Program-made: the position numbers and the translations under genes
In this document: in pieces, positions 1 through 46,156 of the stretch
How positions within the stretch are numbered: position 1 is the stretch's first letter
Layout of the letters: the number at the start of each line of letters is the position of its first letter
NCBI GenBank assembly: GCA_035540635.1
Contig: DATLGH010000110.1
Span: 1 to 46,156, forward strand
DNA length: 46,156 nt
Direction of reading: 5' to 3'
Source: Egibacteraceae bacterium
GTDB taxonomy: Bacteria; Actinomycetota; Nitriliruptoria; Euzebyales; Egibacteraceae
Notes under the pieces: model-generated
What the model was told of the DNA's origin: nothing
What the model saw: the letters and a program-made list of their open reading frames with translations, nothing else
Databases searched by the model: none

Positions 1-738
1 CACGAGCGTGGAGGGGTGGGGGAACTTGCCGTAGAACAGGTTGACCATCTCCCGGCCGAGCCGGGTCATCTGGATGGCCTCGAGATAGATCTTGCCGGTC
101 AGGGGCGCCATCGCGTCCATGATGTCTTTGATCGTCTCGTAACCGTGCAGGCCCGAGTGCGGCGCAAGCGTCGTCTCGGCCTTGCGGACGATCTCGGGGT
201 TGGTGACCTCCACGAGCGGGGTCGAGTAGTCCGGACCCGACAGCAGCCCGAGGTGGATCGGCGCGTCGTAGAGCATCTCGGCGAGCTCGCCGAGGTTGCG
301 CGCGAGAATCCCCATGGGCGGCGGACGCACGCCGAACGCCATGTCCATGCACTGCGCGGACGTGGTCGCGTGCACGCCACCGCACACGCCGCAGGCGCGG
401 GAGGTGAGGTCGATCGAGTCGCGCGGGTCGCGGCCCTCGAGGATGAGCTCGTAGCCGCGGAAGAGCATCGCCATCGAGTGGCACTCGACGGCTTCGCGCT
501 TCTCGAGGTCGAGCTGGACGTGGACCGCGAGCGCGCCGGCCACCCGGGTGATCGGGTCGATCATCCAGTCGCGGACCTTCGGCTCGGTCGCCACGGCGCC
601 ACCAGCCACGCGGGCGGTCTTGGTCTTCGTGAAGCCCTTGGGCTTCGCGCCGTCGACCGTCCAGGGGTTGGCCACGCCCTCCTTCAGCTTGGCTCTTCCG
701 AGGTCGTCGAATTCAACGGGCAGGTTCTTGAAGCACAT
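1..738 (-). CDS. hhyL: [NiFe]-hydrogenase large subunit, N-terminal part (truncated by window start)
   Basis: Hand translation of the minus strand from the ATG at 738 (RBS GGAG upstream) gives MCFKNLPVEFDD...RDPRDSIDLTSRACGVCGGVHATTSAQ. This carries the L1 Ni-binding motif RxCGxCxxxH. The gene lies immediately downstream of the small subunit gene. Confidence 0.85.
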   Translation of the reverse strand, partial: MCFKNLPVEFDDLGRAKLKEGVANPWTVDGAKPKGFTKTKTARVAGGAVATEPKVRDWMIDPITRVAGALAVHVQLDLEKREAVECHSMAMLFRGYELILEGRDPRDSIDLTSRACGVCGGVHATTSAQCMDMAFGVRPPPMGILARNLGELAEMLYDAPIHLGLLSGPDYSTPLVEVTNPEIVRKAETTLAPHSGLHGYETIKDIMDAMAPLTGKIYLEAIQMTRLGREMVNLFYGKFPHPSTLV

Positions 739-772
739 GTGTGGGGCTCCTGGGCTTCGGGGTGGGTGGGAC

Positions 773-1996
773 TCAGGTCTTGTTCGCCCGCTGGCGGGCG
801 CGGTAGGCCTTGTAGAACAGCTTCTTGGCACTGCCGGGCTCGGACTTGTAGCGCGCCCAGCCGGAGGGCGCGCCGTCCTCGGTCCAGCGGGTGGTCATGT
901 TCTTGTCTTCCATGGTGATGGCGCGCATCCTGCGGATGGCGCCGCCCACGACCTTGGAGGCGCTGCTCGACACGAACGAGCCCGGGGAGGCCGCGTAGAT
1001 CGGGGCGAACTTGTCGGGGAAGCCCGGCATCGTGCAACCGATGCAGATGCCGCCCATGTTCATGCAGCCGCCGGTGCCGTTCACGATGCCGCGCTCGGCG
1101 ATGTTGCACTGCACGACGGGGCCCCAGCAGCCGAGCTCGACGAGGCACTCCTTGTCGCCGTACTCCTCCGCGAACACGCCTTCCTCGTAGTAGCCGGCAC
1201 GCGGGCAGTGGCGGTGGACGGTCTCGCCGAAGAGCCACGCGGGCCGTCCGAGCTCGTCGAACTCCGGCAGCGGGGCGAGGCCCTGGAGGAAGAGGATGAC
1301 CGCGGCTGCGGTCTCCATGAAGTTGTCACCAATCGGCGAGCAACCCGGAACGTTCACGACGGGCACGCCGAACGCCGAGCGGTAGTCGCGCCCGAGGAAG
1401 TCCATGACGGCCATGGAACCGGTGATGTTGCCCTCGGCGGCGGGGATGCCACCCCAGGTGGCGCAGGTGCCGATCGCCACGACGGCGGCGGCCTTCGGCG
1501 CCAGGCGCTTCATCCACTCCGCGGAGGTGATGGGCTGGCCCGTCGCCGGGTCGTCGCCGAGCCCCATGAAGAAGCCGTCGCCCGACTTCGTCTCGTCGAA
1601 CATGCTCCCCTCCCAGGTGATGACGAAGGGGGCGTCGAGCTCGCCGCGCTCGGCCATGTGCAGGTTCTCGATCCACTCCGCGCCCGACTCGACGGACACG
1701 ACCGTGTGAATGAGCTCGAGCTTCGGGAGCCCGGGGACGATGCCGTTCAGGAGGTGCTCCACCGGGGGGTTCGTGGCACCGGCCACCGCGATGGTGCACC
1801 CGTCACAGGAGCCGCCCACCATCCAGATGAGGTAGAGCTTCTCCAGCGGGCCGAGCCGCATCCGGTTCGGCGGGTCCGTGGAGGGCACCCGGCTCCGCAT
1901 CGCGATCGGTGCGAACGGGTCGTAGTCCGAGAGCTCTCGGACATCCCGACCCGTCGACGTGCCTGGATGGGGCTGAGCCCCCATGCGTTCAACCAT
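773..1996 (-). CDS. hhyS: [NiFe]-hydrogenase small subunit (group 1h/5-like, no Tat signal apparent); start codon uncertain
   Basis: The 407-aa ORF contains LIWMVGGSCDGCTIAVAGATNPP and many Cys in FeS-cluster-like spacing (GCSPIG, CWGPVVQCN, CIGCTMPGFPD). It is followed by the large subunit gene. Confidence 0.9.
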   Translation of the reverse strand: MVERMGAQPHPGTSTGRDVRELSDYDPFAPIAMRSRVPSTDPPNRMRLGPLEKLYLIWMVGGSCDGCTIAVAGATNPPVEHLLNGIVPGLPKLELIHTVVSVESGAEWIENLHMAERGELDAPFVITWEGSMFDETKSGDGFFMGLGDDPATGQPITSAEWMKRLAPKAAAVVAIGTCATWGGIPAAEGNITGSMAVMDFLGRDYRSAFGVPVVNVPGCSPIGDNFMETAAAVILFLQGLAPLPEFDELGRPAWLFGETVHRHCPRAGYYEEGVFAEEYGDKECLVELGCWGPVVQCNIAERGIVNGTGGCMNMGGICIGCTMPGFPDKFAPIYAASPGSFVSSSASKVVGGAIRRMRAITMEDKNMTTRWTEDGAPSGWARYKSEPGSAKKLFYKAYRARQRANKT

Positions 1997-2088
1997 TTGC
2001 GCGCCTCTCTCTCAACAGAAGCAGGACGGTGCGGGACGACGTGTAGTTTTCAGGTAGATGACGGTAACAGGTAGTCCGCTGCCGTCAA

Positions 2089-2182
2089 GGGTCTAGTCAT
2101 TCTGTCGGGGGTGTCTAGTCAACCTGCCCGCTTGTCGGCTCCCCGTCGCACGGGGTCTTGTCGGGCCTTGGTCTAGTCATCT
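2089..2182. promoter_or_regulatory. Direct-repeat array (GTCTAGTCA x3, TGTCGGG x3) in a lower-GC divergent promoter region between hhyS and the 2258 gene
   Basis: GTCTAGTCAT occurs at 2091-2100 and 2171-2180, and GTCTAGTCAA at 2113-2122. TGTCGGG motifs lie between them, and there is an inverted repeat CTAGT..ACTAG. All were read directly from the sequence. Confidence 0.4.
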
Positions 2183-2257
2183 CCGCTACCACTAGGATAC
2201 CGTCAGGCTGGTCCGATGCCGGATTTCCCCGGGCCGCGCCCGCCGAGGACCGACGTG

Positions 2258-2752
2258 ATGACCGACCTGCCGCCGCCCTACGGCCGCCCCCGCGGGCCGT
2301 CGCTCGCGAGGCCCGAGCTGCTCGCCGCCTTCCTCTCCGGCGCGGACGCGGGCAGCGCTCCCGACGCCCACATCGAGGGGGCGGTGCTCATGAGCGGTCA
2401 CCAACCCGTGGCCATGCGCATCGTGCGGGCGGTGCTCGTTCGGAGCGCCGAGATGACCGAGGACGCCGACGCCGTGCGCGCCGCGCTCTGCGCCACTCTG
2501 CGGCAGGCCGGCGCGGACCTCGTCGAGCAGGATGCGCCTCTGGCCAACCTCGTCGAGATCGAGCTCGTCGGCAGGCGCGCGGATCCCTGGGACCTCTGGG
2601 CGCAGGACGCGCAGGAGGGCCGGGCCGAGCTCGCGAGGCGCGCGCTCGGGGACATGCCGGACGCGGTCGGGATCCTCGAGGAGGACAAGGCTCGCCGGCA
2701 GGCGCAGTCGGAGATCGACGCCGCGCTGTCCGAGATCGAGCGCGAGCTCTAG
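2258..2752 (+). CDS. hypothetical protein (start may be 2216)
   Basis: ORF with a near-100% G/C third-position bias. No recognisable motifs. Confidence 0.5.
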   Translation: MTDLPPPYGRPRGPSLARPELLAAFLSGADAGSAPDAHIEGAVLMSGHQPVAMRIVRAVLVRSAEMTEDADAVRAALCATLRQAGADLVEQDAPLANLVEIELVGRRADPWDLWAQDAQEGRAELARRALGDMPDAVGILEEDKARRQAQSEIDAALSEIEREL

Positions 2753-2869
2753 CGGTCGCACCCCCAGCGGCGCCCCCCGGACATGCATCGGGGCCGCGCC
2801 AGCGGCGCGACCCCGGACGGGGCTCACCGGCCGCCGAGGGCGGCGGCGAGCCCGAGGAGGAACGCGGTC

Positions 2870-3037
2870 CTAGTACTCCGCCTTCAGCAGGCGCAGGGGG
2901 ATACCGTCGTGCGTGGGGCAGAAGCCGTCCGACTTCGCCTTCGTCTTGCAGCCGGGCACGGTGCAGACGTAGACGCCGCGGTTCGGCTTCGTGTAGCGCT
3001 GCAAGAGACTCACTCGTTCCGACGACTTGGTCCTCAT
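2870..3037 (-). CDS. small (55 aa) putative zinc-ribbon protein
   Basis: Internal ATG at 3037 preceded by RBS GGAGGA. Product is MRTKSSERVSLLQRYTKPNRGVYVCTVPGCKTKAKSDGFCPTHDGIPLRLLKAEY with C-x4-C-x9-C-x2-H ligands. GC is markedly lower than the surroundings. Confidence 0.5.
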   Translation of the reverse strand: MRTKSSERVSLLQRYTKPNRGVYVCTVPGCKTKAKSDGFCPTHDGIPLRLLKAEY

Positions 3038-3163
3038 GTAGCCATCCTCCGCACGGTCGCAATCCCTGCCGGGACTTCCGGTCACTACATGATACCTGCA
3101 CAGAGCGATCCTCATAGACCAACTTCGTGGATTCGCTTTCCCACGCGTGCGTATCCTTGCCGC

Positions 3164-3637
3164 ATGACCCCAGGCAGCGACATCCTCGAGCGCGTGCGGA
3201 CCGCCCAGGCCGAGCTCGGCACCGGCGACCCCGCGGACGCCCTCGCGCTCGTCGAGCCGCTGCTCGACGAGACGGCGGAGGCCCTGCGAAGCCTCGACTT
3301 CGTCGCGCGCTCGCCGGAGGACCGGCGCGCGGTGGTCGAGGCCTTCTGCTACGCGCGCGTGACCGCCATCCTCGCGCTCGAGTCGGTGGGGGCGACCGCG
3401 GCGGTGGGGCGCATCCGGGCGCTCGCCGCCGAGGCGCTCGACGTCGCCGCGGAGGGCAACGACGCGTGGAAGGTGCTGTGCGCCGCGGCCGAGATGCTGA
3501 GCCGGGCGGGCGACGCCGACGGCGCCGCCTCGTCGGTCATGGCCGCGGCACGCCTCGCGCCGGAGGACGTGGAGTACGTCCGCCAGCTGCGCGGCAGCAT
3601 CCGGTCGATGTTCCCCGCCGCCTTCGCCGACCGGTAG
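3164..3637 (+). CDS. hypothetical all-alpha protein
   Basis: ORF with strong GC3 bias. ATG at 3164. Confidence 0.5.
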   Translation: MTPGSDILERVRTAQAELGTGDPADALALVEPLLDETAEALRSLDFVARSPEDRRAVVEAFCYARVTAILALESVGATAAVGRIRALAAEALDVAAEGNDAWKVLCAAAEMLSRAGDADGAASSVMAAARLAPEDVEYVRQLRGSIRSMFPAAFADR

Positions 3638-3684
3638 GCCCGCCCGCTCGCGGGCCCGAGAGGCGCCGGGCGCTGCCCGGTCGG

Positions 3685-3755
3685 TGTCCCCGACACTGTG
3701 TCGGGACCTGCTAACTCGATGTTCCCCGCACTGTGTCCCGCGCTGCTAATTGGAC
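3685..3755. promoter_or_regulatory. Two ~32-bp direct repeats, each with a GACAC-N-GTGTC palindrome followed by CTGCTAAyT, upstream of the orphan hydrogenase-like gene
   Basis: Read directly: tgtccccgACACTGTGTCgggaccTGCTAActcga and ttccccgcACTGTGTCccgcgCTGCTAAttgga. An AT-richer stretch (cacgtattgag) follows. Confidence 0.35.
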
Positions 3756-3848
3756 ATTCCACGTATTGAGCAAGTCCGGTTTCCGCCCCACCATGCCGGT
3801 GAAACCGCCTCGACGTCCGTCGGGGTGACGACAGCGGAAGGACGCACG

Positions 3849-5570
3849 ATGGCGGCTGCGGCGCCCACTCCAACCCGGCCACTGACCACGCGGGAGGGCA
3901 GCGCGCGCGCTGGCCGGTCCACGATCCTCCACGACCCCGTGACCCGCGTGGGGGGAGGGCTCGGCGTCCGGGTCGAGACGCAGGGTTCCACGATCACCGA
4001 CGCGCACGTCTCGGGGACCTCGTTCCGGGGTTACGAGCCGATCCTGCTGGGACGCGACCCCCGCGACTTCCTCCCGCTCATCTCCCGTGCGTGCGGCTGG
4101 TGCGGCAGCATCCACCAGACGACCGCGTCGGTGGCCGAGGAGATGGCGTGGGGCCTGAGGCCGCCGCCGATGGCGCTCGCGCTGCGCGGGATCGCTCAGG
4201 CTACCGAGGCGATCTGGATCCACGCCGCGCACCTCGCCGTGCGGGCGGGGCCTGACTACTCCGCTCCGGTCGTGCGGAGGACCACCCCGTGGGTGTGGGA
4301 CCTCGCGAAACGCACCGAGGCGCCCGGGGCGGCGACGCACGGCTACAAGACCATCGCCGAGCTCATGGAGGAGCTGCGCTACTTCGAGGGCAAGTACTGG
4401 TGGAACACCATCCCGGCGGGCCGCAAGGTTCTCGAGATGATCAACCTCATGTACGGCAAGTACCCCCACCCGTCGGTGCTGAGCCCCGGCGGCGTCGGCT
4501 CCACCCTCACCGTGGGCAACTTCACCTACTACTACACCCGCCTCTACCAGTCGGTGGACTACGTCAAGCAGGTCATCGCCATCTGGGACGACCTCGTCGA
4601 CTTCCTCTACGCGGCCGACCCGCGATTCGCCGAACAGGGGGAGCGCCCCGCGAGCTTCATCCACGCGGGCGCCTGGGACCACGACGCCGCGAGCGGCTAC
4701 GACGGCAGCTGGGCCGGGCTGGACAACGACGGTCGCCGGCGCCTCGCTCCGCCGGGGGTCATGCTCGACGGTCGGCTCGCGACCGGTCGGCTGAGCGAGG
4801 TGAACGCCGGCGTCGAGGAGTCGGTTGCGCACTCCTTCTACAGCGGCTGGGAGTCGTCGGGGGGCACCGACCCGAGCGGAGGCGCGCTGTCCTCGGGGCA
4901 TCCGTGGAACAAGACGACCATCGCCGCGCCGGCACCGCGCGACTTCGCCGGCGCCTACTCCTGGTGCACCGCACCGCGCTGGCAGGGCAACGTCGTCGAG
5001 AGCACGCCACTCGGCCGTCTGTGGCTCACCGCGCAGCGGACGGACTTCCCGCCGAACGACTACATCGAGCCGACCGGCACGAGTGTCCGGATCCTCGTCC
5101 CGGAGAACTTCCTTCCCGAGACCATTGTCGAGTGGCACATCCCCAAGCGCGTCAACACCCTCGAGCGCCTGCGCGCCGACGCCTACGGGGTCGCGTTCTC
5201 GGGCCTCTGCGCGGCGCTCTGCGTGCTCGACGGTTTCACGCTCATGCGCCACCGCCGCACCGACGTGTCGCACGGCTTCACCGTCCCGAAGGGCGAGACG
5301 GCCGGCGTCGGACTGTTGGACTCCGGGCGTGGCATGAACGCCCACTACCTCCGGACGGACGGCAAGCGCCGGATCAGCACGATGCAGGTCGTCGGCCCGT
5401 CCACGTGGAACGCCTCGCCGCGCGACGCCACGGGCCAGCCCGGGCCGCTCGAGGAGGCGCTCATCGGCACGCCGATCATCGAGGAACCCGCAGACGGCCG
5501 CCTGACCGGTATCGACGCCATCCGAACCATTCACGGCTTTGATCCGTGTATGCACTGCGGCACGCACTAG
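3849..5570 (+). CDS. orphan [NiFe]-hydrogenase large-subunit paralog (no adjacent small subunit, no C-terminal extension)
   Basis: L1 motif RACGWCGSIHQ and L2 motif DPCMHCGTH, the latter immediately followed by the stop codon. About 40% identity to hhyL over the N-terminal ~200 aa by eye. Start ATG at 3849 with RBS GGAAGGA. Confidence 0.8.
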   Translation: MAAAAPTPTRPLTTREGSARAGRSTILHDPVTRVGGGLGVRVETQGSTITDAHVSGTSFRGYEPILLGRDPRDFLPLISRACGWCGSIHQTTASVAEEMAWGLRPPPMALALRGIAQATEAIWIHAAHLAVRAGPDYSAPVVRRTTPWVWDLAKRTEAPGAATHGYKTIAELMEELRYFEGKYWWNTIPAGRKVLEMINLMYGKYPHPSVLSPGGVGSTLTVGNFTYYYTRLYQSVDYVKQVIAIWDDLVDFLYAADPRFAEQGERPASFIHAGAWDHDAASGYDGSWAGLDNDGRRRLAPPGVMLDGRLATGRLSEVNAGVEESVAHSFYSGWESSGGTDPSGGALSSGHPWNKTTIAAPAPRDFAGAYSWCTAPRWQGNVVESTPLGRLWLTAQRTDFPPNDYIEPTGTSVRILVPENFLPETIVEWHIPKRVNTLERLRADAYGVAFSGLCAALCVLDGFTLMRHRRTDVSHGFTVPKGETAGVGLLDSGRGMNAHYLRTDGKRRISTMQVVGPSTWNASPRDATGQPGPLEEALIGTPIIEEPADGRLTGIDAIRTIHGFDPCMHCGTH

Positions 5571-5660
5571 TTTCCGCAGGCGGGTGGACCATACGTGAAG
5601 TCCACATATACTCGGGACGGAGGAAACCGAGGCGAACGAGCCTGACCGCAAGGAGCGTCG

Positions 5661-5939
5661 ATGAGCACCGGCTGGGTCATCGGCTTCGGGGTGGGCGCGG
5701 CGGTGGTGGTGGTCGTCGTCGTGCTGCTCCTGCTCATGATCGCCGGTATGCGCGCCGCGGCCATCCGGGCGGAGTCGATCCTGGCCGCCCTCCACGCCGC
5801 TCGGGACAACACCCAGGGACTCTGGGAGATCGAGCGCATCAACACCCTGACCACCCGCATCCTCGTCGCCGCCACCACCGCCCGGCAGGCGCTCGCCCGC
5901 CGGGCCGGGTACCGCGTAGGGGAGGTCGGTCAGCGATGA
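5661..5939 (+). CDS. small single-pass membrane protein, family C (paralog array 1)
   Basis: RBS AAGGAG precedes the start. N-terminal hydrophobic helix GAAVVVVVVVLLLLMIAG. Paralogous to 5936..6196, 9805..10077 and 10074..10361. Confidence 0.6.
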   Translation: MSTGWVIGFGVGAAVVVVVVVLLLLMIAGMRAAAIRAESILAALHAARDNTQGLWEIERINTLTTRILVAATTARQALARRAGYRVGEVGQR

Positions 5940-6196
5940 CCGACGAGACCCTGTGGTGGACCGCTCTCGGTCTCGGGGCGGTGGTCGCCGTCGTCGCGGT
6001 CGCCCTCCTTCAGGTGTTCCTCGGGTACGTCCGCCGGGTCGAACGGGGGGCGGAGGCGATCTGGGAGGCCGGCAAGCAGGTCGCGCGCAACACCTCGACG
6101 ACGTGGATGCTCGGGCAGACCTCCGAGCGCCTCGACGAGCTCGCCGCCGAGGCGGCGCGCCACGACGCGTTCCTGCGCTCGGTCAAGGGGGCATGA
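5936..6196 (+). CDS. small single-pass membrane protein, family C
   Basis: ATGA overlap with the upstream gene. Product MTDETLWWTALGLGAVVAVVAVALL... contains the shared W..LG.GAVV motif. Confidence 0.6.
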   Translation: MTDETLWWTALGLGAVVAVVAVALLQVFLGYVRRVERGAEAIWEAGKQVARNTSTTWMLGQTSERLDELAAEAARHDAFLRSVKGA

Positions 6197-6200
6197 GCCG

Positions 6201-6518
6201 ATGCGTCCCCTGCTCGTCGCCCTGACCGCCGCGGAGATCACCCTCGTCGTCGTCGTGCTCGCCGTGTACCTCCACAAGATCGCGGGATCGCTGCGGGCTA
6301 CCGCAGGGTTCCTCGGCAAGACGAACTTCGGCGTGCGCGCGATCGAGTCGCAGTGCGCCCCGATCGGGCCGGCGGTCACGAGGATCAACGCGCAGCTGGG
6401 CGTCATCTCGTCGGCGCTCGGCGGCCTCGCCGACCTCGCCGAGGGGCTTCCGACCCAGACCAACGGTCGGGACCCCAAGCACACCTCCTCCCGGAGAAGG
6501 AGAAAGAGCCGTGGCTGA
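6201..6518 (+). CDS. small single-pass membrane protein, family A (FGVRAI motif)
   Basis: TM helix followed by GKTNFGVRAIESQ..PIGPAV..INAQL. Paralogous to 9031..9273, 9542..9808 and 28117..28368. Confidence 0.6.
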   Translation: MRPLLVALTAAEITLVVVVLAVYLHKIAGSLRATAGFLGKTNFGVRAIESQCAPIGPAVTRINAQLGVISSALGGLADLAEGLPTQTNGRDPKHTSSRRRRKSRG

Positions 6519-6924
6519 ACTGCAGACCCCGAAGTCGGAGGCGCTGCGCGCCCTGTTCTGGAGGAGCGAGATCCTCCAGGTCATGTACTGGCTGCGGGGG
6601 GAGGGCCTCGGTGACGAGATCACCCCGCGGATGATGGAGCGCTTCCTCGGCGTGGGCGCGGAGGTCGGGGTCACCTACCTCAACCGGCTCGTCGAGGAGG
6701 GCTACCTCGACCGCACCGAGCGGGGGTTCACCCTGTCTCCCCGCGGTATCGAGGAGGGGGCGGCAGAGTTCGCGTCTTCGTTCGCCGAGCTCACCCGGCC
6801 CACCCACGGCGAGTGCAGCGCCGACTGCTGGTGCCACAACTCGCCGGAGGAGGCGGACGCCTGTGCCGCCGAGCGCGGCGCTCACAGCCACTCCCACGAT
6901 CACGACCACGACCACGACCACTGA
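6511..6924 (+). CDS. winged-helix protein with Cys4 plus His-rich (HSHSHDHDHDHDH) metal-binding tail
   Basis: GTG start with a strong RBS GGAGAAGGAG. The C-terminus reads HGECSADCWCHNSPEEADACAAERGAHSHSHDHDHDHDH. Confidence 0.6.
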   Translation: MAELQTPKSEALRALFWRSEILQVMYWLRGEGLGDEITPRMMERFLGVGAEVGVTYLNRLVEEGYLDRTERGFTLSPRGIEEGAAEFASSFAELTRPTHGECSADCWCHNSPEEADACAAERGAHSHSHDHDHDHDH

Positions 6925-6977
6925 GCCGCTGCGTCGCAGCGGCCCTGGAAGCCGAGCCGGACCCCGGGGAGCCCACC

Positions 6978-7358
6978 ATGTCCACCTCACGCATAGACGA
7001 CGCGCCGGGCGGCTTGCCCCGCAACTACCTGCGGCCCTGCCTGCTCCTCCTCCTCGGTGAGGGAGCCTCGCACGGCTACGAGCTGCTCGAGCAGGTGGGC
7101 GTCCTCGGGCTCGAGAAGGCCGACCCGGGTGGTCTCTACCGCACTCTGCGGGCCATGGAGCAGGAAGAGCTCGTGCGCTCGTGGTGGGAGCACTCCGAGT
7201 CGGGTCCCGCGCGGCGGACGTACGACCTCACGGAGGAGGGGCGTGACTGGCTCCACGCCTGGGCTGGATCCCTGCGTGAGGTGCACCGGCTGCTCGGGCT
7301 CTACCTCGACCGCTACGAGGCCCTGGTCGAGGGCTCGCACTCGACCCTCACGTCATGA
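6978..7358 (+). CDS. PadR-family transcriptional regulator
   Basis: LLLLLGEGASHGYELLEQ...GGLYRTLRAMEQEELV is a typical PadR winged helix. Confidence 0.8.
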   Translation: MSTSRIDDAPGGLPRNYLRPCLLLLLGEGASHGYELLEQVGVLGLEKADPGGLYRTLRAMEQEELVRSWWEHSESGPARRTYDLTEEGRDWLHAWAGSLREVHRLLGLYLDRYEALVEGSHSTLTS

Positions 7359-8128
7359 GGATCGCGCTCGCCGGCAAGGGCGGTGCCGGCAAGACGACGA
7401 CGTCGGCGACGCTGGCACGGCTTCTCGCCCTGGGCGGGACGCCCGTCGTCGCCATCGACGCCGACAGCAACCCCAACCTCTCCTTCGCCCTCGGCGTCCC
7501 GCGGGAGGAGGCGACGCAGGCCAGGGGCCTGCCGACCTCGCTCGTCTCCCGCCGCCTCGGTGGCCCGGGCCTGACCCAGTCGCTCGACACCGCCCTGGAC
7601 CGGCACGCGATCGTCGCGCCCGACGGGGTCCGCGTCCTGCTCATGGGGATGCCCGCGCACGCGGAGGAGGGATGCCTCTGCTCGGCGCACGCGACGGTCA
7701 GCGCGGTCCTCGAGGACCTCGGAACCCGGCAGGAGGTGGTGACGATCATGGACATGGAAGCGTCACCGGAGCACCTGAGCCGGGGCACCGCCCGCCACGT
7801 CGATCAGCTGCTGCTCATCACCGAGCCCTACTACCGGTCGCTGGAGACGGCGCGCAGGATGGCGGCCCTCGCCGCGGAGCTGCCGATCTCCCGCGTGGCC
7901 GTGGTCGGCAACAAGATCCGCTCTGAGGGCGACGCCGAGGCGATCGGCGCCTTCTCGGAGCGACACGGCCTCGAGGTGGCCGGTTACGTCCCGTGGAGCG
8001 ACGCCGTGACGGAGGCCGACGCGCAGGGCGTCCCCCTCGTCGAGCGCGACCCCGACGGTCCCGCTGTCCAGGCCATCGCCGAGCTCGCTCGGGGACTCGT
8101 CGCGTACCAGTTCCAGACGGCGGGTTAG
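7355..8128 (+). CDS. CooC/MinD-family P-loop ATPase (putative Ni-insertion accessory protein), paralog 1
   Basis: Deviant Walker A GKGGAGKTTT, DADSNPNL, and CxC motif GCLCSAHA. ATGA overlap with the PadR gene. Confidence 0.85.
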   Translation: MRIALAGKGGAGKTTTSATLARLLALGGTPVVAIDADSNPNLSFALGVPREEATQARGLPTSLVSRRLGGPGLTQSLDTALDRHAIVAPDGVRVLLMGMPAHAEEGCLCSAHATVSAVLEDLGTRQEVVTIMDMEASPEHLSRGTARHVDQLLLITEPYYRSLETARRMAALAAELPISRVAVVGNKIRSEGDAEAIGAFSERHGLEVAGYVPWSDAVTEADAQGVPLVERDPDGPAVQAIAELARGLVAYQFQTAG

Positions 8129-8189
8129 GGCACCCGCAAACCGGTTAGACTGCGGGCTGCTCCGGGCAGCTCGACCAAAGCGGTTCGCC

Positions 8190-8675
8190 ATGCCGGTTAC
8201 GCCCGTCAGTGAAGAGCGGCTCCGCGTCGTGGTCACGCGCGAGCGCCGCACGCCTCCGCGACTCTACGAGCGCAATCCCGTCGCGGGGCTCATCGTCGAG
8301 AGCATGGCGAAGGCCAGCGACCGCCACGAGCACGCCGTGCGCGATGCCGGGGCCTTCCTGCTGGACCTCCTCCGCGCGAACGAGCCCGAGGCGCCGTGCC
8401 TGTCCCTGCCCGTGGCGATGCGGGTCCTCGCCCGCGACGAGGCTCGGCCGATGGACGATGTGTGCTGCTACCTCTCGCGCACCGCACGCCAGGACGTCCT
8501 GCTCGGCATCGCCGTGCACGCCCTCGTCGGCGGCTGCGTGGGCCCGCGCCGGCGCCGCCAGGAGCACACCGACGCGCGCCGCGAGGCCGTGATCCGGACC
8601 CTCTACCTGCTGCTCCGCATGTTCGAGGCCCAGCAGCAGGTCGACGACCTCCATCACCACTACGCCGCCGACTAG
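8190..8675 (+). CDS. hypothetical protein
   Basis: ORF with a strong GC3 bias. Confidence 0.55.
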   Translation: MPVTPVSEERLRVVVTRERRTPPRLYERNPVAGLIVESMAKASDRHEHAVRDAGAFLLDLLRANEPEAPCLSLPVAMRVLARDEARPMDDVCCYLSRTARQDVLLGIAVHALVGGCVGPRRRRQEHTDARREAVIRTLYLLLRMFEAQQQVDDLHHHYAAD

Positions 8676-8691
8676 CAGCCCGCCGGCAACC

Positions 8692-8723
8692 GAGAAGCCC
8701 CCCGCATCGGCGGGGGGCTTCTC
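8692..8723. terminator. 12-bp perfect inverted repeat (GAGAAGCCCCCC / GGGGGGCTTCTC) between convergent genes, a possible bidirectional terminator
   Basis: Read directly from the sequence. No T-tract follows. Confidence 0.4.
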
Positions 8724-8726
8724 CGT

Positions 8727-8774
8727 GGTCTTGCTCAACGATGGTCTTGCTCAACGATGGTCTTGCTCAACGGT
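8727..8774. repeat. 16-bp tandem repeat GGTCTTGCTCAACGAT x3
   Basis: Read directly from the sequence. The third copy reads ...AACGGT. Confidence 0.7.
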
Positions 8775-8806
8775 CCCAGGACCTGGGACCGTCGCAACCT
8801 GTTCGC

Positions 8807-8977
8807 CTACTTCCTGGCGGACCGGAGGGCGAAGCGCTGGAGGGTCTTGCTCACGTTCTGCACCTTGTGCTTGGTGCGGAGGTGGTCAGCGACCTTGCTC
8901 AGCAGCTCGTCCTCGCTCGAGGCCTTGAAGTGGCCCTTGCAGGTTGCGCCTGCATCCGTTCAGCGGAACTCGGGCAT
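8807..8977 (-). CDS. DUF1059-like small protein with in-frame TGA at codon 6 (candidate selenocysteine; otherwise a nonsense pseudogene)
   Basis: Strong RBS AAAGGGAGGAG lies 7 nt before the ATG at 8977. Translation is MPEFR-TGA-TDAGATCKGHFKASSEDELLSKVADHLRTKHKVQNVSKTLQRFALRSARK. The TGA aligns with the Cys of the in-window paralog at 27903..28076 (MAVQLACADVGVACGAV...). Confidence 0.5.
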
Positions 8978-9030
8978 GTGCTCTGCTCCTCCCTTTGGGA
9001 CTGCCTGTCTCCAAGTCTTACCCCTTGGCG

Positions 9031-9273
9031 TCAGCCCTGCACGCCGAGGGTCTGGTCGAGCGCGACGCGGGCCTCCTCCAGGTTGGAGTAGATCTCGCCG
9101 ATGAGCGGCTCGAGCGGCTCGCCGCCCTGCGCGATCGCGCGGACACCGGCGTTGATCGTGCCGACGGTGAAGTTGACGTGGTTCAGGATGACCGCCACAC
9201 GGATGAGGTAGGCGGCGAGCACCGCGACGGTGGCGAACACGAGCACCAGGACGAACCAGCCTGCGAGTGGCAT
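9031..9273 (-). CDS. small single-pass membrane protein, family A
   Basis: Product MPLAGWFVLVLVFATVAVLAAYLIRVAVILNHVNFTVGTINAGVRAIAQG... Confidence 0.6.
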   Translation of the reverse strand: MPLAGWFVLVLVFATVAVLAAYLIRVAVILNHVNFTVGTINAGVRAIAQGGEPLEPLIGEIYSNLEEARVALDQTLGVQG

Positions 9274-9283
9274 GCGATGCTCC

Positions 9284-9529
9284 TTATCCGAGTTGCTGGA
9301 GGGCCGCGCCGTAGCTCTTGACCCCCGCGGCCACCTGTGCGGTCTGGTCGCGGGTCTCTTCGAGCAGGTCGACCCCGTCGAGGGCGGCGATGAGCAGCAC
9401 GCCGTGCTCGAGCACGTCGTCCGCGTACCGCTTGATCTCCACGATCGGTTCCATGAGGTTGTTCAGCAGGGTGATGACGACCGGGATGACGGCCAGGATG
9501 ATGATGCCGAGTACCCACAACCACAACAT
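9284..9529 (-). CDS. small single-pass membrane protein, family B (EI..YAD..LEHGV motif)
   Basis: Strong RBS GGGAGGAG. Product MLWLWVLGIIILAVIPVVITLLNNLMEPIVEIKRYADDVLEHGV... Paralogous to 28386..28634. Confidence 0.6.
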   Translation of the reverse strand: MLWLWVLGIIILAVIPVVITLLNNLMEPIVEIKRYADDVLEHGVLLIAALDGVDLLEETRDQTAQVAAGVKSYGAALQQLG

Positions 9530-9541
9530 TGTCGCTCCTCC

Positions 9542-9808
9542 CTACCGCACGGCTTGGGCGTAGCGCTGCACGTTCGACGCGATGCGGGGCAGCATCTGGT
9601 TGATCTCCCGCAGCCCCTGGTTCACGCGCTGGACGGGCGGGCCGATCGACAGCACCTGCTCCTCCACGGCGCGCACGCCGAAGGCGACGTTGGCGAGGGT
9701 AGCCGAGATCGACTTCAGCCTCGTGGTGATGACGACGAGGTAGATCGCGAGCACGAGGACGAGGAGGACCACCTCGATGAAGGTCAGGACGACGAGCAAA
9801 CCACTCAT
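9542..9808 (-). CDS. small single-pass membrane protein, family A
   Basis: Internal ATG at 9808 with ATGA overlap. Product MSGLLVVLTFIEVVLLVLVLAIYLVVITTRLKSISATLANVAFGVRAVEEQ... Confidence 0.6.
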   Translation of the reverse strand: MSGLLVVLTFIEVVLLVLVLAIYLVVITTRLKSISATLANVAFGVRAVEEQVLSIGPPVQRVNQGLREINQMLPRIASNVQRYAQAVR

Positions 9809-10077
9809 ACTTGACTCCAGAGCTGATCGTGCCGCTTGATCTCTTCCTTCAGCTTGTCCACGGTGTTGGCCGTGCCCTGCAGCTGCCAGGCCGTCGCGGT
9901 GTTCGCCGCGAGCTTCGTCGCCATCTGCCACACGTCGGCGAGACCGCGGTCGATGTCCTGGACGAACCGCAGCAGCAGGGTGAGGAGGGCGATCACGACG
10001 GCGATGACGACGGCGCCGATGCCGAGCGCCACCGACCACATCGCGATCTCCTGCGGTGCGTACGCGAGAACCCTCAT
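9805..10077 (-). CDS. small single-pass membrane protein, family C
   Basis: Product MRVLAYAPQEIAMWSVALGIGAVVIAVVIALL... ATGA overlaps with both neighbouring genes. Confidence 0.6.
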   Translation of the reverse strand: MRVLAYAPQEIAMWSVALGIGAVVIAVVIALLTLLLRFVQDIDRGLADVWQMATKLAANTATAWQLQGTANTVDKLKEEIKRHDQLWSQV

Positions 10078-10361
10078 GCCTGGGCCTCCAGTGCCTCACG
10101 GGCTTCCGTCGCGCGCTCGAGGATCGCCTTCGCGGTGGCGTTGACGGAGTCGATGTCCCACAGGGGCAGCGTCGTCTGCCGACCCTGGTCGAGGCCGACG
10201 AGGATCTCCTGCGCCTGCTTGGCGATCCGGGCCGCCCGCGACAGGATCGCCGAGACGACGATGACGACGACCCAGACGATGGCGAAACCGATTCCGAGGC
10301 CGAGCCACCACCCGAAAAGGTGCGGCTCGCCAGGGGCGTGCTCAGCTAACGTAACGAGCAT
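10074..10361 (-). CDS. small single-pass membrane protein, family C-like
   Basis: RBS AAGGAG. Product ...LFGWWLGLGIGFAIVWVVVIVVSAIL... Confidence 0.55.
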   Translation of the reverse strand: MLVTLAEHAPGEPHLFGWWLGLGIGFAIVWVVVIVVSAILSRAARIAKQAQEILVGLDQGRQTTLPLWDIDSVNATAKAILERATEAREALEAQA

Positions 10362-10411
10362 TCATCACTCCTTACTGTGCCGGAGGTTTGCCCTCCGACT
10401 ACGATCGACGG

Positions 10412-11011
10412 ATGCGGCGCGTACTCATCTTGTTCGGTGTGGCTTTCGTGGCGGGGCTCGTAGCCGTGGTGGCGGCGACGGCGGGCGAGCGGCTCATCAC
10501 CGGACCCGACGTCGCCGGGCCCCCGGACACGTCGACGGCGGGAGACGGCGAGGCCTTCGCATCCTTCACGGACGAGCGAACCGGCTTCTCGCTGTCCTAC
10601 CCGGCGGACTGGCGCAGGGTCCCCGTCGGGAGCCCCGCGGTCCGCCTGCTCGTCGCGCCACCCGACGGCGACGACTCCATCCTCGTCCGGGTCGTCACGC
10701 TCGAGGCGGACGTGACCGGCGACGATCTTCCCGCCGTACGGACCTTCACCGACCAGCTCGTCCGCGAGGGCGAGACGGTGGAGGTCCTCGGCGACCCGAC
10801 ACGCGTCGAGATCGGGGGCCTGCCGGGCATCCAGTACCTCTACACCTTCGAGGACGCGGAGTCCGGCCGGCAGGGTGTGCACTCCCACTACTTCCTGTTC
10901 GACGGGAGCACGATGTACACGATCGTGCTCCAGGCGCTGCCGGTCGAGCGCTTTGCCGAGCTCGCCCCCGCCTTCCGGGTCGTGATCGACAGCTTCGAGG
11001 TGTCGACCTGA
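10412..11011 (+). CDS. hypothetical secreted or membrane-anchored protein
   Basis: N-terminal hydrophobic segment MRRVLILFGVAFVAGLVAVVAA followed by a beta-rich domain. Confidence 0.6.
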   Translation: MRRVLILFGVAFVAGLVAVVAATAGERLITGPDVAGPPDTSTAGDGEAFASFTDERTGFSLSYPADWRRVPVGSPAVRLLVAPPDGDDSILVRVVTLEADVTGDDLPAVRTFTDQLVREGETVEVLGDPTRVEIGGLPGIQYLYTFEDAESGRQGVHSHYFLFDGSTMYTIVLQALPVERFAELAPAFRVVIDSFEVST

Positions 11012-11051
11012 CCCGGGGCGGGGGCGAGCGGGAGGCACGGTCTGTGGTTCG

Positions 11052-11726
11052 CTAGCTGACGCAGCCGGAGCCCGAGAGCAGGCCCAGGACCACGACGATC
11101 GAGTTGCAGTCGATGGAGGCGGCGTGCCCCAGGATGCTCGGGGTGTTCTCGGTGCCAACCACCTCGATGATGGCGCCCGTGTCGCTCTTGATGCCCTGCC
11201 CGAGGGCGATCACTCCGTCGGCGCGGCTGTTGATGTCCGCGACGCCCTGCTGGATCGAGTGGACGACCGGCAGGAGCGTCGAGAACGTCGCGTGGATGCC
11301 GTTCACGGACTGCTGGATGGCTGCCTCGGACGTGCCGATCGCCAGCACGTTCGGGTTGATCTGCCCGGCAGCCATCTGGTTGATCTGCCCGGCGGTGTCG
11401 AGGATCTGGGTGACGGTGCCGTCGATGCTCCCGGCCGACTCGATCACCTGATCGAGCTGTCCGGACAGGGGCGCCGCCGCGTCGCGGATGGCCGCGGCGC
11501 TCGCGTTGATCTCCTGGGTGAGCGCGACGTGCTCGGTGCCGCTGCCGATGTCGGTGACGAGGTTGCGGATCTCGAAGACCCGCTCGTCGATCGACTGCGC
11601 AGCGACGAGCGTGCCGGTGAGCATCAGCACCGCGGCGAGCGCCCAGGCGATGACGATCACCAGCGCCGCACCGGCGAGCCCTTGCTCGTCGCTGTACAGC
11701 CGCGCGTGAAGTCTCTTCGTGGTCAT
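11052..11726 (-). CDS. membrane-anchored alpha-helical repeat protein (paralog trio, member 3)
   Basis: ATG at 11726 with RBS GGAGG. TM helix followed by I/V/N/T/Q-rich repeats and a C-terminal ...SGSGCVS. The ORF-track N-terminal extension is Arg/His-rich and was rejected. Confidence 0.6.
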   Translation of the reverse strand: MTTKRLHARLYSDEQGLAGAALVIVIAWALAAVLMLTGTLVAAQSIDERVFEIRNLVTDIGSGTEHVALTQEINASAAAIRDAAAPLSGQLDQVIESAGSIDGTVTQILDTAGQINQMAAGQINPNVLAIGTSEAAIQQSVNGIHATFSTLLPVVHSIQQGVADINSRADGVIALGQGIKSDTGAIIEVVGTENTPSILGHAASIDCNSIVVVLGLLSGSGCVS

Positions 11727-11734
11727 GGGGCCTC

Positions 11735-12448
11735 CTAGCACGGACCCGGCGTGGGCAGAGCGGTGCAGATGCTCTCCAGGTGCCGGTCGGTCTGCTGGAG
11801 TCGCGGCACGACGGTGCCCGTGTCGCCCTTGACGCCGGTGAGGATCCCGTTGGCGATGTCGACGCGCATCCAGATGTTCTCCGAGGAGAAGCCCGTGCCG
11901 GCGGGCATGCCGGTGGACTGCGTCGCCTCGAGGGAGGCCAGGATTTGGTTGGCGAGCGACAGCACGGACCTCAGCGTGTCCGACGTGCCGGTGAGGCCGC
12001 CACCGGTCCCGACGAGCGAGCCCGACGTGTTGTTGAGCGACGCGAGCGTGCTCGACAGCGACGCGTCGACCTGCTGGAGCGAGCCGCGGATGGACTGCAG
12101 CTCGCTGATGATGGTCTGCGCCTGCCCCGGCACCGGGACGAGCGACTGGTCGATCGCACCGAGCGAGTCGTTCACCGTCGCGATCTGGTCGGGCAGCGGC
12201 TGGACGTGCCCGCCGACACCGGTGAGGTCCTCGTCGGCGGTCGCCAGCGCGTTGTCGATGGACACGAGCGCGTTGGTGATGCCGATGAGGAACGCGATGA
12301 CGACGAGGACGACGAGGAGACCGATGGTCACCCACACCCACAGCCACCGGGTGGTGCCGGCGGTCTCGACCGCTCCGCTCTGCCCCGACGAGACCTGGGA
12401 TGTGCGGTCGGCGGTCCCGGAGTACCTGCTCTCAAGTTTGGTTGCCAT
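11735..12448 (-). CDS. membrane-anchored alpha-helical repeat protein (paralog trio, member 2)
   Basis: RBS GGTAGGAGG. TM helix WLWVWVTIGLLVVLVVIAFLIGI followed by a repeat domain. Ends ...PTPGPC. Confidence 0.65.
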   Translation of the reverse strand: MATKLESRYSGTADRTSQVSSGQSGAVETAGTTRWLWVWVTIGLLVVLVVIAFLIGITNALVSIDNALATADEDLTGVGGHVQPLPDQIATVNDSLGAIDQSLVPVPGQAQTIISELQSIRGSLQQVDASLSSTLASLNNTSGSLVGTGGGLTGTSDTLRSVLSLANQILASLEATQSTGMPAGTGFSSENIWMRVDIANGILTGVKGDTGTVVPRLQQTDRHLESICTALPTPGPC

Positions 12449-12459
12449 GTTCTTGCCTC

Positions 12460-13143
12460 CTACCTGCCGCCGCCGGCGCAGACGCCCTGACCGGCCATCG
12501 GCCCGAGCAAGAGCTTCGTGTCGATACCGCAGGCAGTGAACTCGATGGACTGCGCGGTCGTGAGGACGTTGCCGGTGTCGTTCTTGATGCCCTGGGCCAA
12601 CCCGAGCGTGCCGTCGAGGCTGGTGTTGATCTGCACGACGTCGGCGTCGATGCGCCGGGCGACGTCGAGGATGGCCGCAGCGGTCTGGTTGATGCCGACC
12701 GCGGTCGCGTCGATGTCCTGCGCGGTCCCGCCGATGCCGCCTGCCGCGGCGGTCTGGTTGATCGTCCCGGCGGACGCCAGGATGCCGCCCGCGGTCGAGT
12801 TGATCGAGCTGGCCAGGCCGTCAACTGCCTGGGCGAGCGCGACGATCTCGGCGAGCAGGCCCTCGAGGGGCTGCGCGGTGTTGAGGATCGAGGCCGCGGT
12901 CTCGTTCGTGCGGTTCAGCTGCACGATGGAGTCCGTGGCGGTGTTGATCCCCGTTCCGGTGGCGGCGATGTTGTCGGCCTTGGCGTTGATGCTCCGCGCG
13001 GTCGACAGCGTCCGCCAGAGGAGCCCTGCGGACACCGCGACGGCGCCGAGGACGACCACCAGGACGAGAACACTCGCGATCTCGACCTGCCCGTGCTGGG
13101 CATGCCGCCGTGCTTTACCTGGTCCCTGTCGGGTCATGCCCAT
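12460..13143 (-). CDS. membrane-anchored alpha-helical repeat protein (paralog trio, member 1)
   Basis: ATG at 13143 (MGMTRQ...) with RBS GGAGG. TM helix followed by N-x-T-rich repeats. Ends ...GQGVCAGGGR. Confidence 0.6.
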   Translation of the reverse strand: MGMTRQGPGKARRHAQHGQVEIASVLVLVVVLGAVAVSAGLLWRTLSTARSINAKADNIAATGTGINTATDSIVQLNRTNETAASILNTAQPLEGLLAEIVALAQAVDGLASSINSTAGGILASAGTINQTAAAGGIGGTAQDIDATAVGINQTAAAILDVARRIDADVVQINTSLDGTLGLAQGIKNDTGNVLTTAQSIEFTACGIDTKLLLGPMAGQGVCAGGGR

Positions 13144-13468
13144 CACTGGACCACCTCCTGGTCTGTGGGAATGTCGTGGTGAGGAATGGTGCTCGTCGCA
13201 ATGTCCTTGAGCTCTCCGGTCAACGCAACCTCCTGGGGGACAGCCGGGCACGACGAGGAGACCGAGCCGGCGAGACCCCACCTCCGCACGAGAGGCGAAC
13301 CCTCACGCAAACTCCGGGCGCTGCACTGTTATGTGGCCCTCCCCTCGATCGGGCCGGACGTACGTGTACCACACACATAGGACCCCTGACTAGTCCCCGG
13401 GCAGCGGAAGGCCAGAAAAGCCCGCCAGGCCCCCCCGAACCCCTGCAGCGGGGTTCAGCCTCAGGGGT

Positions 13469-14272
13469 TCAGCCCAGGAGGGCGGCCGCCCCTGAGCGGC
13501 TCAACCGCTGGTTGGCGAGTCGCAGCGTCCGCGCGGTGTAGGTGACGAGATGGCGCAGGCGGGCGGGCGTGAGCCGTTCGCACATCCAGTCCCAGTGCAG
13601 CGACACCCAGTCGCCGGCCGCCGGCTTCGCGACGAAGGCCAGTCCGCGCTCGGCCCGCGTGGCCGTCTCCAGCCGCCGCGGCCCGAGGCTCAGCGACCGG
13701 CCGTCCCAGCGCAGGGGCCGGCTGCCCACGACGACCTGGTCCCCGCTCGCCGTCACGACCTGTCCCCAGCGGATGCGGCAGCGGTCGAGGACCTCGAGCG
13801 CCTTCTCCCCCTGGACCCCCGCCCCGAGCAGTCCGATCCACGGGTACACGCAGAACACGTGGAAGCTGTGATGGGGCACCCCACCAGCGGGAACGGCCTC
13901 GGCCAGGCGGCCCCACGCCTTGCCCGCCGGGCCCCGGAAGCGGCTCTCGAGGGACCGGCCGAACACGCTCATGTCGACCTGGTCGAGCAGCGGGCTGCCC
14001 ACCCAGTAAGCCTCTCCCACCCGGGGGTCGAGCGGGTCGTCGATCCCCGCAGCCGTGGCGATGAGCTGATAGTAGGGCCACGCGCCGGAGAAGCCCCGGG
14101 CGAGCTCGCGCAGGCCGGGGTCGACGGCTCCGGTCGCCCCGTACTCGAGAAGGGCCCGGTGGTCCGCCGGGCCGCAGTAGCCGCGGGCGTTCGGCGGGTA
14201 GGCGTACCGGGCGAACAGCAGGGCCCCGGCGTTGCCCGGTGCCGTGGATGTCGGAGCCATGGTGGGACCCAT
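13469..14272 (-). CDS. hypothetical protein (start uncertain; the ORF extends to 14332)
   Basis: ORF with a GC3 bias. No recognised motifs. Confidence 0.5.
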   Translation of the reverse strand: MGPTMAPTSTAPGNAGALLFARYAYPPNARGYCGPADHRALLEYGATGAVDPGLRELARGFSGAWPYYQLIATAAGIDDPLDPRVGEAYWVGSPLLDQVDMSVFGRSLESRFRGPAGKAWGRLAEAVPAGGVPHHSFHVFCVYPWIGLLGAGVQGEKALEVLDRCRIRWGQVVTASGDQVVVGSRPLRWDGRSLSLGPRRLETATRAERGLAFVAKPAAGDWVSLHWDWMCERLTPARLRHLVTYTARTLRLANQRLSRSGAAALLG

Positions 14273-14453
14273 GTTCGTCTCGCCGTCCTCTCCCCGCGAC
14301 CTCGGGCTGAAAGGAGCCCGAGAAGCCTCCACGTCAACTATATGCGGCTAACATGGAGCGCAGCGTTACTAGTCCCCCCGGAGCAGCCGCGAAGGCCTGT
14401 GCGAAGGGGTGGCGACCAGTACGATGGATGTCCCAACCCGCGGAGGACCACGT

Positions 14454-14732
14454 ATGTGTCTCGGCATTCCCGGCAAGATCGTGGAGCTGGTCGACCCCGA
14501 CAACGGGATCGCCAAGGCGGACGTGAACGGGGTGCGCCGCAACGTCTCCATCCAGCTCATCCCCAAGGAAGAAGGCGGCGTCGAGGTCGGTGACTGGGTC
14601 CTGATCCACGTCGGCTTCGCGATGTCGAAGATCGACGAGCAGGAGGCCGAGGACACCTTCCGGTTCCTCGAGCAGCTCGGTGCCATGTACGAGGAGGAGC
14701 TCTCCGACCTCGCCAAGAGCGACATCGAGTAG
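14454..14732 (+). CDS. hypC: hydrogenase maturation factor HypC/HupF
   Basis: Starts MCLGIPGKIVE (the canonical MC(L)xIP N-terminus) after RBS GGAGGA. Carries ...VGDWVLIHVGFAM. Confidence 0.85.
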   Translation: MCLGIPGKIVELVDPDNGIAKADVNGVRRNVSIQLIPKEEGGVEVGDWVLIHVGFAMSKIDEQEAEDTFRFLEQLGAMYEEELSDLAKSDIE

Positions 14733-14742
14733 GAGGCTCACT

Positions 14743-15369
14743 GTGAGCCAGCAGTCGACGGCAATGGTGCGGTCGGCGATCGATGACGCGAGAGCCCGCC
14801 GGCGGGCACCCGGCGAGGCGGTGGCGGCCGAAGCCGAGCGCGTTGCGCGAGCCTGCCACGCGATGGCGGCGCGCTTCCACCAGGGCGGCAAGCTCGTCGG
14901 CTTCGGCAACGGCGGCACGACCTCGGACGCCCAGCACGTGTCGGTGGAGTTCGTGCACCCCGTCATCGTGGGCAAGCGCGCCCTGCCGGGGATCTCGCTC
15001 ACCAGCGACGTCGCGACGATCACCGGCGTGGCCAACGACGAGGGCTTCACCGAGGTCTTCGCCCACCAGCTGCGCTACCTCGCCAACCCCGAGGACATCG
15101 CGCTGGGGGTCTCCTCCGACGGGCGGTGCGCGAACGTCCTGCGGGGCCTCCAGGTCGCCAAGGAGCGCGGGCTGCTCACCGTCGCGCTCGTCGGCGGTGA
15201 CGGCGGGCCGATCGCCGCGGATCCCGCCGTCGACCACGTGCTCCTCGCCAGGTCCCCCGATCCCCGTGTCGTGAAGGAGGTCCACGTGACCCTCTACCAC
15301 ATCCTGTGGGAGCTGGTGCACGTGTTCTTCGAGCAGCCGGGCGTGCTGAGCCCCGAGGTCCTGCGGTGA
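14743..15369 (+). CDS. SIS-domain protein (GmhA/DiaA-like), paralog 1
   Basis: GTG start with RBS GGAGG. Contains the GFGNGGTTSDAQH motif. Confidence 0.75.
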   Translation: MSQQSTAMVRSAIDDARARRRAPGEAVAAEAERVARACHAMAARFHQGGKLVGFGNGGTTSDAQHVSVEFVHPVIVGKRALPGISLTSDVATITGVANDEGFTEVFAHQLRYLANPEDIALGVSSDGRCANVLRGLQVAKERGLLTVALVGGDGGPIAADPAVDHVLLARSPDPRVVKEVHVTLYHILWELVHVFFEQPGVLSPEVLR

Positions 15370-15614
15370 GCACCGATCCGATCCCTCTCGGCACGCAGCT
15401 CCCGCCGCCCGTCCCCGAGTGCTACGGAGACGTCTGCATCACGTGCTCCGACGAGGCGGTGGAGGTGACGGTCCTCGAGATGCTCGACGACGGGCTCGCC
15501 CGGGTGGACACCGGTGAGAGCGTCGAGGTGGTGAGCGTCATGCTCGTCGACGCCGAGGTCGGCGCTCGCATCCTCGTGCACGCCAAAGAAGCCATCGTCC
15601 GTCTGGAGGACTGA
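15366..15614 (+). CDS. HypC/HupF-family-like protein lacking the canonical N-terminal Cys (CITC instead)
   Basis: GTGA overlap with the upstream gene. Segment ARVDTGESVEVVSVMLVDAEVGARILVHAKEAI resembles the HypC beta-barrel C-terminal region. Confidence 0.45.
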   Translation: MSTDPIPLGTQLPPPVPECYGDVCITCSDEAVEVTVLEMLDDGLARVDTGESVEVVSVMLVDAEVGARILVHAKEAIVRLED

Positions 15615-15615
15615 G

Positions 15616-16305
15616 GTGGACGCCGACGACCAGGTCGGGGGCATCGAGGCCCTCTACCCCTTCCTCTACGCCGACGCGTCCAACGTCGACGCCGTGCTCG
15701 CCGAGGTGCGCCGCTCCACGGTGGCCAAGGCCGCCGAGATCGTGGCGCTGCGCGAGGAGGTCTTCGACCTCCACGCCGAGCGGCTCGTCGCCTGCGCCGA
15801 GGCGATGGCCGCCTCCTTTGCCGCCGGCGGCAGGCTCTTCGCGTTCGGCAACGGCGGTTCGAGCACGGACGCCCAGGACGTCGTCAACACCTTCCTCCAC
15901 CCCGGCCTCCCCACCGGACCGGCCGTCCGTCCGCTGCCGGCGCTGTCGCTCACCGGCGACGTGGCCGTGCTGACGGCCCTGTCCAACGACGTCGGGTTCG
16001 ACGTCGTCTACGCTCGGCAGATCGCCGCCTTCTCCCGCGCCGGCGACATCGCGTTCGGGCTGTCGACGAGCGGCGGGTCGGCGAACGTGCTGCGGGCGTT
16101 CGACGAGGCCTCGCGACGCGGCCTCGTCACCGTGGGGCTCGCCGGCTACGACGGGGGCCAGATGGCTGACGCCGACACCATCGACTACCTGTTCGTTGTG
16201 CCGTCCTCCTCGGTGCACCGCATCCAGGAGGCCCAGACCACGCTGTACCACGTCCTGTGGGAACTCACCCAGACGGCCCTGGAAGGGCGAGGAGCGAAGC
16301 TATGA
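15616..16305 (+). CDS. SIS-domain protein, paralog 2
   Basis: Contains FAFGNGGSSTDAQD. Confidence 0.75.
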   Translation: MDADDQVGGIEALYPFLYADASNVDAVLAEVRRSTVAKAAEIVALREEVFDLHAERLVACAEAMAASFAAGGRLFAFGNGGSSTDAQDVVNTFLHPGLPTGPAVRPLPALSLTGDVAVLTALSNDVGFDVVYARQIAAFSRAGDIAFGLSTSGGSANVLRAFDEASRRGLVTVGLAGYDGGQMADADTIDYLFVVPSSSVHRIQEAQTTLYHVLWELTQTALEGRGAKL

Positions 16306-17426
16306 AGTTCGTCGACGAGTACCGCGACGCCGAGATCGCCAAGCGCCTGGCGAAGGAGATCGCCGAGCTCGCGGGGTCTCGGGAGTACAAGTTCATGGAG
16401 GTGTGCGGGGGTCACACGCACACCATCTACCGCCACGGCCTCGAGGACTACCTGCCCGAGAACGTGCACCTCATCCACGGCCCCGGCTGTCCCGTCTGCG
16501 TGATCCCGATGGGGCGGGTCGACGACGCGATCGCCATCGCCGAGCAGGACGACGTCATCATGACCTCGTTCGGCGACATGATGCGCGTGCCCGGCGGACG
16601 CGGCTCGTTCTTCGACTCGAACGCCGCCGGGGCGGACATCCGCATGGTGTACTCCCCGCTCGACGCGCTGAAGATCGCGCGCAACAACCGTGACAAGCGC
16701 GTCGTGTTCATGGCGATCGGCTTCGAGACCACGGCCCCCTCGACCGCGGCGACCGTGCTGCGTGCGGCCGCCGAGGGCCTCGACAACTTCTCCATCTTCT
16801 GCAACCACGTGACGATCATCCCGGCGATCAAGGCGATCCTCGACTCACCGGACCTGCGCCTCGACGGCTTCATCGGACCCGGCCACGTGTCGACGGTGAT
16901 CGGCTGCCGCCCCTACGAGTTCATTCCCCGGGACTACGGCAAGCCGATCGTCTGCTCAGGCTTCGAGCCGCTCGACATCCTCCAGGGCGTCTACATGATC
17001 CTCAAGCAGATCCAGGAGGGCCGCTCGGAGGTGGAGAACCAGTACAGCCGCGTGGTGCCCTGGGACGGCAACCGCCGTGCCCTCGAGGTCATCGGCCGCA
17101 CGATGGAGCTCCGCCCGTACTTCGAGTGGCGCGGGCTCGGCTTCATCTCCCAGTCGGCGATGCAGGTCCGCGAGGAGTACGCCGCCTTCGACGCCGAGCG
17201 CGTCTTCGACGTCCCCGGGGTCCGCGTGGCCGACCCGAAGGCCTGCCAGTGCGGTGAGGTCCTGAAGGGTGTGCTGAGGCCGTGGGAGTGCAAGGTGTTC
17301 GGCACCGCGTGCACACCGGAGACCCCGATCGGCACCTGCATGGTGTCGAGCGAGGGCGCCTGCGCCGCGTACTACAACTTCGGGCGCTTTACGCGTGAGC
17401 GCGTCCGGGAGGCGACCGTCACATGA
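16302..17426 (+). CDS. hypD: hydrogenase maturation factor HypD
   Basis: MKFVDEYRD...EVCGGHTH...GPGCPVCV carries the HypD CGxH and GPGCPVC motifs. Confidence 0.9.
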   Translation: MKFVDEYRDAEIAKRLAKEIAELAGSREYKFMEVCGGHTHTIYRHGLEDYLPENVHLIHGPGCPVCVIPMGRVDDAIAIAEQDDVIMTSFGDMMRVPGGRGSFFDSNAAGADIRMVYSPLDALKIARNNRDKRVVFMAIGFETTAPSTAATVLRAAAEGLDNFSIFCNHVTIIPAIKAILDSPDLRLDGFIGPGHVSTVIGCRPYEFIPRDYGKPIVCSGFEPLDILQGVYMILKQIQEGRSEVENQYSRVVPWDGNRRALEVIGRTMELRPYFEWRGLGFISQSAMQVREEYAAFDAERVFDVPGVRVADPKACQCGEVLKGVLRPWECKVFGTACTPETPIGTCMVSSEGACAAYYNFGRFTRERVREATVT

Positions 17427-18628
17427 CCGACCAAGCGCACTCCGGCCCCCCCGTCCCCGGCGACGTGCAGGAGCGCTCCGCCGACTGGGCGGAGGAGGCC
17501 ATCCGCGAGCACGAGGAGTTCCACGAGCTCGCCCCCCACACGCCGGGCGAGGAGCACCTGTCCCGTGAGGAGCAGGTGCTCCAGAAGATCGAGCGGGCCC
17601 GGGCGCGCCGGGCGCGGATCAAGGAAACGCGCATAACGATGTCGCACGGGGCGGGCGGCAAGGCCACCCAGACGCTCATCGACGCGGTCTTCCTCGAAAG
17701 CTTCCGCAACCCCACCCTCGAGCGCATGGAGGACCAGGCGCTGCTCGACGTGGGTGGCACCCGCCTGGCATTCACGACCGACTCGTTCGTCGTCTCGCCG
17801 CTCTTCTTCCCCGGTGGCAACATCGGCGACCTCGCCGTCAACGGCACGGTCAATGACCTCGCGGTGTCGGGCGCGCGCCCGCTGAGCCTGTCAGCCGCAT
17901 TCATCCTCGAGGAGGGCTTCCCGATCGAGGACCTGCGACGCATCGTCGAGACGATGGCGACCGCAGCCGCTGCGGCCGGGGTCCAGATCGTCACCGGGGA
18001 CACGAAGGTGGTGCCCCGCGGCAAGGGCGACGGCTGCTACATCAACACCGCCGGCGTCGGCGTGCTCGAGCGGGACATCAGCCTGTCCGCGACGAGCGCG
18101 CAGCCCGGCGACGCGATCATCGTCTCCGGCCCGGTGGGCGAGCACGGGGTCACCGTCATGCTCGCCCGCGGAGAGCTCGAGATCGAGTCCGACGTCGTCT
18201 CCGACACCGCGCCGCTCCACGAGCTCGTGGATCGGCTGCTCGACGCGACGAGGGGGGTGCGCTGCATGCGCGACGCCACCCGCGGCGGCGTCGCCACCGT
18301 GCTCAACGAGATCGCAAAGGCGTCCCAGACGGCCGCGGTGCTCGATGAGGGCAAGGTGCCGATGCGCCCGGACGTGTTCGGGGCGACGGAGATCCTCGGC
18401 ATCGACGCCCTCTACGTCGCCTGCGAAGGGCGCATGGTCGTCGTCGTCGACGGCGCGGAGGCCGACGCCGCGCTCGAGGCCCTCCACTCGCACCCGCTCG
18501 GCAAGGGCGCTGCGGTCATCGGCTCGGTGAAGGAGGACCCGCCGGGGCTCGTGCTGCTGAAGACGACCTTCGGCGGCACCCGGATCGTCGACGTCCTCGT
18601 CGGCGACCCGCTCCCCCGCATCTGCTGA
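17423..18628 (+). CDS. hypE: hydrogenase maturation factor HypE (AIR-synthase-like), possibly with an N-terminal extension
   Basis: MSHGAGGKATQTLI... followed by the C-terminal PRIC. ATGA overlap with hypD. Confidence 0.9.
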   Translation: MTDQAHSGPPVPGDVQERSADWAEEAIREHEEFHELAPHTPGEEHLSREEQVLQKIERARARRARIKETRITMSHGAGGKATQTLIDAVFLESFRNPTLERMEDQALLDVGGTRLAFTTDSFVVSPLFFPGGNIGDLAVNGTVNDLAVSGARPLSLSAAFILEEGFPIEDLRRIVETMATAAAAAGVQIVTGDTKVVPRGKGDGCYINTAGVGVLERDISLSATSAQPGDAIIVSGPVGEHGVTVMLARGELEIESDVVSDTAPLHELVDRLLDATRGVRCMRDATRGGVATVLNEIAKASQTAAVLDEGKVPMRPDVFGATEILGIDALYVACEGRMVVVVDGAEADAALEALHSHPLGKGAAVIGSVKEDPPGLVLLKTTFGGTRIVDVLVGDPLPRIC

Positions 18629-18643
18629 GGCGCCGCCAGAGGG

Positions 18644-19081
18644 CTACGGCCCTGTCGGCTCGGGCTCGTCCATGAGCTCGGTGACCTGCGCGACGGCCCG
18701 AGCGAACGCGACGGTGGAGAAGGTCTTCAGCCGCAGGTTCACCCCGCCCCGCGGCCCGTCGGCCTTGAGGCTGAGCGAGACGTCGGGGTGGCGCATGTAC
18801 CAGCCGCCGACGGCGCGCAGGGCGCTCGCGCAGGCCGCCTTGTCGGGGAACTCGAGGAGGAACACCCGCAGGGTGACCTCCTCCGGCGGTGCGGTCGGGG
18901 TGAGGCGCGGACCGACGGCCTTCGCGGCCCCCGGCAGTGAGAGCTCCGGCAGGCGGGTGAGGCGCTGCTGGAGCCCCATCTGGTTCTTGAGCGCCTGTTG
19001 CAGCTCGTTCAGCGTGGTGGTCTGCTCCTCGACGTCGTAGGCCCCGTCGGGGAAGTTCACCACCACGCGCAGGTCGCTCAC
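18644..19081 (-). CDS. hypothetical protein, last gene of the moxR-vWA operon
   Basis: 4-nt overlap with the vWA gene. Confidence 0.5.
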   Translation of the reverse strand: MSDLRVVVNFPDGAYDVEEQTTTLNELQQALKNQMGLQQRLTRLPELSLPGAAKAVGPRLTPTAPPEEVTLRVFLLEFPDKAACASALRAVGGWYMRHPDVSLSLKADGPRGGVNLRLKTFSTVAFARAVAQVTELMDEPEPTGP

Positions 19082-20442
19082 AGCGCCCGCGCCACGAACG
19101 CCTCGAGCTGGGCGAGGTTGCGTACCTCCACGACCTCGTCACACGCCGGCGCGAACGCGCTCATGACCGAGTCGCCCGTGTCCCAGTGGTCCCGTGGCTC
19201 GGGGTTCAGCCAGTACAGCCGGCGGGCGCGGTCGGCGACACGCTCGAGGTACTCGACGCCGGTGCTGCGGAAGTTGCCCCGCGCGTCGCCCATGACGAGG
19301 ACCGTCGTGCGTGGCGCGATGTCCCTGCCGGCGCACTGCCAGAACTGTTCGAGGCAGTTGCCGTACCACGACTGCCCGTCGCCCTCCACGACGTTCGCCT
19401 CGCTCTCGACCCGGGCGAGCGCGGCGGGAAAGCTCCCCGCGGACTGCAGCAGGCCGGTCACCTCGTCGAGGGCGTCGACGAACACGAAGGTGCGGACCCG
19501 CTGGAACTGCGTGGCGAGCCCGTAGGTGAGCTCCAGCGTGAACTTGGCGAAGGCCCGCATCGAGCCGGAGATGTCGCAGAGCAGGACGATCTCGGGCTTG
19601 CCGGCGACCGGGCGGCGGAATCGCGGCTCGACGAGCGCGCCGCCGGTGGACAGCGATCCGCGGATGGTGCGGCGAAGGTCCAGCCGCCCCTGCCTGGCAC
19701 GCCGGCGCCGGTGGGACAACCGCATGGTGAGTTTGCGGGCGAGCGGTACGAGGGCCGCGCGCATGCGCTCGAGGTCGGACTGGTTGGCCCAGAGGAAGTC
19801 GACCTCGTCGGGCGGGGGCCTGCGGTTGCGTCCCGAGAGCTCCTCGGGGTTGAGCACGGCGAGCATCTCCGAGAACACCTCTTGGGTGAGCATGTCCCGG
19901 AAGGCCTGCATCCGCTCGGTGAGGTCCTCGGTGATGGCCCGGCGCTCGAGGACGGAGTAGCCCTTGCCGCTCACCTCGTCCTCGTAGAGCTGGTTGAGGA
20001 TGGCGTCGAGGTTCAGGCCCCGCAGGGCCCGGAAGACCGACGCGTCCTCGCTGAGGTTCGTCCCCGACTCGATGTCGCCGTGCTCCTGGACCCGGTCGTG
20101 GGCAAGGTGACGCAGGCGTTCGCGGTCGTTCGTGCGCAGCGCGTCGGTGAGCGTCTCGGTCGGGTCACCGCCACGCGCCACGCGCTCGGCCGTCGACGGG
20201 CCGCGGCGCGACGGGAAGTAGAGGTCGAAGGCGCGATCGAAACGCGGGCGCAGCGCCGGTTCCTTGCAGAGGGTTCCCGCCAGGCCCGCCCGCACGACCT
20301 CCCGGTGCTCGAGCGGCAGGGTCGGCAACGCCTCGAGCGCGTCGACGATCTCCGGCGCCGACACCGCGATGCCGGCGGCCCGCAGCTCGCGGGAGAAGGC
20401 GACGACGTGCTCCGCCAGGCCGTGGTCGCTCGGGTCATCCAT
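19078..20442 (-). CDS. VWA-domain protein (CoxE-like)
   Basis: Contains IVLLCDISGSM and the LYWLNPEP motifs typical of CoxE/VWA partners of MoxR ATPases. Confidence 0.8.
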   Translation of the reverse strand: MDDPSDHGLAEHVVAFSRELRAAGIAVSAPEIVDALEALPTLPLEHREVVRAGLAGTLCKEPALRPRFDRAFDLYFPSRRGPSTAERVARGGDPTETLTDALRTNDRERLRHLAHDRVQEHGDIESGTNLSEDASVFRALRGLNLDAILNQLYEDEVSGKGYSVLERRAITEDLTERMQAFRDMLTQEVFSEMLAVLNPEELSGRNRRPPPDEVDFLWANQSDLERMRAALVPLARKLTMRLSHRRRRARQGRLDLRRTIRGSLSTGGALVEPRFRRPVAGKPEIVLLCDISGSMRAFAKFTLELTYGLATQFQRVRTFVFVDALDEVTGLLQSAGSFPAALARVESEANVVEGDGQSWYGNCLEQFWQCAGRDIAPRTTVLVMGDARGNFRSTGVEYLERVADRARRLYWLNPEPRDHWDTGDSVMSAFAPACDEVVEVRNLAQLEAFVARAL

Positions 20443-21316
20443 CGTCTCTCTCAGCGAGCTCGCGCTCCACGGTCGCCTGGTCCACACGGTGCTTGAGCAG
20501 CGTTCCACCGGTGCGGACGAGCGTCTCCCGGTCCGTGGGCGACAGCCCGAGGTCAACGAGGGTCGCCGCCCAGTCGAGCGTCTCGGCGATCGACGGTGGC
20601 TTCTTCAGCTCGAGGCTGCGCATGGCCTGGACCATGCGCACCACCTGCTCGGCGAGCTGCTCGGAGATGCCCGGAACGCGGGACAGGATGATCGCCCGTT
20701 CGCGCTCCACCGACGGGTAGTCCATCCACTGGTAGAGGCAGCGGCGCTTGAGTGCCTCGGACAGCTCGCGCGTGGCGTTCGAGGTGAGGATGGTGACCGG
20801 CCGGGCCGTCGCGCTGATACGTCCGAGCTCGGGGATGGTGACCTGGAAGTCCGCCAGCACCTCGAGCAGCAGCGCCTCGGTCTCCATCTCGATGCGGTCG
20901 ACCTCGTCGATGAGCAGCACGACGGGATCGGGGGCCCGGATGGCGTCGAGGACCGGACGGGACAGCAGGAACGGCTCGCTGAAGACGTCGTCGAGGCCGG
21001 CACCCTGGCCGTTGCCCCCGGCCTGCAGCCCGAGCAGCTGCTTGCGGTAGTTCCACTCGTAGAGGACCTTCGTCTCGTCCAGGCCCTCGTAGCACTGCAA
21101 CCGCACCAGCCGCGCGCCCGTGGAGCTCGCGAGTGCCACGGCGAGCTCGGTCTTGCCGGTGCCGGCCGGGCCCTCGATGAGCAATGGCTTGCCGAGCCTC
21201 GCCGCGAGATACACGGTCGTGGCCGTGGCGGCGTCGGCGAGGTAGCCCCCCCGGCGCAGCACGTCGGCGGCCTGCTCGACCGACGCGATCTCGACCCCCG
21301 TCGCGGGAGCGGCCAT
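20435..21316 (-). CDS. MoxR-family AAA+ ATPase (CoxD-like)
   Basis: ATG at 21316 with RBS AAAGGAGG. Walker A GPAGTGKT and Walker B LLIDEVDR. Confidence 0.9.
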   Translation of the reverse strand: MAAPATGVEIASVEQAADVLRRGGYLADAATATTVYLAARLGKPLLIEGPAGTGKTELAVALASSTGARLVRLQCYEGLDETKVLYEWNYRKQLLGLQAGGNGQGAGLDDVFSEPFLLSRPVLDAIRAPDPVVLLIDEVDRIEMETEALLLEVLADFQVTIPELGRISATARPVTILTSNATRELSEALKRRCLYQWMDYPSVERERAIILSRVPGISEQLAEQVVRMVQAMRSLELKKPPSIAETLDWAATLVDLGLSPTDRETLVRTGGTLLKHRVDQATVERELAERDDG

Positions 21317-21353
21317 GGCGCCTCCTTTGTACGTCTCGTACGTCTCGGCCAGG

Positions 21354-21692
21354 CTACAGGCGGATGAGGACGCGAATGCCGTCGGCTGTCGGCTGCCGCT
21401 CGATCCAGGCGTGGATGGGATCCACGTCACCGAACGCCTCGGCGATCGCGCTGCCCTCGGGAAGTGGGCCCCGCACCCGCACGAAGCGCTCGTTGAAGGC
21501 CTGGACCTCGTCCTGGCCCGGGACGACGCTCTCGAGCCAGCGGACCGGAAAGGGGTGATCGGTGAGCCCCGAAGGCGGGCGGTCGCAGGTGAACGAACGG
21601 AACGGCAGTTCGGCGATCTGGGCGGGGCGGCGCCCGTCAGGCTCCGCCACCCGGCCGCACTGCGGACATTCCCCCGGATCGGTCATCGCCAT
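21354..21692 (-). CDS. hypothetical protein with an N-terminal CPQC motif
   Basis: ORF with a GC3 bias, located in the maturation operon. Confidence 0.45.
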   Translation of the reverse strand: MAMTDPGECPQCGRVAEPDGRRPAQIAELPFRSFTCDRPPSGLTDHPFPVRWLESVVPGQDEVQAFNERFVRVRGPLPEGSAIAEAFGDVDPIHAWIERQPTADGIRVLIRL

Positions 21693-21717
21693 CTCCCGTT
21701 CCCGCGCGCGTCGCCGA

Positions 21718-22212
21718 TCATGAGTTGCCCTGGAGCAGCTGGTCGAGCAGACGCCGGACCTCCGCGATCGCGACCTCCACCGCTCGGGCGACCGCCGGTG
21801 ACAGCCCGACCTCGAGCGTCTCCGTCTCCTGCGGCTGGCAGCCGACGAGCAGGAACCGCTCGGGCAGCACGCCCAGGGCCTTGGCGAGCATGAAGGCGCT
21901 TTCGGGCTTCGTGTAGTGCATGTCGGCGAGGAAGTCCCACCGGGCCAGCTGAGGGAGGTCGTCCACGTCGGCGACCTCCGGCTCGATGACCATCACGGTG
22001 CCCGGCGGGCGGCCGTGGTCGACCGCGTCGAGGACGATGAGCACGTCGGTCGGATCGTACAGGGCCGTCACGAGGTTGATCCCACCCGTGCCGGTCTCGA
22101 TCACCCGGACCGACTTACCGAGGTCGAGCGTTGCGAGACGGCGGGCGACCTCCACCCCGAACCCGTCGTCCCCCCGCAGCACCTGGCCGACACCGGCCAC
22201 GAGCACGTCCAT
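21718..22212 (-). CDS. hupD: hydrogenase maturation endopeptidase (HupD/HyaD/HybD family)
   Basis: Product MDVLVAGVGQVLRGDDGFGVEVARRL... is about 164 aa. Confidence 0.85.
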   Translation of the reverse strand: MDVLVAGVGQVLRGDDGFGVEVARRLATLDLGKSVRVIETGTGGINLVTALYDPTDVLIVLDAVDHGRPPGTVMVIEPEVADVDDLPQLARWDFLADMHYTKPESAFMLAKALGVLPERFLLVGCQPQETETLEVGLSPAVARAVEVAIAEVRRLLDQLLQGNS

Positions 22213-23057
22213 CAGCCGATGTCCCGCAGGGCGGCTCGGATCGCCTCCCGCCCCTCGTCGACACCCATGCGGACGAGCTCGGGAGTGTCGGCGCCGAGAC
22301 CGCTGACGAGCTGGTCGGCGACGTAGAAGCCCGTCCGCCACTGCTCGTCGACGAAGCCCGCCCCGAAGAACGCCTCCGTCGCGCCCTCCGCATCGAGCGC
22401 GTCCCTGAACGCGGTCATGAGGAAGTCCCGGTGCTCCTCGCACCACGGCAGCCAGTCCTCGAACCCCCCCACGCCGTACCAGAAGTAGTCGGCCGGCGGG
22501 CGGTCGGGCACCACTTCCCGCGACACCCGGATGGCGAGGCCCTCCGCGAAAGCCGTCCAGGCGAGGTCCTCGGGAGGCCGCGCGCCGAGGAGCGTCTCGT
22601 GCCACGCGTGGGTGTCCTCGTGTGCGACGAGCACCCGAGCCGGGTCGCGGCCCCCGAACCACTCCAGACAGTGGAGGACCGCCACGTCCCCGTCGACACG
22701 GGCGACGCACGCGTTCGTCGAGAACGTGCCGACCATGAGGACGTGGAGCGGCTCGGGCAGGTCATCCAGGCCGAGTGCGTCGCGGACCGCCGGCTCGACC
22801 TCCTCGATGAGCCCGGGCATCACCGGAGCCGCCTGCTCGACCGTCCGGCGGACGTCGGACAGCTTGTGGGTCACCGCGGGCACCTGCTCGGGGTCGCCGT
22901 AGGTCGCGAAGTAGGCGGCGAAGACCTCGGGATGACGTGCGCGGTAGCGCTCCTCCCACAGCACGCCCCGGGTCACGCGATCTTTGAGGAAAGCCGCCCG
23001 GGCGAGGGCTACGAAGTCTGGGGTGGTGTCGAGGATGCGCGCCACGTCGACAGCCAC
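22212..23057 (-). CDS. hypothetical protein with an HExxH motif (AHEDTHAWHE), a putative metallopeptidase-like protein
   Basis: ORF upstream of hupD on the same strand. Confidence 0.5.
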   Translation of the reverse strand: MAVDVARILDTTPDFVALARAAFLKDRVTRGVLWEERYRARHPEVFAAYFATYGDPEQVPAVTHKLSDVRRTVEQAAPVMPGLIEEVEPAVRDALGLDDLPEPLHVLMVGTFSTNACVARVDGDVAVLHCLEWFGGRDPARVLVAHEDTHAWHETLLGARPPEDLAWTAFAEGLAIRVSREVVPDRPPADYFWYGVGGFEDWLPWCEEHRDFLMTAFRDALDAEGATEAFFGAGFVDEQWRTGFYVADQLVSGLGADTPELVRMGVDEGREAIRAALRDIG

Positions 23058-23156
23058 GCTAGCACGATGCCGACGCCGGGCACGATGCCGCTTGGTGTTT
23101 ACCCACGGTCGGACCTATGGCAGGCTCGACGGAAGAATCGAAAGCAGAGGTGTGTG

Positions 23157-24239
23157 ATGGGGCTCTTCGACAAGATCGCAGGCAAGCCGGACAAAGAGGA
23201 AAGCAACGTCGAGCAGGATGCTGCCCGGCAGCTCGAGGCCGCCCGCCGGGACACCGCGCAGCAGCTCGGGGGAAGCCGCACCGGCGGTGGGTTCTCCGGT
23301 GCACCGCCCATGTCGCTCGGCTCCCGCCCGCCGACGGCTTCCGCTCCGGCGGCAACACCCGAGCCGGCCCCGCCGGCGACACCGCCGCCGGGCTTCCCGA
23401 CGCCGCCCGCGGCGAACCCCTTCGCCACGGGGGGCGCCTCCGCGACGCCGCAGGAGGAGCGCCGGAGCATCACCGACATGGCCCTGCAGGACCTCCAGCG
23501 CCAGCGTCAGTCGGCGCCGAGCCAGACCCCCTACATCAAGACCGCCCGCCTTCCCGAGAACGAGCTCGAGCGGCGCCGCCCGCCGGCGCCGGGGGAGTCG
23601 CTTCCCGGCGTTCCCCCTCCCCACATCCCCTCGGAGGATCTCCGCGATCAGGCGCTGCGCGAGATCCTCGAGCGCAAGGAACGACTTGACCGCGAGTACC
23701 GGGCACGCCAGGCGCAGCAGCACGGCGTGAGCGGTGGCGAAGAAGGTTCCGCGCCCGGCGCGCCGGCGGCCCTCGCAGGTCCTGCGGCTCCGACCGGTCC
23801 GAAGACCAAGCTCCACGGGCTCGCGCGCAAGAAGCTCAGCCGGCCCGCGCCGGGCGCGGTGAGCGGCACAGCGCCGTCGCAACCCCCGGCCCCGGCCGCG
23901 GCACTGCAGCAGGCCGCGGCCCCACCACCGCAGGAGACCGCGGCGCCGCAGCCGCGACGCGCGTTGAAGAAGCTCGTCAAGCCCGCCGCAGTTCCCGAGG
24001 CGGCCCCCGCCGCAGCGCCGACCCCGGCACCGCCCGCGGCCCCGGCCCCTGCCGCGAACGGAGCCCCGTCGATCGCGGCTGCGCTCACGGGGGTGAAGGG
24101 CGTCGGGCCGAAGATCCTGCGCGGGCTCGAGGAGCACTTCGACTCGGTGCAGGAGATCAAGGAAGCCGACCTCGCCGCGCTGACCGCGGTGAACGGCATC
24201 GGCCCAGCGCTCGCTGCGCGCATCCAGTCCTCGCTGTAG
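23157..24239 (+). CDS. Pro/Ala-rich protein with C-terminal tandem helix-hairpin-helix motifs
   Basis: Starts MGLFDKIAGK. C-terminal LTGVKGVGPKILRGL...LTAVNGIGPALAARI. Confidence 0.6.
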   Translation: MGLFDKIAGKPDKEESNVEQDAARQLEAARRDTAQQLGGSRTGGGFSGAPPMSLGSRPPTASAPAATPEPAPPATPPPGFPTPPAANPFATGGASATPQEERRSITDMALQDLQRQRQSAPSQTPYIKTARLPENELERRRPPAPGESLPGVPPPHIPSEDLRDQALREILERKERLDREYRARQAQQHGVSGGEEGSAPGAPAALAGPAAPTGPKTKLHGLARKKLSRPAPGAVSGTAPSQPPAPAAALQQAAAPPPQETAAPQPRRALKKLVKPAAVPEAAPAAAPTPAPPAAPAPAANGAPSIAAALTGVKGVGPKILRGLEEHFDSVQEIKEADLAALTAVNGIGPALAARIQSSL

Positions 24240-24346
24240 GAGGCAGGCAGTACCCTGAAATCCGGATCGCCGAAGCACTCGCGGAGGCGACGGTCAACAG
24301 TGCAGGGTGTGGCGGTCCCCGCGGCCGCCATGGAGGTACTGACTCC

Positions 24347-25645
24347 ATGGAGATGAGGGCACCGGCGACGCCGGAGCAGAAGCTTGCCGACCTCGAGGAT
24401 CGGCTGAAGGCAACGCCGCGTGCGGCGCGGCCCCTCGAGCACGCGGCGCTGCGCCACTCGATCGGTCTGGCCTATGCCGAGCTTCCCTCGGGGGACCGCC
24501 ACACGAACCTCCAGCGCGCGGTCGCGTCGTACCGGCAGGCCCTGAAGCTGTTCGGCGCCCAGCGCTTCCCCGTCGAGCACGGCCGCGTGCAGACCGCCCT
24601 GGGCGCGGCGTTGCGCGAGCTCGGTGAGCGGGACCAGGCGGTCGAGGCGTGCGCCCGAGCGGTCGAGCTGCTCGCCGGCGGACAGGCGCCGGGCGACCTC
24701 GGGGCCGCGCTGAACAACCTGGGGCTCACGCAGAGCGACCTCGGCCGGCACGAGGAGGCGGTCGTAAGCCTCCGGCAGGCGGTCGCGGTGTTCACCGCCG
24801 CGAAGGAGTCGCGTCAGCGGCCGATGGCGCTGCACAACCTCGGGCAGGCGCAGGCGGCCTCCGGCGACCACGCAGGAGCGGTCGAGACCTACGAGCAGGC
24901 CATCAGCGAGACCGACGACGAGTCACTGCCCTACCAGTGGGCGCTGCTTCAGCACGCCCGCGGCGTGTCGCTCACCGCGCTGGGCGAGGGACGTCAGGCC
25001 GCCGGGGCGTTCGAGGCTGCTCTAGGGGTGTTCACGCGGCAGCGCTACCCGTTCCCGCACGCGCTCGCGAAGAACAACCTCGGTCTCGCCTACGCCCAGC
25101 TCGGCGACGTCACGTCGCTGCGCAGGGCGCTCGCCGCCTACAGCGACGCGGTGCGCCTCCTCGACCCCCGACTGCACCGCCCGCAGTGGGAGCAGACCTA
25201 CCGCAACCTCGAGCTCGCCGAGTCGGCGCTCGAGGCCCAGGGCCTGAAGGCCACGCGGACCGAGCACTTCGTCGCCCTGCTCGCCGAGGTCGACGACCGC
25301 GAGCGGCTCGCGCTGCTCCGCCGGCGGCTGCTCGACCTGCTCGGGCAGCCCGACAAGCAGCGCGACGAGCAGCTGGCGGAGCTCGACCTGGCGGTGCTGA
25401 GGCTCGACGAGCAGGCGGGGAAGCAGGTCACCGCGACGTGGCTCGAGGTGCTCATGGAGCTGCCCGACGATCTGCTCATCGCCGGGTTGAAGGCCCGCAT
25501 GAACGCGCTCGCGCACCTCGACGACGACGAGGAGCGCGAGCAGGCGGCGGAGACACTCGAACGGGTCATCTCCTCCGAGCTGCTCGCCCCCCAGCGCATC
25601 CGCGTTCGCGACATGCTCGAGACCATGGGGTACGAGCGGCCATGA
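24347..25645 (+). CDS. tetratricopeptide-repeat protein
   Basis: Repeated A..Y..AL.L TPR-like units. Confidence 0.7.
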   Translation: MEMRAPATPEQKLADLEDRLKATPRAARPLEHAALRHSIGLAYAELPSGDRHTNLQRAVASYRQALKLFGAQRFPVEHGRVQTALGAALRELGERDQAVEACARAVELLAGGQAPGDLGAALNNLGLTQSDLGRHEEAVVSLRQAVAVFTAAKESRQRPMALHNLGQAQAASGDHAGAVETYEQAISETDDESLPYQWALLQHARGVSLTALGEGRQAAGAFEAALGVFTRQRYPFPHALAKNNLGLAYAQLGDVTSLRRALAAYSDAVRLLDPRLHRPQWEQTYRNLELAESALEAQGLKATRTEHFVALLAEVDDRERLALLRRRLLDLLGQPDKQRDEQLAELDLAVLRLDEQAGKQVTATWLEVLMELPDDLLIAGLKARMNALAHLDDDEEREQAAETLERVISSELLAPQRIRVRDMLETMGYERP

Positions 25646-26166
25646 CGTGCGGCAGTTCCGACGGGGATCACCGACGAGGCGAGCGAGGGGGTTCATCCGT
25701 GGTGAGCGGCAACGGGAAGCCTGTGGGGGACGACGATCTCGAGGAGGCGCAGGCGGTCGCGCAGCGTTTCCTCACCCTCGTCGGGGAGGGCGACCACCGG
25801 GGCGTCTGGGACCTGTTCTCCGAGAACGCCCAGGCCTACGTCCTCAACCGCGCCGTGGACCGCGGCATGGACTTCGACCTGATGAGCGCGATCCGCCAGG
25901 GCGCCGCCTCCGACGAGCAGTTCGACGACTACCTCCAGGACCTGCTCGAAGGGCTGCGCCGGGACCTGCGCGGTGTGGACCTCGCCCGCTTGAAATTCCA
26001 GGCGACGCCGGAGCCGGAGACCGCCGGGATGGTGCGGGTCGTCTACCTCCTCGAGATGGACGTCGCCATCGGCGATCAACGTCCCTCCATCCCGGCCGGG
26101 TCGGTGCTCGTCGCGCCGCAGGAAGGCGAATGGAAGGTGGAGCGGCTGATTCCCCGGCCGGGCTAG
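25642..26166 (+). CDS. hypothetical protein
   Basis: ATGA overlap with the TPR gene. Confidence 0.5.
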   Translation: MTCGSSDGDHRRGERGGSSVVSGNGKPVGDDDLEEAQAVAQRFLTLVGEGDHRGVWDLFSENAQAYVLNRAVDRGMDFDLMSAIRQGAASDEQFDDYLQDLLEGLRRDLRGVDLARLKFQATPEPETAGMVRVVYLLEMDVAIGDQRPSIPAGSVLVAPQEGEWKVERLIPRPG

Positions 26167-26168
26167 CC

Positions 26169-26972
26169 GTGCAACCGGCAGACGGCGACGACCTCTCCCC
26201 CGACCGGGTTGCCGCGGCGCTCGGCCCGGACGCGTCGCTGGGGCGACCCGTGCAGCACTACGGCGTCGCGGTGTCGGCCGAGTCGCTCGCGCTCGGGTGG
26301 GCCCGCCAGCACGACGCTCCCGAGGGCGCCCTCGTCGTGGCGGACGTCGAGCTCTCCGCACGCGGCCGGCGCGGCCAGACCTGGGTCTCCAGGGCCGGTC
26401 GCTCGCTGGCGTTCTCGGTGGTGCTGCGTCCGGGGCTGCCGCCCGCGGGAGAGGGCCTGCTGTGGCTGCTCGCGTCGCTGGCCGCCGCCGAGGGGCTCGA
26501 GGCCGTGACCGACCTCGACGTGCGGCTCAAGTGGCCGAACGACCTGCTCGTCGGCGGGCGGGGCATCGGGGGGATCCGGATCGACGCCCACCTCGGCCCG
26601 GGCTCCATCGAGTCCGCGGTCGTCACCGTGCGCGTCAACGTGGGCCTGCACGAGGACGACTTCCCCGCCGAGCTTCGCGGTGGGGTCACGAGCCTTGCGA
26701 TGGAGGGCGCGCAGCGGGCCCGGTCGGACGTGCTGGCCGCCGTCCTCGACCGGCTGGCGGCCCGCTACGAGGCTGGTGTGGCGAGCCTGCTCGACGACTA
26801 CCGGGCGCGCTGCGAGACGATCGGCACCCGCGTGCGGGCGCTGCTCATGCCGACCGGCGAGGCCGTGGGCCTCGCGGCCGACGTCGACGACCACGGGGCG
26901 CTCGTGCTCGAGACACCCGGTGGGCGCGGCGGCATCGGCGTCGACCGGGTGCAGCGCCTCGAGCGGGCCTGA
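26169..26972 (+). CDS. birA: biotin--[acetyl-CoA-carboxylase] ligase (BPL catalytic domain)
   Basis: Contains GRRGQTWVS...LAFSVVLRP...KWPNDLLVGGRGIGGI. GTG start inferred. Confidence 0.75.
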   Translation: MQPADGDDLSPDRVAAALGPDASLGRPVQHYGVAVSAESLALGWARQHDAPEGALVVADVELSARGRRGQTWVSRAGRSLAFSVVLRPGLPPAGEGLLWLLASLAAAEGLEAVTDLDVRLKWPNDLLVGGRGIGGIRIDAHLGPGSIESAVVTVRVNVGLHEDDFPAELRGGVTSLAMEGAQRARSDVLAAVLDRLAARYEAGVASLLDDYRARCETIGTRVRALLMPTGEAVGLAADVDDHGALVLETPGGRGGIGVDRVQRLERA

Positions 26973-27006
26973 ACGTCACGGGCGCTCGAGGGCGGCGCGC
27001 GACCGC

Positions 27007-27891
27007 TCACTCCTCGTCGGGCAGGGCCGCCGCGCGCGCCGCCTCCTCCGGCACCGGGATCGCCGAGCCACCGGTGCCGAGCGGCTCGCGTCGCAGGCGC
27101 AGGGTGTCCCAGTGACCGAACTCGTTCTCCGGCTGCCAGCGCATCATCCAGCAGCGGTCGCCCCAGCGCTCGTGGAGCTCCTGCTGCGCGGGCTCGCAGA
27201 GGAACTTGGAGCACGCCTGCTCGTCGCGCAGGACGGCGAGCGCGTAGTGGTCGGACCAGCCCGAGAAGCCGGTGACGCTGCGCAGCACGCCGCCGTCAGC
27301 CGTGAGGCGCCGCCCGACCCGACGGATGTCCCACCAGGCCCACAGGGACTGCCCCAGGTCGTCCGCCTCGATCCGGACGACGATCGCACCGGCCCCGCTC
27401 ACCGCTCTGCGGTGCCGGCGTGCGGCGGGCGACGTGTCGTAGGTGGGGGCGCCCTCAGGGCCGGCGGAGGCCTTCAGCACGGGCAGCGCGTCGAGCACGG
27501 CGTCGAGGGCCCGCTGCTCCTCAGGGGTGCGGGCACGCGCTTTCCTGCCCTGGCCCGTGGGCCCGAGGGTCGCGTCGCTCCAGCGCCCCACCTCCTCGGT
27601 CGTCGGCCTCCACCGCATGAGCCAGAAGCTCTCGAGCCACTTGCCGAACTCCCACATGATGTCCTCGTGCGCACCCGAGCGCATGAACTCGAACATCTTG
27701 TCCCGCGTCTCCCAGACGGTGATCGTCCAGAACTCGCGGGGGCCGGCGATGATGCTCGCGAAGCGGACGCAGCCGGGGGTGACCGCGAGCTGACGGCGGA
27801 TCCGGCGGGAGGAGAGGAACATCTGGGGGAACCGCCACACGCCCCGGAGGCGGGACCGGGTGGTGACGGCGAACTTCACCGAGGAGGTCAT
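27007..27891 (-). CDS. hypothetical protein with an internally duplicated domain
   Basis: Two similar segments (...MRWRPTTE..GRWSD and ...MRWQPENEFGHWD). Located downstream of the Cys-form DUF1059 gene. Confidence 0.5.
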   Translation of the reverse strand: MTSSVKFAVTTRSRLRGVWRFPQMFLSSRRIRRQLAVTPGCVRFASIIAGPREFWTITVWETRDKMFEFMRSGAHEDIMWEFGKWLESFWLMRWRPTTEEVGRWSDATLGPTGQGRKARARTPEEQRALDAVLDALPVLKASAGPEGAPTYDTSPAARRHRRAVSGAGAIVVRIEADDLGQSLWAWWDIRRVGRRLTADGGVLRSVTGFSGWSDHYALAVLRDEQACSKFLCEPAQQELHERWGDRCWMMRWQPENEFGHWDTLRLRREPLGTGGSAIPVPEEAARAAALPDEE

Positions 27892-27902
27892 CGCAGGTCC
27901 TC

Positions 27903-28076
27903 CTACGTCGTTCTCGCTTCGTCGGCCGCGTAGTCGATGAGCGTCTGCGTGAGCACGACGCCGTGCTTCTCGCGCGCATGCGCGGCCACCTGCGCGAGCA
28001 GGTCCTCCACGGTCGCGGCTCGGTGGACGGCCCCGCAGGCCACCCCCACGTCGGCGCAGGCGAGTTGGACGGCCAT
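27903..28076 (-). CDS. DUF1059-like small protein (57 aa), Cys-containing form
   Basis: Not in the ORF track because it is under the length cut-off. RBS GGGAG precedes the start. Product is MAVQLACADVGVACGAVHRAATVEDLLAQVAAHAREKHGVVLTQTLIDYAADEARTT. Confidence 0.6.
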   Translation of the reverse strand: MAVQLACADVGVACGAVHRAATVEDLLAQVAAHAREKHGVVLTQTLIDYAADEARTT

Positions 28077-28116
28077 ATCGCTCCCATATAGGTGTTGGTG
28101 TGTGCGTGGGGGACGC

Positions 28117-28368
28117 CTACGTCCCCGCGTCGACCTTCGCTGCGAAGTCCTCCAGGGCGTCGGCGACGGCGGTGAGGTTGCCGCTCACGTCGGCCAGCGC
28201 CGGTCCGGCAGGCCCCGTGCGGTGCGCGACCGCGCGCACGCCGAAGGTGACCTTGCCGAGCGTGTCGTTGACGTGGCTGAGGATGACCACGATCCAGATG
28301 AGGTAGAAGGCCAGCGCGGCGACGAGGAGGGCGACGAGGCCGAGCGTGACGATCGCCGCTGCGGACAT
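28117..28368 (-). CDS. small single-pass membrane protein, family A
   Basis: ATG at 28368. Product MSAAAIVTLGLVALLVAALAFYLIWIVVILSHVNDTLGKVTFGVRAVAHR... Confidence 0.6.
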   Translation of the reverse strand: MSAAAIVTLGLVALLVAALAFYLIWIVVILSHVNDTLGKVTFGVRAVAHRTGPAGPALADVSGNLTAVADALEDFAAKVDAGT

Positions 28369-28385
28369 CGGCCGATTCCTCTCGG

Positions 28386-28634
28386 TCAGGCGAGACGGCG
28401 GAGCGCGCTCACGTAGCGGGCCGCGTTGTCGGTGACGCGACGAGCCACGTCGCGGGTGTCGGCCAGGGCGGGCAGGGGGTCGAGGGTACCGGTCAGCCGG
28501 ACGCCGTGCTCGAGGATCTCGTCGGCGTACTGGCGGATCTCCAACGCCTGGGCGATGACCCGGTTGGCGAGGAGGACGACGAGCGGGATGACCGCGAGCA
28601 GCCCGACGGCGTTCGCGACCCACCACAGCGTCAC
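28386..28634 (-). CDS. small single-pass membrane protein, family B
   Basis: GTG at 28634 with RBS GGAGG. Product VTLWWVANAVGLLAVIPLVVLLANRVIAQALEIRQYADEILEHGV... Confidence 0.55.
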   Translation of the reverse strand: MTLWWVANAVGLLAVIPLVVLLANRVIAQALEIRQYADEILEHGVRLTGTLDPLPALADTRDVARRVTDNAARYVSALRRLA

Positions 28635-28802
28635 GCGCGACCTCCTCGTCGTCGTGCCGGTCCGCACCTCGCCTGGCTGCCCAAAGCCGGGATACCTGCC
28701 CCCGGCGGACGACCCGACTATATCATTGCGGAGTAGTCACCCACCGCGCGCTCGGGAGGTCCGGGGCAGTGCGGATGCCGCCGCTGGACGAGGAGGACGC
28801 AA

Positions 28803-29576
28803 ATGAAGCTCGGAATCGTCGGGAAGGGCGGGGTAGGCAAGACGACCGTGTCCGCCCTCATCTCGCAGGCCTACGCCGCGCGCGGCGCCCGCGTCGTTGC
28901 CATCGACACCGACTCCAACCCCAACCTCGGCATGTCGCTCGGCATGGACTGGGACGAGATGGAGGCCGTGCCGGTCATGCCCCGTGCCCTGATCGTCGGC
29001 AGCGAGGGAGACCTGACGGCCCAGGAGGTGATCGAGAAGTACGGTCGCCCCACACCGGCCGGCCCGGTCCTCCTCTCGGCCATCCGCGTCACCCAGGCGG
29101 GCTCCGGCTGCACCTGCTCCGGCCACGCGACGGTGCGCAACTTCCTCGGCGAGGTGCTCGCGGAGGAGGCCGACGTGACGCTCATCGACATGGAGGCCGG
29201 CCTCGAGCACCTGAGCCGCTCCGGCGGCACCCTCGCGTACGCCGACGTCCTGCTCGTCGTGATGGAGCCGAGCCGCAAGTCGGTCATCACCGCTGCGCGC
29301 ACCCTCGCCCTCGCCGAGGAGCTCGGCATCCCCAGGGTGTACGGCCTCGGCAACAAGGCCCGCATGCCCGAGGACGCCGAGTTCTTCGCCGAGTTGGCTG
29401 CGGAGTACAACGTCCCCCTCGCGGGGGTCATCCCCCTCGATCCCGCCGTGGCCGACGCCGACCGGGCGGGGTCCGCGGTGACCGCCACACCCCCCGAGGC
29501 GGTGCGTGCGGCGCTCGACGCCGTCATCGACCTCATCGAGGGCTCCTCAGTGAGCGACCAGGCCCCCGTGCGCTGA
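28803..29576 (+). CDS. CooC/MinD-family P-loop ATPase, paralog 2
   Basis: Walker A GKGGVGKTT, DTDSNPNL, and CxC motif GCTCSGHA. Confidence 0.85.
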   Translation: MKLGIVGKGGVGKTTVSALISQAYAARGARVVAIDTDSNPNLGMSLGMDWDEMEAVPVMPRALIVGSEGDLTAQEVIEKYGRPTPAGPVLLSAIRVTQAGSGCTCSGHATVRNFLGEVLAEEADVTLIDMEAGLEHLSRSGGTLAYADVLLVVMEPSRKSVITAARTLALAEELGIPRVYGLGNKARMPEDAEFFAELAAEYNVPLAGVIPLDPAVADADRAGSAVTATPPEAVRAALDAVIDLIEGSSVSDQAPVR

Positions 29577-29599
29577 CCCCCACGGGGGGCGGGCGAAGT

Positions 29600-29645
29600 T
29601 TTTTTCGCCAACCCGGTTGACATTCAACCTGGATGCAGGGTCTAC
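29600..29645 (+). promoter_or_regulatory. Putative MerR-type promoter (TTGACA, 19-bp spacer with imperfect dyad ACCTGGATGCAGGGT, then CTACCT)
   Basis: Read directly from the sequence. Lies immediately upstream of the merR-like gene. Confidence 0.35.
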
Positions 29646-29654
29646 CTTGGGGGC

Positions 29655-30101
29655 ATGACCCGCCTCACCGTCTCCAAGCTCGCTGAACGCGTCGGCAGCA
29701 CGCCGTCCGCGCTGCGCTACTACGAGCGCATCGGCCTGCTGCCCGCCCCCCGGCGGAGCGCCGGGGGCTACCGGCTCTACGACGAGACCGCCGAGGAGCG
29801 CGTGCGGTTCATCAAACGGGCCCAGCGCTTCGGCCTGCGCCTCGACGAGATCAGTGACCTCCTGTCCATCCGCGAGCGCGGGCAGTGTCCGTGCGGGCAC
29901 ACCCGCGACCTCCTCGCGGGGCGCCTCGCGGAGATCGACGAGGAGATGGCCGGCCTCGCCCGGCTGCGCCAGGACATCGAGCGCATGGTCGAGGACCTGC
30001 CGTCCAGCGAGGACCGCGCCGACTGGGCCTGCGGCGGCGAGCTCGTCACGCTGACCCGCCGCCCCCCCGATCACCACGCCAACACCAACCTTGAAGCCTG
30101 A
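29655..30101 (+). CDS. MerR-family transcriptional regulator
   Basis: Contains LTVSKLAERVGSTPSALRYYERIGLL and candidate Cys metal ligands (CPCGH, WACGG). Confidence 0.85.
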   Translation: MTRLTVSKLAERVGSTPSALRYYERIGLLPAPRRSAGGYRLYDETAEERVRFIKRAQRFGLRLDEISDLLSIRERGQCPCGHTRDLLAGRLAEIDEEMAGLARLRQDIERMVEDLPSSEDRADWACGGELVTLTRRPPDHHANTNLEA

Positions 30102-30126
30102 TGAGAGACGAGAAAGGACACCGACC

Positions 30127-30423
30127 ATGAGCACCACCGACACCGGCTGCCAGTGTGGCTGCAGCACGATGACCGTCGTCACGGAGGCGGCCGAGCCCTG
30201 CGGCTGCGGCTGCGAGTGCTGCGCCGCCGTCCCACAGAGCGCCCAGGAGGAGATCACCCAGCTGCGTCAGCTTCGCGAGAACGTCGAGCAGCGCCTGCAG
30301 ACGCTCCAGGCGAGCGGCGAAGGCGCCGCCGCGGCATGCGGCTGCGGCTGCGGCAGCGCGAGCAGCTCCGGCCCGGCCGAACCGTGCGCCTGCGGCTGCG
30401 ACTGCTGCCAGGTCGCTTCCTGA
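30127..30423 (+). CDS. Cys-rich metallothionein-like protein (CxCxC clusters flanking a coiled segment)
   Basis: Product MSTTDTGCQCGCSTM...CGCGCECCAAV...CGCGCGS...CACGCDCCQVAS. Confidence 0.55.
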   Translation: MSTTDTGCQCGCSTMTVVTEAAEPCGCGCECCAAVPQSAQEEITQLRQLRENVEQRLQTLQASGEGAAAACGCGCGSASSSGPAEPCACGCDCCQVAS

Positions 30424-30481
30424 CCCGGCCGGCTCGGCCGGCAGCCGTCGGAGGACCGACCTCCCCGCCCTGCTGCCTCAG

Positions 30482-31219
30482 CTAGGACGCGGGGAGGAGG
30501 TCCTCGGCGAGCGCCGCGAGCGCCGCCACGGCCGGCGCGTCGGGGTCGAGGTCAAGGGGCGCGATCCCCTTGCGGTCGGCCTCGACGATCACCGGGTCGT
30601 CGGGCACACCCACGACCTCCACCCCGGGCGGAAAGGCCGCACGGATCCGCTCGAGGTCGTCCTCGCCCCGGATGCGGTTGGCGAGGACCACCGTGCGCAT
30701 CGCCGCGCGCTCCCCCGCGAGCTCGGCGGCACGGGCGCCGACCTCGAGCGACTTCGACATCGCCTCGACGACGATGACGACCACGTCGACGGCGTTCTCC
30801 GCCAGGCGCGTGAGCGTGCCGATCCCCGCCTCGCAGTCCGCGATGACCACCGATGCGCCGAACTCCCCGGACCCGAGCAACTGCTCGGGTGAGAGCCCGC
30901 ATCAGGGACAGCCCGGCTCCGGGTTCTCGATACGCGAGACGACGGCGAGCCGCACGTTGTCCGGCGCGTCGGAGCCGAAGCGGTCCATGAGCTCGGCCCA
31001 GCCAGGGGCGTGCTCCTCCTCGCCTTCGGCGAGCGCCTGACGCATCGCGTCGAGCCGCTCGGTCTCCGTGTCACCGATGCCCAGCGAGATGCCGAGGTTC
31101 GGGTTGCTGTCGCAGTCGAGCGCGACCACCCCGCGGCCCTGGCGGCCGATGGTGCGCGCCAGCACGGCCGACGTCGTCGTCTTGCCAGAGCCGCCCTTGC
31201 CGACGACCGCGATCTTCAT
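30482..31219 (-). CDS. CooC/MinD-family ATPase interrupted by one in-frame TGA (30902-30904) inside its CxC metal motif (candidate selenoprotein; otherwise a nonsense pseudogene)
   Basis: The N-terminal part (31219->30905) reads MKIAVVGKGGSGKTTTSAV...ENPEPGCP, then TGA, then CGLSPEQLLGSGEFGASVVIADCEAG... (30901->30482) in the same frame. The total is 239 aa, the normal family length. The TGA lies in the motif aligned to GCLCS and GCTCS of the paralogs. Confidence 0.5.
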
Positions 31220-31974
31220 GCGCCTGCCTCCTCAGCACGGAGCCGTTCCACCAGCAAGTCTATCGCCTTGACCGCCGGTGAGTCCGGGGCCTCCTCGATC
31301 GGGGGACGGCCTTTCCGGTCCGCTTCGGCGAGCTCCTCGTCGAGCGGCACGGCACCGACGACCTCAAGGCCCGTGCGGTCCTGCACCCGCTCGACGTCAC
31401 CGTCCTCGCAGACCTTGTTCACGACCGCCACGACCCGCGGCGCGTCCTCGGCCAGCGCGAGGCGCGCCAGGCGCTTCGCGCTGAGGATCGACTTCGCCAT
31501 CGGCTCCACCACCACGAGGATGGTGCGGGCGTAGCGACCCCAGCCGAGAAACGGCTGGCGGGTGCCCCCGGGGAGGTCGCCGACGATGTTCCACTTGTCG
31601 TCGGGCAGCTGGGCGGTGATCTGGCGGAACGCGAACTGCGAGCGAATGAGCCCGCGCCCGGAGTCGCGGATCTTGCCGAACTGCAGGACGCGCACACCGT
31701 CGGGCCCGCGCACGGCGTAGCGCTCGACGGCGTCGGCGGCCGTGAGCTCCCCGGCCAGCACGTACCGGGGGCCGGCCTCCGCCGGGTTCTCGACCACCGC
31801 CTCGTCGGGGATCCCGGCGTCGGTGGTCTCGACGCCGAGCGAGTAGGCCAGGCCGGGAAGCGGGTCGGAGTCGACGACGAGCACCGGCTCCCCACGTCGG
31901 GCGAGGAGGCGGGCGAACGTCCCCGCGATCGCGGACTTGCCGGCTCCGCCCTTGCCTACGAATGCAACGCGCAT
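31216..31974 (-). CDS. CooC/MinD-family P-loop ATPase, paralog 3 (no CxC motif)
   Basis: Walker A GKGGAGKS and DSDPLPGL. ATGA overlap with the downstream paralog. Confidence 0.8.
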   Translation of the reverse strand: MRVAFVGKGGAGKSAIAGTFARLLARRGEPVLVVDSDPLPGLAYSLGVETTDAGIPDEAVVENPAEAGPRYVLAGELTAADAVERYAVRGPDGVRVLQFGKIRDSGRGLIRSQFAFRQITAQLPDDKWNIVGDLPGGTRQPFLGWGRYARTILVVVEPMAKSILSAKRLARLALAEDAPRVVAVVNKVCEDGDVERVQDRTGLEVVGAVPLDEELAEADRKGRPPIEEAPDSPAVKAIDLLVERLRAEEAGA

Positions 31975-32047
31975 CCGGCTACCGTATCCGGTCGGTGAGC
32001 AGGGCGGTAACAGCCCGGGCGCGCGCTGCTCCTATCATGGCGGGCAG

Positions 32048-34315
32048 ATGGCCACACGTGTGCGCACCCGCGTCCGGGTCGACGGCATCGTCCAGGGCGT
32101 GGGCTTCCGTCCCTTCGTGCACTCGCTCGCGACGCGGTGGCACCTGGCGGGGCTGGTCGGCAACGACACGCGTGGGGTGTTCATCGAGGTCGAGGGCGCG
32201 CCGGAGCACGTTGCGGACTTCGTCTCCGCGCTCGACCGGGAGGCGCCGCCGCTGGCCGTCGTCGAACGCGTGGAGACGGAGCCGGTGCCCCTGCGGGGGG
32301 AGCGCGGCTTCGTCATCGTCGACAGCGCCACGGGCGGGCGCCGCGACACGCTCGTGTCGCCCGACACCGCGACGTGCGCCGACTGCCTCGCCGAGATGGC
32401 CGATCCCGCCGATCGCCGTCACCGCTACCCGTTCACGAACTGCACGAACTGCGGGCCCCGCTTCACGATCGTGCGGGACGTGCCCTACGACCGGCCGAAC
32501 ACCACCATGTCGGCCTTCCCGATGTGCGCCGACTGCGCCGCGGAGTACGACGACCCCGCCGACCGCCGCTTCCACGCCCAGCCGGTGTGCTGCCCGGCCT
32601 GCGGTCCGGCGCTGTCCCTGCTCGACGCCGGCTACGAGCCGGTCGAGGGCGACCCGATCACCGCGACCGCGTCGCTGCTGCGGGCCGGGCGCGTCGTCGC
32701 CGTGAAGGGCCTCGGTGGCTACCACCTCGCCGCGGTCGCCGCCGACGAGGACGCGGTCGCCGCTCTGCGTGACCGCAAGCACCGCGAGGACAAGCCGTTC
32801 GCGGTGATGGTCACCGACGTCGCGGCTGCCCGTGCCCTGTGCACGGTGACCCCCGCAGAGGAGGCGCTGCTCACGAGCACCCGTCGTCCCGCCGTCCTCC
32901 TGCGGCGCCGCCCGGACGCGCCCGTCGCCGCGGCGGTCGCGCCCGGCAACCGCCACCTCGGCCTCATGCTGCCCTACACGCCACTGCACCACCTGCTCGC
33001 CGCAGAGGTCCGCGAGCCGTTCGTCCTGACGAGCGGCAACGTCTCCGACGAGCCGATCGCCTACCGCGACGGGGACGCCCGGGAGCGCCTGTCTCCCATC
33101 GCCGACGGGTTCCTCGTGCACGACCGACCCATCCACATCCGCACGGACGACTCGGTCACGCGGGTGTTCCGCGAGCGCGAGCTCGTCATCAGGCGCTCGC
33201 GCGGGTACGTGCCCCGGCCCATCACGCTTGCCGCGCCCGCCCGCCGCCCGGTCCTGGCCTGCGGCGCCGAGCTGAAGAACACTTTCTGCCTCGCCCGCGG
33301 ACGGCACGCGTTCGTGTCCCACCACATCGGCGACCTCGAGAACTACGAGACGCTGCGGTCGTTCGTGGACGGCATCGCGCACTTCAGCCGCCTGTTCGAC
33401 ATCGTCCCGGAGCTCGTCGCCCACGACCTCCACCCCGAGTACCTGTCCACCAAGTACGCCCTCGACCTGCCCGACGCGGAGCTGCTCGGTGTCCAGCACC
33501 ATCACGCCCACATCGCGTCGTGCCTCGCGGACAACGGGCACCCGGGACCGGTGATCGGGGTGGCCTTCGACGGGCTCGGCTACGGCACCGACGCCACGCT
33601 GTGGGGGGGCGAGGTGCTCGTCTGCGATCTCCACGGCTTCGACCGGGCGGCGCACCTCGCGACCCTGCCGATGCCCGGAGGGGCGAAGGCCATCAGGGAG
33701 CCCTGGAGGATGGCGGCGTCCTACCTCGACGCCGCCGGCCTCGCGGCCGAGCACCACGACGTCGCCCAGCGCAACGCCGAGTGGTGGGATCGCGTGCTCG
33801 CCGTCGCGCGGTCCGGTGTCTCGGCCCCGCTCACCTCGAGCGCGGGGCGCCTGTTCGACGCGGTGGCGGCGCTGCTCGGGGTCCGCGACCGGGTCCACTA
33901 CGAGGGGCAGGCGGCGGTCGAGCTCGAGCAGCGCGCAGACCCGGCCGAGCGAGGGGCCTATCCCGTCACCCTCGACGCCGGCGCCCCGCTGCGGGTGCGG
34001 ACCACCGACCTCGTGCGGGCCGTCGTCGCCGACCAACGGGCCGGCACCGATGTCGCGGTCGTCGCGGCCCGCTTCCACAACAGCCTCGCGGCAACCGTCG
34101 CCGAGGTGTGCGCGAGGGTGCGCGAGCAGACGGGCATCGGCACGGTGGCGCTGTCGGGAGGCGTCTGGCAGAACCTGCGCCTGCTCGGCAGCACGGTGGA
34201 CGGGCTCGAGGCGCGTGGGCTCGCCGTGCTGCTCCACCGCCAAGTGCCCCCGAACGACGGTGGGATCAGCCTTGGCCAGGCTGCGGTCGCCGCAGCCGCC
34301 GACCGCAGGGATTGA
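32048..34315 (+). CDS. hypF: carbamoyltransferase HypF
   Basis: Acylphosphatase N-terminus (VRVDGIVQGVGFRPFV), two CxxC...CxxC zinc fingers, YrdC-like and Kae1-like regions. About 755 aa. Confidence 0.9.
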   Translation: MATRVRTRVRVDGIVQGVGFRPFVHSLATRWHLAGLVGNDTRGVFIEVEGAPEHVADFVSALDREAPPLAVVERVETEPVPLRGERGFVIVDSATGGRRDTLVSPDTATCADCLAEMADPADRRHRYPFTNCTNCGPRFTIVRDVPYDRPNTTMSAFPMCADCAAEYDDPADRRFHAQPVCCPACGPALSLLDAGYEPVEGDPITATASLLRAGRVVAVKGLGGYHLAAVAADEDAVAALRDRKHREDKPFAVMVTDVAAARALCTVTPAEEALLTSTRRPAVLLRRRPDAPVAAAVAPGNRHLGLMLPYTPLHHLLAAEVREPFVLTSGNVSDEPIAYRDGDARERLSPIADGFLVHDRPIHIRTDDSVTRVFRERELVIRRSRGYVPRPITLAAPARRPVLACGAELKNTFCLARGRHAFVSHHIGDLENYETLRSFVDGIAHFSRLFDIVPELVAHDLHPEYLSTKYALDLPDAELLGVQHHHAHIASCLADNGHPGPVIGVAFDGLGYGTDATLWGGEVLVCDLHGFDRAAHLATLPMPGGAKAIREPWRMAASYLDAAGLAAEHHDVAQRNAEWWDRVLAVARSGVSAPLTSSAGRLFDAVAALLGVRDRVHYEGQAAVELEQRADPAERGAYPVTLDAGAPLRVRTTDLVRAVVADQRAGTDVAVVAARFHNSLAATVAEVCARVREQTGIGTVALSGGVWQNLRLLGSTVDGLEARGLAVLLHRQVPPNDGGISLGQAAVAAAADRRD

Positions 34316-34386
34316 CGCGCGCGTCAATTTGTGCGTGCATGCCGGTCTCGAGAGTTCCACCGACGTCCCGCGGCCCAAAGAAGACC

Positions 34387-34797
34387 ATGCGACAAGCCGA
34401 GGACACCCGGGCGCAGACGCAGCGGCGTCTTGCCACCCCGGGTGACTCCGACAGTGCCCAACCGAAGAACTTCCTCCAGGCGTGCCTCCTGCTGCTTCTG
34501 CGAGAGGCCCCTTCCCACGGGTACGCGCTCATCGAGCGTCTCGAGGAGATGGGCAGCCGGCGGGACCGCGGCGTCGTCTACCGCACCCTGCGGTTCCTCG
34601 AACGTGAAGGCCTGGTGCAATCCGCCTGGGAGGACTCCCACTCCGGACCGGCCAAGCGCAGCTATGCCCTGACGCCGTACGGTGAGGAGATGCTGTCCGC
34701 ATGGGCGGAGTCGCTCCGCAGCAGCGCGCGCATGCTCGGTGAGTACCTCGAGCGTTACCACAAGGCCACGAAGGGGACCTCCGAGCAGGCGCGTTAG
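34387..34797 (+). CDS. PadR-family transcriptional regulator
   Basis: Contains LLLLLREAPSHGYALIERL...VYRTLRFLEREGLV. Confidence 0.8.
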   Translation: MRQAEDTRAQTQRRLATPGDSDSAQPKNFLQACLLLLLREAPSHGYALIERLEEMGSRRDRGVVYRTLRFLEREGLVQSAWEDSHSGPAKRSYALTPYGEEMLSAWAESLRSSARMLGEYLERYHKATKGTSEQAR

Positions 34798-34873
34798 CCC
34801 GAGGGCCGGGGTGCCAGGCGGTGCACGAGCGCACGGGACGTCAGTCCCTCGGCACCGCCACGGACCTCGGCGG

Positions 34874-35419
34874 TCAGCCGTTCGGCGGGGACGCCTCGAT
34901 GGTCACCGCGACGTCGTCGCGGACCTTGAGCGCCCCCATGAGGCCGCTGTACGGCTTGATCCCCCACCGCGACTGCACGATGCTCGTCGTCGCGATCAGG
35001 CGTCCCTGGTCGAGCGTGACGTCGAGGGTCACGGGGCGGGTGTTGCCGACCAGGGTGAGGTCACCGTCGACGCGCGCGGTGTCGCCCTTCACCTCGACGT
35101 TCGTCGAGCGGAACGTCATCTCCGGGTGCTTGGCGGTGTCGAGCACCTTCTTGTCGATGTTCTTCTTGATGTCGGCGCGGTCACCGTCGGAGAGGGGCTT
35201 CACCCCGCCGGTGCCCTGCACCACGTTGATCGACCGGGTGTCGATCGACGCGGTGACGACCGACTGGGTGGGGTCATCGGGCACCTCCACGGTCGCCTGC
35301 CACTGCCCGGCCTCGAGCAGGAGGTCGTGGCCGACCTTCTTCGCCATCCCCTCGCGGAACGTCTCGAACTGCAGCTTGGCGTTGTGTGGCCCGAACTCGT
35401 AGGTTCCCGGACTGATCAT
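34874..35419 (-). CDS. YceI-family protein
   Basis: Shows the typical YceI beta-barrel pattern (...MTFRSTNVEVKGDTARVDGDLTL.G.T.PV.L). Confidence 0.8.
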   Translation of the reverse strand: MISPGTYEFGPHNAKLQFETFREGMAKKVGHDLLLEAGQWQATVEVPDDPTQSVVTASIDTRSINVVQGTGGVKPLSDGDRADIKKNIDKKVLDTAKHPEMTFRSTNVEVKGDTARVDGDLTLVGNTRPVTLDVTLDQGRLIATTSIVQSRWGIKPYSGLMGALKVRDDVAVTIEASPPNG

Positions 35420-35526
35420 GGGTCATCGTCCTCTCTCGCGCGTGTGGGCGCTTCGACGTACCGGCAGGGGCAACGCGCCTCGGCGCTCCACTCGACGAGA
35501 AGGCAGAGCCGCGAGGCGGGATCACT

Positions 35527-36774
35527 CTAGACGGTGGCCGCCGTGACGCTGGACGGCCCGCCGTCACGCCGGACGGGACACGACATGCAGCGTGGTCCAC
35601 CCCGTCCGCGCGGCAGCTCGTGGCTCGCGATCTCGTGGACGGTGACCCCCGCCTCCCGCAGGCGCCGGTTGGTGTCCACGTTGCGCTCGTAGGCGACGAC
35701 GACGCCGGGGCGCAGCGCGAGGGTGTTGTTGCCGTCGTCCCACTGCTCGCGGTCGGCGGTGACCTCGTCCTCGCCGGTCGTCACGACGCGGATCCGGTCG
35801 ACGCCGAGGCCGTCGGCGAGCGCGCGCGCCAGATCCGGCTCCTCGGTCACGCGCATGCGCGGCGCCCCCGGAGCGATGCGGTAGGCCGCCAGTGCGGTCC
35901 GCGCAGGCGGCCACAGGACCACGGCGTCGGTGTCGACCACGGTGAGGACGGTGTCGAGGTGCATCGTCCCGCGGGCCTTCGGCAGGTCGACGGCGAGCAC
36001 CCAGCGCGCCGCCCCGGCCGCGAACAGGCGCGCTGCGAGGTTCTCCGCCGCCACGGGGCTCGACCGCTCCGACAGGCCGATCGCGACGCACTCCGGGGAC
36101 AGCACGAGGATGTCGCCGCCTTCGATGGTCGCGGTGAGCAGGTCGCCCTCGTCCTCGCCGTACCACGTGCGCGTCGGCGCGCCGGCGAAGCGCTGATGGT
36201 GGCGGTAGACGGTGCGCCACAGCCGCCGCTCGGGTTGGCGAGCGGTCTTGTGGAGGGGCCCGAGCACGAGGCCGTCGCCGATCCAGGCGGACGGGTCACG
36301 CGTGAACACCGTGTTGGGCAGCGGCGGGACGAGGAACGCGGCGGTGCCGAGCACCCCTCCGACGAAGCCCTCGCGCGCGCCGGGCACCTCGGCCACCGTG
36401 ACACCGCCCACGAGGGCGGTGGCGACGTCCTCGGGCGGGAGGTCCGCCAGGTGGTGGCGCACCCGCTCGACGAGCTCCACGCCGCACGTGTCAGCGGTCA
36501 CGACCTGACGGACGAGGTCGGCGCGCACACCGTCGTCCGCGAGCGTCTCGGCCAGCAGCTCTGCGAACAGGTGCACCTGTACGCCCTCGGCACGGAGCAG
36601 CGCGGCGAACCGGTCGTGCTCCGCCTGCGCCACGCTGACCCACACGAGCTCGTCGAAGAGCAGCGCGTCCTTGTTCGCCGGGGTGAGGCGACGAAGCTCG
36701 AGCCCGGGGCGGTGCAGGATCACCTCCCGGAGCCGACCGGTCTCGGATGCGACGGAGACGCCGGGCGCGGTCAC
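35527..36774 (-). CDS. arcA: arginine deiminase
   Basis: GTG at 36774. Contains NTVFTRD and a C-terminal GGPRCMSCP active-site Cys motif. About 415 aa. Confidence 0.85.
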   Translation of the reverse strand: MTAPGVSVASETGRLREVILHRPGLELRRLTPANKDALLFDELVWVSVAQAEHDRFAALLRAEGVQVHLFAELLAETLADDGVRADLVRQVVTADTCGVELVERVRHHLADLPPEDVATALVGGVTVAEVPGAREGFVGGVLGTAAFLVPPLPNTVFTRDPSAWIGDGLVLGPLHKTARQPERRLWRTVYRHHQRFAGAPTRTWYGEDEGDLLTATIEGGDILVLSPECVAIGLSERSSPVAAENLAARLFAAGAARWVLAVDLPKARGTMHLDTVLTVVDTDAVVLWPPARTALAAYRIAPGAPRMRVTEEPDLARALADGLGVDRIRVVTTGEDEVTADREQWDDGNNTLALRPGVVVAYERNVDTNRRLREAGVTVHEIASHELPRGRGGPRCMSCPVRRDGGPSSVTAATV

Positions 36775-36822
36775 GACCGTGCAGCCTATACTCGCCCGGC
36801 GAGAGGGAAGGAGCGGGCCGGC

Positions 36823-37332
36823 GTGACGGGATTCCTCGTCATCGGCGCCGTCGGGTTGGCGGTGGTCCTCGCGTCGCTCATCCTCGGAGACATCTTCGAG
36901 GGGCTGTTCGACGCGTTCGACGTCGACTTCGGCAGTGGCCTGTTCTCCGCGCCGGTGATCGGCTCGTTCCTCGCCGCGTTCGGCTTCGGGGCCGCCCTCA
37001 TCATGACGGGCACCGGCATCGGGGCGGCGGGTGGGGCACTCGGCGGCCTCGCGAGCGGCGTCGTGATCGGGGCGCTCGCGCTCATGATGACCCGCGCCCT
37101 CATCGACATGCCGACGGATCCGCCGGTGCGCACGGCGGACGTCGTGGGGGCCACCGCCGTCGTCGTCACCCGGATCCCCGATGACGGCTTCGGCGAGATC
37201 ACCCTCATCCACTCGGGCCAGGTGAAGAAGCTGTCGGCTCGCGCCGCGGAGCCGGTTCCCGCGGGCCGCACCGTCGTCGTCACCCAGGTGACGTCGTCGT
37301 CCTCGGTCATCGTCCGGCCCGTCGAACCCTAG
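36823..37332 (+). CDS. NfeD-family membrane protein
   Basis: GTG start with RBS GGGAAGGAG. Gly/Ala-rich TM helices followed by a C-terminal OB-like domain. Precedes a flotillin gene. Confidence 0.7.
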   Translation: MTGFLVIGAVGLAVVLASLILGDIFEGLFDAFDVDFGSGLFSAPVIGSFLAAFGFGAALIMTGTGIGAAGGALGGLASGVVIGALALMMTRALIDMPTDPPVRTADVVGATAVVVTRIPDDGFGEITLIHSGQVKKLSARAAEPVPAGRTVVVTQVTSSSSVIVRPVEP

Positions 37333-37376
37333 CCGGAGTCCTCCGGCCCTGACGCAAGCGACACAGGGAGCCCGCA

Positions 37377-38945
37377 ATGCTCGACTTCGTCTTCGAGAGC
37401 CCGCTCATCCTCGGCATCCTCGGTGCCGTCGTCCTGCTCATCCTCGTCGGCTACCTCATCGTCCAGCGCGTCCAGGTGGGCGGTCCCAACGAGGCGTTCA
37501 TCATCACCGGGCGCAAGGGCAGGCCGGTCCGCAACCCCGAGACGGGTGAGGTCTCCACCGACATGTCGGGCCAGCGCGTCATCATGGGCGCAAGCGTCTT
37601 CGTCCTGCCGTTCGTGCAGCGGCTCCACATCATGGACCTGCGGAGCCGACGCATCTCCGTGCGGATCACCGGGGCAGTCAGCGAGCAGGGCATCAAGTGC
37701 GACCTCGAAGGCGTGGCCATCGTCAAGGTCGGCGGCAACGAGGACGCGATCCGCGCCGCCGCGCAGCGCTTCCTCACCCAGCAGGAGGGCATCGAGGAGT
37801 TCACCCAGGAGGTCCTGGCCGGCTCCCTGCGCGCCATCGTCGGCCGGTTGACCGTCGAGGCGATCATCAAGGACCGGGCCGCGTTCGCCTCCGCCGTGGC
37901 CGAGGAGGCGGAGACGTCGCTCACCAACCAGGGGCTCACCCTCGACACGTTCCAGCTGCAGGACATCCAGGCCGAGGGCAACTACCTCGCCGACCTCGGG
38001 CGGCCCGAGGCCGCGCGCGTGCAGCAGGACGCCCAGATCGCCGAGGCCCGTGCCCGTCAGGCGAGCGAGCAGGAACGGCTCCGGGCCGAGGAGCAGATCG
38101 CCAACGCCGAGCGACAGCTCGAGCTGCGCCGCGCGGAGATCCGCGCGGAGATCGACGAGGCGAACGCCCGAGCAGCGGCGGCCGGTCCGCTGCAGGAGGC
38201 CGCTCGTGACCAGGAGGTCATCGCCGAGCAGGAGCGGGTGGCCGAGCGCCAGGCCCTCCTGCGCGACCGCCAGCTCGACGCGGAGGTCCGCAAGCCCGCC
38301 GACGCCGAGCGCTACCGCGTCGAGCAGGAGGCCGAGGGGCGCAAGAACGCCGCGGTCTTCGACGCCGACGCCGAGCGCCAGCGCGTCATCGCCGAGGCGC
38401 AGGCGCGGGCGGAGGAGGCACGCCTGTCCGGAGAGGCGGAGAAGGCGCGCCGCACGGCGCTCGCCGACGCCGAGCAGATCGAAGGCGAGCGCCGCGGCGC
38501 AGCCCAGCGTGCGGAGCGCGAGGCGATCGCCGCGGCCGTGCAGCGCGAGGGCGAGGCGGAGGCCGCGGCGATCCTCGCAAAGGGCCAGGCCGAGGCGGAG
38601 GCGCGCGGGCGCAATGCCGAGGCCTTCGCGCACTACAACGACGCCGCGGTCCTCGACATCCTCGCCGGCATCCTGCCCGACACCGTGCGGGCGGCCGCCG
38701 AGCCCATCGCCGCGGTCGAGAAGATGACGGTGATATCCACCGAGGGGGCCTCCCACCTGACCCGCAACGTCGCCTCGAACCTCGAGCAGGGGCTTCAGGT
38801 CGGCTCGGACCTGCTCGGCCTCGACCTGCGCGCCCTGCTGTCCCGGCTGGGTCGTCAGGGGGGCGCAGGCGAGGCACTGGCCGCCGCCCGGTCGTCGCCG
38901 GGTGACGGGTCGCCGGTCGGCGACGGGGGCGCCGCCTCCTCCTAG
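37377..38945 (+). CDS. flotillin/SPFH (band-7) domain protein
   Basis: N-terminal TM helix, SPFH domain, then a long E/A/R-rich coiled coil. Confidence 0.85.
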   Translation: MLDFVFESPLILGILGAVVLLILVGYLIVQRVQVGGPNEAFIITGRKGRPVRNPETGEVSTDMSGQRVIMGASVFVLPFVQRLHIMDLRSRRISVRITGAVSEQGIKCDLEGVAIVKVGGNEDAIRAAAQRFLTQQEGIEEFTQEVLAGSLRAIVGRLTVEAIIKDRAAFASAVAEEAETSLTNQGLTLDTFQLQDIQAEGNYLADLGRPEAARVQQDAQIAEARARQASEQERLRAEEQIANAERQLELRRAEIRAEIDEANARAAAAGPLQEAARDQEVIAEQERVAERQALLRDRQLDAEVRKPADAERYRVEQEAEGRKNAAVFDADAERQRVIAEAQARAEEARLSGEAEKARRTALADAEQIEGERRGAAQRAEREAIAAAVQREGEAEAAAILAKGQAEAEARGRNAEAFAHYNDAAVLDILAGILPDTVRAAAEPIAAVEKMTVISTEGASHLTRNVASNLEQGLQVGSDLLGLDLRALLSRLGRQGGAGEALAAARSSPGDGSPVGDGGAASS

Positions 38946-38976
38946 CGCACCGGACCGCTCCGGCGGTCGTCGCCCC

Positions 38977-39141
38977 TCAGGGAGCCACGACCTCGTCGAG
39001 GAAGCCCCGCACCGCGCCGAGCACCTCCGGCCCGTCGAGCAGCGCCCGGTCGTTGTGGTCGGCGCCGGTCACGAGCATGCAGCGCTTCGGACCCGGGGCC
39101 GCCTCGTAGACCCGCCGGCTCTGCGAGGCCGGCACGATGGC
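38977..39141 (-). pseudogene. C-terminal remnant of an alpha/beta-hydrolase (upstream part lost)
   Basis: ...DGAIVPASQSRRVYEAAPGPKRCMLVTGADHNDRALLDGPEVLGAVRGFLDE matches the usual hydrolase C-terminus with its catalytic His. Further upstream the frame becomes Arg-rich antisense of the next gene. Confidence 0.3.
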
Positions 39142-39198
39142 GCCGTCCTCGCGAGCATCCTCGCCATCCGTCGTCCCATCGTCCGTATCCTGGCCACG

Positions 39199-40290
39199 GT
39201 GAGCACCTACCCCGCAGCGCCCGCGGTGTCCGGGCGGATCCGGGGCATCGACGCGGCCCGCGCCCTGGCCATCATCGGCATGGTGATGGTGCACTTCGGC
39301 CCGACCCAACCCGTCGGCGGTGACCCGCTCTACCGGCTCTACGTCCTGTCGCACGGCCGGGCGTCGATCCTCTTCGTCGTCCTCGCGGGCGTCGGCGTCA
39401 CGCTGCTCGCGGGCGACGGCGCCCCCCGACGCCGCCGCACGGCGACGGCCAAGCTCCTCTACCGGGCCGCGCTTCTCCTCCCCCTCGGCCTCGCGCTCCA
39501 GGAGCTCGACACGAACGTGCTCGTGATCCTGCAGTACTACGCCCTTTACTTCGTCGTCGCGGCTGCGGCCGTGCGTATGGGCGACCGGGTCCTGCTTGCC
39601 CTGGCGGTCCTGGTCGTCGTCGGGGGACCGGTGGCCTATCTCGCGCTGGGCATGTCCCGGCCCGGCTGGTTCGCCGTGGGAGGCCCGGCGGCGTGGACCG
39701 ACGGGCCGGCGCAGATCACCCGCGACCTGCTCCTCACGGGCTCCTATCCCCTGCTCACCTGGTCGGGGCCGGTGCTGTTCGGCGTCTGGCTGGGCCGTCG
39801 CGACCTGCGCGCGGCGGCCGTCCGCTGGCGGCTGCTCGCCGGCGGGGTCGTCGGCGCCGTGGTCATCTACGGCACGTCCACGCTGCTCGTGGCGGCGACG
39901 GGCGGACCGGCGCGCGGCGCGTCCTGGGGGCGGCTGATGGTCGCCGAGGCGCACAGCCAGATGCCGCCCTGGCTAGCGGGCGCCACGGCGGTGGCGACCG
40001 CGGTCCTCGCCGTCTGCCTCCTCGTCGTCGACCGCCTGCCGCGGCTGACGTGGCCGCTCGTCGCGCTGGGTCAGCTCGCACTCACCGTCTACGTGGGCCA
40101 CCTGCTCGTGCTCGCCGCCGCGCCGGAGCTCCTCCAGCGCGACACGGCGGCCCAGGCGGTGCGGACGGTTCTCGGCTTCACCGCCGTGACCGCAGCCCTC
40201 TGCGTGGCCTGGCGGGCGGTCGCCTCCCGGGGCCCCCTGGAGGCGGTGCTGCGCCTGCCGTGGGCGTGGCGCCGCGCCGCCGCGGGGTGA
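39199..40290 (+). CDS. polytopic membrane protein (DUF418/DUF1624-like); start uncertain
   Basis: Multiple hydrophobic helices. N-terminal IDAARALAIIGMVMVHF. Confidence 0.6.
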   Translation: MSTYPAAPAVSGRIRGIDAARALAIIGMVMVHFGPTQPVGGDPLYRLYVLSHGRASILFVVLAGVGVTLLAGDGAPRRRRTATAKLLYRAALLLPLGLALQELDTNVLVILQYYALYFVVAAAAVRMGDRVLLALAVLVVVGGPVAYLALGMSRPGWFAVGGPAAWTDGPAQITRDLLLTGSYPLLTWSGPVLFGVWLGRRDLRAAAVRWRLLAGGVVGAVVIYGTSTLLVAATGGPARGASWGRLMVAEAHSQMPPWLAGATAVATAVLAVCLLVVDRLPRLTWPLVALGQLALTVYVGHLLVLAAAPELLQRDTAAQAVRTVLGFTAVTAALCVAWRAVASRGPLEAVLRLPWAWRRAAAG

Positions 40291-40360
40291 CGCCCGCGGT
40301 CAGGCGGCAGGAGCGGGCCGATCGTCGTCGCGATGGTCATGACTGCCCTACTGGCGGACC

Positions 40361-42427
40361 TCAGACGAACGCGCGGTCCTCCTCGGCGACGAGACGCTGC
40401 CCGAAGAGCTTCTCCGACAACCCCGTCTCGTCGAGGTACTTGCACACGCCCCCCATGAAGAACGGCCAGCCGGCCCCGAGGAGCAGACCCGTGTCGATGT
40501 CACGGGCGTCGGCGACCACGCCCTCGTCGAGCATGATATTCGCCTCGTCGGCGACCGCCTCGATCGCCTGGCTGCGGATCTGCTCGGCGGTGAGCCGCTC
40601 GGCGCCGGGCTCGGTCGTGACCGCCGCGGTCACCGCCTCGTGCGGCACGCGCCCCTTGCTCCAGTCGTAGATCCCGTCGACGTCAAGGGCGGCGAGACGT
40701 CGGAAGTTCTCGTTGATCGGGAAACGGTCGGGGTAGGCCGCGTGGAGCGTCTCCGCGGTGTGGAAGGCGACCTTCACGCCGACGAACCCCAGCAGCTCGA
40801 AGGGGCCCATCGGCAGGCCGAGCGCCTTGACGGCGTCGTCGATCTCCGCGAAGTCGTTTCCGCGCCGCAGGGCGTCGATGCACGCGCCGTTGAAGCGGGT
40901 GAGGAGGCGGTTCACGATGAACGCCGGCGTGTCGGCGCAGAGCACCCCCGACTTGCGTAGCCCCTTCGACACCTCGAACGCGGTGGACAGCGTGCCGTCG
41001 TTCGTACGCTCCGTGCGCACGATCTCGAGGAACGGCAGCACCGCCACCGGGTTGAAGAAGTGGAACCCGACGAGGCGCTCCGGGTGCGCGAGACGCGAGC
41101 CCATCTCGGTGACCGAGAGGGAAGAGGTGTTCGTGGCGAGGACGGCACCCTCGTCGACGACCCGCTCGACGTCGGCGAACACCCGCTGCTTCAGGTCCAT
41201 GCGCTCGAGGACCGCCTCGAGGACGAAGTCGCTGCCGCCGAGCGGCTCGTCGTCCAGCGTGTAGGTCACGATCTCTTTCAGGAACCGCGCCTTGCCCTGG
41301 CCGAGCCGTCCCCGCTCGACCCGCTTGTCGAGCTCGCCCTCGATGTGGAGCCTTGCGCGGTCGAGAACCCCCTGGTCGATGTCCTTCATGACGAGGGGAA
41401 CCTCGAGGCGCTGCAGGAACAGGCTGCCGAGCTGCGCGCCCATCAAGCCCGACCCGACGATGCCGACCTTGCGGACCCTGCGCGGGGCCACGTCGGGACG
41501 CCACGGCTGGCGCTTCACCCGCTGCTGGGTGAGCTCGAAGCTGTAGACGGCCGCCTGTGCCTGGCGTGCGGGCAGGAGCTCGGCGAGTGCGTCGATCTCC
41601 TTGCGGCGGCCCTCGTCGAGGTCGCCTCCCCGCGCGGCGAACGCGATGAGGTCGATGGCGACGTACGGGGCGCGGGTCGCGCCGCGCACCCGGTTGTCGG
41701 CGGCCTCGCGTGCGGCGGCGAGGGCCTCGTCGAGGTCGCCGGCCGGCGGCTCCGCGCGGGTGATGGTCTCCTCGCCGGTCACGAGGCGCTCGAGCAGCGC
41801 CACGGAGCGGTCGAGGAAGTCCACCGCGTCGAACAGCCGGTCGGCGAGGCCGAGGGCGAAGGCCTCCTTCGGCCGCAGCAGCTTGTTGTTGCTCAGGGCG
41901 TTGTGGACGATCACCGTGAGTGCGTTCTCGGCGCCGATGATGCGGGGAGCAAGCTGCGTTCCCCCCCATGCCGGGAAGATCGACAGGAAGACCTCGGGAA
42001 AGGCGATCGCCCCCGCCCCCGTTGAGAGCGTCCGGTAGTCGCAGTGCAGGGCAATCTCCAGCCCGCCCCCCAGGCAGGCGCCGTTGATCGCCGCGAGCGT
42101 GGGGAACGGCAGGTTCTGCAGGCGCTGGAACGCGGCATGCCCCGCCTCGGCGGCCCCGCGGGCGAACGTCTCGTCGGCGCCGTGGAAGCTCTTCAGGTCG
42201 GCGCCGGCGGCGAAGACGAACGGCTTGCCGGTGAGCAGCAGGCCCTTGACGTCACCTTCTCCTTCGAGGGTGTCGAGCGCCCGCGACAGGCTCTCGAGGG
42301 CGAGGGGGCCGAAGGTGGTCGGCTTCCGGTGATCCTGGCCGTTGTCCATGGTGAGCAGGGCGAGGCGTCCCGCGCGGCGGGAGTCGTAGTGGGTGAGCTT
42401 GAACTGCGTGACGGGGCTGTCGGCCAT
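40361..42427 (-). CDS. fadB: fatty-acid oxidation complex alpha subunit (enoyl-CoA hydratase / 3-hydroxyacyl-CoA dehydrogenase)
   Basis: N-terminal crotonase fold followed by a Rossmann segment IVGSGLMGAQLG. 688 aa. Confidence 0.85.
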   Translation of the reverse strand: MADSPVTQFKLTHYDSRRAGRLALLTMDNGQDHRKPTTFGPLALESLSRALDTLEGEGDVKGLLLTGKPFVFAAGADLKSFHGADETFARGAAEAGHAAFQRLQNLPFPTLAAINGACLGGGLEIALHCDYRTLSTGAGAIAFPEVFLSIFPAWGGTQLAPRIIGAENALTVIVHNALSNNKLLRPKEAFALGLADRLFDAVDFLDRSVALLERLVTGEETITRAEPPAGDLDEALAAAREAADNRVRGATRAPYVAIDLIAFAARGGDLDEGRRKEIDALAELLPARQAQAAVYSFELTQQRVKRQPWRPDVAPRRVRKVGIVGSGLMGAQLGSLFLQRLEVPLVMKDIDQGVLDRARLHIEGELDKRVERGRLGQGKARFLKEIVTYTLDDEPLGGSDFVLEAVLERMDLKQRVFADVERVVDEGAVLATNTSSLSVTEMGSRLAHPERLVGFHFFNPVAVLPFLEIVRTERTNDGTLSTAFEVSKGLRKSGVLCADTPAFIVNRLLTRFNGACIDALRRGNDFAEIDDAVKALGLPMGPFELLGFVGVKVAFHTAETLHAAYPDRFPINENFRRLAALDVDGIYDWSKGRVPHEAVTAAVTTEPGAERLTAEQIRSQAIEAVADEANIMLDEGVVADARDIDTGLLLGAGWPFFMGGVCKYLDETGLSEKLFGQRLVAEEDRAFV

Positions 42428-42433
42428 CGGACT

Positions 42434-43612
42434 TCAGACCCTTTCCCACAGGACGCTCGCGCCCATGCCGAGCCCCACGCACAGCGTCGTGATCCCGTAG
42501 CGGGCGTCGTCGTGCGTCGAGAAGTAGTGCGCGAGCTGCTGGGCGAGGCGCGCACCCGACATCGCGAGGGGATGCCCGAGGGCGATGGCCCCGCCGTAGG
42601 GGTTGACCTTCGTCGTGTCGTGGGCGAGGCCGTAGTGGTCGAGGAACGCCACGCACTGCACCGCGAACGCCTCGTTCATCTCGACGTCGTCGATGTCGTC
42701 CATCGTGAGGCCGTTGCGGCCGAGCAGCTTGTCGGTGGCGGGGATCGGTCCCCAGCCCATCGTCTCGGGCTCGACGCCGACGAACTGGTAGTCGACGAGA
42801 CGCATCTTGGCGACCAGGCCCATGTCCTCGACCGCGCCGGGACTGGCGAGCAAGGTGCAGCCGGCGCCGTCGTTGAGGCCGGCCGCGTTGCCGGGGGTGA
42901 CGCGCCCTCCCTCACGGAACGCCGGCTGGAGGCGGTTGAGGTCGTCGATCGTGACGCCGGGGCGGGGATGCTCGTCGCGGGCGACCACCCGCCAGCCACC
43001 GTCGCTCCACACCGTCATCGGCACGACGTGGTCGTCGAACGCGCCGTCCGCCCACGCCTTGGCGACGCGCTCCTGTGACTGCAGGGCGTAGGCGTCGGCC
43101 TGCTGGCGGGTGATGTCGGGTGCGTGGTCGTGGAGGTTCTCGGCGGTGGTGCCCATGACGAGCGCCGAGGGCTCGACGATCTTCTCGGACAGGAAGCGCG
43201 GGTTGGGGTCGATGTCGCTGCCCATCGGGTGGCGGCCCATGTGCTCGACCCCGCCGGCGATGACGACGTCCTGCGCGCCGACGCGGATGGCGTTCGCGGC
43301 GTTGGTGATCGCGGTCAGCGCGCCGGCGCACATCCGGTCGAGGGCGTAGCCCGGGACGGACTTCGGCAGGCCGGCGAGCACGGCCGTGGAGCGCCCGAGG
43401 GTCAGGCCCTGGTCCCCCACCTGCGCGGTTGCCGCCCACACGTTGTCGTCGATGCGCGCCGGCTCGAGGCTGGGGTTGCGCTCGAGCAGCTTGCGGATGG
43501 TGCGCACCGCCATGTCGTCGGCGCGGGTGTGGGCGTAGTAGCCGTCCGGCTTGGCCCGCCCGATGGGCAGGCGCACCCCGTCGACATAGAGTGCGTCGCG
43601 TACCTCGGGCAT
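42434..43612 (-). CDS. fadA: acetyl-CoA acetyltransferase / 3-ketoacyl-CoA thiolase
   Basis: Active-site Cys in LDRMCAGAL and a thiolase C-terminal GLGMGAS motif. Confidence 0.9.
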   Translation of the reverse strand: MPEVRDALYVDGVRLPIGRAKPDGYYAHTRADDMAVRTIRKLLERNPSLEPARIDDNVWAATAQVGDQGLTLGRSTAVLAGLPKSVPGYALDRMCAGALTAITNAANAIRVGAQDVVIAGGVEHMGRHPMGSDIDPNPRFLSEKIVEPSALVMGTTAENLHDHAPDITRQQADAYALQSQERVAKAWADGAFDDHVVPMTVWSDGGWRVVARDEHPRPGVTIDDLNRLQPAFREGGRVTPGNAAGLNDGAGCTLLASPGAVEDMGLVAKMRLVDYQFVGVEPETMGWGPIPATDKLLGRNGLTMDDIDDVEMNEAFAVQCVAFLDHYGLAHDTTKVNPYGGAIALGHPLAMSGARLAQQLAHYFSTHDDARYGITTLCVGLGMGASVLWERV

Positions 43613-43647
43613 CGGGTCTGCTCCTCTTGTCGGCGTCGCCGCTCATG

Positions 43648-45441
43648 TTACCGCGCGGTAACTTCGTGCGCTCCCGACTCGGAAGTCCCCCAGCGGGGGC
43701 GGACCGCGGCGTCGACCGCCGCCGGGACCTCCCCGAGCACCTCCCGGGCGGCGGCGAGCATGCCGTCGGTGACGAGCGCTGCGGCCTCCTCGGCATCGCC
43801 CGCCGGCACGTCGGCGACGAGCTCGTCGTGGACGACGAGCACCAGCCCGTCGGCGGCGACGGGACCCCGGCTCCCGAAGCGGTCGCGGAGACGGCGGGCG
43901 ACCTCCGCGAGTGCGAGCTTCGTCATGTCCGCCCCCGCACCCTGGATCGGGGCGTTGCGCGCGAGTGAGGCGGGGGGCGGCCCGCCGTCGCCGGTGAGCG
44001 CGCGGACCCGGCCCAGGGGCGTGCGCGCCCGCCCCGTGCGCTTGGCGGTGGCCTCCGCCTCCGCGAGCCAGGCGGCGACCTTCGGGAAGGCGGAGAAGTA
44101 ACGCGCCATGGTCCGCTCCGCGGTCGCGACGTCCATGCCCGTCGCACGCGCGAAGCCCGGCGCGCCCATCCCGTACATGAGTCCGAAGTTCAGCTGCTTC
44201 GCGGCGGCGCGCTGCTCGGCGTCGACCGACTCCTCCGCGACGTCGAACACCATGGCCGCGGTCGTGGCATGGAGGTCGCCGCCGCGGCGGAACACCTCCG
44301 TCAGTGCCGCGTCGCCGGACACCGCGGCGAGGATCCTCAGCTCCTGCTGGGAGTAGTCGGCGATTACGAGCGCCCGCCCCGGCTGGCCCCCGAAGCAGGC
44401 CCGGTAGTCGGCATCCCGGGGCACCTGGGTGAGGTTGGGCTCGTTGCAGGCGATCCGCCCCGCCCCGACGATCTGCCGCCAGTCCGCGTGCACCCGTCCG
44501 GTCACCCGATGGACGACCCGCTCCGCCCAGTCCCCGCCCCAGCTCGTCGTGACCTTGCGGACCTGACGGTAGTGGAGGAACGCCGCCACGGCCGGGTGGT
44601 CGGTGTGGTCGCGCAGGAGGGCCTCCCGGGTGCCGTCCACGTGCACGCCGGTGCGGGCGAGCGCCTCACGTACCTGTTCGGGCGAGTCGAGGTTCACCGG
44701 CTCGGGGCCGAACAGGTCGCGGGGGCTGTCGTCGGTGACGAGCGCGGCCTGCACCCGCTGCTCGACCTCCGGCAGCTGCGCCTCCAGGGCGCCGACGAGC
44801 GCCCGCCAGCGGGGCGCGTCGAAGGCGACACCGCGCAGGGCGAGGTCGGCGAGCACCGGCAGCGCGGCGAACTCCAGCCGGGCAACGCGGGTGAGTCCGT
44901 GGCCGACGAGCTCGCGCCACTGCTGGTCGAACACCCCCCACGTGGCGGCGGCGTCGTCGGCGGCGTAGCGCAGCTGCTCGCCGGTCAGGGGCGCCGGCGA
45001 CCCGAAGGTCTCGCGCACCGACTTGTCGAGCCGCATCCCGAGACGGAACTCGGCGAGGCCCGCGAGGCCGACGCCCGCGTCGGTCTTCTCGCCGCCGTCG
45101 AGCAGCTGCTGGGCGAGCATCGTGTCGGCGACGCGGCGGACCTCGACGCCGGCGACCGCCAGGAAGCGCAGGTCGAACGAGCCGTGGTGGAAGACCTTGA
45201 GCATGCCGGGGTCGCCGAGCAGCGTTTGCAGGGCCCGCGGGTCGACCCGCGTCGCGTCGAGGACGAGCACCGGTCGGTCGGGCCCGGCGCAGGCCTGCAC
45301 GAGCAGCAGCCGGTCGGCATAGGGGTCCCAGCCGGCCGTCTCAGTGTCCACGGCGACGTACGCCGCGCCGTCGACCCCGGCCAACCACTGGGCTACCTGC
45401 GCCGCGGTCGTCGCGTGGACGTAGGCTTGCGGCTCGGCCAT
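43648..45441 (-). CDS. DNA polymerase I-like protein (3'-5' exonuclease domain plus family-A polymerase domain, no 5' nuclease domain)
   Basis: Contains VAVDTETAGWDP (exo I) and the pol motifs RRAAKQLNFGLMYGMG and VHDELV. ATG at 45441. Confidence 0.8.
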   Translation of the reverse strand: MAEPQAYVHATTAAQVAQWLAGVDGAAYVAVDTETAGWDPYADRLLLVQACAGPDRPVLVLDATRVDPRALQTLLGDPGMLKVFHHGSFDLRFLAVAGVEVRRVADTMLAQQLLDGGEKTDAGVGLAGLAEFRLGMRLDKSVRETFGSPAPLTGEQLRYAADDAAATWGVFDQQWRELVGHGLTRVARLEFAALPVLADLALRGVAFDAPRWRALVGALEAQLPEVEQRVQAALVTDDSPRDLFGPEPVNLDSPEQVREALARTGVHVDGTREALLRDHTDHPAVAAFLHYRQVRKVTTSWGGDWAERVVHRVTGRVHADWRQIVGAGRIACNEPNLTQVPRDADYRACFGGQPGRALVIADYSQQELRILAAVSGDAALTEVFRRGGDLHATTAAMVFDVAEESVDAEQRAAAKQLNFGLMYGMGAPGFARATGMDVATAERTMARYFSAFPKVAAWLAEAEATAKRTGRARTPLGRVRALTGDGGPPPASLARNAPIQGAGADMTKLALAEVARRLRDRFGSRGPVAADGLVLVVHDELVADVPAGDAEEAAALVTDGMLAAAREVLGEVPAAVDAAVRPRWGTSESGAHEVTAR

Positions 45442-45528
45442 GGCGGCCAGTGTGCACCAGGCGGGAACCCCCGATGACCCGCCGGCGTCCCATGGGCTGT
45501 GGGAAGCTCGAAGCGAAGGAGGACGGGG

Positions 45529-45891
45529 ATGCGGTTCATGTCGCTCGTGCTGGGCGGAGCTTTGCTCGTCGCCTGCGGGCAGGACCCCGCCACGGCCCCG
45601 CCCCCGGAGGAGCCGACGGAGGGCGAGCTCGTTGAGGGCACCCTCGGGGGGGATGCCGATCTCGAGGGAGGGTGCGCCTGGCTCGAGGCGGCGGACGGCC
45701 GCTACGACGTCATGTACCCCGACGGCTACACGATCGCCTTCGACCCCGTCCGCGTGGTCGGTCCGGACGGCGAGGTCGTCGCCGAGGAGGGCGAGGTGCT
45801 GCGCGTCCGCGGACACATCGACGCCGAGATGATGACGGTCTGCCAGGTCGGCACGGTCTTCCGGGCCGAGGAGGTCCTCAACGGCGAATAG
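45529..45891 (+). CDS. putative lipoprotein
   Basis: Product MRFMSLVLGGALLVACGQDP has a signal peptide and a lipobox Cys. Confidence 0.5.
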   Translation: MRFMSLVLGGALLVACGQDPATAPPPEEPTEGELVEGTLGGDADLEGGCAWLEAADGRYDVMYPDGYTIAFDPVRVVGPDGEVVAEEGEVLRVRGHIDAEMMTVCQVGTVFRAEEVLNGE

Positions 45892-46002
45892 GCGCCCTCA
45901 CCACCTGTGGCGGAAACGCGGGTGAGGGCCAGGCCTGGCCTTGGGGGGTGGGCCGCCGGCCTGGCCCTCCGCGGCGGTCAGGTGCGGGGGCTCGGCGCCC
46001 GA

Positions 46003-46156
46003 GGGCCGGCGTGCGCGGGCGGGCCGGCGTGCGCGGGCGGGCCGGCGTGCGCGGGCGGACCGGCGTGCGCGGGCGGACCGGCGTGCGCGGGCGGGCCGGC
46101 GTGCGCGGGCGGACCGGCGTGCGCGGGCGGACCGGCGTGCGCGGGCGGGCCGGCGT
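46003..46156. repeat. 18-bp tandem repeat G(G/A)CCGGCGTGCGCGGGCG, at least 8.5 copies, running off the window end
   Basis: Read directly from the sequence. The unit length is a multiple of 3. Confidence 0.8.

What the first reader, a model, noticed from the sequence alone, without database searches (positions are those of the whole stretch)
3849..5570. Orphan [NiFe]-hydrogenase large-subunit paralog with all four Ni-ligand Cys, no small subunit and no C-terminal processing extension
The gene retains L1 (RACGWCGSIHQ) and L2 (DPCMHCGTH) and shares about 40% identity with hhyL. It ends exactly at the L2 His, like sensory hydrogenases and unlike most catalytic ones. No small-subunit gene is adjacent. 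It is followed instead by three small single-pass membrane proteins, a His-rich wHTH protein, a PadR regulator and a CooC-like ATPase. It is preceded by a pair of palindromic direct repeats. It may be a sensory or otherwise non-canonical H2-binding module with membrane partners.
Basis: partly seen in the sequence, partly recalled or inferred. Interest (0 to 1): 0.8.

Follow-up and report, generated by a model that had tools for sequence, protein, structure and literature searches.

The report
Spare hydrogenase large subunit, no partner gene

Summary
Window 3849-5570 (+) encodes a 573-aa [NiFe]-hydrogenase large subunit ("L_B") with intact L1 and L2 motifs that ends at the L2 His and has no small-subunit gene in its operon.

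- L_B belongs to a rare, well-separated actinobacterial clade. It is 43% identical to the neighbouring hydrogenase type and 38% to group 1h.
- Every member of the clade lacks the C-terminal extension, including nine relatives with a small-subunit gene directly downstream. The missing extension is therefore not a sensor mark.
- The three small membrane proteins, His-rich wHTH, PadR and CooC-like ATPase form a standard operon. In 28 metagenome loci without any L_B they sit beside the ordinary small/large gene pair. Here they have their own conserved promoter-like box.
- Small subunits paired with L_B in relatives are 66-75% identical to, and nest within, the family of the small subunit encoded 1.85 kb upstream.
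- The orphan gene is under purifying selection (dN/dS 0.11-0.4) and shows no extra loss of conserved sites.

Best reading (confidence about 0.4): an alternative large subunit that shares the neighbour's small subunit. It carries an invariant Trp/Arg pair at the gas-tunnel gate. A sensor role is not excluded.

The parts
3849..5570 (+). Orphan [NiFe]-hydrogenase large subunit L_B, 573 aa, ending at the L2 His
   Evidence: Translation. PF00374 E=2e-55. Closest solved chain is 5AA5_C, E=2.8e-114. AF2 model has pLDDT 86.4 and TM 0.92 to 5AA5_C. dN/dS is 0.11-0.4.
4086..4115 (+). L1 motif RACGWCGSIH (R80-H89), including W84 (4098-4100) at the position of the D. fructosovorans gas-channel gate residue V74
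   Evidence: Direct alignment to 3CUR puts chain position 74 opposite W84. Trp is found in 59/59 clade members. Type A has Val in 61/61.
4242..4244 (+). R132, inferred equivalent of gate residue L122
   Evidence: Gap-free alignment offset of +10, extended two residues past the aligned block. Arg in 58/59 clade members. Type A has Leu in 61/61.
5541..5567 (+). L2 motif DPCMHCGTH, followed directly by the stop codon (no C-terminal extension)
3667..3736 (.). 35-nt tandem direct repeat with a perfect palindrome at 3689-3705. Only the second copy is conserved in the closest relatives.
3760..3771 (+). Box CACGTATTGAGC, invariant in the three closest loci. It may carry the -35 element of an L_B promoter (inference).
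3164..3637 (+). 'up2', 157 aa with no family match. It sits immediately upstream of L_B in all eight distinct orphan loci that have upstream sequence.
2216..2752 (+). 'up1', 178 aa with no family match, conserved upstream of up2
773..1996 (-). Small subunit S_A (407 aa, PF01058/PF14720-type, 11 Cys) of the neighbouring type A hydrogenase. Proposed shared partner of L_B.
1..741 (-). N-terminal 247 aa of the type A large subunit L_A (L1 RACGVCGGVH), cut by the window edge
5584..5612 (+). Palindrome GTGGAC..GTCCAC overlapping a promoter-like TGGACC-16-TATACT between L_B and TM1'
   Evidence: It is the only sigma-70-like hit in 7 kb. CATATACT is conserved in L003, L004, L007 and L096.
5661..6518 (+). 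Three small single-pass membrane proteins: TM1' (5661-5939), TM2' (5936-6196) and TM3' (6201-6518)
   Evidence: They are orthologous to the TM1-3 genes of type A clusters that lack L_B.
6511..8128 (+). His-rich wHTH (6511-6924), PadR (6978-7358) and CooC-like CbiA ATPase (7355-8128)
   Evidence: The same trio occurs in 28 loci without an orphan.
8807..10361 (-). Operon of five small TM proteins (TMa-e: 10074-10361, 9805-10077, 9542-9799, 9284-9529, 9031-9273) followed by DUF1059 (8807-8959). TMa, TMb and TMc are paralogues of TM1', TM2' and TM3'.
   Evidence: blastp gives 38-45% identity, E 2e-17 to 4e-21.

Best explanation
L_B is a functional alternative catalytic large subunit. It belongs to a distinct, rare actinobacterial clade within the 1h/1l/1m-type oxygen-insensitive uptake hydrogenases.

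Proposed mechanism:
- It is matured by the Hyp machinery encoded in the same island.
- It needs no C-terminal proteolysis.
- It has no small-subunit gene of its own, so it pairs with the small subunit S_A encoded 1.85 kb upstream in the divergent S_A-L_A operon.
- The cell can then make two enzymes on one electron-transfer and membrane-tethering chassis: S_A.L_A, with Val/Leu at the gas-tunnel gate, and S_A.L_B, with Trp/Arg at the gate and presumably much more restricted gas access.
- L_B appears to be transcribed from its own regulated promoter.

Shown here: the homology, the intact metal ligands and fold, purifying selection, the conserved orphan architecture, and the fact that relatives of L_B use S_A-family small subunits. 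Inferred: the physical S_A.L_B pairing, catalytic activity, and the consequence of the Trp/Arg gate.
For: 1. Intactness. All four Cys ligands, the L1/L2 His, the HP-loop His and the SPRD Arg/Asp are conserved. The AF2 model superposes on 5AA5_C with TM 0.92.
2. Selection. dN/dS is 0.11 against L015 and 0.22 against L003. This is comparable to L_A in the same genomes (0.14-0.40).
3. No relaxation specific to orphans. Of 142 columns that are >=90% conserved in other hydrogenases, subclade B1 (which holds the S-linked members) keeps 93 and the orphan subclade keeps 90. Sites conserved in one subclade but variable in the other number 10 versus 12. There are no fixed differences. Loss of a small-subunit interface should leave a block of relaxed sites, and none is seen.
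4. Compatibility with S_A. In nine loci L_B relatives are followed directly by a small subunit (L001, L002, L010, L017-L020, L095, L097). Those subunits are 66-70% identical to S_A (75% within one contig) and differ from the S_A consensus at only 2 positions. They nest within S_A diversity in 83/100 bootstraps. The large subunits are only 43% identical, and L_B falls outside the type A + 1l-like clade (85/100).
5. Linkage. In 6 of 6 orphan loci with enough upstream sequence, L_B lies head-to-head with an S_A->L_A operon (window, L003, L004, L006, L009, L015).
Against: - No direct evidence of an S_A.L_B complex. I know of no precedent for two large subunits sharing one small subunit (from memory, not searched exhaustively).
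- Locus L094 carries an orphan with no small-subunit gene within -8.6/+3 kb. L008, L011 and L013 also lack one within up to 10 kb.
- The MAG is incomplete, so a dedicated small subunit elsewhere cannot be excluded.
- The orphan subclade is not well resolved (bootstrap 28).
- The missing extension and a bulky gate residue are also the hallmarks of sensory hydrogenases.
- The interface itself could not be inspected, because no complex model or coordinates were available.
Confidence: 0.4

Rival explanations
1. H2 sensor or regulator. L_B, alone or with S_A, binds H2 and reports it to transcription (for example through the nearby PadR or His-rich wHTH). This would be analogous to the regulatory hydrogenases HoxBC/HupUV.
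For: There is no C-terminal extension. A very bulky residue sits at the V74-equivalent gate (W84), with Arg at the L122 equivalent. Regulatory hydrogenases carry bulkier Ile/Phe at these positions (PMC11023054). L_B has its own promoter region with a conserved palindrome. It co-occurs with a complete hydrogenase in the same island.
Against: The extension is absent in the whole clade, including S-linked members whose clusters look like stand-alone enzymes (L001, L018, L020). PadR, wHTH and CooC occur in 28 loci without L_B. No histidine kinase or other transducer was found among the window genes scanned. Sequence affinity is to group 1h (E=2.8e-114), not to group 2 (Huc, E about 5e-29).
Confidence: 0.15
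2. Ordinary two-subunit hydrogenase whose small-subunit gene is simply unlinked and lies elsewhere in the incomplete genome.
For: Sister-clade members have a dedicated small subunit. The window covers only 46 kb of a MAG.
Against: None of nine orphan-type loci from different samples shows a second small subunit within up to +/-10 kb. There is none in the 40 kb downstream in the window. A database search with S_A returned no second small subunit labelled Egibacteraceae.
Confidence: 0.15
3. Maturation scaffold. A large-subunit paralogue would serve as an assembly platform for the Fe(CN)2CO cofactor under air, like HoxV/HupK of aerobic group 1d systems.
For: It is an S-less large-subunit paralogue inside a maturation-rich island of an aerobe-type hydrogenase (HypC, HypD, HypE, HypF, four CooC-like ATPases). 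The HoxV/HupK precedent is from memory.
Against: As I recall, HoxV/HupK are shorter and have lost Ni-ligand cysteines. L_B is full length and keeps all four Cys, the catalytic Arg and the HP-loop His. Sister members are operonic with a small subunit.
Confidence: 0.08
4. Decaying duplicate with no function.
For: It evolves somewhat faster than L_A and S_A in the same genomes (dN 0.24-0.29 versus 0.15-0.22 and 0.11-0.14).
Against: The frame is intact in more than 46 database clusters at 57-100% identity. dN/dS is 0.11-0.4, the metal ligands are invariant and synteny is conserved.
Confidence: 0.03

Closest known systems
Group 1h [NiFe]-hydrogenase (Hhy; C. necator actinobacterial-type hydrogenase HofG, PDB 5AA5)
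   Same: It is the best sequence and structure match (E=2.8e-114; TM 0.92, rmsd 2.1 A). Both have TRxxG in place of the RxEGH Glu. Both belong to the cytosolic, O2-insensitive enzyme family.
   Different: Identity is only 38%. L1 is RxCGWCG rather than RICGICGDNH. There is no C-terminal extension, whereas 1h genes in Ortiz et al. Table S7 carry one. There is no S->L operon.
'Type A' hydrogenase of the same island. Its cluster fits the published group 1m (Hhm) description (Ray et al. 2022, PMC9561532); it is related to group 1l.
   Same: It lies in the same gene island with the same accessory set: HycI, TPR, BirA-like, CooC-like, DUF1059 and small TM proteins. Small subunits used by L_B relatives belong to this family.
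   Different: L_B is 43% identical to L_A. L_A has Val/Leu at the gate, a 20-aa extension (MDTGKGVIVREVNSCGCTLE-like) and S->L gene order. Which clade the authors named 1m could not be checked, because no reference sequences are held.
Group 1l [NiFe]-hydrogenase (Hyl; Ortiz et al., bioRxiv 10.1101/2020.08.06.239558; PMC13554262)
   Same: Small single-pass TM proteins are encoded next to the structural genes. They are proposed there to scaffold the enzyme to the membrane.
   Different: In Hyl five TM genes lie between the large and small subunit genes. Here three TM genes follow L_B, no small subunit follows, and the TM genes appear to have their own promoter. L_B is 43% identical to the large subunits of the S-TM-L loci L054 and L076.
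Regulatory (sensory) hydrogenases HoxBC/HupUV
   Same: No C-terminal extension. A bulkier residue at the tunnel gate.
   Different: Those enzymes have a small subunit and signal to a histidine kinase. They also belong to group 2. None of these holds here.
HoxV/HupK large-subunit-like maturation scaffolds (from memory)
   Same: A large-subunit paralogue without its own small subunit in an aerobic hydrogenase cluster.
   Different: L_B keeps all Ni/Fe ligands and the full fold.

Membership tests
[NiFe]-hydrogenase large subunit (PF00374) | Profile match above the curated cut-off | tested here: met
   189 bits against a cut-off of 25.8
[NiFe]-hydrogenase large subunit (PF00374) | L1 RxCGxCxxxH and L2 DPCxxCxxH with four Cys ligands | tested here: met
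   RACGWCGSIH and DPCMHCGTH. The Cys are invariant in the clade.
[NiFe]-hydrogenase large subunit (PF00374) | Canonical fold | tested here: met
   pTM 0.89; TM 0.92 to 5AA5_C over 565 columns
[NiFe]-hydrogenase large subunit (PF00374) | Co-encoded small subunit | tested here: not met
   There is none in the L_B operon or in the 40 kb downstream. The only small subunit is in the divergent operon with L_A. The feature is met in nine sister-clade loci.
Group 1h (Hhy) | Groups with 1h reference sequences | tested here: not met
   38% identity to 5AA5. It forms a separate clade with 100% bootstrap.
Group 1h (Hhy) | Adjacent hhyS-hhyL genes and a large subunit with a C-terminal extension | tested here: not met
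Group 1l (Hyl) | Large and small subunit genes separated by five HylTM genes | tested here: not met
   L_B is followed by three TM genes and then regulators, with no small subunit. Loci L054 and L076, which do show S-TM-L, have a different large-subunit type.
Group 1l (Hyl) | Groups with the H. roseosalivarius HylL reference | not testable with these tools
Group 1m (Hhm) | Adjacent small and large subunit genes | tested here: not met
   Not met for this gene. It is met by sister clade B1 (order L->S) and by type A (order S->L).
Group 1m (Hhm) | Cluster with HybD-type peptidase, FeS-assembly protein, CooC-type ATPase, TPR, BirA-like, DUF1059 and two small TM proteins | tested here: inconclusive
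   All but a NifU-type FeS-assembly gene are present in the window island. They accompany type A clusters lacking L_B just as well, and NifU follows L_A in relatives.
Group 1m (Hhm) | Groups with published hhmL sequences | not testable with these tools
   The sequences are not in the held supplements.
Sensory hydrogenases (HoxBC/HupUV) | Large subunit without a C-terminal extension | tested here: met
   The feature is clade-wide and not specific to sensors.
Sensory hydrogenases (HoxBC/HupUV) | Own small subunit plus a cognate histidine kinase and response regulator | tested here: not met
   No second small subunit. No kinase domain among the window genes scanned against Pfam.
Sensory hydrogenases (HoxBC/HupUV) | Sequence affinity to group 2 | tested here: not met
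   The best hit is 1h at 2.8e-114. Group 2a Huc scores about 5e-29.
HoxV/HupK scaffold | Truncated large-subunit-like protein lacking part of the Ni ligands (definition from memory) | tested here: not met
   Full length with four Cys

The most novel reading that the evidence does not exclude
L_B works without any small subunit, as a free-standing H2-binding or H2-activating large subunit. It would be guarded by a Trp/Arg-plugged gas tunnel and would act as a new kind of H2 sensor or regulator for the neighbouring atmospheric-H2 hydrogenase. The loci with no small-subunit gene in reach (L094, L008, L011, L013) would be its natural state.
Probability: 0.12. Interest if true: 0.85.

Novelty: new variant of a known kind. 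Interest (0 to 1): 0.55.

Why it matters
Atmospheric-H2-oxidising hydrogenases (groups 1h, 1l, 1m, 2a) are a major sink in the global H2 cycle and models for O2-insensitive catalysts.

A conserved second large subunit without its own small subunit raises a concrete, testable possibility. A cell might swap catalytic subunits on one electron-transfer and membrane-anchoring chassis, or might use an S-less large subunit for sensing. To my knowledge neither has been described.

The clade also has an invariant Trp/Arg pair at the two positions that mutagenesis in D. fructosovorans identified as the gas-tunnel gate. It offers a natural experiment in restricting gas access.

The work also corrects the apparent "membrane partners and regulators". 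These are standard accessories of the neighbouring enzyme family.

Tried and rejected
- Pseudogene or decaying duplicate. Rejected on dN/dS, invariant ligands and conserved synteny.
- Missing C-terminal extension as a sensor mark. Rejected, because it is clade-wide and also seen in S-linked members and other clades.
- TM proteins, wHTH, PadR and CooC as orphan-specific partners. Rejected on the 28 loci without an orphan, the separate promoter box, and the loss of the TM genes in L015, L006, L009 and L094.
- Assignment to a published subgroup. I searched the supplements of Ortiz et al. and Ray et al. for the CGWCG motif, MGR_bin171 and hhmL sequences. Nothing usable is held.
- NCBIfam and Pfam gave no family for up1, up2, the wHTH, p148 or the coiled-coil proteins.
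- The GTDB genome scan returned only 7 loci, all Actinomycetota MAGs, so genome-level co-occurrence could not be counted.
- The search with S_A for a second Egibacteraceae small subunit found none labelled as such. Most hits carry no organism label and the search cannot test genome membership.
- The tandem-repeat "pair" upstream: only one copy is conserved in relatives. The duplication is specific to this window.
- A fused S_A+L_B AlphaFold run was considered and not attempted.
- One search was an empty script.
Full report
**Source and gene map**

The window has about 70% G+C. The orphan protein is 100% identical to a database entry named [quoted passage not shown]. Egibacteraceae belongs to Actinomycetota, class Nitriliruptoria.

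I called genes by third-position G+C. The first 35 kb form a hydrogenase island:
- the N-terminal part of a large subunit, L_A (1-741, minus strand), and its small subunit, S_A (773-1996, minus);
- two unknown genes, up1 (2216-2752) and up2 (3164-3637);
- the orphan large subunit, L_B (3849-5570);
- three small membrane proteins, a His-rich wHTH protein, PadR, a CooC-like ATPase and a 148-aa protein (5661-8675);
- on the minus strand, five more small membrane proteins and a DUF1059 protein (10361 down to 8807);
- a PsbP-like protein and three membrane-anchored coiled-coil proteins;
- DUF6390, HypC, SIS, HypD, HypE, VWA/MoxR, HycI, TPR, a BirA-like protein, further CooC-like ATPases, MerR and HypF.

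**Check of the observation**

Every factual element of the finding holds.
- The ORF is 573 aa and matches PF00374 with E=2e-55.
- L1 is RACGWCGSIH. L2 is DPCMHCGTH, followed directly by the stop codon.
- It is 43.8% identical to the L_A fragment over 185 aa.
- tblastn finds only one small-subunit gene in the 46 kb, namely S_A.
- The upstream repeat is a 35-nt tandem duplication (71% identity). Its first copy is a perfect 8+8 palindrome.

An AlphaFold2 model built on 36 clade members has pLDDT 86.4 and pTM 0.89. It superposes on the group 1h large subunit 5AA5_C with TM 0.92 and rmsd 2.1 A. The fold is therefore complete.

**The clade**

A protein search recovers about 46 clusters at 57-100% identity. 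After that, identity drops abruptly to 45% or less. All members carry Trp in L1 (RxCGWCG) and all end at the L2 His or Gln.

In NJ bootstraps this "B clade" is monophyletic in 100/100 replicates. With 1h as root, it falls outside the clade holding the neighbouring type A enzymes, the 1l-like enzymes and related groups (85/100).

Mean identities between groups:

| Comparison | Identity |
|---|---|
| B clade vs type A | 43% |
| B clade vs 5AA5 (group 1h) | 38% |
| Type A vs 5AA5 (group 1h) | 44% |
| Type A vs 1l-like | 61% |

By the distances that separate published subgroups, the B clade is a subgroup of its own.

It is rare. A pattern scan of 185,579 GTDB species genomes returned seven loci, all Actinomycetota MAGs; six are B-clade members and the seventh (L014) matched at only 41%. 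By contrast, a search with S_A returned 7,804 proteins at E<=1e-60 among the 8,000 candidates scored.

**Architectures within the clade**

I compared 97 fetched loci with a panel of window proteins.

Nine distinct loci have a small-subunit gene directly downstream of L_B (order L->S): L001, L002, L010, L017, L018, L019, L020, L095 and L097. Their clusters contain HycI, TPR, a BirA-like gene, CooC, DUF1059 and two small TM genes.

Nine distinct loci are orphans like the window:

| Loci | Arrangement |
|---|---|
| window, L003, L004, L007, L096 | L_B + TM1-3 + wHTH + PadR + CooC |
| L015 | Same, but a group II intron reverse transcriptase occupies the TM1-3 position |
| L006, L009 | L_B followed by a convergent CooC<-PadR<-wHTH |
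| L094 | PadR, L_B, then the coiled-coil genes |

Three more loci lack a small subunit nearby: L008, L011 and L013.

In 6 of 6 orphan loci with enough upstream sequence, L_B lies head-to-head with an S_A->L_A operon.

The S-linked subclade B1 has 73% bootstrap support. The orphan set has only 28%, so which state is ancestral remains unresolved.

**The supposed partners are generic**

In 28 metagenome loci with no L_B, an accessory operon lies 160-490 bp from S_A and is divergently transcribed from S_A->L_A->HycI->TPR->BirA. In 22 of these loci the operon is TM1-TM2-TM3-wHTH-PadR-CooC. In the other six it is wHTH-PadR-CooC alone.

These TM genes match the window's TM1'-3' better than they match TMa-c. 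TM1'-3' are therefore the ordinary accessory genes. TMa-c (38-45% identical) are extra paralogues.

Between L_B and TM1' lies the only sigma-70-like match in 7 kb (TGGACC-16-TATACT, 5585-5612). It overlaps the palindrome GTGGAC..GTCCAC. The CATATACT box is conserved in L003, L004, L007 and L096.

L_B has its own conserved upstream box (CACGTATTGAGC, 3760-3771) and a palindrome shared with L015 and L003.

L_B therefore looks like a separate transcription unit placed in front of a pre-existing accessory operon. For group 1l, published AlphaFold3 modelling places such TM helices next to the C-terminal extension of the small subunit, not the large subunit (PMC13554262).

**Relation to published groups**

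- Group 1l (Hyl) is defined by five TM genes between the large and small subunit genes. Loci L054 and L076 show that pattern with a different large-subunit type.
- Group 1m (Hhm; Ray et al. 2022) has adjacent small and large subunit genes plus a HybD peptidase, an FeS-assembly protein, CooC, TPR, BirA, DUF1059 and two small TM proteins.
- That list fits the abundant type A cluster at least as well as it fits the S-linked B1 clusters.
- No hhmL or HylL reference sequences are held. I therefore cannot say whether the B clade was ever named.
- No paper in the library describes an orphan large subunit in these clusters.

**Is the orphan constrained like an S-binding subunit?**

- dN/dS is 0.11 (window vs L015), 0.22 (vs L003) and 0.2-0.4 for deeper pairs.
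- L_A in the same genomes gives 0.14-0.40 and S_A gives 0.05-0.21.
- Of 142 columns that are >=90% conserved in all other hydrogenases of this superfamily, B1 retains 93 and the orphan subclade retains 90.
- Ten sites are conserved in B1 but variable in orphans, against 12 the other way. No fixed differences exist, and mean conservation is 0.750 versus 0.756.
- The HP-loop His, which I recall contacts the proximal cluster, is invariant. So are the SPRD Arg and Asp.

A lineage that had given up a large protein-protein interface should show a block of relaxed sites. None is seen. This test is indirect, because I could not obtain interface coordinates.

**Which small subunit?**

Small subunits encoded after L_B relatives ("S_B") compare as follows:

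| Comparison | Identity |
|---|---|
| S_B vs S_A of other loci | 66% |
| S_B vs S_A of orphan genomes | 70% |
| S_B vs S_A on the same contig | 75% |
| 1l-like small subunit vs S_A | 62% |
| 1h small subunit vs S_A | 39% |

- S_B differs from the S_A consensus at only two positions. At one of them, 133 Phe, the S_A of all five orphan genomes carries the S_B residue.
- S_B nests inside S_A diversity in 83/100 bootstraps.
- The large subunits, by contrast, are 43% identical and phylogenetically separate.

This incongruence between the large- and small-subunit trees means L_B works with small subunits of the S_A family. Either L_B originally borrowed S_A and some lineages later duplicated it, or a duplicated operon's large subunit diverged rapidly. 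Under either history the S_A encoded 1.85 kb upstream is a plausible partner for the window's L_B.

**A clade signature worth noting**

Alignment to the D. fructosovorans V74M/L122M structure (3CUR) places chain position 74 opposite W84. The gap-free +10 offset, extended by two residues, places position 122 opposite R132.

| Group | Residue at V74 position | Residue at L122 position |
|---|---|---|
| B clade | Trp, 59/59 | Arg, 58/59 |
| Type A | Val, 61/61 | Leu, 61/61 |

V74 and L122 line the gas channel at the active site. Substitutions there control gas diffusion, and regulatory hydrogenases carry Ile/Phe at these positions (PMC11023054).

A Trp/Arg gate implies much more restricted or re-routed gas access. 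That is an inference. It fits either an extremely O2-excluding isoenzyme or a slow sensor-like protein.

**Verdict**

The orphan is real, conserved and functional-looking. It belongs to a distinctive, poorly described clade.

The best-supported mechanism (about 0.4) is an alternative large subunit that uses the neighbour's small subunit and needs no proteolytic processing. Other readings remain open:
- a sensor (about 0.15);
- an unlinked dedicated small subunit (about 0.15);
- a maturation scaffold (about 0.08).

I rate it a new variant of a known kind, of moderate interest.

Noticed in passing
L015:9730-12180: In the closest relative (L_B 86% identical), the position of the three TM genes is occupied by an ORF with group II intron-type reverse-transcriptase motifs (YADD; 10383-11213, minus strand). 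A mobile intron appears to have replaced TM1-3.
   Followed up: partly
proteins P0075, P0076, P0082, P0084, P0086, P0091, P0093, P0095-P0100, P0102-P0105: These large-subunit homologues, about 597 aa and found in Acidobacteria-type sources, end at '...RSFDP', exactly before the first L2 Cys. They also have Arg/Ser in place of the L1 cysteines. They could be Sec-containing genes cut at a TGA by the gene caller, or ligand-less hydrogenase-like proteins.
   Followed up: no
window 28117-28667 (-), 28803-29576 (+), 30545-31974 (-), 34444-34779 (+): The island holds further paralogues: second copies of TMd and TMe (42-45% identical), three more CooC-like ATPases (37-38% identical to the one at 7355-8128) and a second PadR (50% identical). 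In all there are about ten small TM proteins and four CooC-like genes.
   Followed up: partly
window 6511-6924 (+): The wHTH protein has a GECSADCWCH Cys motif and a C-terminal HSHSHDHDHDHDH tail. Both are conserved in L015. This looks like a metal (Ni?) binding regulator. It has no Pfam or NCBIfam family.
   Followed up: no
window 11052-13059 (-); L094:11239-13017: Three membrane-anchored, Ser/Thr/Gln-rich coiled-coil proteins (199, 237 and 224 aa) have no family assignment. They travel with these hydrogenase clusters, and in L094 they directly follow an orphan L_B.
   Followed up: partly
L014:9908-12705 (-): A much more divergent Trp-type large subunit (L1 RICGWCGAAP, 36% identical) is followed by a small subunit that groups with S_B (90/100 bootstraps). 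It lies in a MAG contig that also carries a type A S->L pair whose genes appear frameshifted.
   Followed up: no
proteins P0030, P0036, P0039, P0041, P0042; P0028, P0037, P0043, P0044; L011, L013: Some clade members replace the L1 His with Gln (RxCGWCGGAQ). Others replace the terminal L2 His with Gln (DPCMNCxxQ).
   Followed up: no
window 13469-14260 (-): A DUF6390 protein (E=7.5e-96) sits between the coiled-coil genes and HypC. Its role in the hydrogenase island is unknown.
   Followed up: no
L026, L058 intergenic regions between TM1 and S_A: Type A clusters without L_B have long palindromes (GGTGCAACGTACA...TGTACGTTGCACC) in the divergent promoter region. These are candidate operators for the PadR or wHTH regulators. 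They differ from the palindromes in the window.
   Followed up: no

What the first reader, a model, noticed from the sequence alone, without database searches (positions are those of the whole stretch)
5661..10361. Three tandem arrays of novel small single-pass membrane proteins that form three paralog families
The eleven proteins in the arrays are small (about 80-105 aa), each with one N-terminal TM helix and a short conserved soluble domain. Family A carries L..V..TLGKV.FGVRAI..Q...IGP, family B carries EI..YAD..LEHGV..L..LD....L..TRD, and family C carries W..LG.GAVV....LL. The arrays are 5661..6518 (plus strand: C, C, A), 10361..9031 (minus strand: C, C, A, B, A, then DUF1059 with TGA) and 28634..28117 (minus strand: B, A, then DUF1059 with Cys). 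Strong RBSs and ATGA overlaps indicate genuine, translationally coupled genes. Each array lies within about 3 kb of a CooC-like ATPase. I cannot assign them to a known family.
Basis: seen in the sequence. Interest (0 to 1): 0.75.

Follow-up and report, generated by a model that had tools for sequence, protein, structure and literature searches.

The report
Hydrogenase membrane-anchor proteins (HylTM1-5), two sets
The small membrane-protein genes are real, but they are not a new family: they are two complete sets of the five "HylTM" single-helix proteins already reported next to atmospheric-hydrogen-oxidising [NiFe]-hydrogenases, probably the stalk that ties the enzyme to the membrane.

Summary
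Ten (not eleven) small genes sit at the stated coordinates. All are clearly coding, and each has one N-terminal membrane helix.

They form five orthologous groups rather than three families: Ca, Cb, A-alpha, B and A-beta. The window holds exactly two copies of each.

- **Conserved context.** In 72 loci from other Actinomycetota genomes, the same genes sit in a conserved [NiFe]-hydrogenase cluster with CooC-type ATPases, DUF1059, NifU, TPR and PadR genes.
- **Match to the published layout.** In a Chloroflexaceae locus with the published group 1l layout (small subunit, five small genes, large subunit), the five interposed genes match my five profiles one to one. Their order is the same as in window array 2.
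- **Identity.** These are therefore HylTM1-5 (Ortiz et al. 2020/21). B plus A-beta are also the "two small single-TM proteins" of the group 1m cluster (Ray et al. 2022).
- **Function.** This is untested. The likeliest role is a cytoplasm-facing helical stalk that anchors the Tat-less hydrogenase to the membrane and gives it access to quinone.

What is new here:
- the five-group mapping across cluster types;
- the doubled set;
- a divergent orphan large subunit;
- a DUF1059 with a possible selenocysteine.

Verdict: new members of a known but uncharacterised kind; modest interest.

The parts
10074..10361 (-). C3: Ca group (HylTM1-like), set I, 95 aa
   Evidence: GC3 0.86 and an AAGGAG ribosome-binding site. 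Scores 110.8 bits against the Ca HMM. Predicted N-out/C-in.
9805..10077 (-). C4: Cb group (HylTM2-like), set I, 90 aa
   Evidence: ATGA overlap with C3. Scores 120.5 bits against the Cb HMM.
9542..9808 (-). A2: A-alpha group (HylTM3-like), set I, 88 aa
   Evidence: ATGA overlap with C4 and GC3 0.96. Scores 88.8 bits against the A-alpha HMM. Carries the FGVRAV motif.
9284..9529 (-). B1: B group (HylTM4-like), set I, 81 aa
   Evidence: GGGAGGAG ribosome-binding site. Scores 94.7 bits against the B HMM. Carries the EI..YAD..LEHGV motif.
9031..9273 (-). A3: A-beta group (HylTM5-like), set I, 80 aa
   Evidence: AAGGAG ribosome-binding site. Scores 93.6 bits against the A-beta HMM.
8807..8976 (-). 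DUF1059 gene with an in-frame TGA at the first conserved Cys (possible selenocysteine), directly downstream of set I
   Evidence: Sequence read. Pfam PF06348 scores 47.9 bits when the TGA is read as Cys. The same TGA position occurs in L069.
5661..5939 (+). C1: Ca group, set II, 92 aa, directly downstream of the orphan large subunit
   Evidence: Scores 98.3 bits against the Ca HMM.
5936..6196 (+). C2: Cb group, set II, 86 aa
   Evidence: ATGA overlap with C1. Scores 117.3 bits against the Cb HMM. AlphaFold2 gives one continuous helix, residues 3-85, pLDDT 92.
6201..6518 (+). A1: A-alpha group, set II, 105 aa
   Evidence: Scores 143.1 bits against the A-alpha HMM.
28386..28634 (-). B2: B group, set II, 82 aa (the longest ORF starts at 28667)
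   Evidence: Scores 128.4 bits against the B HMM. JGI calls the 82-aa form (P0134).
28117..28368 (-). A4: A-beta group, set II, 83 aa
   Evidence: Scores 114.5 bits against the A-beta HMM. AlphaFold2 gives helix 3-50, a break, then helix 55-82, pLDDT 82.
27903..28076 (-). DUF1059 gene (Cys form) downstream of B2-A4
   Evidence: Pfam PF06348, 43.5 bits. The order B, A-beta, DUF1059 is widespread: DUF1059 occurs in 63 of 72 loci.
773..1996 (-). [NiFe]-hydrogenase small subunit of the 1l/1m type
   Evidence: Pfam hits. SCDGC motif, meaning a four-Cys proximal cluster. C-terminal extension with a PSGW motif and no Tat motif.
1..738 (-). [NiFe]-hydrogenase large subunit 1, N-terminal part, cut by the window edge
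   Evidence: 61-65% identical to the large subunits of L047, L068, L069 and L077; 52% to the canonical group 1l locus L078; 43% to group 1h.
3750..5570 (+). Divergent orphan large subunit (LSU2), co-oriented with C1-C2-A1
   Evidence: Pfam PF00374. 40-44% identical to the full-length 1l/1m large subunits compared and 35% to group 1h.
6511..7358 (+). Winged-helix protein with a Cys/His-rich tail (6511-6924) and a PadR regulator (6975-7358)
   Evidence: The order Ca, Cb, A-alpha, wHTH, PadR, CooC is conserved.
7355..8128 (+). CooC/CbiA-type ATPase
   Evidence: Pfam PF01656.
28803..29576 (+). CooC/CbiA-type ATPase, divergent from B2-A4-DUF1059
   Evidence: Pfam. A CooC-like gene is present in 60 of 72 loci.
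14409..18628 (+). HypC, SIS, SIS, HypD and HypE maturation genes
   Evidence: Pfam. The order resembles that upstream of the small subunit in canonical locus L078, HypC-SIS-HypC-SIS-HypD-HypE.

Best explanation
The ten genes encode two complete sets of the five HylTM-type single-pass membrane proteins. The mapping is Ca = HylTM1-like, Cb = HylTM2-like, A-alpha = HylTM3-like, B = HylTM4-like and A-beta = HylTM5-like. These proteins accompany group 1l/1m [NiFe]-hydrogenases.

- Set I is array 2, which keeps the canonical order Ca-Cb-A-alpha-B-A-beta.
- Set II is split, as in most Actinomycetota. Ca-Cb-A-alpha lie beside the structural genes, and B-A-beta-DUF1059 lie beside a CooC-type ATPase gene.

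**Proposed mechanism.**
1. Each protein inserts with a very short N-terminus outside the cell. Its membrane helix continues as a long helix in the cytoplasm.
2. One copy of each of the five proteins bundles into a helical stalk.
3. [quoted passage not shown]
4. The stalk replaces a cytochrome b anchor, so electrons from the distal Fe-S cluster can reach the quinone pool.

**Shown here:** the genes, the five orthologous groups, the one-of-each conservation, the genomic linkage, the predicted topology and the helical architecture.

**Inferred:** the physical complex, its stoichiometry and quinone reduction.
For: **Five clean orthologous groups.**
- HMMs separate the groups by 38-84 bits over the next-best profile (48-98 bits outside the own superfamily), and each occurs twice in the window.

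**Genomic linkage (72 genome loci).**
- B is adjacent to A-beta in 68 loci.
- 19 of the 23 loci of at least 15 kb contain a hydrogenase subunit gene.
- In 16 loci the 1l/1m-type small-subunit gene has all of Ca, Cb and A-alpha beside it.
- In seven others the small-subunit gene lies at the locus edge; L051 shows Ca only and the other six show none.
- L062, the remaining locus with a small-subunit gene, carries a group 1h small subunit.

**Match to the published layout.**
- Locus L078 (Chloroflexaceae) has the published group 1l layout: small subunit, five small genes, large subunit, then Rieske and HycI genes.
- Its five interposed genes hit Ca, Cb, A-alpha, B and A-beta in that order, at 37, 67, 49, 45 and 34 bits.
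- The alignments span the membrane helix and the tail.
- All 200 tail-shuffled controls per protein scored lower, with maxima of 13-31 bits.

**Four-gene versions.**
- Directly upstream of the small subunit in L073, L075 and L079.

**The linked small subunits.**
- They have the four-Cys SCDGC motif that Ortiz et al. report for group 1l.
- They lack a Tat motif.
- They carry a C-terminal extension with a conserved RW..PSGW..K.FY motif that group 1h lacks.

**Topology.**
- Four of the five groups have essentially no K/R before the membrane helix; A-alpha averages about one.
- All have about 3 K/R in the 15 residues after it.

**Structure.**
- AlphaFold2 models Cb as a single 83-residue helix (pLDDT 92).
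- It models A-beta as a long helix plus a second helix.
- Most of the conserved residues in the cytoplasmic part of Cb fall on 7-residue series.

**Literature.**
- HylTM1-5 were proposed as a membrane anchor.
- An AlphaFold complex model shows them as tube-like scaffolds next to the HylS extension (PMC13554262).
Against: - No experiment exists for any HylTM protein.
- I could not model a complex.
- I could not compare directly with the Hymenobacter roseosalivarius type sequences.
- In the window and in most Actinomycetota, the small genes are not between the subunit genes. B and A-beta are co-oriented with DUF1059, NifU, TPR and BirA-like genes, which look like maturation factors rather than subunits.
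- The tri-Cys motif reported for HylTM4 is absent from all 240 relatives examined.
- L065 has the five genes with no hydrogenase gene within 10 kb.
- No quinone-binding or cofactor-binding motif is evident.
Confidence: 0.6

Rival explanations
1. The small proteins are maturation or metal-delivery factors rather than enzyme subunits. They would form a membrane-tethered platform that works with the CooC-type ATPase, DUF1059 (Cys or Sec), NifU, TPR and BirA-like proteins. That platform would insert nickel or Fe-S clusters into the hydrogenase, or couple nickel import to maturation.
For: - In the 72 loci, the commonest layout has B and A-beta followed by DUF1059, NifU, TPR and a BirA-like gene, with a divergent CooC-like gene beside them. 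CooC occurs in 60, DUF1059 in 63 and NifU in 49 of 72 loci.
- Peptide/nickel-type ABC transporter genes lie nearby in several loci.
- The Ca-Cb-A-alpha operon continues into a metal-tail winged-helix gene, PadR and CooC.
Against: - In L078 the five genes sit between the two structural genes, with no DUF1059.
- L067-L072, L073, L075 and L079 also lack DUF1059 next to them.
- The proteins have no conserved Cys pairs or His clusters of the kind expected for metal handling.
- A one-of-each set of five long helices fits a structural assembly better.
Confidence: 0.2
2. The proteins are electron-relay components. They would carry a cofactor, such as an Fe-S cluster bound through Cys motifs as suggested for HylTM4, or a haem, and pass electrons from the hydrogenase into the membrane.
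For: Ortiz et al. noted a C-terminal tri-Cys motif in HylTM4 of H. roseosalivarius and proposed an "anchoring and electron relaying system".
Against: - None of the 240 A, B and C relatives examined has three or more Cys.
- The five L078 proteins contain no Cys at all.
- No His is conserved within the membrane helices.
- The His of the B motif EHG is replaced in L078 (ESGGG).
Confidence: 0.05
3. The proteins are general membrane or stress proteins of the DUF948/YtxH type. They would merely be neighbours of hydrogenase genes, with a function unrelated to the enzyme.
For: - A2 and A4 give weak DUF948 matches, 17-20 bits.
- L065 has a five-gene set, together with three longer single-pass proteins and a PsbP-like gene, with no hydrogenase gene within 10 kb.
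Against: - The DUF948 scores are far below the 37-bit cut-off.
- Linkage to 1l/1m hydrogenase genes holds across Actinomycetota, a Chloroflexaceae MAG and an Armatimonadetes MAG, despite gene-order changes.
Confidence: 0.05

Closest known systems
HylTM1-5 of group 1l [NiFe]-hydrogenase clusters (Ortiz et al., bioRxiv 10.1101/2020.08.06.239558; modelled in PMC13554262)
   Same: - Five mutually divergent single-pass proteins of about 80-110 aa per hydrogenase.
- They match the five genes interposed between small and large subunit in the canonically arranged locus L078, in the same order.
- The linked small subunit has a four-Cys proximal-cluster motif and a C-terminal extension.
   Different: - Here they are not between the subunit genes. 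One set is contiguous elsewhere, and the other is split 3 + 2.
- There are two sets in one genome.
- There is no tri-Cys motif.
- The small-subunit extension is about 20 aa rather than about 100 aa.
- I could not compare directly with the H. roseosalivarius sequences.
The two small single-TM proteins of the group 1m (hhmSL) cluster (Ray et al. 2022, PMC9561532)
   Same: - B2 and A4 are 82-83 aa.
- They are followed by DUF1059 and sit beside a CooC-type ATPase gene.
- The small and large subunit genes are adjacent.
- TPR and NifU-type genes are in the cluster, and probably a BirA-like gene (c9, no Pfam hit). NifU is seen in related loci but not within this window.
   Different: - Ray et al. mention two proteins. 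The same clusters carry three more (Ca, Cb, A-alpha) on the other side of the subunit genes.
- The five together correspond to HylTM1-5.
HucM stalk of the group 2a Huc hydrogenase (Grinter et al. 2023; from my own knowledge, not checked here)
   Same: Functional analogy only. Both would be helical, non-cofactor scaffolds that connect a cytoplasmic high-affinity hydrogenase to the membrane and its quinone, in place of a cytochrome b subunit.
   Different: - No sequence relation was tested or is expected.
- HucM is a single protein forming a homo-oligomeric stalk.
- The system here uses five different single-pass proteins.
Cytochrome b membrane anchors of classical group 1 hydrogenases (HyaC/HupC type; from my own knowledge)
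   Same: The presumed role is the same: membrane attachment and electron exit to quinone.
   Different: - Those anchors are multi-pass haem proteins with conserved His ligands, and they serve periplasmic, Tat-exported enzymes.
- These are single-pass proteins with no conserved His in the membrane helix.
- The enzyme here has no Tat signal.
DUF948 (PF06103)
   Same: An N-terminal membrane helix followed by a helical tail. A2 and A4 give weak matches.
   Different: Scores of 17-20 bits fall well below the 37-bit gathering score, so these proteins are not members.

Membership tests
HylTM1-5 (group 1l hydrogenase-associated single-pass proteins) | A small protein with a single transmembrane helix | tested here: met
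   All ten proteins are 80-105 aa. Each has one hydrophobic 19-mer with mean Kyte-Doolittle score of at least 2.6 and no second one.
HylTM1-5 (group 1l hydrogenase-associated single-pass proteins) | Five distinct, mutually divergent genes per hydrogenase cluster (12-30% identity in the type cluster) | tested here: met
   There are five orthologous groups. Each occurs once per locus in most of the 18 loci that carry all five (L065 has two A-alpha hits), and each occurs twice in the window. Identity between groups is about 15-30%.
HylTM1-5 (group 1l hydrogenase-associated single-pass proteins) | Encoded between the small-subunit and large-subunit genes | tested here: not met
   In the window the small subunit (1996-773) and large subunit 1 (738-1) are adjacent, and the arrays lie elsewhere. 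The feature is met in the homologous locus L078.
HylTM1-5 (group 1l hydrogenase-associated single-pass proteins) | Sequence homology to the five interposed genes of a canonically arranged group 1l cluster | tested here: met
   L078 tm1-5 score 37, 67, 49, 45 and 34 bits against the Ca, Cb, A-alpha, B and A-beta HMMs, in that order. Every score exceeds all 200 tail-shuffled controls.
HylTM1-5 (group 1l hydrogenase-associated single-pass proteins) | Homology to the type sequences of Hymenobacter roseosalivarius | not testable with these tools
   The sequences were not retrievable.
HylTM1-5 (group 1l hydrogenase-associated single-pass proteins) | [quoted passage not shown] | tested here: not met
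   None of the 240 relatives has three or more Cys. None of the L078 proteins has the motif.
HylTM1-5 (group 1l hydrogenase-associated single-pass proteins) | The linked small subunit has a four-Cys proximal cluster and a C-terminal extension relative to group 1h | tested here: met
   SCDGC occurs in the window and in every linked small subunit, against SCDGD in group 1h. The tail after the last Fe-S motif is 83 residues in the window, against 62-66 in group 1h and 118-153 in the Chloroflexota-type clusters.
Group 1m cluster small TM proteins (Ray et al. 2022) | Two proteins of 82-92 aa, each with one TM helix and no known domain, in a cluster with DUF1059, a CooC-type ATPase, TPR, an Fe-S assembly protein, a BirA homolog and adjacent small and large subunit genes | tested here: met
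   B2 (82 aa), A4 (83 aa) and DUF1059 lie beside CooC 28803-29576. TPR is at 24347-25645. The full pattern is seen across the loci. No NifU-type gene was found within this window, and c9, taken as the BirA-like gene, has no Pfam hit.
DUF948 (PF06103) | Score at or above Pfam's gathering threshold | tested here: not met
   17.4 and 19.8 bits against a 37.2-bit cut-off.
Cytochrome b-type hydrogenase anchor | A multi-pass membrane protein with conserved haem-ligating His residues | tested here: not met
   Each protein has a single TM helix, with no invariant His in it.

The most novel reading that the evidence does not exclude
The doubled set is not mere redundancy. Set II is co-transcribed with a divergent orphan large subunit (LSU2). 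Set I is coupled to a possibly selenocysteine-containing DUF1059 and, in Egibacteraceae, to three longer single-pass relatives and a PsbP-like protein.

On this reading, the five-helix stalk is a modular membrane platform. It could serve different catalytic or accessory modules, possibly including one that is not the canonical HylSL enzyme.
Probability: 0.15. Interest if true: 0.55.

Novelty: new member of a known kind. Interest (0 to 1): 0.3.

Why it matters
Group 1l/1m hydrogenases are thought to be major sinks for atmospheric H2 in desert and polar soils. How these cytoplasmic enzymes connect to the respiratory chain is unknown.

This analysis shows that one conserved set of five proteins underlies three published or observed layouts:
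- the "five interposed genes" of group 1l;
- the "two small proteins" of group 1m;
- the split 3 + 2 arrangement of Actinomycetota.

That gives experimenters defined orthologous groups and conserved residues to work with. Examples are the GVRA motif in A, the 7-residue series in Cb, and the PSGW motif in the small-subunit tail. It also yields a testable one-of-each stalk model.

It does not reveal a new kind of system.

Tried and rejected
- **Pfam and NCBIfam scans of all ten proteins.** Nothing reached a cut-off.
- **Locus search with the four-sequence family A alignment.** I repeated it with 20 close A-beta relatives.
- **Retrieving H. roseosalivarius HylTM sequences from the papers' supplements.** The stored part of Table S7 stops within group 1h. 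The 2026 paper has no stored supplements, and the PNAS version is not held.
- **Foldseek of the A-beta model against the PDB.** No matches.
- **hhalign of A-beta against B/C.** Probability 1%, so I dropped the idea that all five are detectably one family.
- **Taxonomy of divergent B/C representatives.** Names were sparse, and all named ones were Actinomycetota.
- **SECIS check after the DUF1059 TGA.** The fold was no better than shuffles (z = 0.32). No tRNA gene is in the window.
- **Fragments of a larger protein.** Rejected on the length distribution. The two hits of about 185 aa look like Ca-Cb fusions or merged gene calls.
- **Group 1h membership of the hydrogenase.** Rejected. The small subunit has SCDGC rather than SCDGD, and large-subunit identity to group 1h is at most 48% (at most 45% for the full-length sequences compared).

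Full report
**1. The observation**

The window has 71% GC. It comes from an Egibacteraceae metagenome-assembled genome. GenBank annotates the small genes as hypothetical proteins VM324_16875 to VM324_17050 on a 145-kb contig.

Ten small genes lie at the stated positions:
- C1 5661-5939, C2 5936-6196 and A1 6201-6518 on the plus strand;
- C3 10361-10074, C4 10077-9805, A2 9808-9542, B1 9529-9284 and A3 9273-9031 on the minus strand;
- B2 28634-28386 and A4 28368-28117 on the minus strand.

Their GC3 is 0.86-0.96. Most starts follow a GGAG-type ribosome-binding site, and three junctions are ATGA overlaps.

Within-family BLASTP E-values range from 1e-6 to 4e-21, and the quoted motifs are present. 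Each protein has a single hydrophobic N-terminal segment and no second one.

Both DUF1059 genes pass Pfam's cut-off. The one at 8976-8807 has a TGA where the other has its first Cys. A CooC/CbiA-type ATPase gene lies within 1 kb of each array.

**2. Family structure**

HMMs seeded from the window pairs and iterated on related loci separate five groups cleanly:

| Group | Window members |
|---|---|
| Ca | C1, C3 |
| Cb | C2, C4 |
| A-alpha | A1, A2 |
| B | B1, B2 |
| A-beta | A3, A4 |

Each window protein scores 38-84 bits higher with its own group than with the next-best group, which is always its sister in the same superfamily. The window therefore holds exactly two copies of each of five groups.

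B, Ca and Cb converge into one superfamily on iteration. A-alpha and A-beta form a second superfamily. It has no detectable profile-profile relation to the first (hhalign probability 1%).

Neither superfamily reaches any Pfam or NCBIfam cut-off. The best match is DUF948, at 17-20 bits against a 37-bit cut-off.

**3. Conservation and context**

Family A has 729 relatives and B/C has 474 among 5.8 billion proteins. A full HMMER scan of 1.84 billion cluster representatives found 1,063 B/C members at E <= 1e-3. Nearly all of the listed best 150 are 73-136 aa, so these are free-standing small proteins, not fragments.

A scan of species-representative genomes returned 72 loci. All are from Actinomycetota MAGs except one 2.2-kb contig labelled Gemmatimonadaceae. 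The groups represented include Nitriliruptoria, Acidimicrobiia, Nocardioidaceae, Mycobacteriales and Thermoleophilia.

The dominant gene order is:

CooC< | B> A-beta> DUF1059> NifU> TPR> BirA-like> | large subunit< small subunit< | Ca> Cb> A-alpha> winged-helix> PadR> CooC>

Counts across the 72 loci:

| Feature | Count |
|---|---|
| B adjacent to A-beta | 68 of 72 |
| DUF1059 present | 63 of 72 |
| CooC-like gene present | 60 of 72 |
| Hydrogenase subunit gene present, among loci of at least 15 kb | 19 of 23 |
| Ca, Cb and A-alpha all beside the small-subunit gene | 16 of 24 loci with a small-subunit gene |

- In seven more of those 24 loci the small-subunit gene lies at the locus edge; L051 shows Ca only and the other six show none.
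- The last, L062, carries a true group 1h small subunit.
- A variant order, in L067-L070, is small subunit, large subunit, NifU, then B, A-beta, Ca, Cb, A-alpha in tandem; L071 and L072 show the same five-gene order on loci that hold no subunit gene.
- L077 has B, A-beta, DUF1059, Ca, Cb, A-alpha.

**4. What the hydrogenase is**

The nearest solved structure is the group 1h enzyme 5AA5. Three features set the window's enzyme apart from group 1h:
- The small subunit, like all the linked small subunits, has SCDGC (four Cys at the proximal cluster) where group 1h has SCDGD. Ortiz et al. give this trait for group 1l.
- The small subunit has no Tat motif. It carries a C-terminal extension with a conserved RW..PSGW..K.FY motif that group 1h lacks.
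- Large subunit 1 is 61-65% identical to the large subunits of similar actinobacterial clusters and 52% to that of L078. Identity between these 1l/1m large subunits and group 1h is at most 48% (at most 45% for the full-length sequences compared).

The accessory gene set matches Ray et al.'s description of the group 1m cluster. [quoted passage not shown]

DUF1059, CbiA, PadR, TPR and SIS also appear in the legend of Ortiz et al.'s Figure S5, which compares group 1h and 1l clusters. None of the stored group 1h rows of their Table S7 contains DUF1059. I cannot place the window's enzyme in 1l rather than 1m, so I call it 1l/1m.

**5. The decisive link to HylTM1-5**

I followed a divergent B/C representative (P0333) to its contig. 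It has 49% GC over the 20-kb locus read. It carries four small genes directly upstream of a 490-aa small subunit and a large subunit. These are followed by HycI, a NifU-Rieske protein and CbiA.

Searching with that large subunit returned relatives labelled Chloroflexi, Thermomicrobiales, Chloroflexaceae, Armatimonadetes and Actinomycetota.

One of these is locus L078, from a Chloroflexaceae MAG. It has the published group 1l layout (compare):

HypC, SIS, HypC, SIS, HypD, HypE, small subunit, five genes of 92, 110, 99, 100 and 89 aa, large subunit, two small ORFs, Rieske protein, HycI, HTH-CbiA

My five HMMs were built only from Actinomycetota. They hit L078's five interposed genes one to one, in the same order as window array 2:

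| L078 gene | Best HMM | Score (bits) |
|---|---|---|
| tm1 | Ca | 37 (Cb scores 35, nearly tied) |
| tm2 | Cb | 67 |
| tm3 | A-alpha | 49 |
| tm4 | B | 45 |
| tm5 | A-beta | 34 |

The alignments cover the membrane helix and the tail. With the membrane helix kept and the tail shuffled, none of 200 controls per protein reached the real score. The control maxima were 13-31 bits.

The four-gene versions in L073, L075 and L079 read as Cb-like, A-like, B-like and A-like with the GVRAI motif.

The window's proteins are therefore HylTM homologues, and array 2 keeps the ancestral order. I could not compare them with the H. roseosalivarius type sequences. The tri-Cys motif reported for its HylTM4 is absent from all 240 relatives examined.

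**6. How it probably works**

*Topology.* In four of the five groups, the residues before the membrane helix hold essentially no K/R; A-alpha averages about one. In all five, the 15 residues after it hold about three. This predicts N-out/C-in, which places the tails in the cytoplasm with the Tat-less enzyme.

*Architecture.* AlphaFold2 models Cb as one continuous helix, residues 3-85, with pLDDT 92. It models A-beta as helix 3-50, a break at the conserved TGPxGP, and helix 55-82, with pLDDT 82. Most of the conserved residues in the cytoplasmic part of Cb fall on 7-residue series: 43-50-57, 52-59-66-80 and 55-62-69-76. That is what helices packed in a bundle would show.

*Cofactors.* No Cys pairs and no His within the membrane helix are conserved. 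The proteins are therefore unlikely to carry cofactors.

*Best reading.* Put together with the one-of-each conservation and the position between the structural genes in L078, the best reading is a hetero-oligomeric helical stalk. It would anchor HylS/HylL to the membrane through the small-subunit tail and give the distal cluster access to quinone. This agrees with Ortiz et al.'s proposal and with the AlphaFold complex model in PMC13554262.

The complex, its stoichiometry and quinone reduction are all inferred. Nothing has been tested experimentally.

*Main rival.* The proteins could have a maturation or metal-delivery role. The argument is that in Actinomycetota B and A-beta travel with DUF1059, NifU, TPR, a BirA-like gene and CooC. 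Against this, several cluster types lack DUF1059 beside the small genes.

**7. What is particular to this window**

- There are two full sets. Set I is array 2 plus the TGA-containing DUF1059. Set II is array 1 plus array 3 and the Cys form of DUF1059.
- Set II's Ca-Cb-A-alpha genes follow a divergent orphan large subunit (3750-5570). It is 40-44% identical to the full-length 1l/1m large subunits compared and 35% to group 1h. Both CxxC motifs are intact.
- Set I lies next to a PsbP-like gene and three longer single-pass proteins. Two of the three hit the family HMMs weakly. The Egibacteraceae locus L065 repeats this arrangement, with no hydrogenase gene within 10 kb.
- The rest of the window is a hydrogenase island. 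It holds HypC-SIS-SIS-HypD-HypE, HypF, TPR, several CooC-like genes, MerR, DUF6390 and CoxE/AAA genes.

**8. Verdict**

The genes are real, and the link to hydrogenase, CooC and DUF1059 is correct. The claim of an unassignable novel family is not. These are new members, in an unusual doubled and rearranged form, of the HylTM proteins of group 1l/1m hydrogenases.

The added value is threefold:
- the five-group mapping, which unifies the published 1l and 1m descriptions;
- the conserved small-subunit tail motif;
- the side observations listed below.

Interest is modest.

Noticed in passing
window 8807-8976 (-); L069 near 10320: The DUF1059 gene downstream of set I has an in-frame TGA exactly where its paralogue (27903-28076) and Pfam DUF1059 have the first conserved Cys. 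L069 has the same TGA position. The hairpin after the TGA folds no better than shuffles (z = 0.32), and the window has no tRNA gene. Selenocysteine is therefore plausible but unproven.
   Followed up: partly
window 3750-5570 (+), with 2177-2752 and 2753-3637 upstream: A second, divergent [NiFe] large subunit has no small subunit of its own nearby. It is 40-44% identical to the full-length 1l/1m large subunits compared and 35% to group 1h, and both CxxC motifs are intact. It is co-oriented with C1-C2-A1. The 191-aa gene upstream has relatives in 8 of the hydrogenase loci, while the 294-aa gene has none.
   Followed up: partly
window 11052-13281 (-) and 10388-11011 (+); L065 5648-8716: Three longer single-pass proteins (about 224-273 aa) have repetitive helical tails and two C-terminal Cys each. 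Two of the three hit the family HMMs weakly. They sit beside a PsbP-like gene and set I, and the Egibacteraceae locus L065 has the same arrangement. They have no Pfam hit.
   Followed up: partly
window 773-1996 (-); small subunits in L013, L025, L047, L068, L073, L075, L077-L079: Every small subunit linked to HylTM genes has a C-terminal extension beyond the point where group 1h ends. It carries a conserved RW..PSGW..K.FY motif, a candidate docking site for the stalk. The extension is about 20 aa here and 50-90 aa in the Chloroflexota-type clusters.
   Followed up: partly
window 6511-6924 (+); L073 16197-16562: A winged-helix protein with a Cys/His-rich C-terminal tail follows Ca-Cb-A-alpha. 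It is conserved even in the 49% GC cluster of L073. It is possibly a metal-sensing regulator of the cluster.
   Followed up: no
L073 10001-11220; L075 1885-3162; L079 5430-6567: A four-gene variant of the small-protein set (Cb-like, A-like, B-like, A-like with GVRAI) lies directly upstream of the small subunit instead of between the subunit genes. It occurs in an Armatimonadetes MAG (L079) and in two metagenome contigs of unassigned taxonomy (L073, L075) whose large subunits resemble those of Chloroflexi.
   Followed up: partly
window 30482-31219 (-): Two adjacent ORFs (105 aa with the P-loop, then 132 aa) both cluster with CooC-like ATPases. They look like one CooC-like gene split by a frameshift. 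The window has at least three other intact CooC/CbiA genes.
   Followed up: no
L062 1-1977 and 10001-10427: A true group 1h hydrogenase (SCDGD small subunit, large subunit 81% identical to an HhyL) lies about 8 kb from a CooC, B, A-beta, DUF1059 module. The contig ends before any 1l/1m subunit genes could appear.
   Followed up: no
window 13469-14332 (-), 19078-21682 (-): A DUF6390 gene (320 bits) and a CoxE-like VWA plus AAA ATPase pair sit inside the hydrogenase island. DUF6390 recurs in L023 and L030.
   Followed up: no

What the first reader, a model, noticed from the sequence alone, without database searches (positions are those of the whole stretch)
7355..31974. Four CooC/MinD-family ATPases in one hydrogenase island while hypA and hypB are not seen
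The paralogs at 7355..8128 and 28803..29576 both carry CxC, 30482..31219 has CxU?C, and 31216..31974 has no CxC. They sit among hypC, hypD, hypE, hypF and hupD, but no HypB-like GTPase or HypA is visible in 46 kb. One hypothesis is that the CooC-like proteins act as the Ni-insertion NTPases for the two large subunits. The tandem pair 31974->30482 would then form a heteromer with and without the metal site.
Basis: inference. Interest (0 to 1): 0.6.

Follow-up and report, generated by a model that had tools for sequence, protein, structure and literature searches.

The report
Selenocysteine CooC-like ATPases in hydrogenase island
A soil actinobacterial hydrogen-oxidising gene island carries four conserved relatives of the nickel-chaperone ATPase CooC and no visible HypA/HypB, and one of them is a previously unrecognised selenoprotein whose metal-binding cysteine is replaced by selenocysteine.

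Summary
Four CooC/MinD-type ATPase genes lie at the stated coordinates, among hypC/D/E/F and hupD. An exhaustive six-frame scan finds no HypA or HypB in the 46 kb window.

The in-frame stop in paralog 3 is TGA (30904..30902, minus strand). It replaces the second Cys of the CxC metal motif; 119 of 120 full-length homologs have C-P-C-C there. The same TGA occurs in 19 species-level genomes and 22 metagenome contigs, giving 34 distinct proteins down to 50% identity. All keep the frame intact, with dN/dS of 0.09-0.40 downstream.

A hairpin 12-13 nt after the UGA has frozen synonymous sites that vary in Cys-type orthologs. A genuine tRNA-Sec gene sits within about 1.5 kb in two genomes. TGA is otherwise the normal stop codon.

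A second paralog family (CooC2) also has a Sec form (U-T-C) in other genomes. A 2026 catalogue of 119 prokaryotic selenoprotein families lists nothing like either.

The four paralogs form a conserved module in group-1h-type [NiFe]-hydrogenase islands, and none of the seven Pfam-annotated contexts (13.6-20.8 kb loci) has hypA/B. Nickel delivery is the best-supported function, but it is inferred. Genome-wide absence of hypAB could not be tested.

The parts
30482..31219 (-). CooC3: CooC-like ATPase selenoprotein, 245 aa, motif C104-P-U106-C107. NCBI annotates only the first 105 aa (HVM01007.1, 'AAA family ATPase').
30902..30904 (-). In-frame UGA read as selenocysteine. It aligns with Cys114 of C. 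hydrogenoformans CooC1 and with Cys in 120/120 full-length homologs.
30872..30889 (-). SECIS-like hairpin CCCGAGC-AGUU-GCUCGGG, 12 nt after the UGA, with GU in the apical loop. In the window it extends into a longer helix (about 30844..30910).
31216..31974 (-). CooC4: CooC-like ATPase without a metal motif (HVM01008.1). Its stop overlaps the CooC3 start by 4 nt. Invariant family motifs FGKxR and GDLPGGTRQxFxGWG.
28803..29576 (+). CooC2: CooC-like ATPase with C103-T-C105 (HVM01003.1), Cys-type here. Orthologs elsewhere carry UGA at the first Cys.
7355..8128 (+). CooC1: CooC-like ATPase with C107-L-C109 (HVM00971.1). Its start overlaps the PadR stop.
6511..7358 (+). Conserved unit upstream of CooC1: a 137-aa protein of unknown function (6511..6924) and a PadR regulator (6978..7358).
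29655..30101 (+). MerR-family regulator downstream of CooC2, with Cys motifs GQCPCGH and WACGG. Likely a metal sensor.
27007..28634 (-). Genes that co-travel with the module: an ABM-like 294-aa protein (27007..27891) and two small membrane proteins (28117..28368, 28386..28634).
32060..34315 (+). HypF carbamoyltransferase, divergent from CooC4. Followed by a second PadR gene (34387..34797).
14454..18628 (+). hypC, SIS_2, hypC-like, SIS_2, hypD, hypE operon.
21718..22212 (-). HupD/HycI maturation endopeptidase.
1..1996 (-). Group-1h-type [NiFe]-hydrogenase small subunit (773..1996) and the N-terminal part of its large subunit (1..738, runs off the window).
3849..5570 (+). Second group-1h-type large subunit, with RACGWCGSIH and a C-terminal DPCMHCGTH that ends at the His. 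No adjacent small subunit.

Best explanation
The four genes are CooC-type (MinD/ParA-superfamily, deviant Walker A) metallochaperone ATPases. They form a conserved four-paralog module of group-1h-type [NiFe]-hydrogenase islands in soil and desert Actinomycetota; this window is from an Egibacteraceae MAG. Shown here: (1) CooC1 and CooC2 keep the CxC motif that binds Ni/Zn at the dimer interface in CooC1 of C. hydrogenoformans. (2) CooC3 carries C-P-U-C, where U is selenocysteine encoded by UGA 30904..30902 and specified by a SECIS hairpin 12-13 nt downstream. (3) CooC4 has no metal motif and is translationally coupled to CooC3. (4) In other genomes CooC2 is also a selenoprotein (U-T-C). Inferred: ATP-dependent dimers, possibly CooC1 and CooC2 homodimers and a CooC3/CooC4 heterodimer, hold a metal on the Cys/Sec loop and release it on ATP hydrolysis to the hydrogenase large subunit. 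Nickel is the most likely metal. This would do the job that HypB/HypA do in canonical systems, in the way the MinD-type 'mmHypB' replaces the HypB GTPase in Thermococcales. Sec in place of Cys would give a softer, more acidic and more oxidation-resilient ligand in these aerobes. The confidence value refers to the whole statement. On its own the selenoprotein part is about 0.9 and the nickel-delivery part about 0.5.
For: CooC membership: deviant Walker A in all four. Best PDB sequence hit is 3KJE for CooC2, CooC3 and CooC4 (E 1.5e-21, 1e-13, 2.8e-11). C-x-C/U aligns on C112-Y-C114. AF2 model of a Cys-type CooC3 ortholog has pLDDT 91.4 and its best fold hit is 3KJE, TM 0.72.
Selenocysteine: 119/120 homologs have CPCC and 1 has CMCC. 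The same TGA is in two other samples, in 19 species genomes including the isolate Pseudonocardia nigra DSM 104088, and in 22 metagenome contigs. All hits have an intact frame on both sides. There are 34 distinct proteins, minimum identity 50%, median 66%. dN/dS downstream is 0.09-0.40 in 11 pairs. The hairpin core GAGCAGUUGCUC is invariant; synonymous columns 27, 30, 31, 33 and 36 are frozen, while flanking synonymous sites use 2-4 bases. Pair 24-37 shows C-G, U-G and U-A and never a mismatch. Four Cys-type orthologs use varied codons, and only one folds a comparable hairpin. tRNA-Sec lies within about 1.5 kb in L014 and L020, confirmed by Rfam at 65.7 and 69 bits against a gathering score of 47. 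TGA ends 20 of 27 Pfam-supported genes in the window, so there is no reassignment. This is the only credible recoded TGA in the window.
CooC2 Sec form: TGA, full-length frame and a hairpin with a compensatory change in L020, L052 and L053. 115 of 120 listed clusters are fragments ending just before the Cys.
Hydrogenase link: conserved synteny. No HypA/HypB. MerR with Cys motifs. Opp/Nik-type ABC transporters adjacent in several loci. CooC4/CooC3 coupling.
Against: There is no biochemical evidence for Ni binding, ATPase activity or action on the hydrogenase. Genome-wide absence of hypA/hypB was not tested for any of these organisms. Sec machinery (selA, selB, selD, selC) was not found in the window, and the rest of this genome was unreachable. 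tRNA-Sec linkage was seen in only 2 of the scanned loci. Covariation in the SECIS stem is slight because the stem is almost invariant: one pair changes on both sides, possibly a single event in one clade. Only four Cys-type DNA controls were available, and one of them (L047) does fold a similar hairpin. The CxC/CPCC loop could equally bridge an Fe-S cluster. None of the four reaches any NCBIfam curated cutoff.
Confidence: 0.55

Rival explanations
1. The module acts on the hydrogenase but not as a nickel inserter. As in Mrp/NBP35/ApbC or NifH-like proteins, the Cys/Sec loop at the dimer interface would bridge an Fe-S cluster. The ATPases would then insert clusters into the small subunit, or act as ATP-driven reductases that (re)activate the O2-exposed enzyme.
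For: Pfam and NCBIfam also hit Fer4_NifH, the NUBPL/ParA Fe-S carrier family, MrpORP and CfbC below their cutoffs. Nitrogenase Fe proteins and BchL are among the fold matches. NifU-like genes sit in related islands. CooC3's CPCC motif offers more thiolates than a simple CxC.
Against: The best sequence and fold match is CooC1, and the motif is a CxC aligned residue-for-residue with the CooC1 Ni/Zn site, not the CxxC of Mrp/NBP35 or the two separated Cys of NifH. hypA/hypB are missing exactly where nickel-insertion genes normally sit.
Confidence: 0.2
2. Canonical hypA/hypB exist elsewhere in these genomes and perform nickel insertion. The CooC-like module would be an auxiliary layer, for example Ni storage or hand-over under Ni scarcity or O2 stress, or specificity for particular isoenzymes, rather than a replacement.
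For: Only 13.6-46 kb around the module was seen in each genome. hyp genes are split over several operons even inside the window. Flanks could not be reached.
Against: hypC, D, E, F and hupD are all in the island while hypA/B are consistently not, in seven annotated contexts and 402 kb of motif-scanned loci. From general knowledge, typical group 1h/5 clusters include hypA/hypB.
Confidence: 0.3
3. The TGA in paralog 3 is a true stop. The gene would then be a pseudogene, or a split gene giving a 105-aa P-loop fragment and a separately initiated 132-aa fragment, or the UGA would be read through by a near-cognate tRNA without selenium.
For: TGC to TGA is a single-base change. Gene callers and NCBI annotate two ORFs. 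The hairpin lies in a conserved peptide (PEQLLG) whose codons are naturally near-palindromic, and one Cys-type ortholog also folds it.
Against: The TGA is conserved at the same codon in 34 distinct orthologs down to 50% identity, always in frame, with purifying selection downstream. Synonymous sites in the hairpin are frozen only in TGA forms. tRNA-Sec is adjacent in two genomes. The seven codons between the TGA and the putative restart encode the conserved CGLSPEQ. Sec and Cys forms interleave on the tree, as in known Sec/Cys families.
Confidence: 0.04
4. The four ATPases are unrelated to the hydrogenase. They would be CODH accessory proteins, or MinD/ParA-type positioning ATPases, that merely happen to lie in the island.
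For: JGI names them 'CO dehydrogenase maturation factor'. The closest NCBIfam hits by score are MinD/BcsQ, far below cutoff.
Against: No CODH genes occur in the window or in any related locus. Synteny with hydrogenase and hyp genes is conserved across Acidimicrobiia, Pseudonocardiaceae, Mycobacteriales and Egibacteraceae. The CxC metal motif is conserved, which positioning ATPases lack.
Confidence: 0.03

Closest known systems
CooC / CooC1 (Ni-insertion ATPase for Ni,Fe-CODH; PDB 3KJE) and its relative AcsF
   Same: MinD/ParA-superfamily fold, deviant Walker A with signature lysine, about 250 aa, and a CxC metal motif at the same alignment position. It is the best sequence and fold match.
   Different: Only 24-29% identity. 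No CODH or ACS is nearby; the partner enzyme is a group-1h-type [NiFe]-hydrogenase. There are four specialised paralogs rather than one. One has CPCC/CPUC, one has lost the motif, and Sec replaces a ligand Cys.
HypB / HypA (canonical Ni insertion for [NiFe]-hydrogenase)
   Same: The proposed role is the same: NTP-dependent delivery of Ni to the large subunit before HupD cleavage. The genomic position among hypCDEF and hupD is also where hypAB normally sit.
   Different: HypB is a G3E-family GTPase (CobW/HypB/UreG) and HypA is a Zn-finger protein. Neither domain, nor their motifs, is present in the window or related loci.
Mrp/MinD-type HypB ('mmHypB') of Thermococcales (PDB 3VX3)
   Same: It is a precedent for a MinD/ParA-family ATPase taking over the HypB role in [NiFe]-hydrogenase maturation. 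3VX3 appears among the weak hits of CooC2. Its role is recalled from memory and was not tested here.
   Different: It works together with HypA, is a single archaeal protein, has no CxC/Sec motif aligned with CooC, and is a much weaker match (E 2e-4) than CooC1.
[NiFeSe]-hydrogenases and other bacterial selenoproteins with in-ORF SECIS (e.g. E. coli FdhF)
   Same: UGA is recoded by a hairpin a short distance downstream with G-U in the apical loop. Cys/Sec interchange occurs among orthologs. Sec acts as a metal ligand in the Ni world.
   Different: Here the Sec is in an accessory ATPase, not in the catalytic subunit; the large subunits here have Cys (DPCxxC). The family is absent from a 2026 table of 119 prokaryotic selenoprotein families.

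Membership tests
CooC-type metallochaperone ATPase (MinD/ParA superfamily) | Deviant Walker A motif xKGGxGK[ST] with signature lysine | tested here: met
   GKGGAGKT, GKGGVGKT, GKGGSGKT and GKGGAGKS in the four paralogs.
CooC-type metallochaperone ATPase (MinD/ParA superfamily) | CxC metal-binding motif aligned with C112/C114 of C. hydrogenoformans CooC1 | tested here: met
   Met in CooC1 (C-L-C), CooC2 (C-T-C) and CooC3 (C-P-U, then C). Not met in CooC4, which has L-I-R at the site.
CooC-type metallochaperone ATPase (MinD/ParA superfamily) | Closest solved relative by sequence and by fold is CooC | tested here: met
   3KJE is the top phmmer hit for the three paralogs queried and the top Foldseek hit for the AF2 model (E 9.7e-13, TM 0.72). 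MinD and FleN follow closely.
CooC-type metallochaperone ATPase (MinD/ParA superfamily) | Genomic association with Ni-CODH/ACS (cooS/acsA) | tested here: not met
   No CODH genes in the window or in about 50 related loci. The association is with the [NiFe]-hydrogenase and hyp genes.
CooC-type metallochaperone ATPase (MinD/ParA superfamily) | ATP-dependent dimerisation, Ni(II) binding and Ni delivery | not testable with these tools
   Needs biochemistry.
Bacterial selenoprotein | In-frame UGA aligned with Cys in homologs | tested here: met
   The TGA aligns with the middle Cys of CPCC in 119/120 homologs and of CMCC in the other.
Bacterial selenoprotein | UGA and an intact downstream frame conserved across divergent orthologs, under purifying selection | tested here: met
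   34 distinct proteins, 50-90% identical. dN/dS downstream 0.09-0.40.
Bacterial selenoprotein | SECIS stem-loop shortly after the UGA, with G/U in the apical loop and RNA-level constraint | tested here: met
   6-7 bp stem plus AGUU loop starting 12-13 nt after the UGA. Synonymous sites are frozen in 33-34 of 34 sequences, against variable codons in Cys forms. Covariation is weak because the stem hardly varies.
Bacterial selenoprotein | Sec-decoding machinery (selC, selA, selB, selD) in the same genome | tested here: inconclusive
   tRNA-Sec is adjacent to the gene in L014 and L020/L048. selA/B/D were not seen in the fetched stretches. None of this could be checked for the window's own genome.
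Bacterial selenoprotein | UGA is not generally reassigned | tested here: met
   TGA terminates 20 of 27 Pfam-supported genes in the window.
Bacterial selenoprotein | Selenium incorporation shown experimentally | not testable with these tools
   Needs 75Se labelling or mass spectrometry.
HypB (G3E GTPase) / HypA | CobW/HypB GTPase domain with GxxGxGKT and GNLVCP-type motifs; HypA MHE...CxxC-x(n)-CxxC zinc finger | tested here: not met
   No PF02492 or PF01155 hit in any ORF. No motif in the six-frame scan of the window or of 402 kb of loci.

The most novel reading that the evidence does not exclude
Soil and desert Actinomycetota mature their O2-insensitive, high-affinity (group 1h-type) [NiFe]-hydrogenases through a HypA/HypB-independent pathway. 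That pathway would be built from four specialised CooC-type ATPases, two of which (CooC2 as U-x-C, CooC3 as C-x-U-C) exist as selenoproteins in which selenocysteine directly ligates the nickel being delivered. This would be the first selenium-dependent metallochaperone, and it would link selenium availability to atmospheric H2 oxidation.
Probability: 0.3. Interest if true: 0.9.

Novelty: new variant of a known kind. Interest (0 to 1): 0.8.

Why it matters
Three reasons.

1. It adds what appear to be two unreported selenoprotein subfamilies, in a protein class (P-loop metallochaperone ATPases) where Sec has not been described. Public annotation currently truncates them: HVM01007.1 is a 105-aa 'AAA family ATPase', and more than 100 fragment clusters exist for the CooC2 form.

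2. Sec sits at a metal-ligand position rather than in a redox CxxU motif. That gives a natural Cys/Sec series for studying how selenolate changes Ni affinity and release in a chaperone.

3. Group-1h-type hydrogenases are thought to drive atmospheric H2 scavenging in soils. A conserved four-ATPase module in place of visible hypAB makes the open question of how these enzymes receive their nickel directly testable, in a cultured organism (Pseudonocardia nigra DSM 104088).

Tried and rejected
1. A one-off sequencing or assembly error at the TGA. Rejected: the identical TGA is present in JGI sample 3300072952 and SRA run SRR8438990, and all 15 members of the 90% cluster are 105 aa long.

2. The hairpin as a mere by-product of the conserved PEQLLG peptide. 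Largely rejected after comparison with Cys-type orthologs, which use varied codons. One of the four (L047) does keep a hairpin, so this remains a caveat.

3. ARAGORN tRNA-SeC calls as GC-rich false positives. Rejected: Rfam RF01852 scores them at 66-69 bits.

4. Genome-wide UGA reassignment. Rejected on stop-codon usage.

5. Region 2177..3637 as a disguised small subunit with another in-frame stop. Rejected: the translation is not SSU-like and has no Pfam hit.

6. The gap at 23058..24346 hiding hypA/B. Rejected: it encodes a Pro/Ala-rich protein with an apparent HhH motif.

7. Reaching beyond the window. The SSU and thiolase look-ups returned only the same or shorter contigs. A 145-kb JGI contig named in the cluster table was not retrievable.

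8. Literature on CooC-like genes in actinobacterial hydrogenase clusters, on hypAB loss, or on Sec in CooC/MinD proteins. Nothing relevant was found in ten searches.

9. Other recoded TGAs in the window. None found.

Full report
SOURCE AND GENE MAP
The window is about 71% GC. By exact protein look-up it is the whole of a 46,156-nt contig from an Egibacteraceae MAG (Actinomycetota, class Nitriliruptoria); protein accessions run from HVM00971 to HVM01018. Genes were called from codon usage and annotated with Pfam. On the minus strand, 1..738 encodes the N-terminal part of a [NiFe]-hydrogenase large subunit and 773..1996 encodes its small subunit. A second large subunit lies at 3849..5570. The small subunit and this second large subunit match the Ralstonia eutropha enzyme 5AA5 best, which from memory is the 'actinobacterial-type' group 1h enzyme (E 1.5e-108 and 2.8e-114). 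The maturation genes are hypC, a hypC-like gene, two SIS-domain genes, hypD and hypE (14454..18628), hupD (21718..22212, minus) and hypF (32060..34315). A MoxR-type AAA gene and a CoxE-like VWA gene lie at 19078..21430.

THE OBSERVATION
All have the deviant Walker A motif GKGGxGK[ST] and hit Pfam CbiA/ParA/Fer4_NifH. None reaches a curated NCBIfam cutoff. The three queried against the PDB (CooC2, CooC3, CooC4) have C. hydrogenoformans CooC1 (3KJE) as best hit. A joint alignment puts C107-L-C109 (7355 gene, 'CooC1'), C103-T-C105 (28803 gene, 'CooC2') and C104-P-stop-C107 (31219 gene, 'CooC3') on CooC1's C112-Y-C114. The 31974 gene ('CooC4') has L-I-R there and a single, unrelated Cys. The paralogs are 30-39% identical to one another and 24-29% identical to CooC1. 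An AlphaFold2 model of the closest Cys-type CooC3 ortholog is confident (pLDDT 91.4) and finds 3KJE as its best structural match (TM 0.72), followed by MinD, FleN and nitrogenase Fe proteins.

HypA and HypB are absent from the window. No ORF hits PF01155 or PF02492. A six-frame scan finds Walker A motifs only in the four CooC-like genes and the MoxR gene, and the only CxxC...CxxC pairs in a real gene are in HypF. The two stretches without a clear gene call were inspected and encode neither protein.

THE IN-FRAME STOP IS A SELENOCYSTEINE CODON
The stop in CooC3 is TGA at 30904..30902 on the minus strand. Of 120 full-length homologs at 58-73% identity, 119 have C-P-C-C at this site and one has C-M-C-C. 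The TGA therefore replaces the second Cys of the CxC. Two other samples carry the same TGA on near-identical DNA. All 15 members of the 90%-identity cluster of the N-terminal fragment are 105 aa long.

A degenerate pattern encoding C-P-TGA-C-G-L-S-P-E-Q-L found 19 species-representative genomes and 22 metagenome contigs. The genomes include the isolate Pseudonocardia nigra DSM 104088 and MAGs from Acidimicrobiales/Acidimicrobiia, Pseudonocardiaceae and Mycobacteriales. Every hit lies in a CooC3 ortholog with an intact frame, about 105 codons before the TGA and 135-149 after it. The 34 distinct proteins share as little as 50% identity, with a median of 66%. Downstream of the TGA, dN/dS is 0.09-0.40 in 11 pairs, so that part is translated and under selection. 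On a neighbour-joining tree the TGA and Cys forms interleave with about 14 state changes, and some TGA forms have Cys neighbours at roughly 88% identity. This is the usual pattern in Sec/Cys families.

TGA is the ordinary stop for 20 of 27 Pfam-supported genes in the window, which excludes reassignment. No other TGA in the window has coding potential on both sides, apart from a normal gene junction.

THE SECIS ELEMENT
In the window the RNA after the UGA folds into a long helix (-39.2 kcal/mol, z = -3.8) capped by CCCGAGC-AGUU-GCUCGGG (30889..30872), starting 12 nt after the UGA. Across the 34 sequences the core GAGCAGUUGCUC is invariant. Synonymous positions inside it are fixed in 33-34 of 34: the third bases of Glu, Gln and both Leu codons, and the first base of the rare UUG Leu codon. 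Three of these positions were left free by the search pattern, and the last four lay outside it. Flanking synonymous sites use two to four different bases. The six core pairs are always formed. Pair 24-37 shows C-G (20), U-G (8) and U-A (4) and never a mismatch. Sliding the 3' partners drops pairing from 95% to 11-43%. Because the stem hardly varies, covariation statistics are weak. The stronger argument is the contrast with four Cys-type orthologs, which use GAA/GAG, CAA/CAG, UUG/CUC/CUG and CUG/CUC; only one of them folds a comparable hairpin. From memory, the geometry (12-13 nt spacer, 6-7 bp stem, G-U in a small apical loop) matches the E. coli fdhF SECIS.

SEC MACHINERY
ARAGORN found a tRNA-SeC gene within about 1.5 kb of the TGA-containing gene in two unrelated MAGs, L014 and L020. 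Rfam RF01852 confirms both at 65.7 and 69 bits against a gathering score of 47. No selA, selB or selD was seen in the fetched stretches. The window contains no tRNA gene.

A SECOND SELENOPROTEIN PARALOG
In L020 the CooC2 ortholog reads ...QAGAG-TGA-T-C-S-S-H..., so the first Cys of the CxC is replaced. L052 and L053 show the same. In all three the stop is TGA, the frame continues to a full-length protein of 251-253 aa, and a hairpin begins 13 nt downstream: AUGCUGC-CGUGC-GCAGCAU, with GCUAC...GUAGC in L053, which is a compensatory change. A search with the 104-aa N-terminal fragment returned 120 clusters, of which 115 are fragments of 102-110 aa ending immediately before that Cys. The stop codon was verified only in those three genes. 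Genomes mix the forms: the window has CooC2-Cys with CooC3-Sec, L053 (also Egibacteraceae) has CooC2-Sec, and L052 has both as Sec. All 13 CooC1 orthologs seen were Cys-type.

NOVELTY CHECK
A 2026 review tabulating 119 prokaryotic selenoprotein families contains no CooC, MinD, ParA, CbiA, NifH-like, ArsA-like or P-loop entry, and none of this family's Pfam IDs (PMC13188914). The deep-Sep paper and its supplements, the BSepDB main text and the 2016 survey's top-20 list likewise have none. NCBI annotates the window's gene as a 105-aa fragment. Within the limits of this library, both Sec forms appear to be unreported.

THE FOUR-PARALOG MODULE AND ITS LIKELY FUNCTION
tblastn of the window's proteins against all loci shows CooC4 followed by CooC3 in every locus long enough to hold both. 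Usual companions are CooC2, the s6511-PadR-CooC1 unit, an ABM-like protein, two small membrane proteins, HypF or HypCDE, hydrogenase subunits, HupD, a TPR protein and a BirA-like protein. Seven contexts with precomputed Pfam annotation (13.6-20.8 kb loci) show the same picture and contain no HypA or HypB. Motif scans of 402 kb of loci find none either.

The CooC4 stop overlaps the CooC3 start by 4 nt in 17 of 28 lineages, and the gap is 15 nt or less in 26 of 28. CooC4 is a distinct conserved family with its own invariant motifs. The regulator next to CooC2 is a MerR with GQCPCGH and WACGG Cys motifs. Opp/Nik-type ABC transporter genes adjoin the module in several relatives. Relatives with a single visible hydrogenase still have all four paralogs, so the number of paralogs does not track the number of large subunits.

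These data support a metal-handling role in hydrogenase maturation. Nickel delivery is the most economical reading, given the CooC1-type site, the missing hypAB and, from memory, the precedent of the MinD-type HypB of Thermococcales (3VX3, a weak hit). This remains inference. An Fe-S carrier or reductase role, or an auxiliary role alongside hypAB encoded elsewhere, is not excluded.

LIMITS
The rest of this organism's genome could not be reached. Neither genome-wide absence of hypAB nor presence of selABD could therefore be tested. Only four Cys-type DNA controls were available. The pattern scans find only TGA forms with conserved flanking residues. The neighbour-joining tree is crude.

Noticed in passing
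L020 6720..7481(-); L052 10001..10756(+); L053 5555..6310(+): CooC2 orthologs carry TGA at the FIRST Cys of the CxC motif (G-U-T-C-S). The frame stays full-length and a hairpin with a CGUGC loop starts 13 nt downstream. 115 of 120 database clusters found with the N-terminal fragment end just before this codon. This is a second Sec subfamily; the window's own CooC2 is Cys-type.
   Followed up: yes
L014 2892..2983(+); L020 3812..3903(-) (= L048 9555..9650): Genuine tRNA-Sec genes (Rfam 65.7 and 69 bits) lie within about 1.5 kb of the UGA-containing CooC3 gene in two unrelated MAGs.
   Followed up: yes
window 3849..5570 (+): The second group-1h-type large subunit has both Ni-binding motifs but ends exactly at the His of DPCMHCGTH. 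It therefore has no C-terminal extension for HupD to cleave. It also has no adjacent small-subunit gene.
   Followed up: partly
window 29655..30101 (+): The MerR-family regulator beside CooC2 carries a GQCPCGH motif, echoing the CxC of the ATPases, and a C-terminal WACGG. It is a probable metal sensor. MerR also co-occurs in L007, L016 and L039.
   Followed up: partly
window 19078..21430 (-): A MoxR-type AAA ATPase and a CoxE-like VWA protein, a pairing I recall from Mo-Cu CODH maturation (CoxD/CoxE), sit inside the hydrogenase island between hypE and hupD.
   Followed up: no
window about 23150..24239 (+): A Pro/Ala-rich low-complexity protein with what looks like a C-terminal helix-hairpin-helix motif fills a stretch that codon statistics left uncalled. 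Short 18-24-nt tandem repeats lie at 23888..24056.
   Followed up: no
window 9031..13059: Five small membrane ORFs, a PsbP-like protein and three coiled-coil proteins of unknown function are syntenic with related islands (L045, L049, L005, L042).
   Followed up: no
L020 2657..3187(-) / L048 8401..8919(-): An orphan fragment of 172-177 aa matching only the C-terminal quarter of a NiFe large subunit lies between two PadR genes, right next to the tRNA-Sec.
   Followed up: no
L053 4764..5483 (+): In this Egibacteraceae MAG the protein at the CooC3 position has a hybrid C-L-C-C-G-S-H-A-T motif, intermediate between the CooC1/2 and CooC3 types.
   Followed up: no
L045 1..3331; L046 17217..20735; L047 5446..9206; L010 about 4592; L015 about 6607: Opp/Nik-type ABC transporter genes (permeases, oligo_HPY ATPases, SBP_bac_5) flank the CooC-like module in L045-L047, and ABC ATPases occur in L010 and L015. 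This would be compatible with nickel uptake.
   Followed up: partly
L019 1276..2768 and 6048..7504: One Mycobacteriales MAG carries two CooC4-CooC3 pairs. The second is divergent, at 39-44% identity to the window's proteins.
   Followed up: no
window 30902..31219 (-): Public annotation (HVM01007.1, 'AAA family ATPase', 105 aa) stops at the UGA. The C-terminal 139 codons are left as a separate or unannotated ORF.
   Followed up: yes

What the first reader, a model, noticed from the sequence alone, without database searches (positions are those of the whole stretch)
8807..8977. DUF1059-like small gene with TGA at the conserved Cys; its Cys-form paralog (27903..28076) is in the same window
A strong RBS and ATG are followed by MPEFR-TGA-TDAGATCKGHF...HLRTKHKV. 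This aligns residue for residue with the 57-aa paralog MAVQLAC-ADVGVACGAV...HAREKHGV, with the TGA opposite the first conserved Cys. Without read-through the ORF would be 5 codons despite a near-perfect Shine-Dalgarno sequence. Both genes occupy the same position at the distal end of a small-membrane-protein cassette. A hairpin UGCAGG-CGCAA-CCUGCA begins 6 nt after the UGA. Together with the CooC case this points to selenocysteine use and a Sec/Cys paralog pair in a putative metal-binding mini-protein.
Basis: partly seen in the sequence, partly recalled or inferred. Interest (0 to 1): 0.85.

Follow-up and report, generated by a model that had tools for sequence, protein, structure and literature searches.

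The report
Selenocysteine DUF1059 gene with distal SECIS
A 56-codon metal-binding mini-protein gene in a hydrogenase gene cluster keeps an in-frame UGA exactly where its relatives have a cysteine, so it almost certainly encodes selenocysteine, and the RNA hairpin that should direct this seems to lie after the gene's stop codon rather than next to the UGA, an arrangement I did not find described for natural bacterial genes.

Summary
On the minus strand (8977..8807) a strong RBS and ATG are followed by MPEFR-TGA-TDAGATCKGHF..., a DUF1059 (PF06348) protein. The TGA replaces the first of four invariant residues (C, C, H, H). It is not decay. Eleven independent assemblies keep the same in-frame TGA, with synonymous changes in the five or six codons before it. 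Close relatives, some in tandem, have Cys there. TGA is the ordinary stop in this window. A second gene in the window, a CooC-like ATPase, also has TGA at an invariant Cys and carries a textbook bacterial SECIS. The organism is an Egibacteraceae MAG and the locus is a [NiFe]-hydrogenase maturation cluster.

No DUF1059 Sec form has a canonical SECIS. All have a covarying, G+C-rich hairpin with a GGUC/GGUU-type loop (one exception) 10-44 nt after the stop codon. Cys forms lack it. In this clade, 9 nt beside that hairpin pair with the sequence 11 nt after the UGA.

I read this as a new selenoprotein family with a 3'-UTR SECIS. Sec machinery could not be checked.

The parts
8807..8977 (-). DUF1059 (PF06348) gene of 56 codons with Sec-UGA as codon 6: MPEFR-U-TDAGATCKGHF...SARK
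   Evidence: Orthologs with the same TGA:
8986..8993 (-). Shine-Dalgarno sequence GGGAGGAG, 8 nt before the ATG (8977-8975)
   Evidence: RBS and start are conserved in L001 and L005 while the rest of the intergenic region diverges
8960..8962 (-). In-frame TGA, predicted selenocysteine codon, aligned with the first invariant Cys of the family
8938..8954 (-). It is probably a competing or incidental structure, not the SECIS
   Evidence: -7.9 kcal/mol. 11-nt spacing fails the published model. Broken in L005. No compensatory changes
8940..8948 (-). Strand A, CGCAACCUG (codons Gly10-Ala11-Thr12-Cys13), starting 11 nt after the UGA. Predicted to pair with strand A' in the 3' UTR
   Evidence: The segment GGCGCAACCUGCA is invariant, synonymous sites included, in window, L001 and L005
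8793..8801 (-). Strand A', CAGGUUGCG, in the 3' UTR directly 5' of hairpin H. It is a perfect 9-nt complement of strand A
   Evidence: empirical p about 0.001. Conserved as AGGUUGCGC in L001 and L005
8770..8792 (-). Hairpin H: ACGGUCCCAG-GUC-CUGGGACCGU (or stem CCCA/UGGG with loop GGUCC), the candidate SelB-binding SECIS hairpin in the 3' UTR
   Evidence: 30.6 bits; -17.4 kcal/mol
8692..8723 (-). Second hairpin GAGAAGCCCCCCGC-CGAU-GCGGGGGGCUUCUC between convergent genes, the likely transcription terminator
   Evidence: An equivalent second hairpin follows H in L001, L005 and L012
9031..10361 (-). Five small single-TM protein genes (80-95 aa) upstream in the same orientation. The cassette ends with the DUF1059 gene
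   Evidence: Syntenic in L005 and L001. Compare HylTM1-5 in PMC9561532
27903..28076 (-). Cys-form DUF1059 paralog (MAVQLAC-ADVGVACG...), with no 3' hairpin because the next gene starts 12 nt later
30482..31219 (-). CooC-like ATPase with in-frame TGA (30904-30902) inside G-C-P-U-C-G and a canonical bSECIS hairpin at 30890-30871. It gives independent evidence that this organism decodes Sec

Best explanation
The gene encodes a 56-residue DUF1059 small metal-binding protein whose first metal-ligand cysteine is replaced by selenocysteine (U6, with C13, H32 and H37). It belongs to the accessory gene set of an actinobacterial [NiFe]-hydrogenase cluster (Egibacteraceae MAG). Its Cys-form paralog sits in the sister cassette of the same window. 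The UGA at codon 6 is recoded by the SelB/tRNA-Sec pathway. The SelB-binding hairpin (H, 8792-8770) is not immediately downstream of the UGA as in known bacterial selenoprotein genes. It lies in the 3' UTR, about 170 nt away, and has a G+C-rich stem and an apical GGUC-type loop like the E. coli fdhF SECIS. A long-range helix brings H to the UGA: 9 nt starting 11 nt after the UGA (A) pair with the 9 nt directly 5' of H (A'). H then stacks at the position where a canonical SECIS would sit, with a virtual UGA-to-loop distance of about 19-21 nt. What is shown: the conserved in-frame UGA opposite Cys, the conserved covarying hairpin H specific to Sec forms, and the A/A' complementarity in this clade. 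What is inferred: that Sec is inserted, that H binds SelB, that A/A' forms in vivo, and that the protein binds a metal (Ni or Fe) for hydrogenase maturation or protection. My estimates are about 0.85-0.9 that this is a selenoprotein gene, about 0.55 that H is its SECIS, and about 0.5 that the A/A' helix is functionally required.
For: (1) Sec codon. The in-frame TGA sits at the same codon in 11 independent loci: window, L001, L005, L006, L007/L008, L009, L010b, L012, L013/L014, L015, L016. Each has an RBS, a start and a conserved (A)Y/PEF(R/K) peptide whose codons differ mostly synonymously. The nearest relatives have Cys there (P0003-5, P0023, P0037, P0046-48). Cys and Sec forms occur in tandem in L010. 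25 public protein clusters start exactly at the residue after the TGA, which marks them as gene-caller truncations. The Pfam score rises from 36.1 to 47.9 bits when the N-terminus is included. TGA terminates 32 of 52 window genes.
(2) Organism-level support. The CooC-like gene has TGA at a Cys that is invariant in 13 homologs. Its hairpin passes all published bSECIS criteria: 19 nt spacing, 8 bp stem, AGUU loop, -14.5 kcal/mol.
(3) No DUF1059 Sec form (0 of 10) has a hairpin passing those criteria 16-37 nt after the UGA.
(4) Hairpin H. 9 of 10 Sec forms have an automatically detected G[G/U]-loop hairpin starting 11-42 nt after the stop, and none elsewhere in the mRNA. L009 has one with a weaker stem. 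The background rate is about 1 per kb per strand. None of 4 Cys forms has one. Loops are GUC/GGUCC, GUU, GGUC, GUCG, GGUCU and GGUUC, compared with GCA-GGUC-UGC in E. coli fdhF. Four of 8 stem pairs show compensatory changes, 93.8% of cells are paired, and 0 of 500 shuffles reach the covariation score. H is the only helix with compensatory changes in RNAalifold of 9 full mRNAs. A covariance model built from 6 hairpins finds the 3 held-out ones (L012, L006, L013). Its only other hit in 130 kb on both strands lies just after the stop of yet another DUF1059 gene (L012:115-136).
(5) A/A' helix. There is a perfect 9-nt complement in window, L001 and L005 (p about 0.001 each), although the surrounding 3' UTR has diverged. 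Six-nt complements with different sequences occur at the same codons or adjacent ones in L013 (GCCAAC/GUUGGC), L016 (GCUACA/UGUAGC) and L006 (GCCGGA/UCCGGC). Fisher p over 8 lineages is 0.0044. The best partner of the A' region anywhere in the mRNA is the post-UGA segment in 8 of 10 sequences. The helix is in the MFE of whole mRNAs.
(6) Feasibility. Su, Li and Gladyshev (2005, NAR 33:2486) engineered this design in E. coli. The reference is confirmed; its content is from my own knowledge. A SECIS grafted onto 16S rRNA h16 also works, so spatial proximity suffices (PMC10945757).
Against: Sec machinery (selA, selB, selC, selD) was not found in the window or in any fetched locus. It could not be searched for in the rest of the MAG. 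The A/A' statistics are only moderate outside the window clade: L007, L009 and L012 have only 4-nt perfect matches and imperfect helices. The post-UGA segment is intrinsically 'sticky': 24% of random genomic 16-mers have their best site there. Duplex energies are not exceptional for G+C-rich RNA. L007's hairpin has a deviant loop (CGUGCA), lies 42-44 nt after the stop and is missed by the model. My H definitions for L007 and L009 were made after seeing folds. A G+C-rich hairpin after a stop codon could serve mRNA stability or termination. RNAalifold keeps a weak local hairpin right after the UGA. In the E. coli experiment the engineered distal design was inefficient (own knowledge). There are no expression or selenium-labelling data.
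Confidence: 0.6

Rival explanations
1. Sec is inserted, but through a local, non-canonical SECIS immediately after the UGA, such as the reader's hairpin or its equivalents GGAGCGA-CCUG-UCGCUUC in L006 and GGUGCCC-ACUGCAGC-GGGCGCU in L007. Hairpin H would then be an mRNA-stabilising or termination element of this gene family.
For: Local hairpins exist in window, L001, L006 and L007. RNAalifold keeps a weak consensus GC.GG/CC.GC hairpin after the UGA. The 2026 review notes that some bacterial SECIS elements do not fit the model. All known natural bacterial SECIS elements are adjacent to the UGA.
Against: The local hairpins differ in position and loop between orthologs and have no G[G/U] loop. 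They fail the spacing rule and are broken in L005, L013 and L009. They show zero compensatory changes, and their conserved bases are explained by the Ala-Gly...Cys codons. This view does not explain why H keeps a GGUC-type loop while its stem covaries, nor why H is absent from Cys forms.
Confidence: 0.22
2. The UGA is read through at low level by a near-cognate tRNA (Trp or Cys), or the gene is expressed conditionally, without the selenocysteine pathway.
For: Sec machinery was not demonstrated. The UGA is leaky in many bacteria (own knowledge).
Against: The UGA sits exactly at a metal-ligand Cys in two unrelated proteins of one window. Repeated Cys/UGA interchange in the family is the signature of Sec. 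The CooC-like UGA has a textbook SECIS. H resembles the SelB-binding loop.
Confidence: 0.07
3. MPEFR is a 5-codon leader peptide. The functional product starts after the UGA by re-initiation, as the gene callers assumed, and gives a 50-residue protein.
For: In 8 of 11 loci the codon after the TGA is GTG, so the callers predicted such proteins.
Against: In window, L005 and L012 the next codon is ACG, ACU or UCG, and there is no start codon for 32 codons. The RBS is placed for the upstream start. The 'leader' is homologous to the N-terminus of Cys forms (MPEFRC, MAYEFRC) and to the Pfam profile. The truncated product would lack an invariant ligand.
Confidence: 0.03
4. It is a pseudogene or a sequencing error: a TGC-to-TGA mutation in a decaying paralog.
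For: A Cys-form paralog exists in the same window, so loss could be tolerated.
Against: Eleven independent assemblies carry the TGA. The reading frame, RBS and protein are under purifying selection on both sides of it. GC3 is 0.92.
Confidence: 0.02

Closest known systems
Bacterial selenoprotein genes with Cys-containing homologs (families catalogued in PMC13188914, such as FdhA, and metal-binding families such as MbdU and the CobW-related selenoprotein)
   Same: The in-frame UGA aligns with a conserved Cys. Sec and Cys forms interchange among close relatives. The residue is a likely metal ligand.
   Different: DUF1059/PF06348 is not in that catalogue. No NCBIfam model matches it, and it does not appear in any selenoprotein paper I could search. 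The UGA is only 15 nt from the start codon. No canonical SECIS follows it.
Engineered 3'-UTR SECIS in E. coli (Su, Li and Gladyshev 2005, Nucleic Acids Res 33:2486; reference seen, content from my own knowledge)
   Same: A bacterial-type SECIS hairpin lies in the 3' UTR. It is flanked by a sequence complementary to the region just downstream of the UGA, so the hairpin is brought next to the UGA in space.
   Different: That construct was artificial and inefficient. Here the arrangement is natural, conserved across lineages and tied to a very short ORF. Function is not tested here.
E. coli fdhF SECIS minimal hairpin GGUUGCAGGUCUGCACC
   Same: A short stem closes on an apical GGUC loop (GCA-GGUC-UGC against CCA-GGUC-UGG in L012 and CCC-GGUC-GGG in L013).
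   Different: There is no bulged U. The stems are longer and richer in G+C. The hairpin lies about 170 nt rather than 11 nt from the UGA.
Archaeal and eukaryotic 3'-UTR SECIS elements
   Same: The recoding signal lies outside the ORF, which frees the coding sequence from structural constraint.
   Different: Those elements have different structures (GAA_A bulge or kink-turn). In eukaryotes they use a separate SECIS-binding protein. H looks like a bacterial SelB-type hairpin.
DUF1059 genes of group 1m/1l high-affinity [NiFe]-hydrogenase clusters (Ray et al. 2022, PMC9561532)
   Same: The gene neighbourhood is the same: CooC-type ATPase, TPR protein, BirA homolog, HybD/HycI protease and two or five small single-TM proteins followed by DUF1059.
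   Different: That paper describes Cys-type annotated genes and does not mention a UGA or Sec form. Some Sec forms lie outside hydrogenase clusters, next to msrB-msrA in L013.
[NiFeSe] hydrogenases
   Same: Selenium is used in place of sulfur as a ligand in nickel and hydrogen metabolism.
   Different: The hydrogenase large subunit here is the Cys type (DPCMHCGTH). The selenium would sit in accessory proteins (DUF1059, CooC-like), not in the enzyme.

Membership tests
DUF1059 (Pfam PF06348) | Match to the Pfam HMM above the gathering score | tested here: met
   47.9 bits against a cut-off of 21.1, E=1.6e-12, residues 1-44 on profile positions 1-44 with U read as C. The part after the UGA alone gives 36.1 bits.
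DUF1059 (Pfam PF06348) | Small (about 50-60 aa) protein with invariant C...C...H...H | tested here: met
   56 codons. C7, C14, H33 and H38 are invariant in the alignment of Cys forms, with U6, C13, H32 and H37 in the window protein. A confident AF2 model of Cys form P0023 has pLDDT 87.8. Metal binding itself was not tested.
Bacterial selenoprotein gene | In-frame UGA conserved among orthologs, with coding conservation on both sides | tested here: met
   11 loci. Codons before the UGA differ mostly synonymously. GC3 after the UGA is 0.92.
Bacterial selenoprotein gene | Cys-containing homologs aligned at the UGA position | tested here: met
   P0003-5, P0008, P0010-12, P0014, P0023, P0037, P0046-48, the window paralog and the tandem pair in L010.
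Bacterial selenoprotein gene | Canonical bSECIS: 3-9 nt apical loop with G in its first two positions, 4-16 bp stem, 16-37 nt from the UGA, MFE <= -7.5 kcal/mol (PMC13188914) | tested here: not met
   0 of 10 Sec forms pass, with uninterrupted stems only. The CooC-like UGA in the same window passes.
Bacterial selenoprotein gene | selA, selB, selD and tRNA-Sec in the same genome | not testable with these tools
   None in the window or fetched loci. Indirect support comes from a second UGA/Cys gene with a canonical SECIS.
Bacterial selenoprotein gene | Selenium incorporated in the protein | not testable with these tools
   Needs 75Se labelling or mass spectrometry.
Bacterial SECIS hairpin (SelB-binding type), applied to hairpin H | Loop, stem and stability criteria of the bSECIS model | tested here: met
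   Loops are GUC, GUU, GGUC, GUCG, GGUCU/GGUUC and GGUCG. Stems are 5-11 bp. Energies run from -8.9 to -19.1 kcal/mol, except L009 at -6.2. L007 has the loop CGUGCA.
Bacterial SECIS hairpin (SelB-binding type), applied to hairpin H | 16-37 nt between the UGA and the apical loop | tested here: not met
   The linear distance from the UGA to the start of H is 166-172 nt (200 in L007). The rule is met only 'virtually' (about 19-21 nt) if helix A/A' forms in window, L005, L013 and L016.
Bacterial SECIS hairpin (SelB-binding type), applied to hairpin H | Binding by SelB and dependence of read-through on the hairpin | not testable with these tools
   Experimental.
Conserved structured RNA (hairpin H) | Covariation that maintains the helix, and specificity of occurrence | tested here: met
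   4 of 8 pairs have changes on both sides, and 0 of 500 shuffles reach the covariation score. RNAalifold finds 5 compensatory pairs. All covariance-model hits above 19 bits lie in 3' UTRs of DUF1059 genes. No Rfam family matches.
Long-range helix A/A' | Complementarity beyond chance at a conserved position | tested here: inconclusive
   Strong in the window clade: 9 nt, p about 0.001, conserved in 3 orthologs. Marginal in L006, L013, L015 and L016 (6 nt, p 0.06-0.14). Absent by the strict criterion in L007, L009 and L012. Fisher p is 0.0044. The target region is sticky.

The most novel reading that the evidence does not exclude
This would be the first natural bacterial selenoprotein mRNA I know of whose SECIS is not adjacent to the UGA. 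A SelB-type GGUC hairpin sits in the 3' UTR about 170 nt downstream and is docked next to the UGA at codon 6 by a long-range helix. That is the natural counterpart of a design previously known only from an engineered E. coli construct. It defines a new and widespread selenoprotein family (DUF1059) that gene callers systematically truncate. The family, together with a Sec-containing CooC-like ATPase, links selenium to the maturation or protection of high-affinity aerobic [NiFe]-hydrogenases.
Probability: 0.45. Interest if true: 0.9.

Novelty: new variant of a known kind. Interest (0 to 1): 0.8.

Why it matters
First, it adds an unreported selenoprotein family, and probably a second one (CooC-like ATPases), in aerobic Actinomycetota. 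It sits in the gene clusters for atmospheric-H2-oxidising hydrogenases, which suggests selenium-dependent metal handling there.

Second, at least 25 public protein clusters are mis-annotated truncations of such genes. SECIS-based selenoprotein finders that only look 16-37 nt after the UGA would miss the family.

Third, if the 3'-UTR hairpin is the SECIS, the rule that bacterial SECIS elements must directly follow the UGA has a natural exception. That bears on how 3'-UTR SECIS elements of archaea and eukaryotes could have evolved. It also offers a natural template for expressing selenoproteins in bacteria without altering the coding sequence.

Tried and rejected
I rejected it as the main candidate: 11-nt spacing, broken in L005, no covariation.

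(b) Pseudogene, sequencing error, or leader peptide with re-initiation. The comparative data reject these.

(c) Genome-wide UGA reassignment. Rejected, because TGA ends 32 of 52 genes.

(d) H as a dispersed repeat. Rejected: there is one exact copy in the window, and the covariance-model hits are confined to DUF1059 3' UTRs.

(e) A [NiFeSe] hydrogenase. Rejected: the large subunit ends DPCMHCGTH.

(f) Searches that gave nothing useful:
- The genome-contig scan returned only a distant archaeal DUF1059.
- The metagenome scan used only two N-terminal patterns and returned one locus.
- A viral contigs pattern scan gave 0 hits.
- tRNA scans of the window and loci found nothing.
- Rfam gave nothing at gathering level and only noise at the E-value threshold.
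- The terminator and promoter scan found nothing.
- Literature searches for Egibacter or Nitriliruptor with selenocysteine found nothing.
- The Su et al. 2005 paper is not held.

(g) Unconstrained RNAduplex energies against shuffles were not significant. RNAalifold did not recover A/A', because MAFFT does not align the 3' UTRs in register. A column-based covariation test of A/A' was therefore abandoned in favour of the alignment-free test.
Full report
WHAT IS THERE. The feature lies on the minus strand. A Shine-Dalgarno sequence GGGAGGAG (8993-8986) is followed 8 nt later by ATG (8977-8975), four sense codons, TGA (8962-8960), 50 further sense codons and TAG (8809-8807). The translation is MPEFR*TDAGATCKGHFKASSEDELLSKVADHLRTKHKVQNVSKTLQRFALRSARK*. 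With Cys in place of the stop, the protein matches Pfam DUF1059 (PF06348) at 47.9 bits against a cut-off of 21.1, from residue 1. The part after the TGA alone gives 36.1 bits, so the five N-terminal residues and the Cys position belong to the domain. The downstream part has the third-position G+C of real genes here (0.92). It has no ATG, GTG or TTG for 32 codons. The paralog at 27903-28076(-) is also DUF1059, with Cys at the aligned position.

CONTEXT. Exact-sequence look-ups place the window on a 145-kb contig of a MAG named 'Egibacteraceae bacterium' (Actinomycetota). The window is a [NiFe]-hydrogenase locus:
- small subunit at 773-1984(-);
- large subunit at 3849-5570(+), ending DPCMHCGTH, which is the Cys type and not [NiFeSe];
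- HycI-type protease, with HypC/D/E/F-like ORFs by their N-terminal motifs only (not scanned against Pfam);
- TPR and BirA-like genes;
- four CooC/ParA-like ATPases;
- many 80-105-aa single-TM proteins.

Ray et al. 2022 (PMC9561532) list a CooC-type ATPase, a TPR protein, a BirA homolog, a DUF1059 protein and two small TM proteins as typical of group 1m hydrogenase clusters. They list five small TM proteins for group 1l. The Cys-form paralog sits in the first kind of cassette. The TGA form ends a five-TM-gene cassette (9031-10361). The locus is syntenic in metagenome contig L005.

IS THE TGA A REAL, SELECTED CODON? Gene callers had truncated the relatives, so the evidence had to come from DNA. 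I obtained DNA for 10 further loci:
- L001: MPEFR-TGA-VDAGATCSGHF
- L005: MPEFR-TGA-TDAGATCKGHF, with CCA and CGG instead of CCC and CGC before the TGA
- L006: (V)AYQFR-TGA-VDAGATC
- L007/L008, an NCBI Actinomycetota MAG: MAYEFR-TGA-VDAGAHC
- L009: (V)PEFK-TGA-VDAGANC
- L012: (V)PEVR-TGA-SDMGVFTC
- L010b: MPEVR-TGA-VDAGATC
- L013/L014: (V)PEFR-TGA-VDAGANC
- L015: MAYEFR-TGA-VDAGATC
- L016: MPDFR-TGA-VDAGATC, in a 60% G+C organism

All have an RBS and a start codon in frame. The differences in the short N-terminal peptide are mostly synonymous. The nearest relatives in a 1.8-billion-protein library include Cys forms (MPELRCVDAGAACSG, MPSFACTDAGATCKS, MALEFRCSEAGAACG, MAYEFRCTDAGATCRG, MPEFRCVDAGAHCNA). 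In L010 a Cys form and a TGA form lie in tandem. A profile search found 25 clusters that begin exactly at the residue after the TGA (M/V-DAGA...). These are caller artefacts that reveal many more TGA forms. TGA is the normal stop of 32 of 52 genes in the window, so this is site-specific recoding and not a code change.

A pseudogene, a sequencing error or a five-codon leader with re-initiation is not tenable. In window, L005 and L012 the codon after the TGA is ACG, ACU or UCG.

A SECOND CASE IN THE SAME WINDOW. Gene 30482-31219(-) reads ...EPGCP-TGA-CGLSPEQ... Thirteen homologs of 60-73% identity all have GCP-C-CG. Twelve nt after this UGA lies ACCCGAGC-AGUU-GCUCGGGU. [quoted passage not shown] The observed values are 19 nt, 8 bp and -14.5 kcal/mol. 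Another CooC-like gene, in L017, has a TGA at the first Cys of its CxC motif. This is the best available evidence that the organism decodes Sec. The machinery itself (selA/B/C/D) is not in the window or the fetched loci, and I could not reach the rest of the genome.

WHERE IS THE SECIS? It has two mismatches without compensation in L005. Its conserved bases are those of the Ala-Gly...Cys codons, and RNAalifold shows no compensatory change in it. With the same scan that passes the CooC hairpin, none of 10 DUF1059 Sec forms has a qualifying hairpin 16-37 nt after the UGA.

Every one of them does have a G+C-rich hairpin, here called H, 10-44 nt after the stop codon. Apart from L007, the apical loop starts with G-U or G-G-U:
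- window: ACGGUCCCAG-GUC-CUGGGACCGU
- L001: GCGGCCCCAG-GUC-CUGGGGUCGC
- L005: GGCCCCAG-GUU-CUGGGGCC
- L012: CCCGUCCCA-GGUC-UGGGACGGG
- L013: GUCCCC-GGUC-GGGGAC
- L015: GCCCCA-GGUCU-UGGGGC
- L016: GCCCUCCG-GUU-CGGAGGGC
- L006: CCCCG-GUCG-CGGGG
- L009: GUUCCU-GGUCG-AGGGAC
- L007, deviant: GCGGGCCC-CGUGCA-GGGCCCGU

In most loci a second hairpin follows and looks like the actual terminator.

The apical motif is that of the E. coli fdhF minimal SECIS GGUUGCAGGUCUGCACC (sequence confirmed). Hairpins of this kind occur about once per kb per strand in the DNA I hold. The chance of one in a 45-nt window is therefore about 5%, yet 9 of 10 Sec forms have one by an automatic definition. No Sec form has one elsewhere in the mRNA. 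None of 4 Cys forms has one (window paralog, L010a, L011, L017).

The stem covaries while the loop stays. Four of 8 pairs change on both sides, 93.8% of cells are paired, and 0 of 500 shuffles reach the covariation score. H is the only helix with compensatory changes in RNAalifold of nine whole mRNAs. I built a covariance model from six hairpins and searched 130 kb on both strands. It found the three held-out hairpins (L012, L006, L013). Its only other comparable hit turned out to lie 6 nt after the stop of another, 5'-truncated DUF1059 gene (L012:115-136, GGGCCCCC-GGUC-GGGGGCCC). No Rfam family matches.

A LONG-RANGE HELIX. In window, L001 and L005 the segment GGCGCAACCUGCA is invariant, even at synonymous sites. 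It covers codons 10-13 and starts about 10 nt after the UGA. The 3' UTR is otherwise diverged, but it keeps (C)AGGUUGCG(C) immediately 5' of H. That is a perfect 9-nt complement (empirical p about 0.001 each against random genomic 11-mers). The helix appears in the MFE fold of the whole mRNA in all three.

Other lineages have different sequences at the same or neighbouring codons, matched next to H: L013 GCCAAC/GUUGGC, L016 GCUACA/UGUAGC, L006 GCCGGA/UCCGGC, L015 GCCGG.../...CCGGC plus ACCU/AGGU, and L009 GGCG..CUGUA/UACAG..CGCC. The best partner of the 16 nt 5' of H anywhere in the mRNA is the post-UGA segment in 8 of 10 sequences.

The controls temper this. Of random genomic 16-mers, 24% also prefer that segment. 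Individual p-values outside the window clade are 0.06-0.14 or not significant. The Fisher combination over eight lineages is 0.0044. I therefore regard H as well established, A/A' as well supported in this clade, and A/A' as only suggestive elsewhere.

If A/A' forms, H stacks where a canonical SECIS would start. The virtual UGA-to-loop distance is then about 19-21 nt in window, L005, L013 and L016, compared with 19 nt for the CooC-like SECIS.

MECHANISM PROPOSED. SelB carrying Sec-tRNA(Sec) binds the GGUC loop of H. Helix A/A' holds H at the mRNA entrance when the ribosome has the UGA of codon 6 in its A site. After Sec insertion the ribosome melts A/A' and translates the remaining 50 codons. 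This is the design that Su, Li and Gladyshev built artificially in E. coli in 2005 (reference confirmed; content from my own knowledge). It also agrees with the finding that a SECIS grafted onto 16S rRNA helix h16 supports Sec insertion, so that proximity rather than linear position is what counts (PMC10945757). A plausible reason for the arrangement is that the codons after the UGA encode the tightly constrained ligand loop (DAGAxC.G.F), which leaves no freedom for a GGUC hairpin. That reason is an inference.

The protein itself has four invariant residues: U/C6, C13, H32 and H37. A confident AF2 model of Cys form P0023 has pLDDT 87.8 and a beta-alpha-beta-alpha-alpha fold. It has no solved relative. 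Its neighbourhood suggests a metal carrier or redox helper for hydrogenase maturation, but the metal and the role are inferred. Some Sec forms sit next to msrB-msrA instead.

COMPARISON AND NOVELTY. Sec/Cys pairs and metal-binding selenoproteins are a known kind. DUF1059 is absent from the 2026 catalogue of prokaryotic selenoproteins and from NCBIfam. It does not appear in any selenoprotein paper I could search. Natural bacterial SECIS elements are described as lying immediately downstream of the UGA. I found no description of a distal 3'-UTR SECIS docked by base pairing in a natural bacterial gene. I classify the finding as a new variant of a known kind.

LIMITS. There are four main limits:
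- There is no Sec machinery check, no expression data and no selenium data.
- There are few Cys-form controls with DNA (4).
- The hairpin definitions for L007 and L009 were made after seeing folds.

VERDICT. I am about 85-90% confident that this is a genuine selenoprotein gene. I am about 55% confident that hairpin H is its SECIS, and about 50% that the long-range helix is required. Interest: 0.8.

Noticed in passing
window 30482-31219 (-), TGA at 30902-30904, hairpin 30871-30890: A CooC-like P-loop ATPase has an in-frame TGA inside G-C-P-U-C-G. All 13 close homologs have Cys there, and a textbook bacterial SECIS hairpin (AGUU loop) starts 11-12 nt downstream, 19 nt from UGA to loop. This is a second candidate selenoprotein and apparently also unreported.
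   Followed up: partly
L017 1-354 (-): Another CooC-like gene has an in-frame TGA, here at the first Cys of the CxC motif (GKG-U-MCSSYAT). The contig end cuts it 21 nt later. It lies in a cluster with HypC, HycI, small TM genes and a Cys-form DUF1059.
   Followed up: no
window 8726-8772: A perfect 16-nt tandem repeat of 2.9 copies (TGGTCTTGCTCAACGA on the + strand) lies between hairpin H and the terminator-like hairpin. Its end overlaps the 3' arm of H. It is absent from orthologous loci L001 and L005.
   Followed up: no
L010 977-1144 and 1210-1316; L012 2-106 and 268-441: DUF1059 genes occur as tandem pairs. In L010 a Cys form is followed by a Sec form. In L012 there are two genes, each followed by a GGUC-loop hairpin, but the first is cut at its 5' end, so its Sec or Cys status is unknown.
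   Followed up: partly
L013 7008-8150 (also L014): The largest Sec-form subfamily (VDAGANCNGHF...IMNLVAKLAK) lies directly downstream of msrB-msrA, not in a hydrogenase cluster. This hints at a redox or oxidative-stress role for at least part of the family.
   Followed up: no
public protein collection (P0001, P0002, P0006, P0007, P0024-P0036, P0038-P0045; also P0009, P0049-P0051): At least 25 clusters of annotated 'DUF1059 / small metal-binding' proteins start exactly at the residue after the TGA. Four more start at an internal Met. This is systematic truncation of selenoprotein genes by gene callers.
   Followed up: partly
window 6511-6924 (+) and 6978-7358 (+): A 137-aa protein has a Cys-rich stretch (HGECSADCWCH) and a C-terminal HSHSHDHDHDHDH tail. 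It lies next to a PadR-family regulator and a CooC-like ATPase (7355-8128), and may be a metal-sensing regulator. The arrangement is conserved in L005.
   Followed up: no
window 5661-6518 (+), 9031-10361 (-), 28117-28667 (-): Ten paralogous 80-105-aa single-TM proteins have no Pfam family. Several share a (N/A)FGVRA(I/V)...Q...(I/G)P motif. They probably correspond to the HylTM proteins of group 1l/1m hydrogenase clusters, and their function is unknown.
   Followed up: no
window 7355-8128 (+), 28803-29576 (+), 30482-31219 (-), 31216-31974 (-): There are four CooC/ParA-like ATPase paralogs in one 46-kb window. Two have G-C-x-C, one has G-C-P-U-C, and one (31216-31974) lacks the Cys motif altogether (GRGLIRS).
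   Followed up: partly
window 13469-14272 (-): A DUF6390 protein (E=8e-96) lies immediately upstream of the hypC-like gene. It is another uncharacterised family tied to this hydrogenase maturation region.
   Followed up: no
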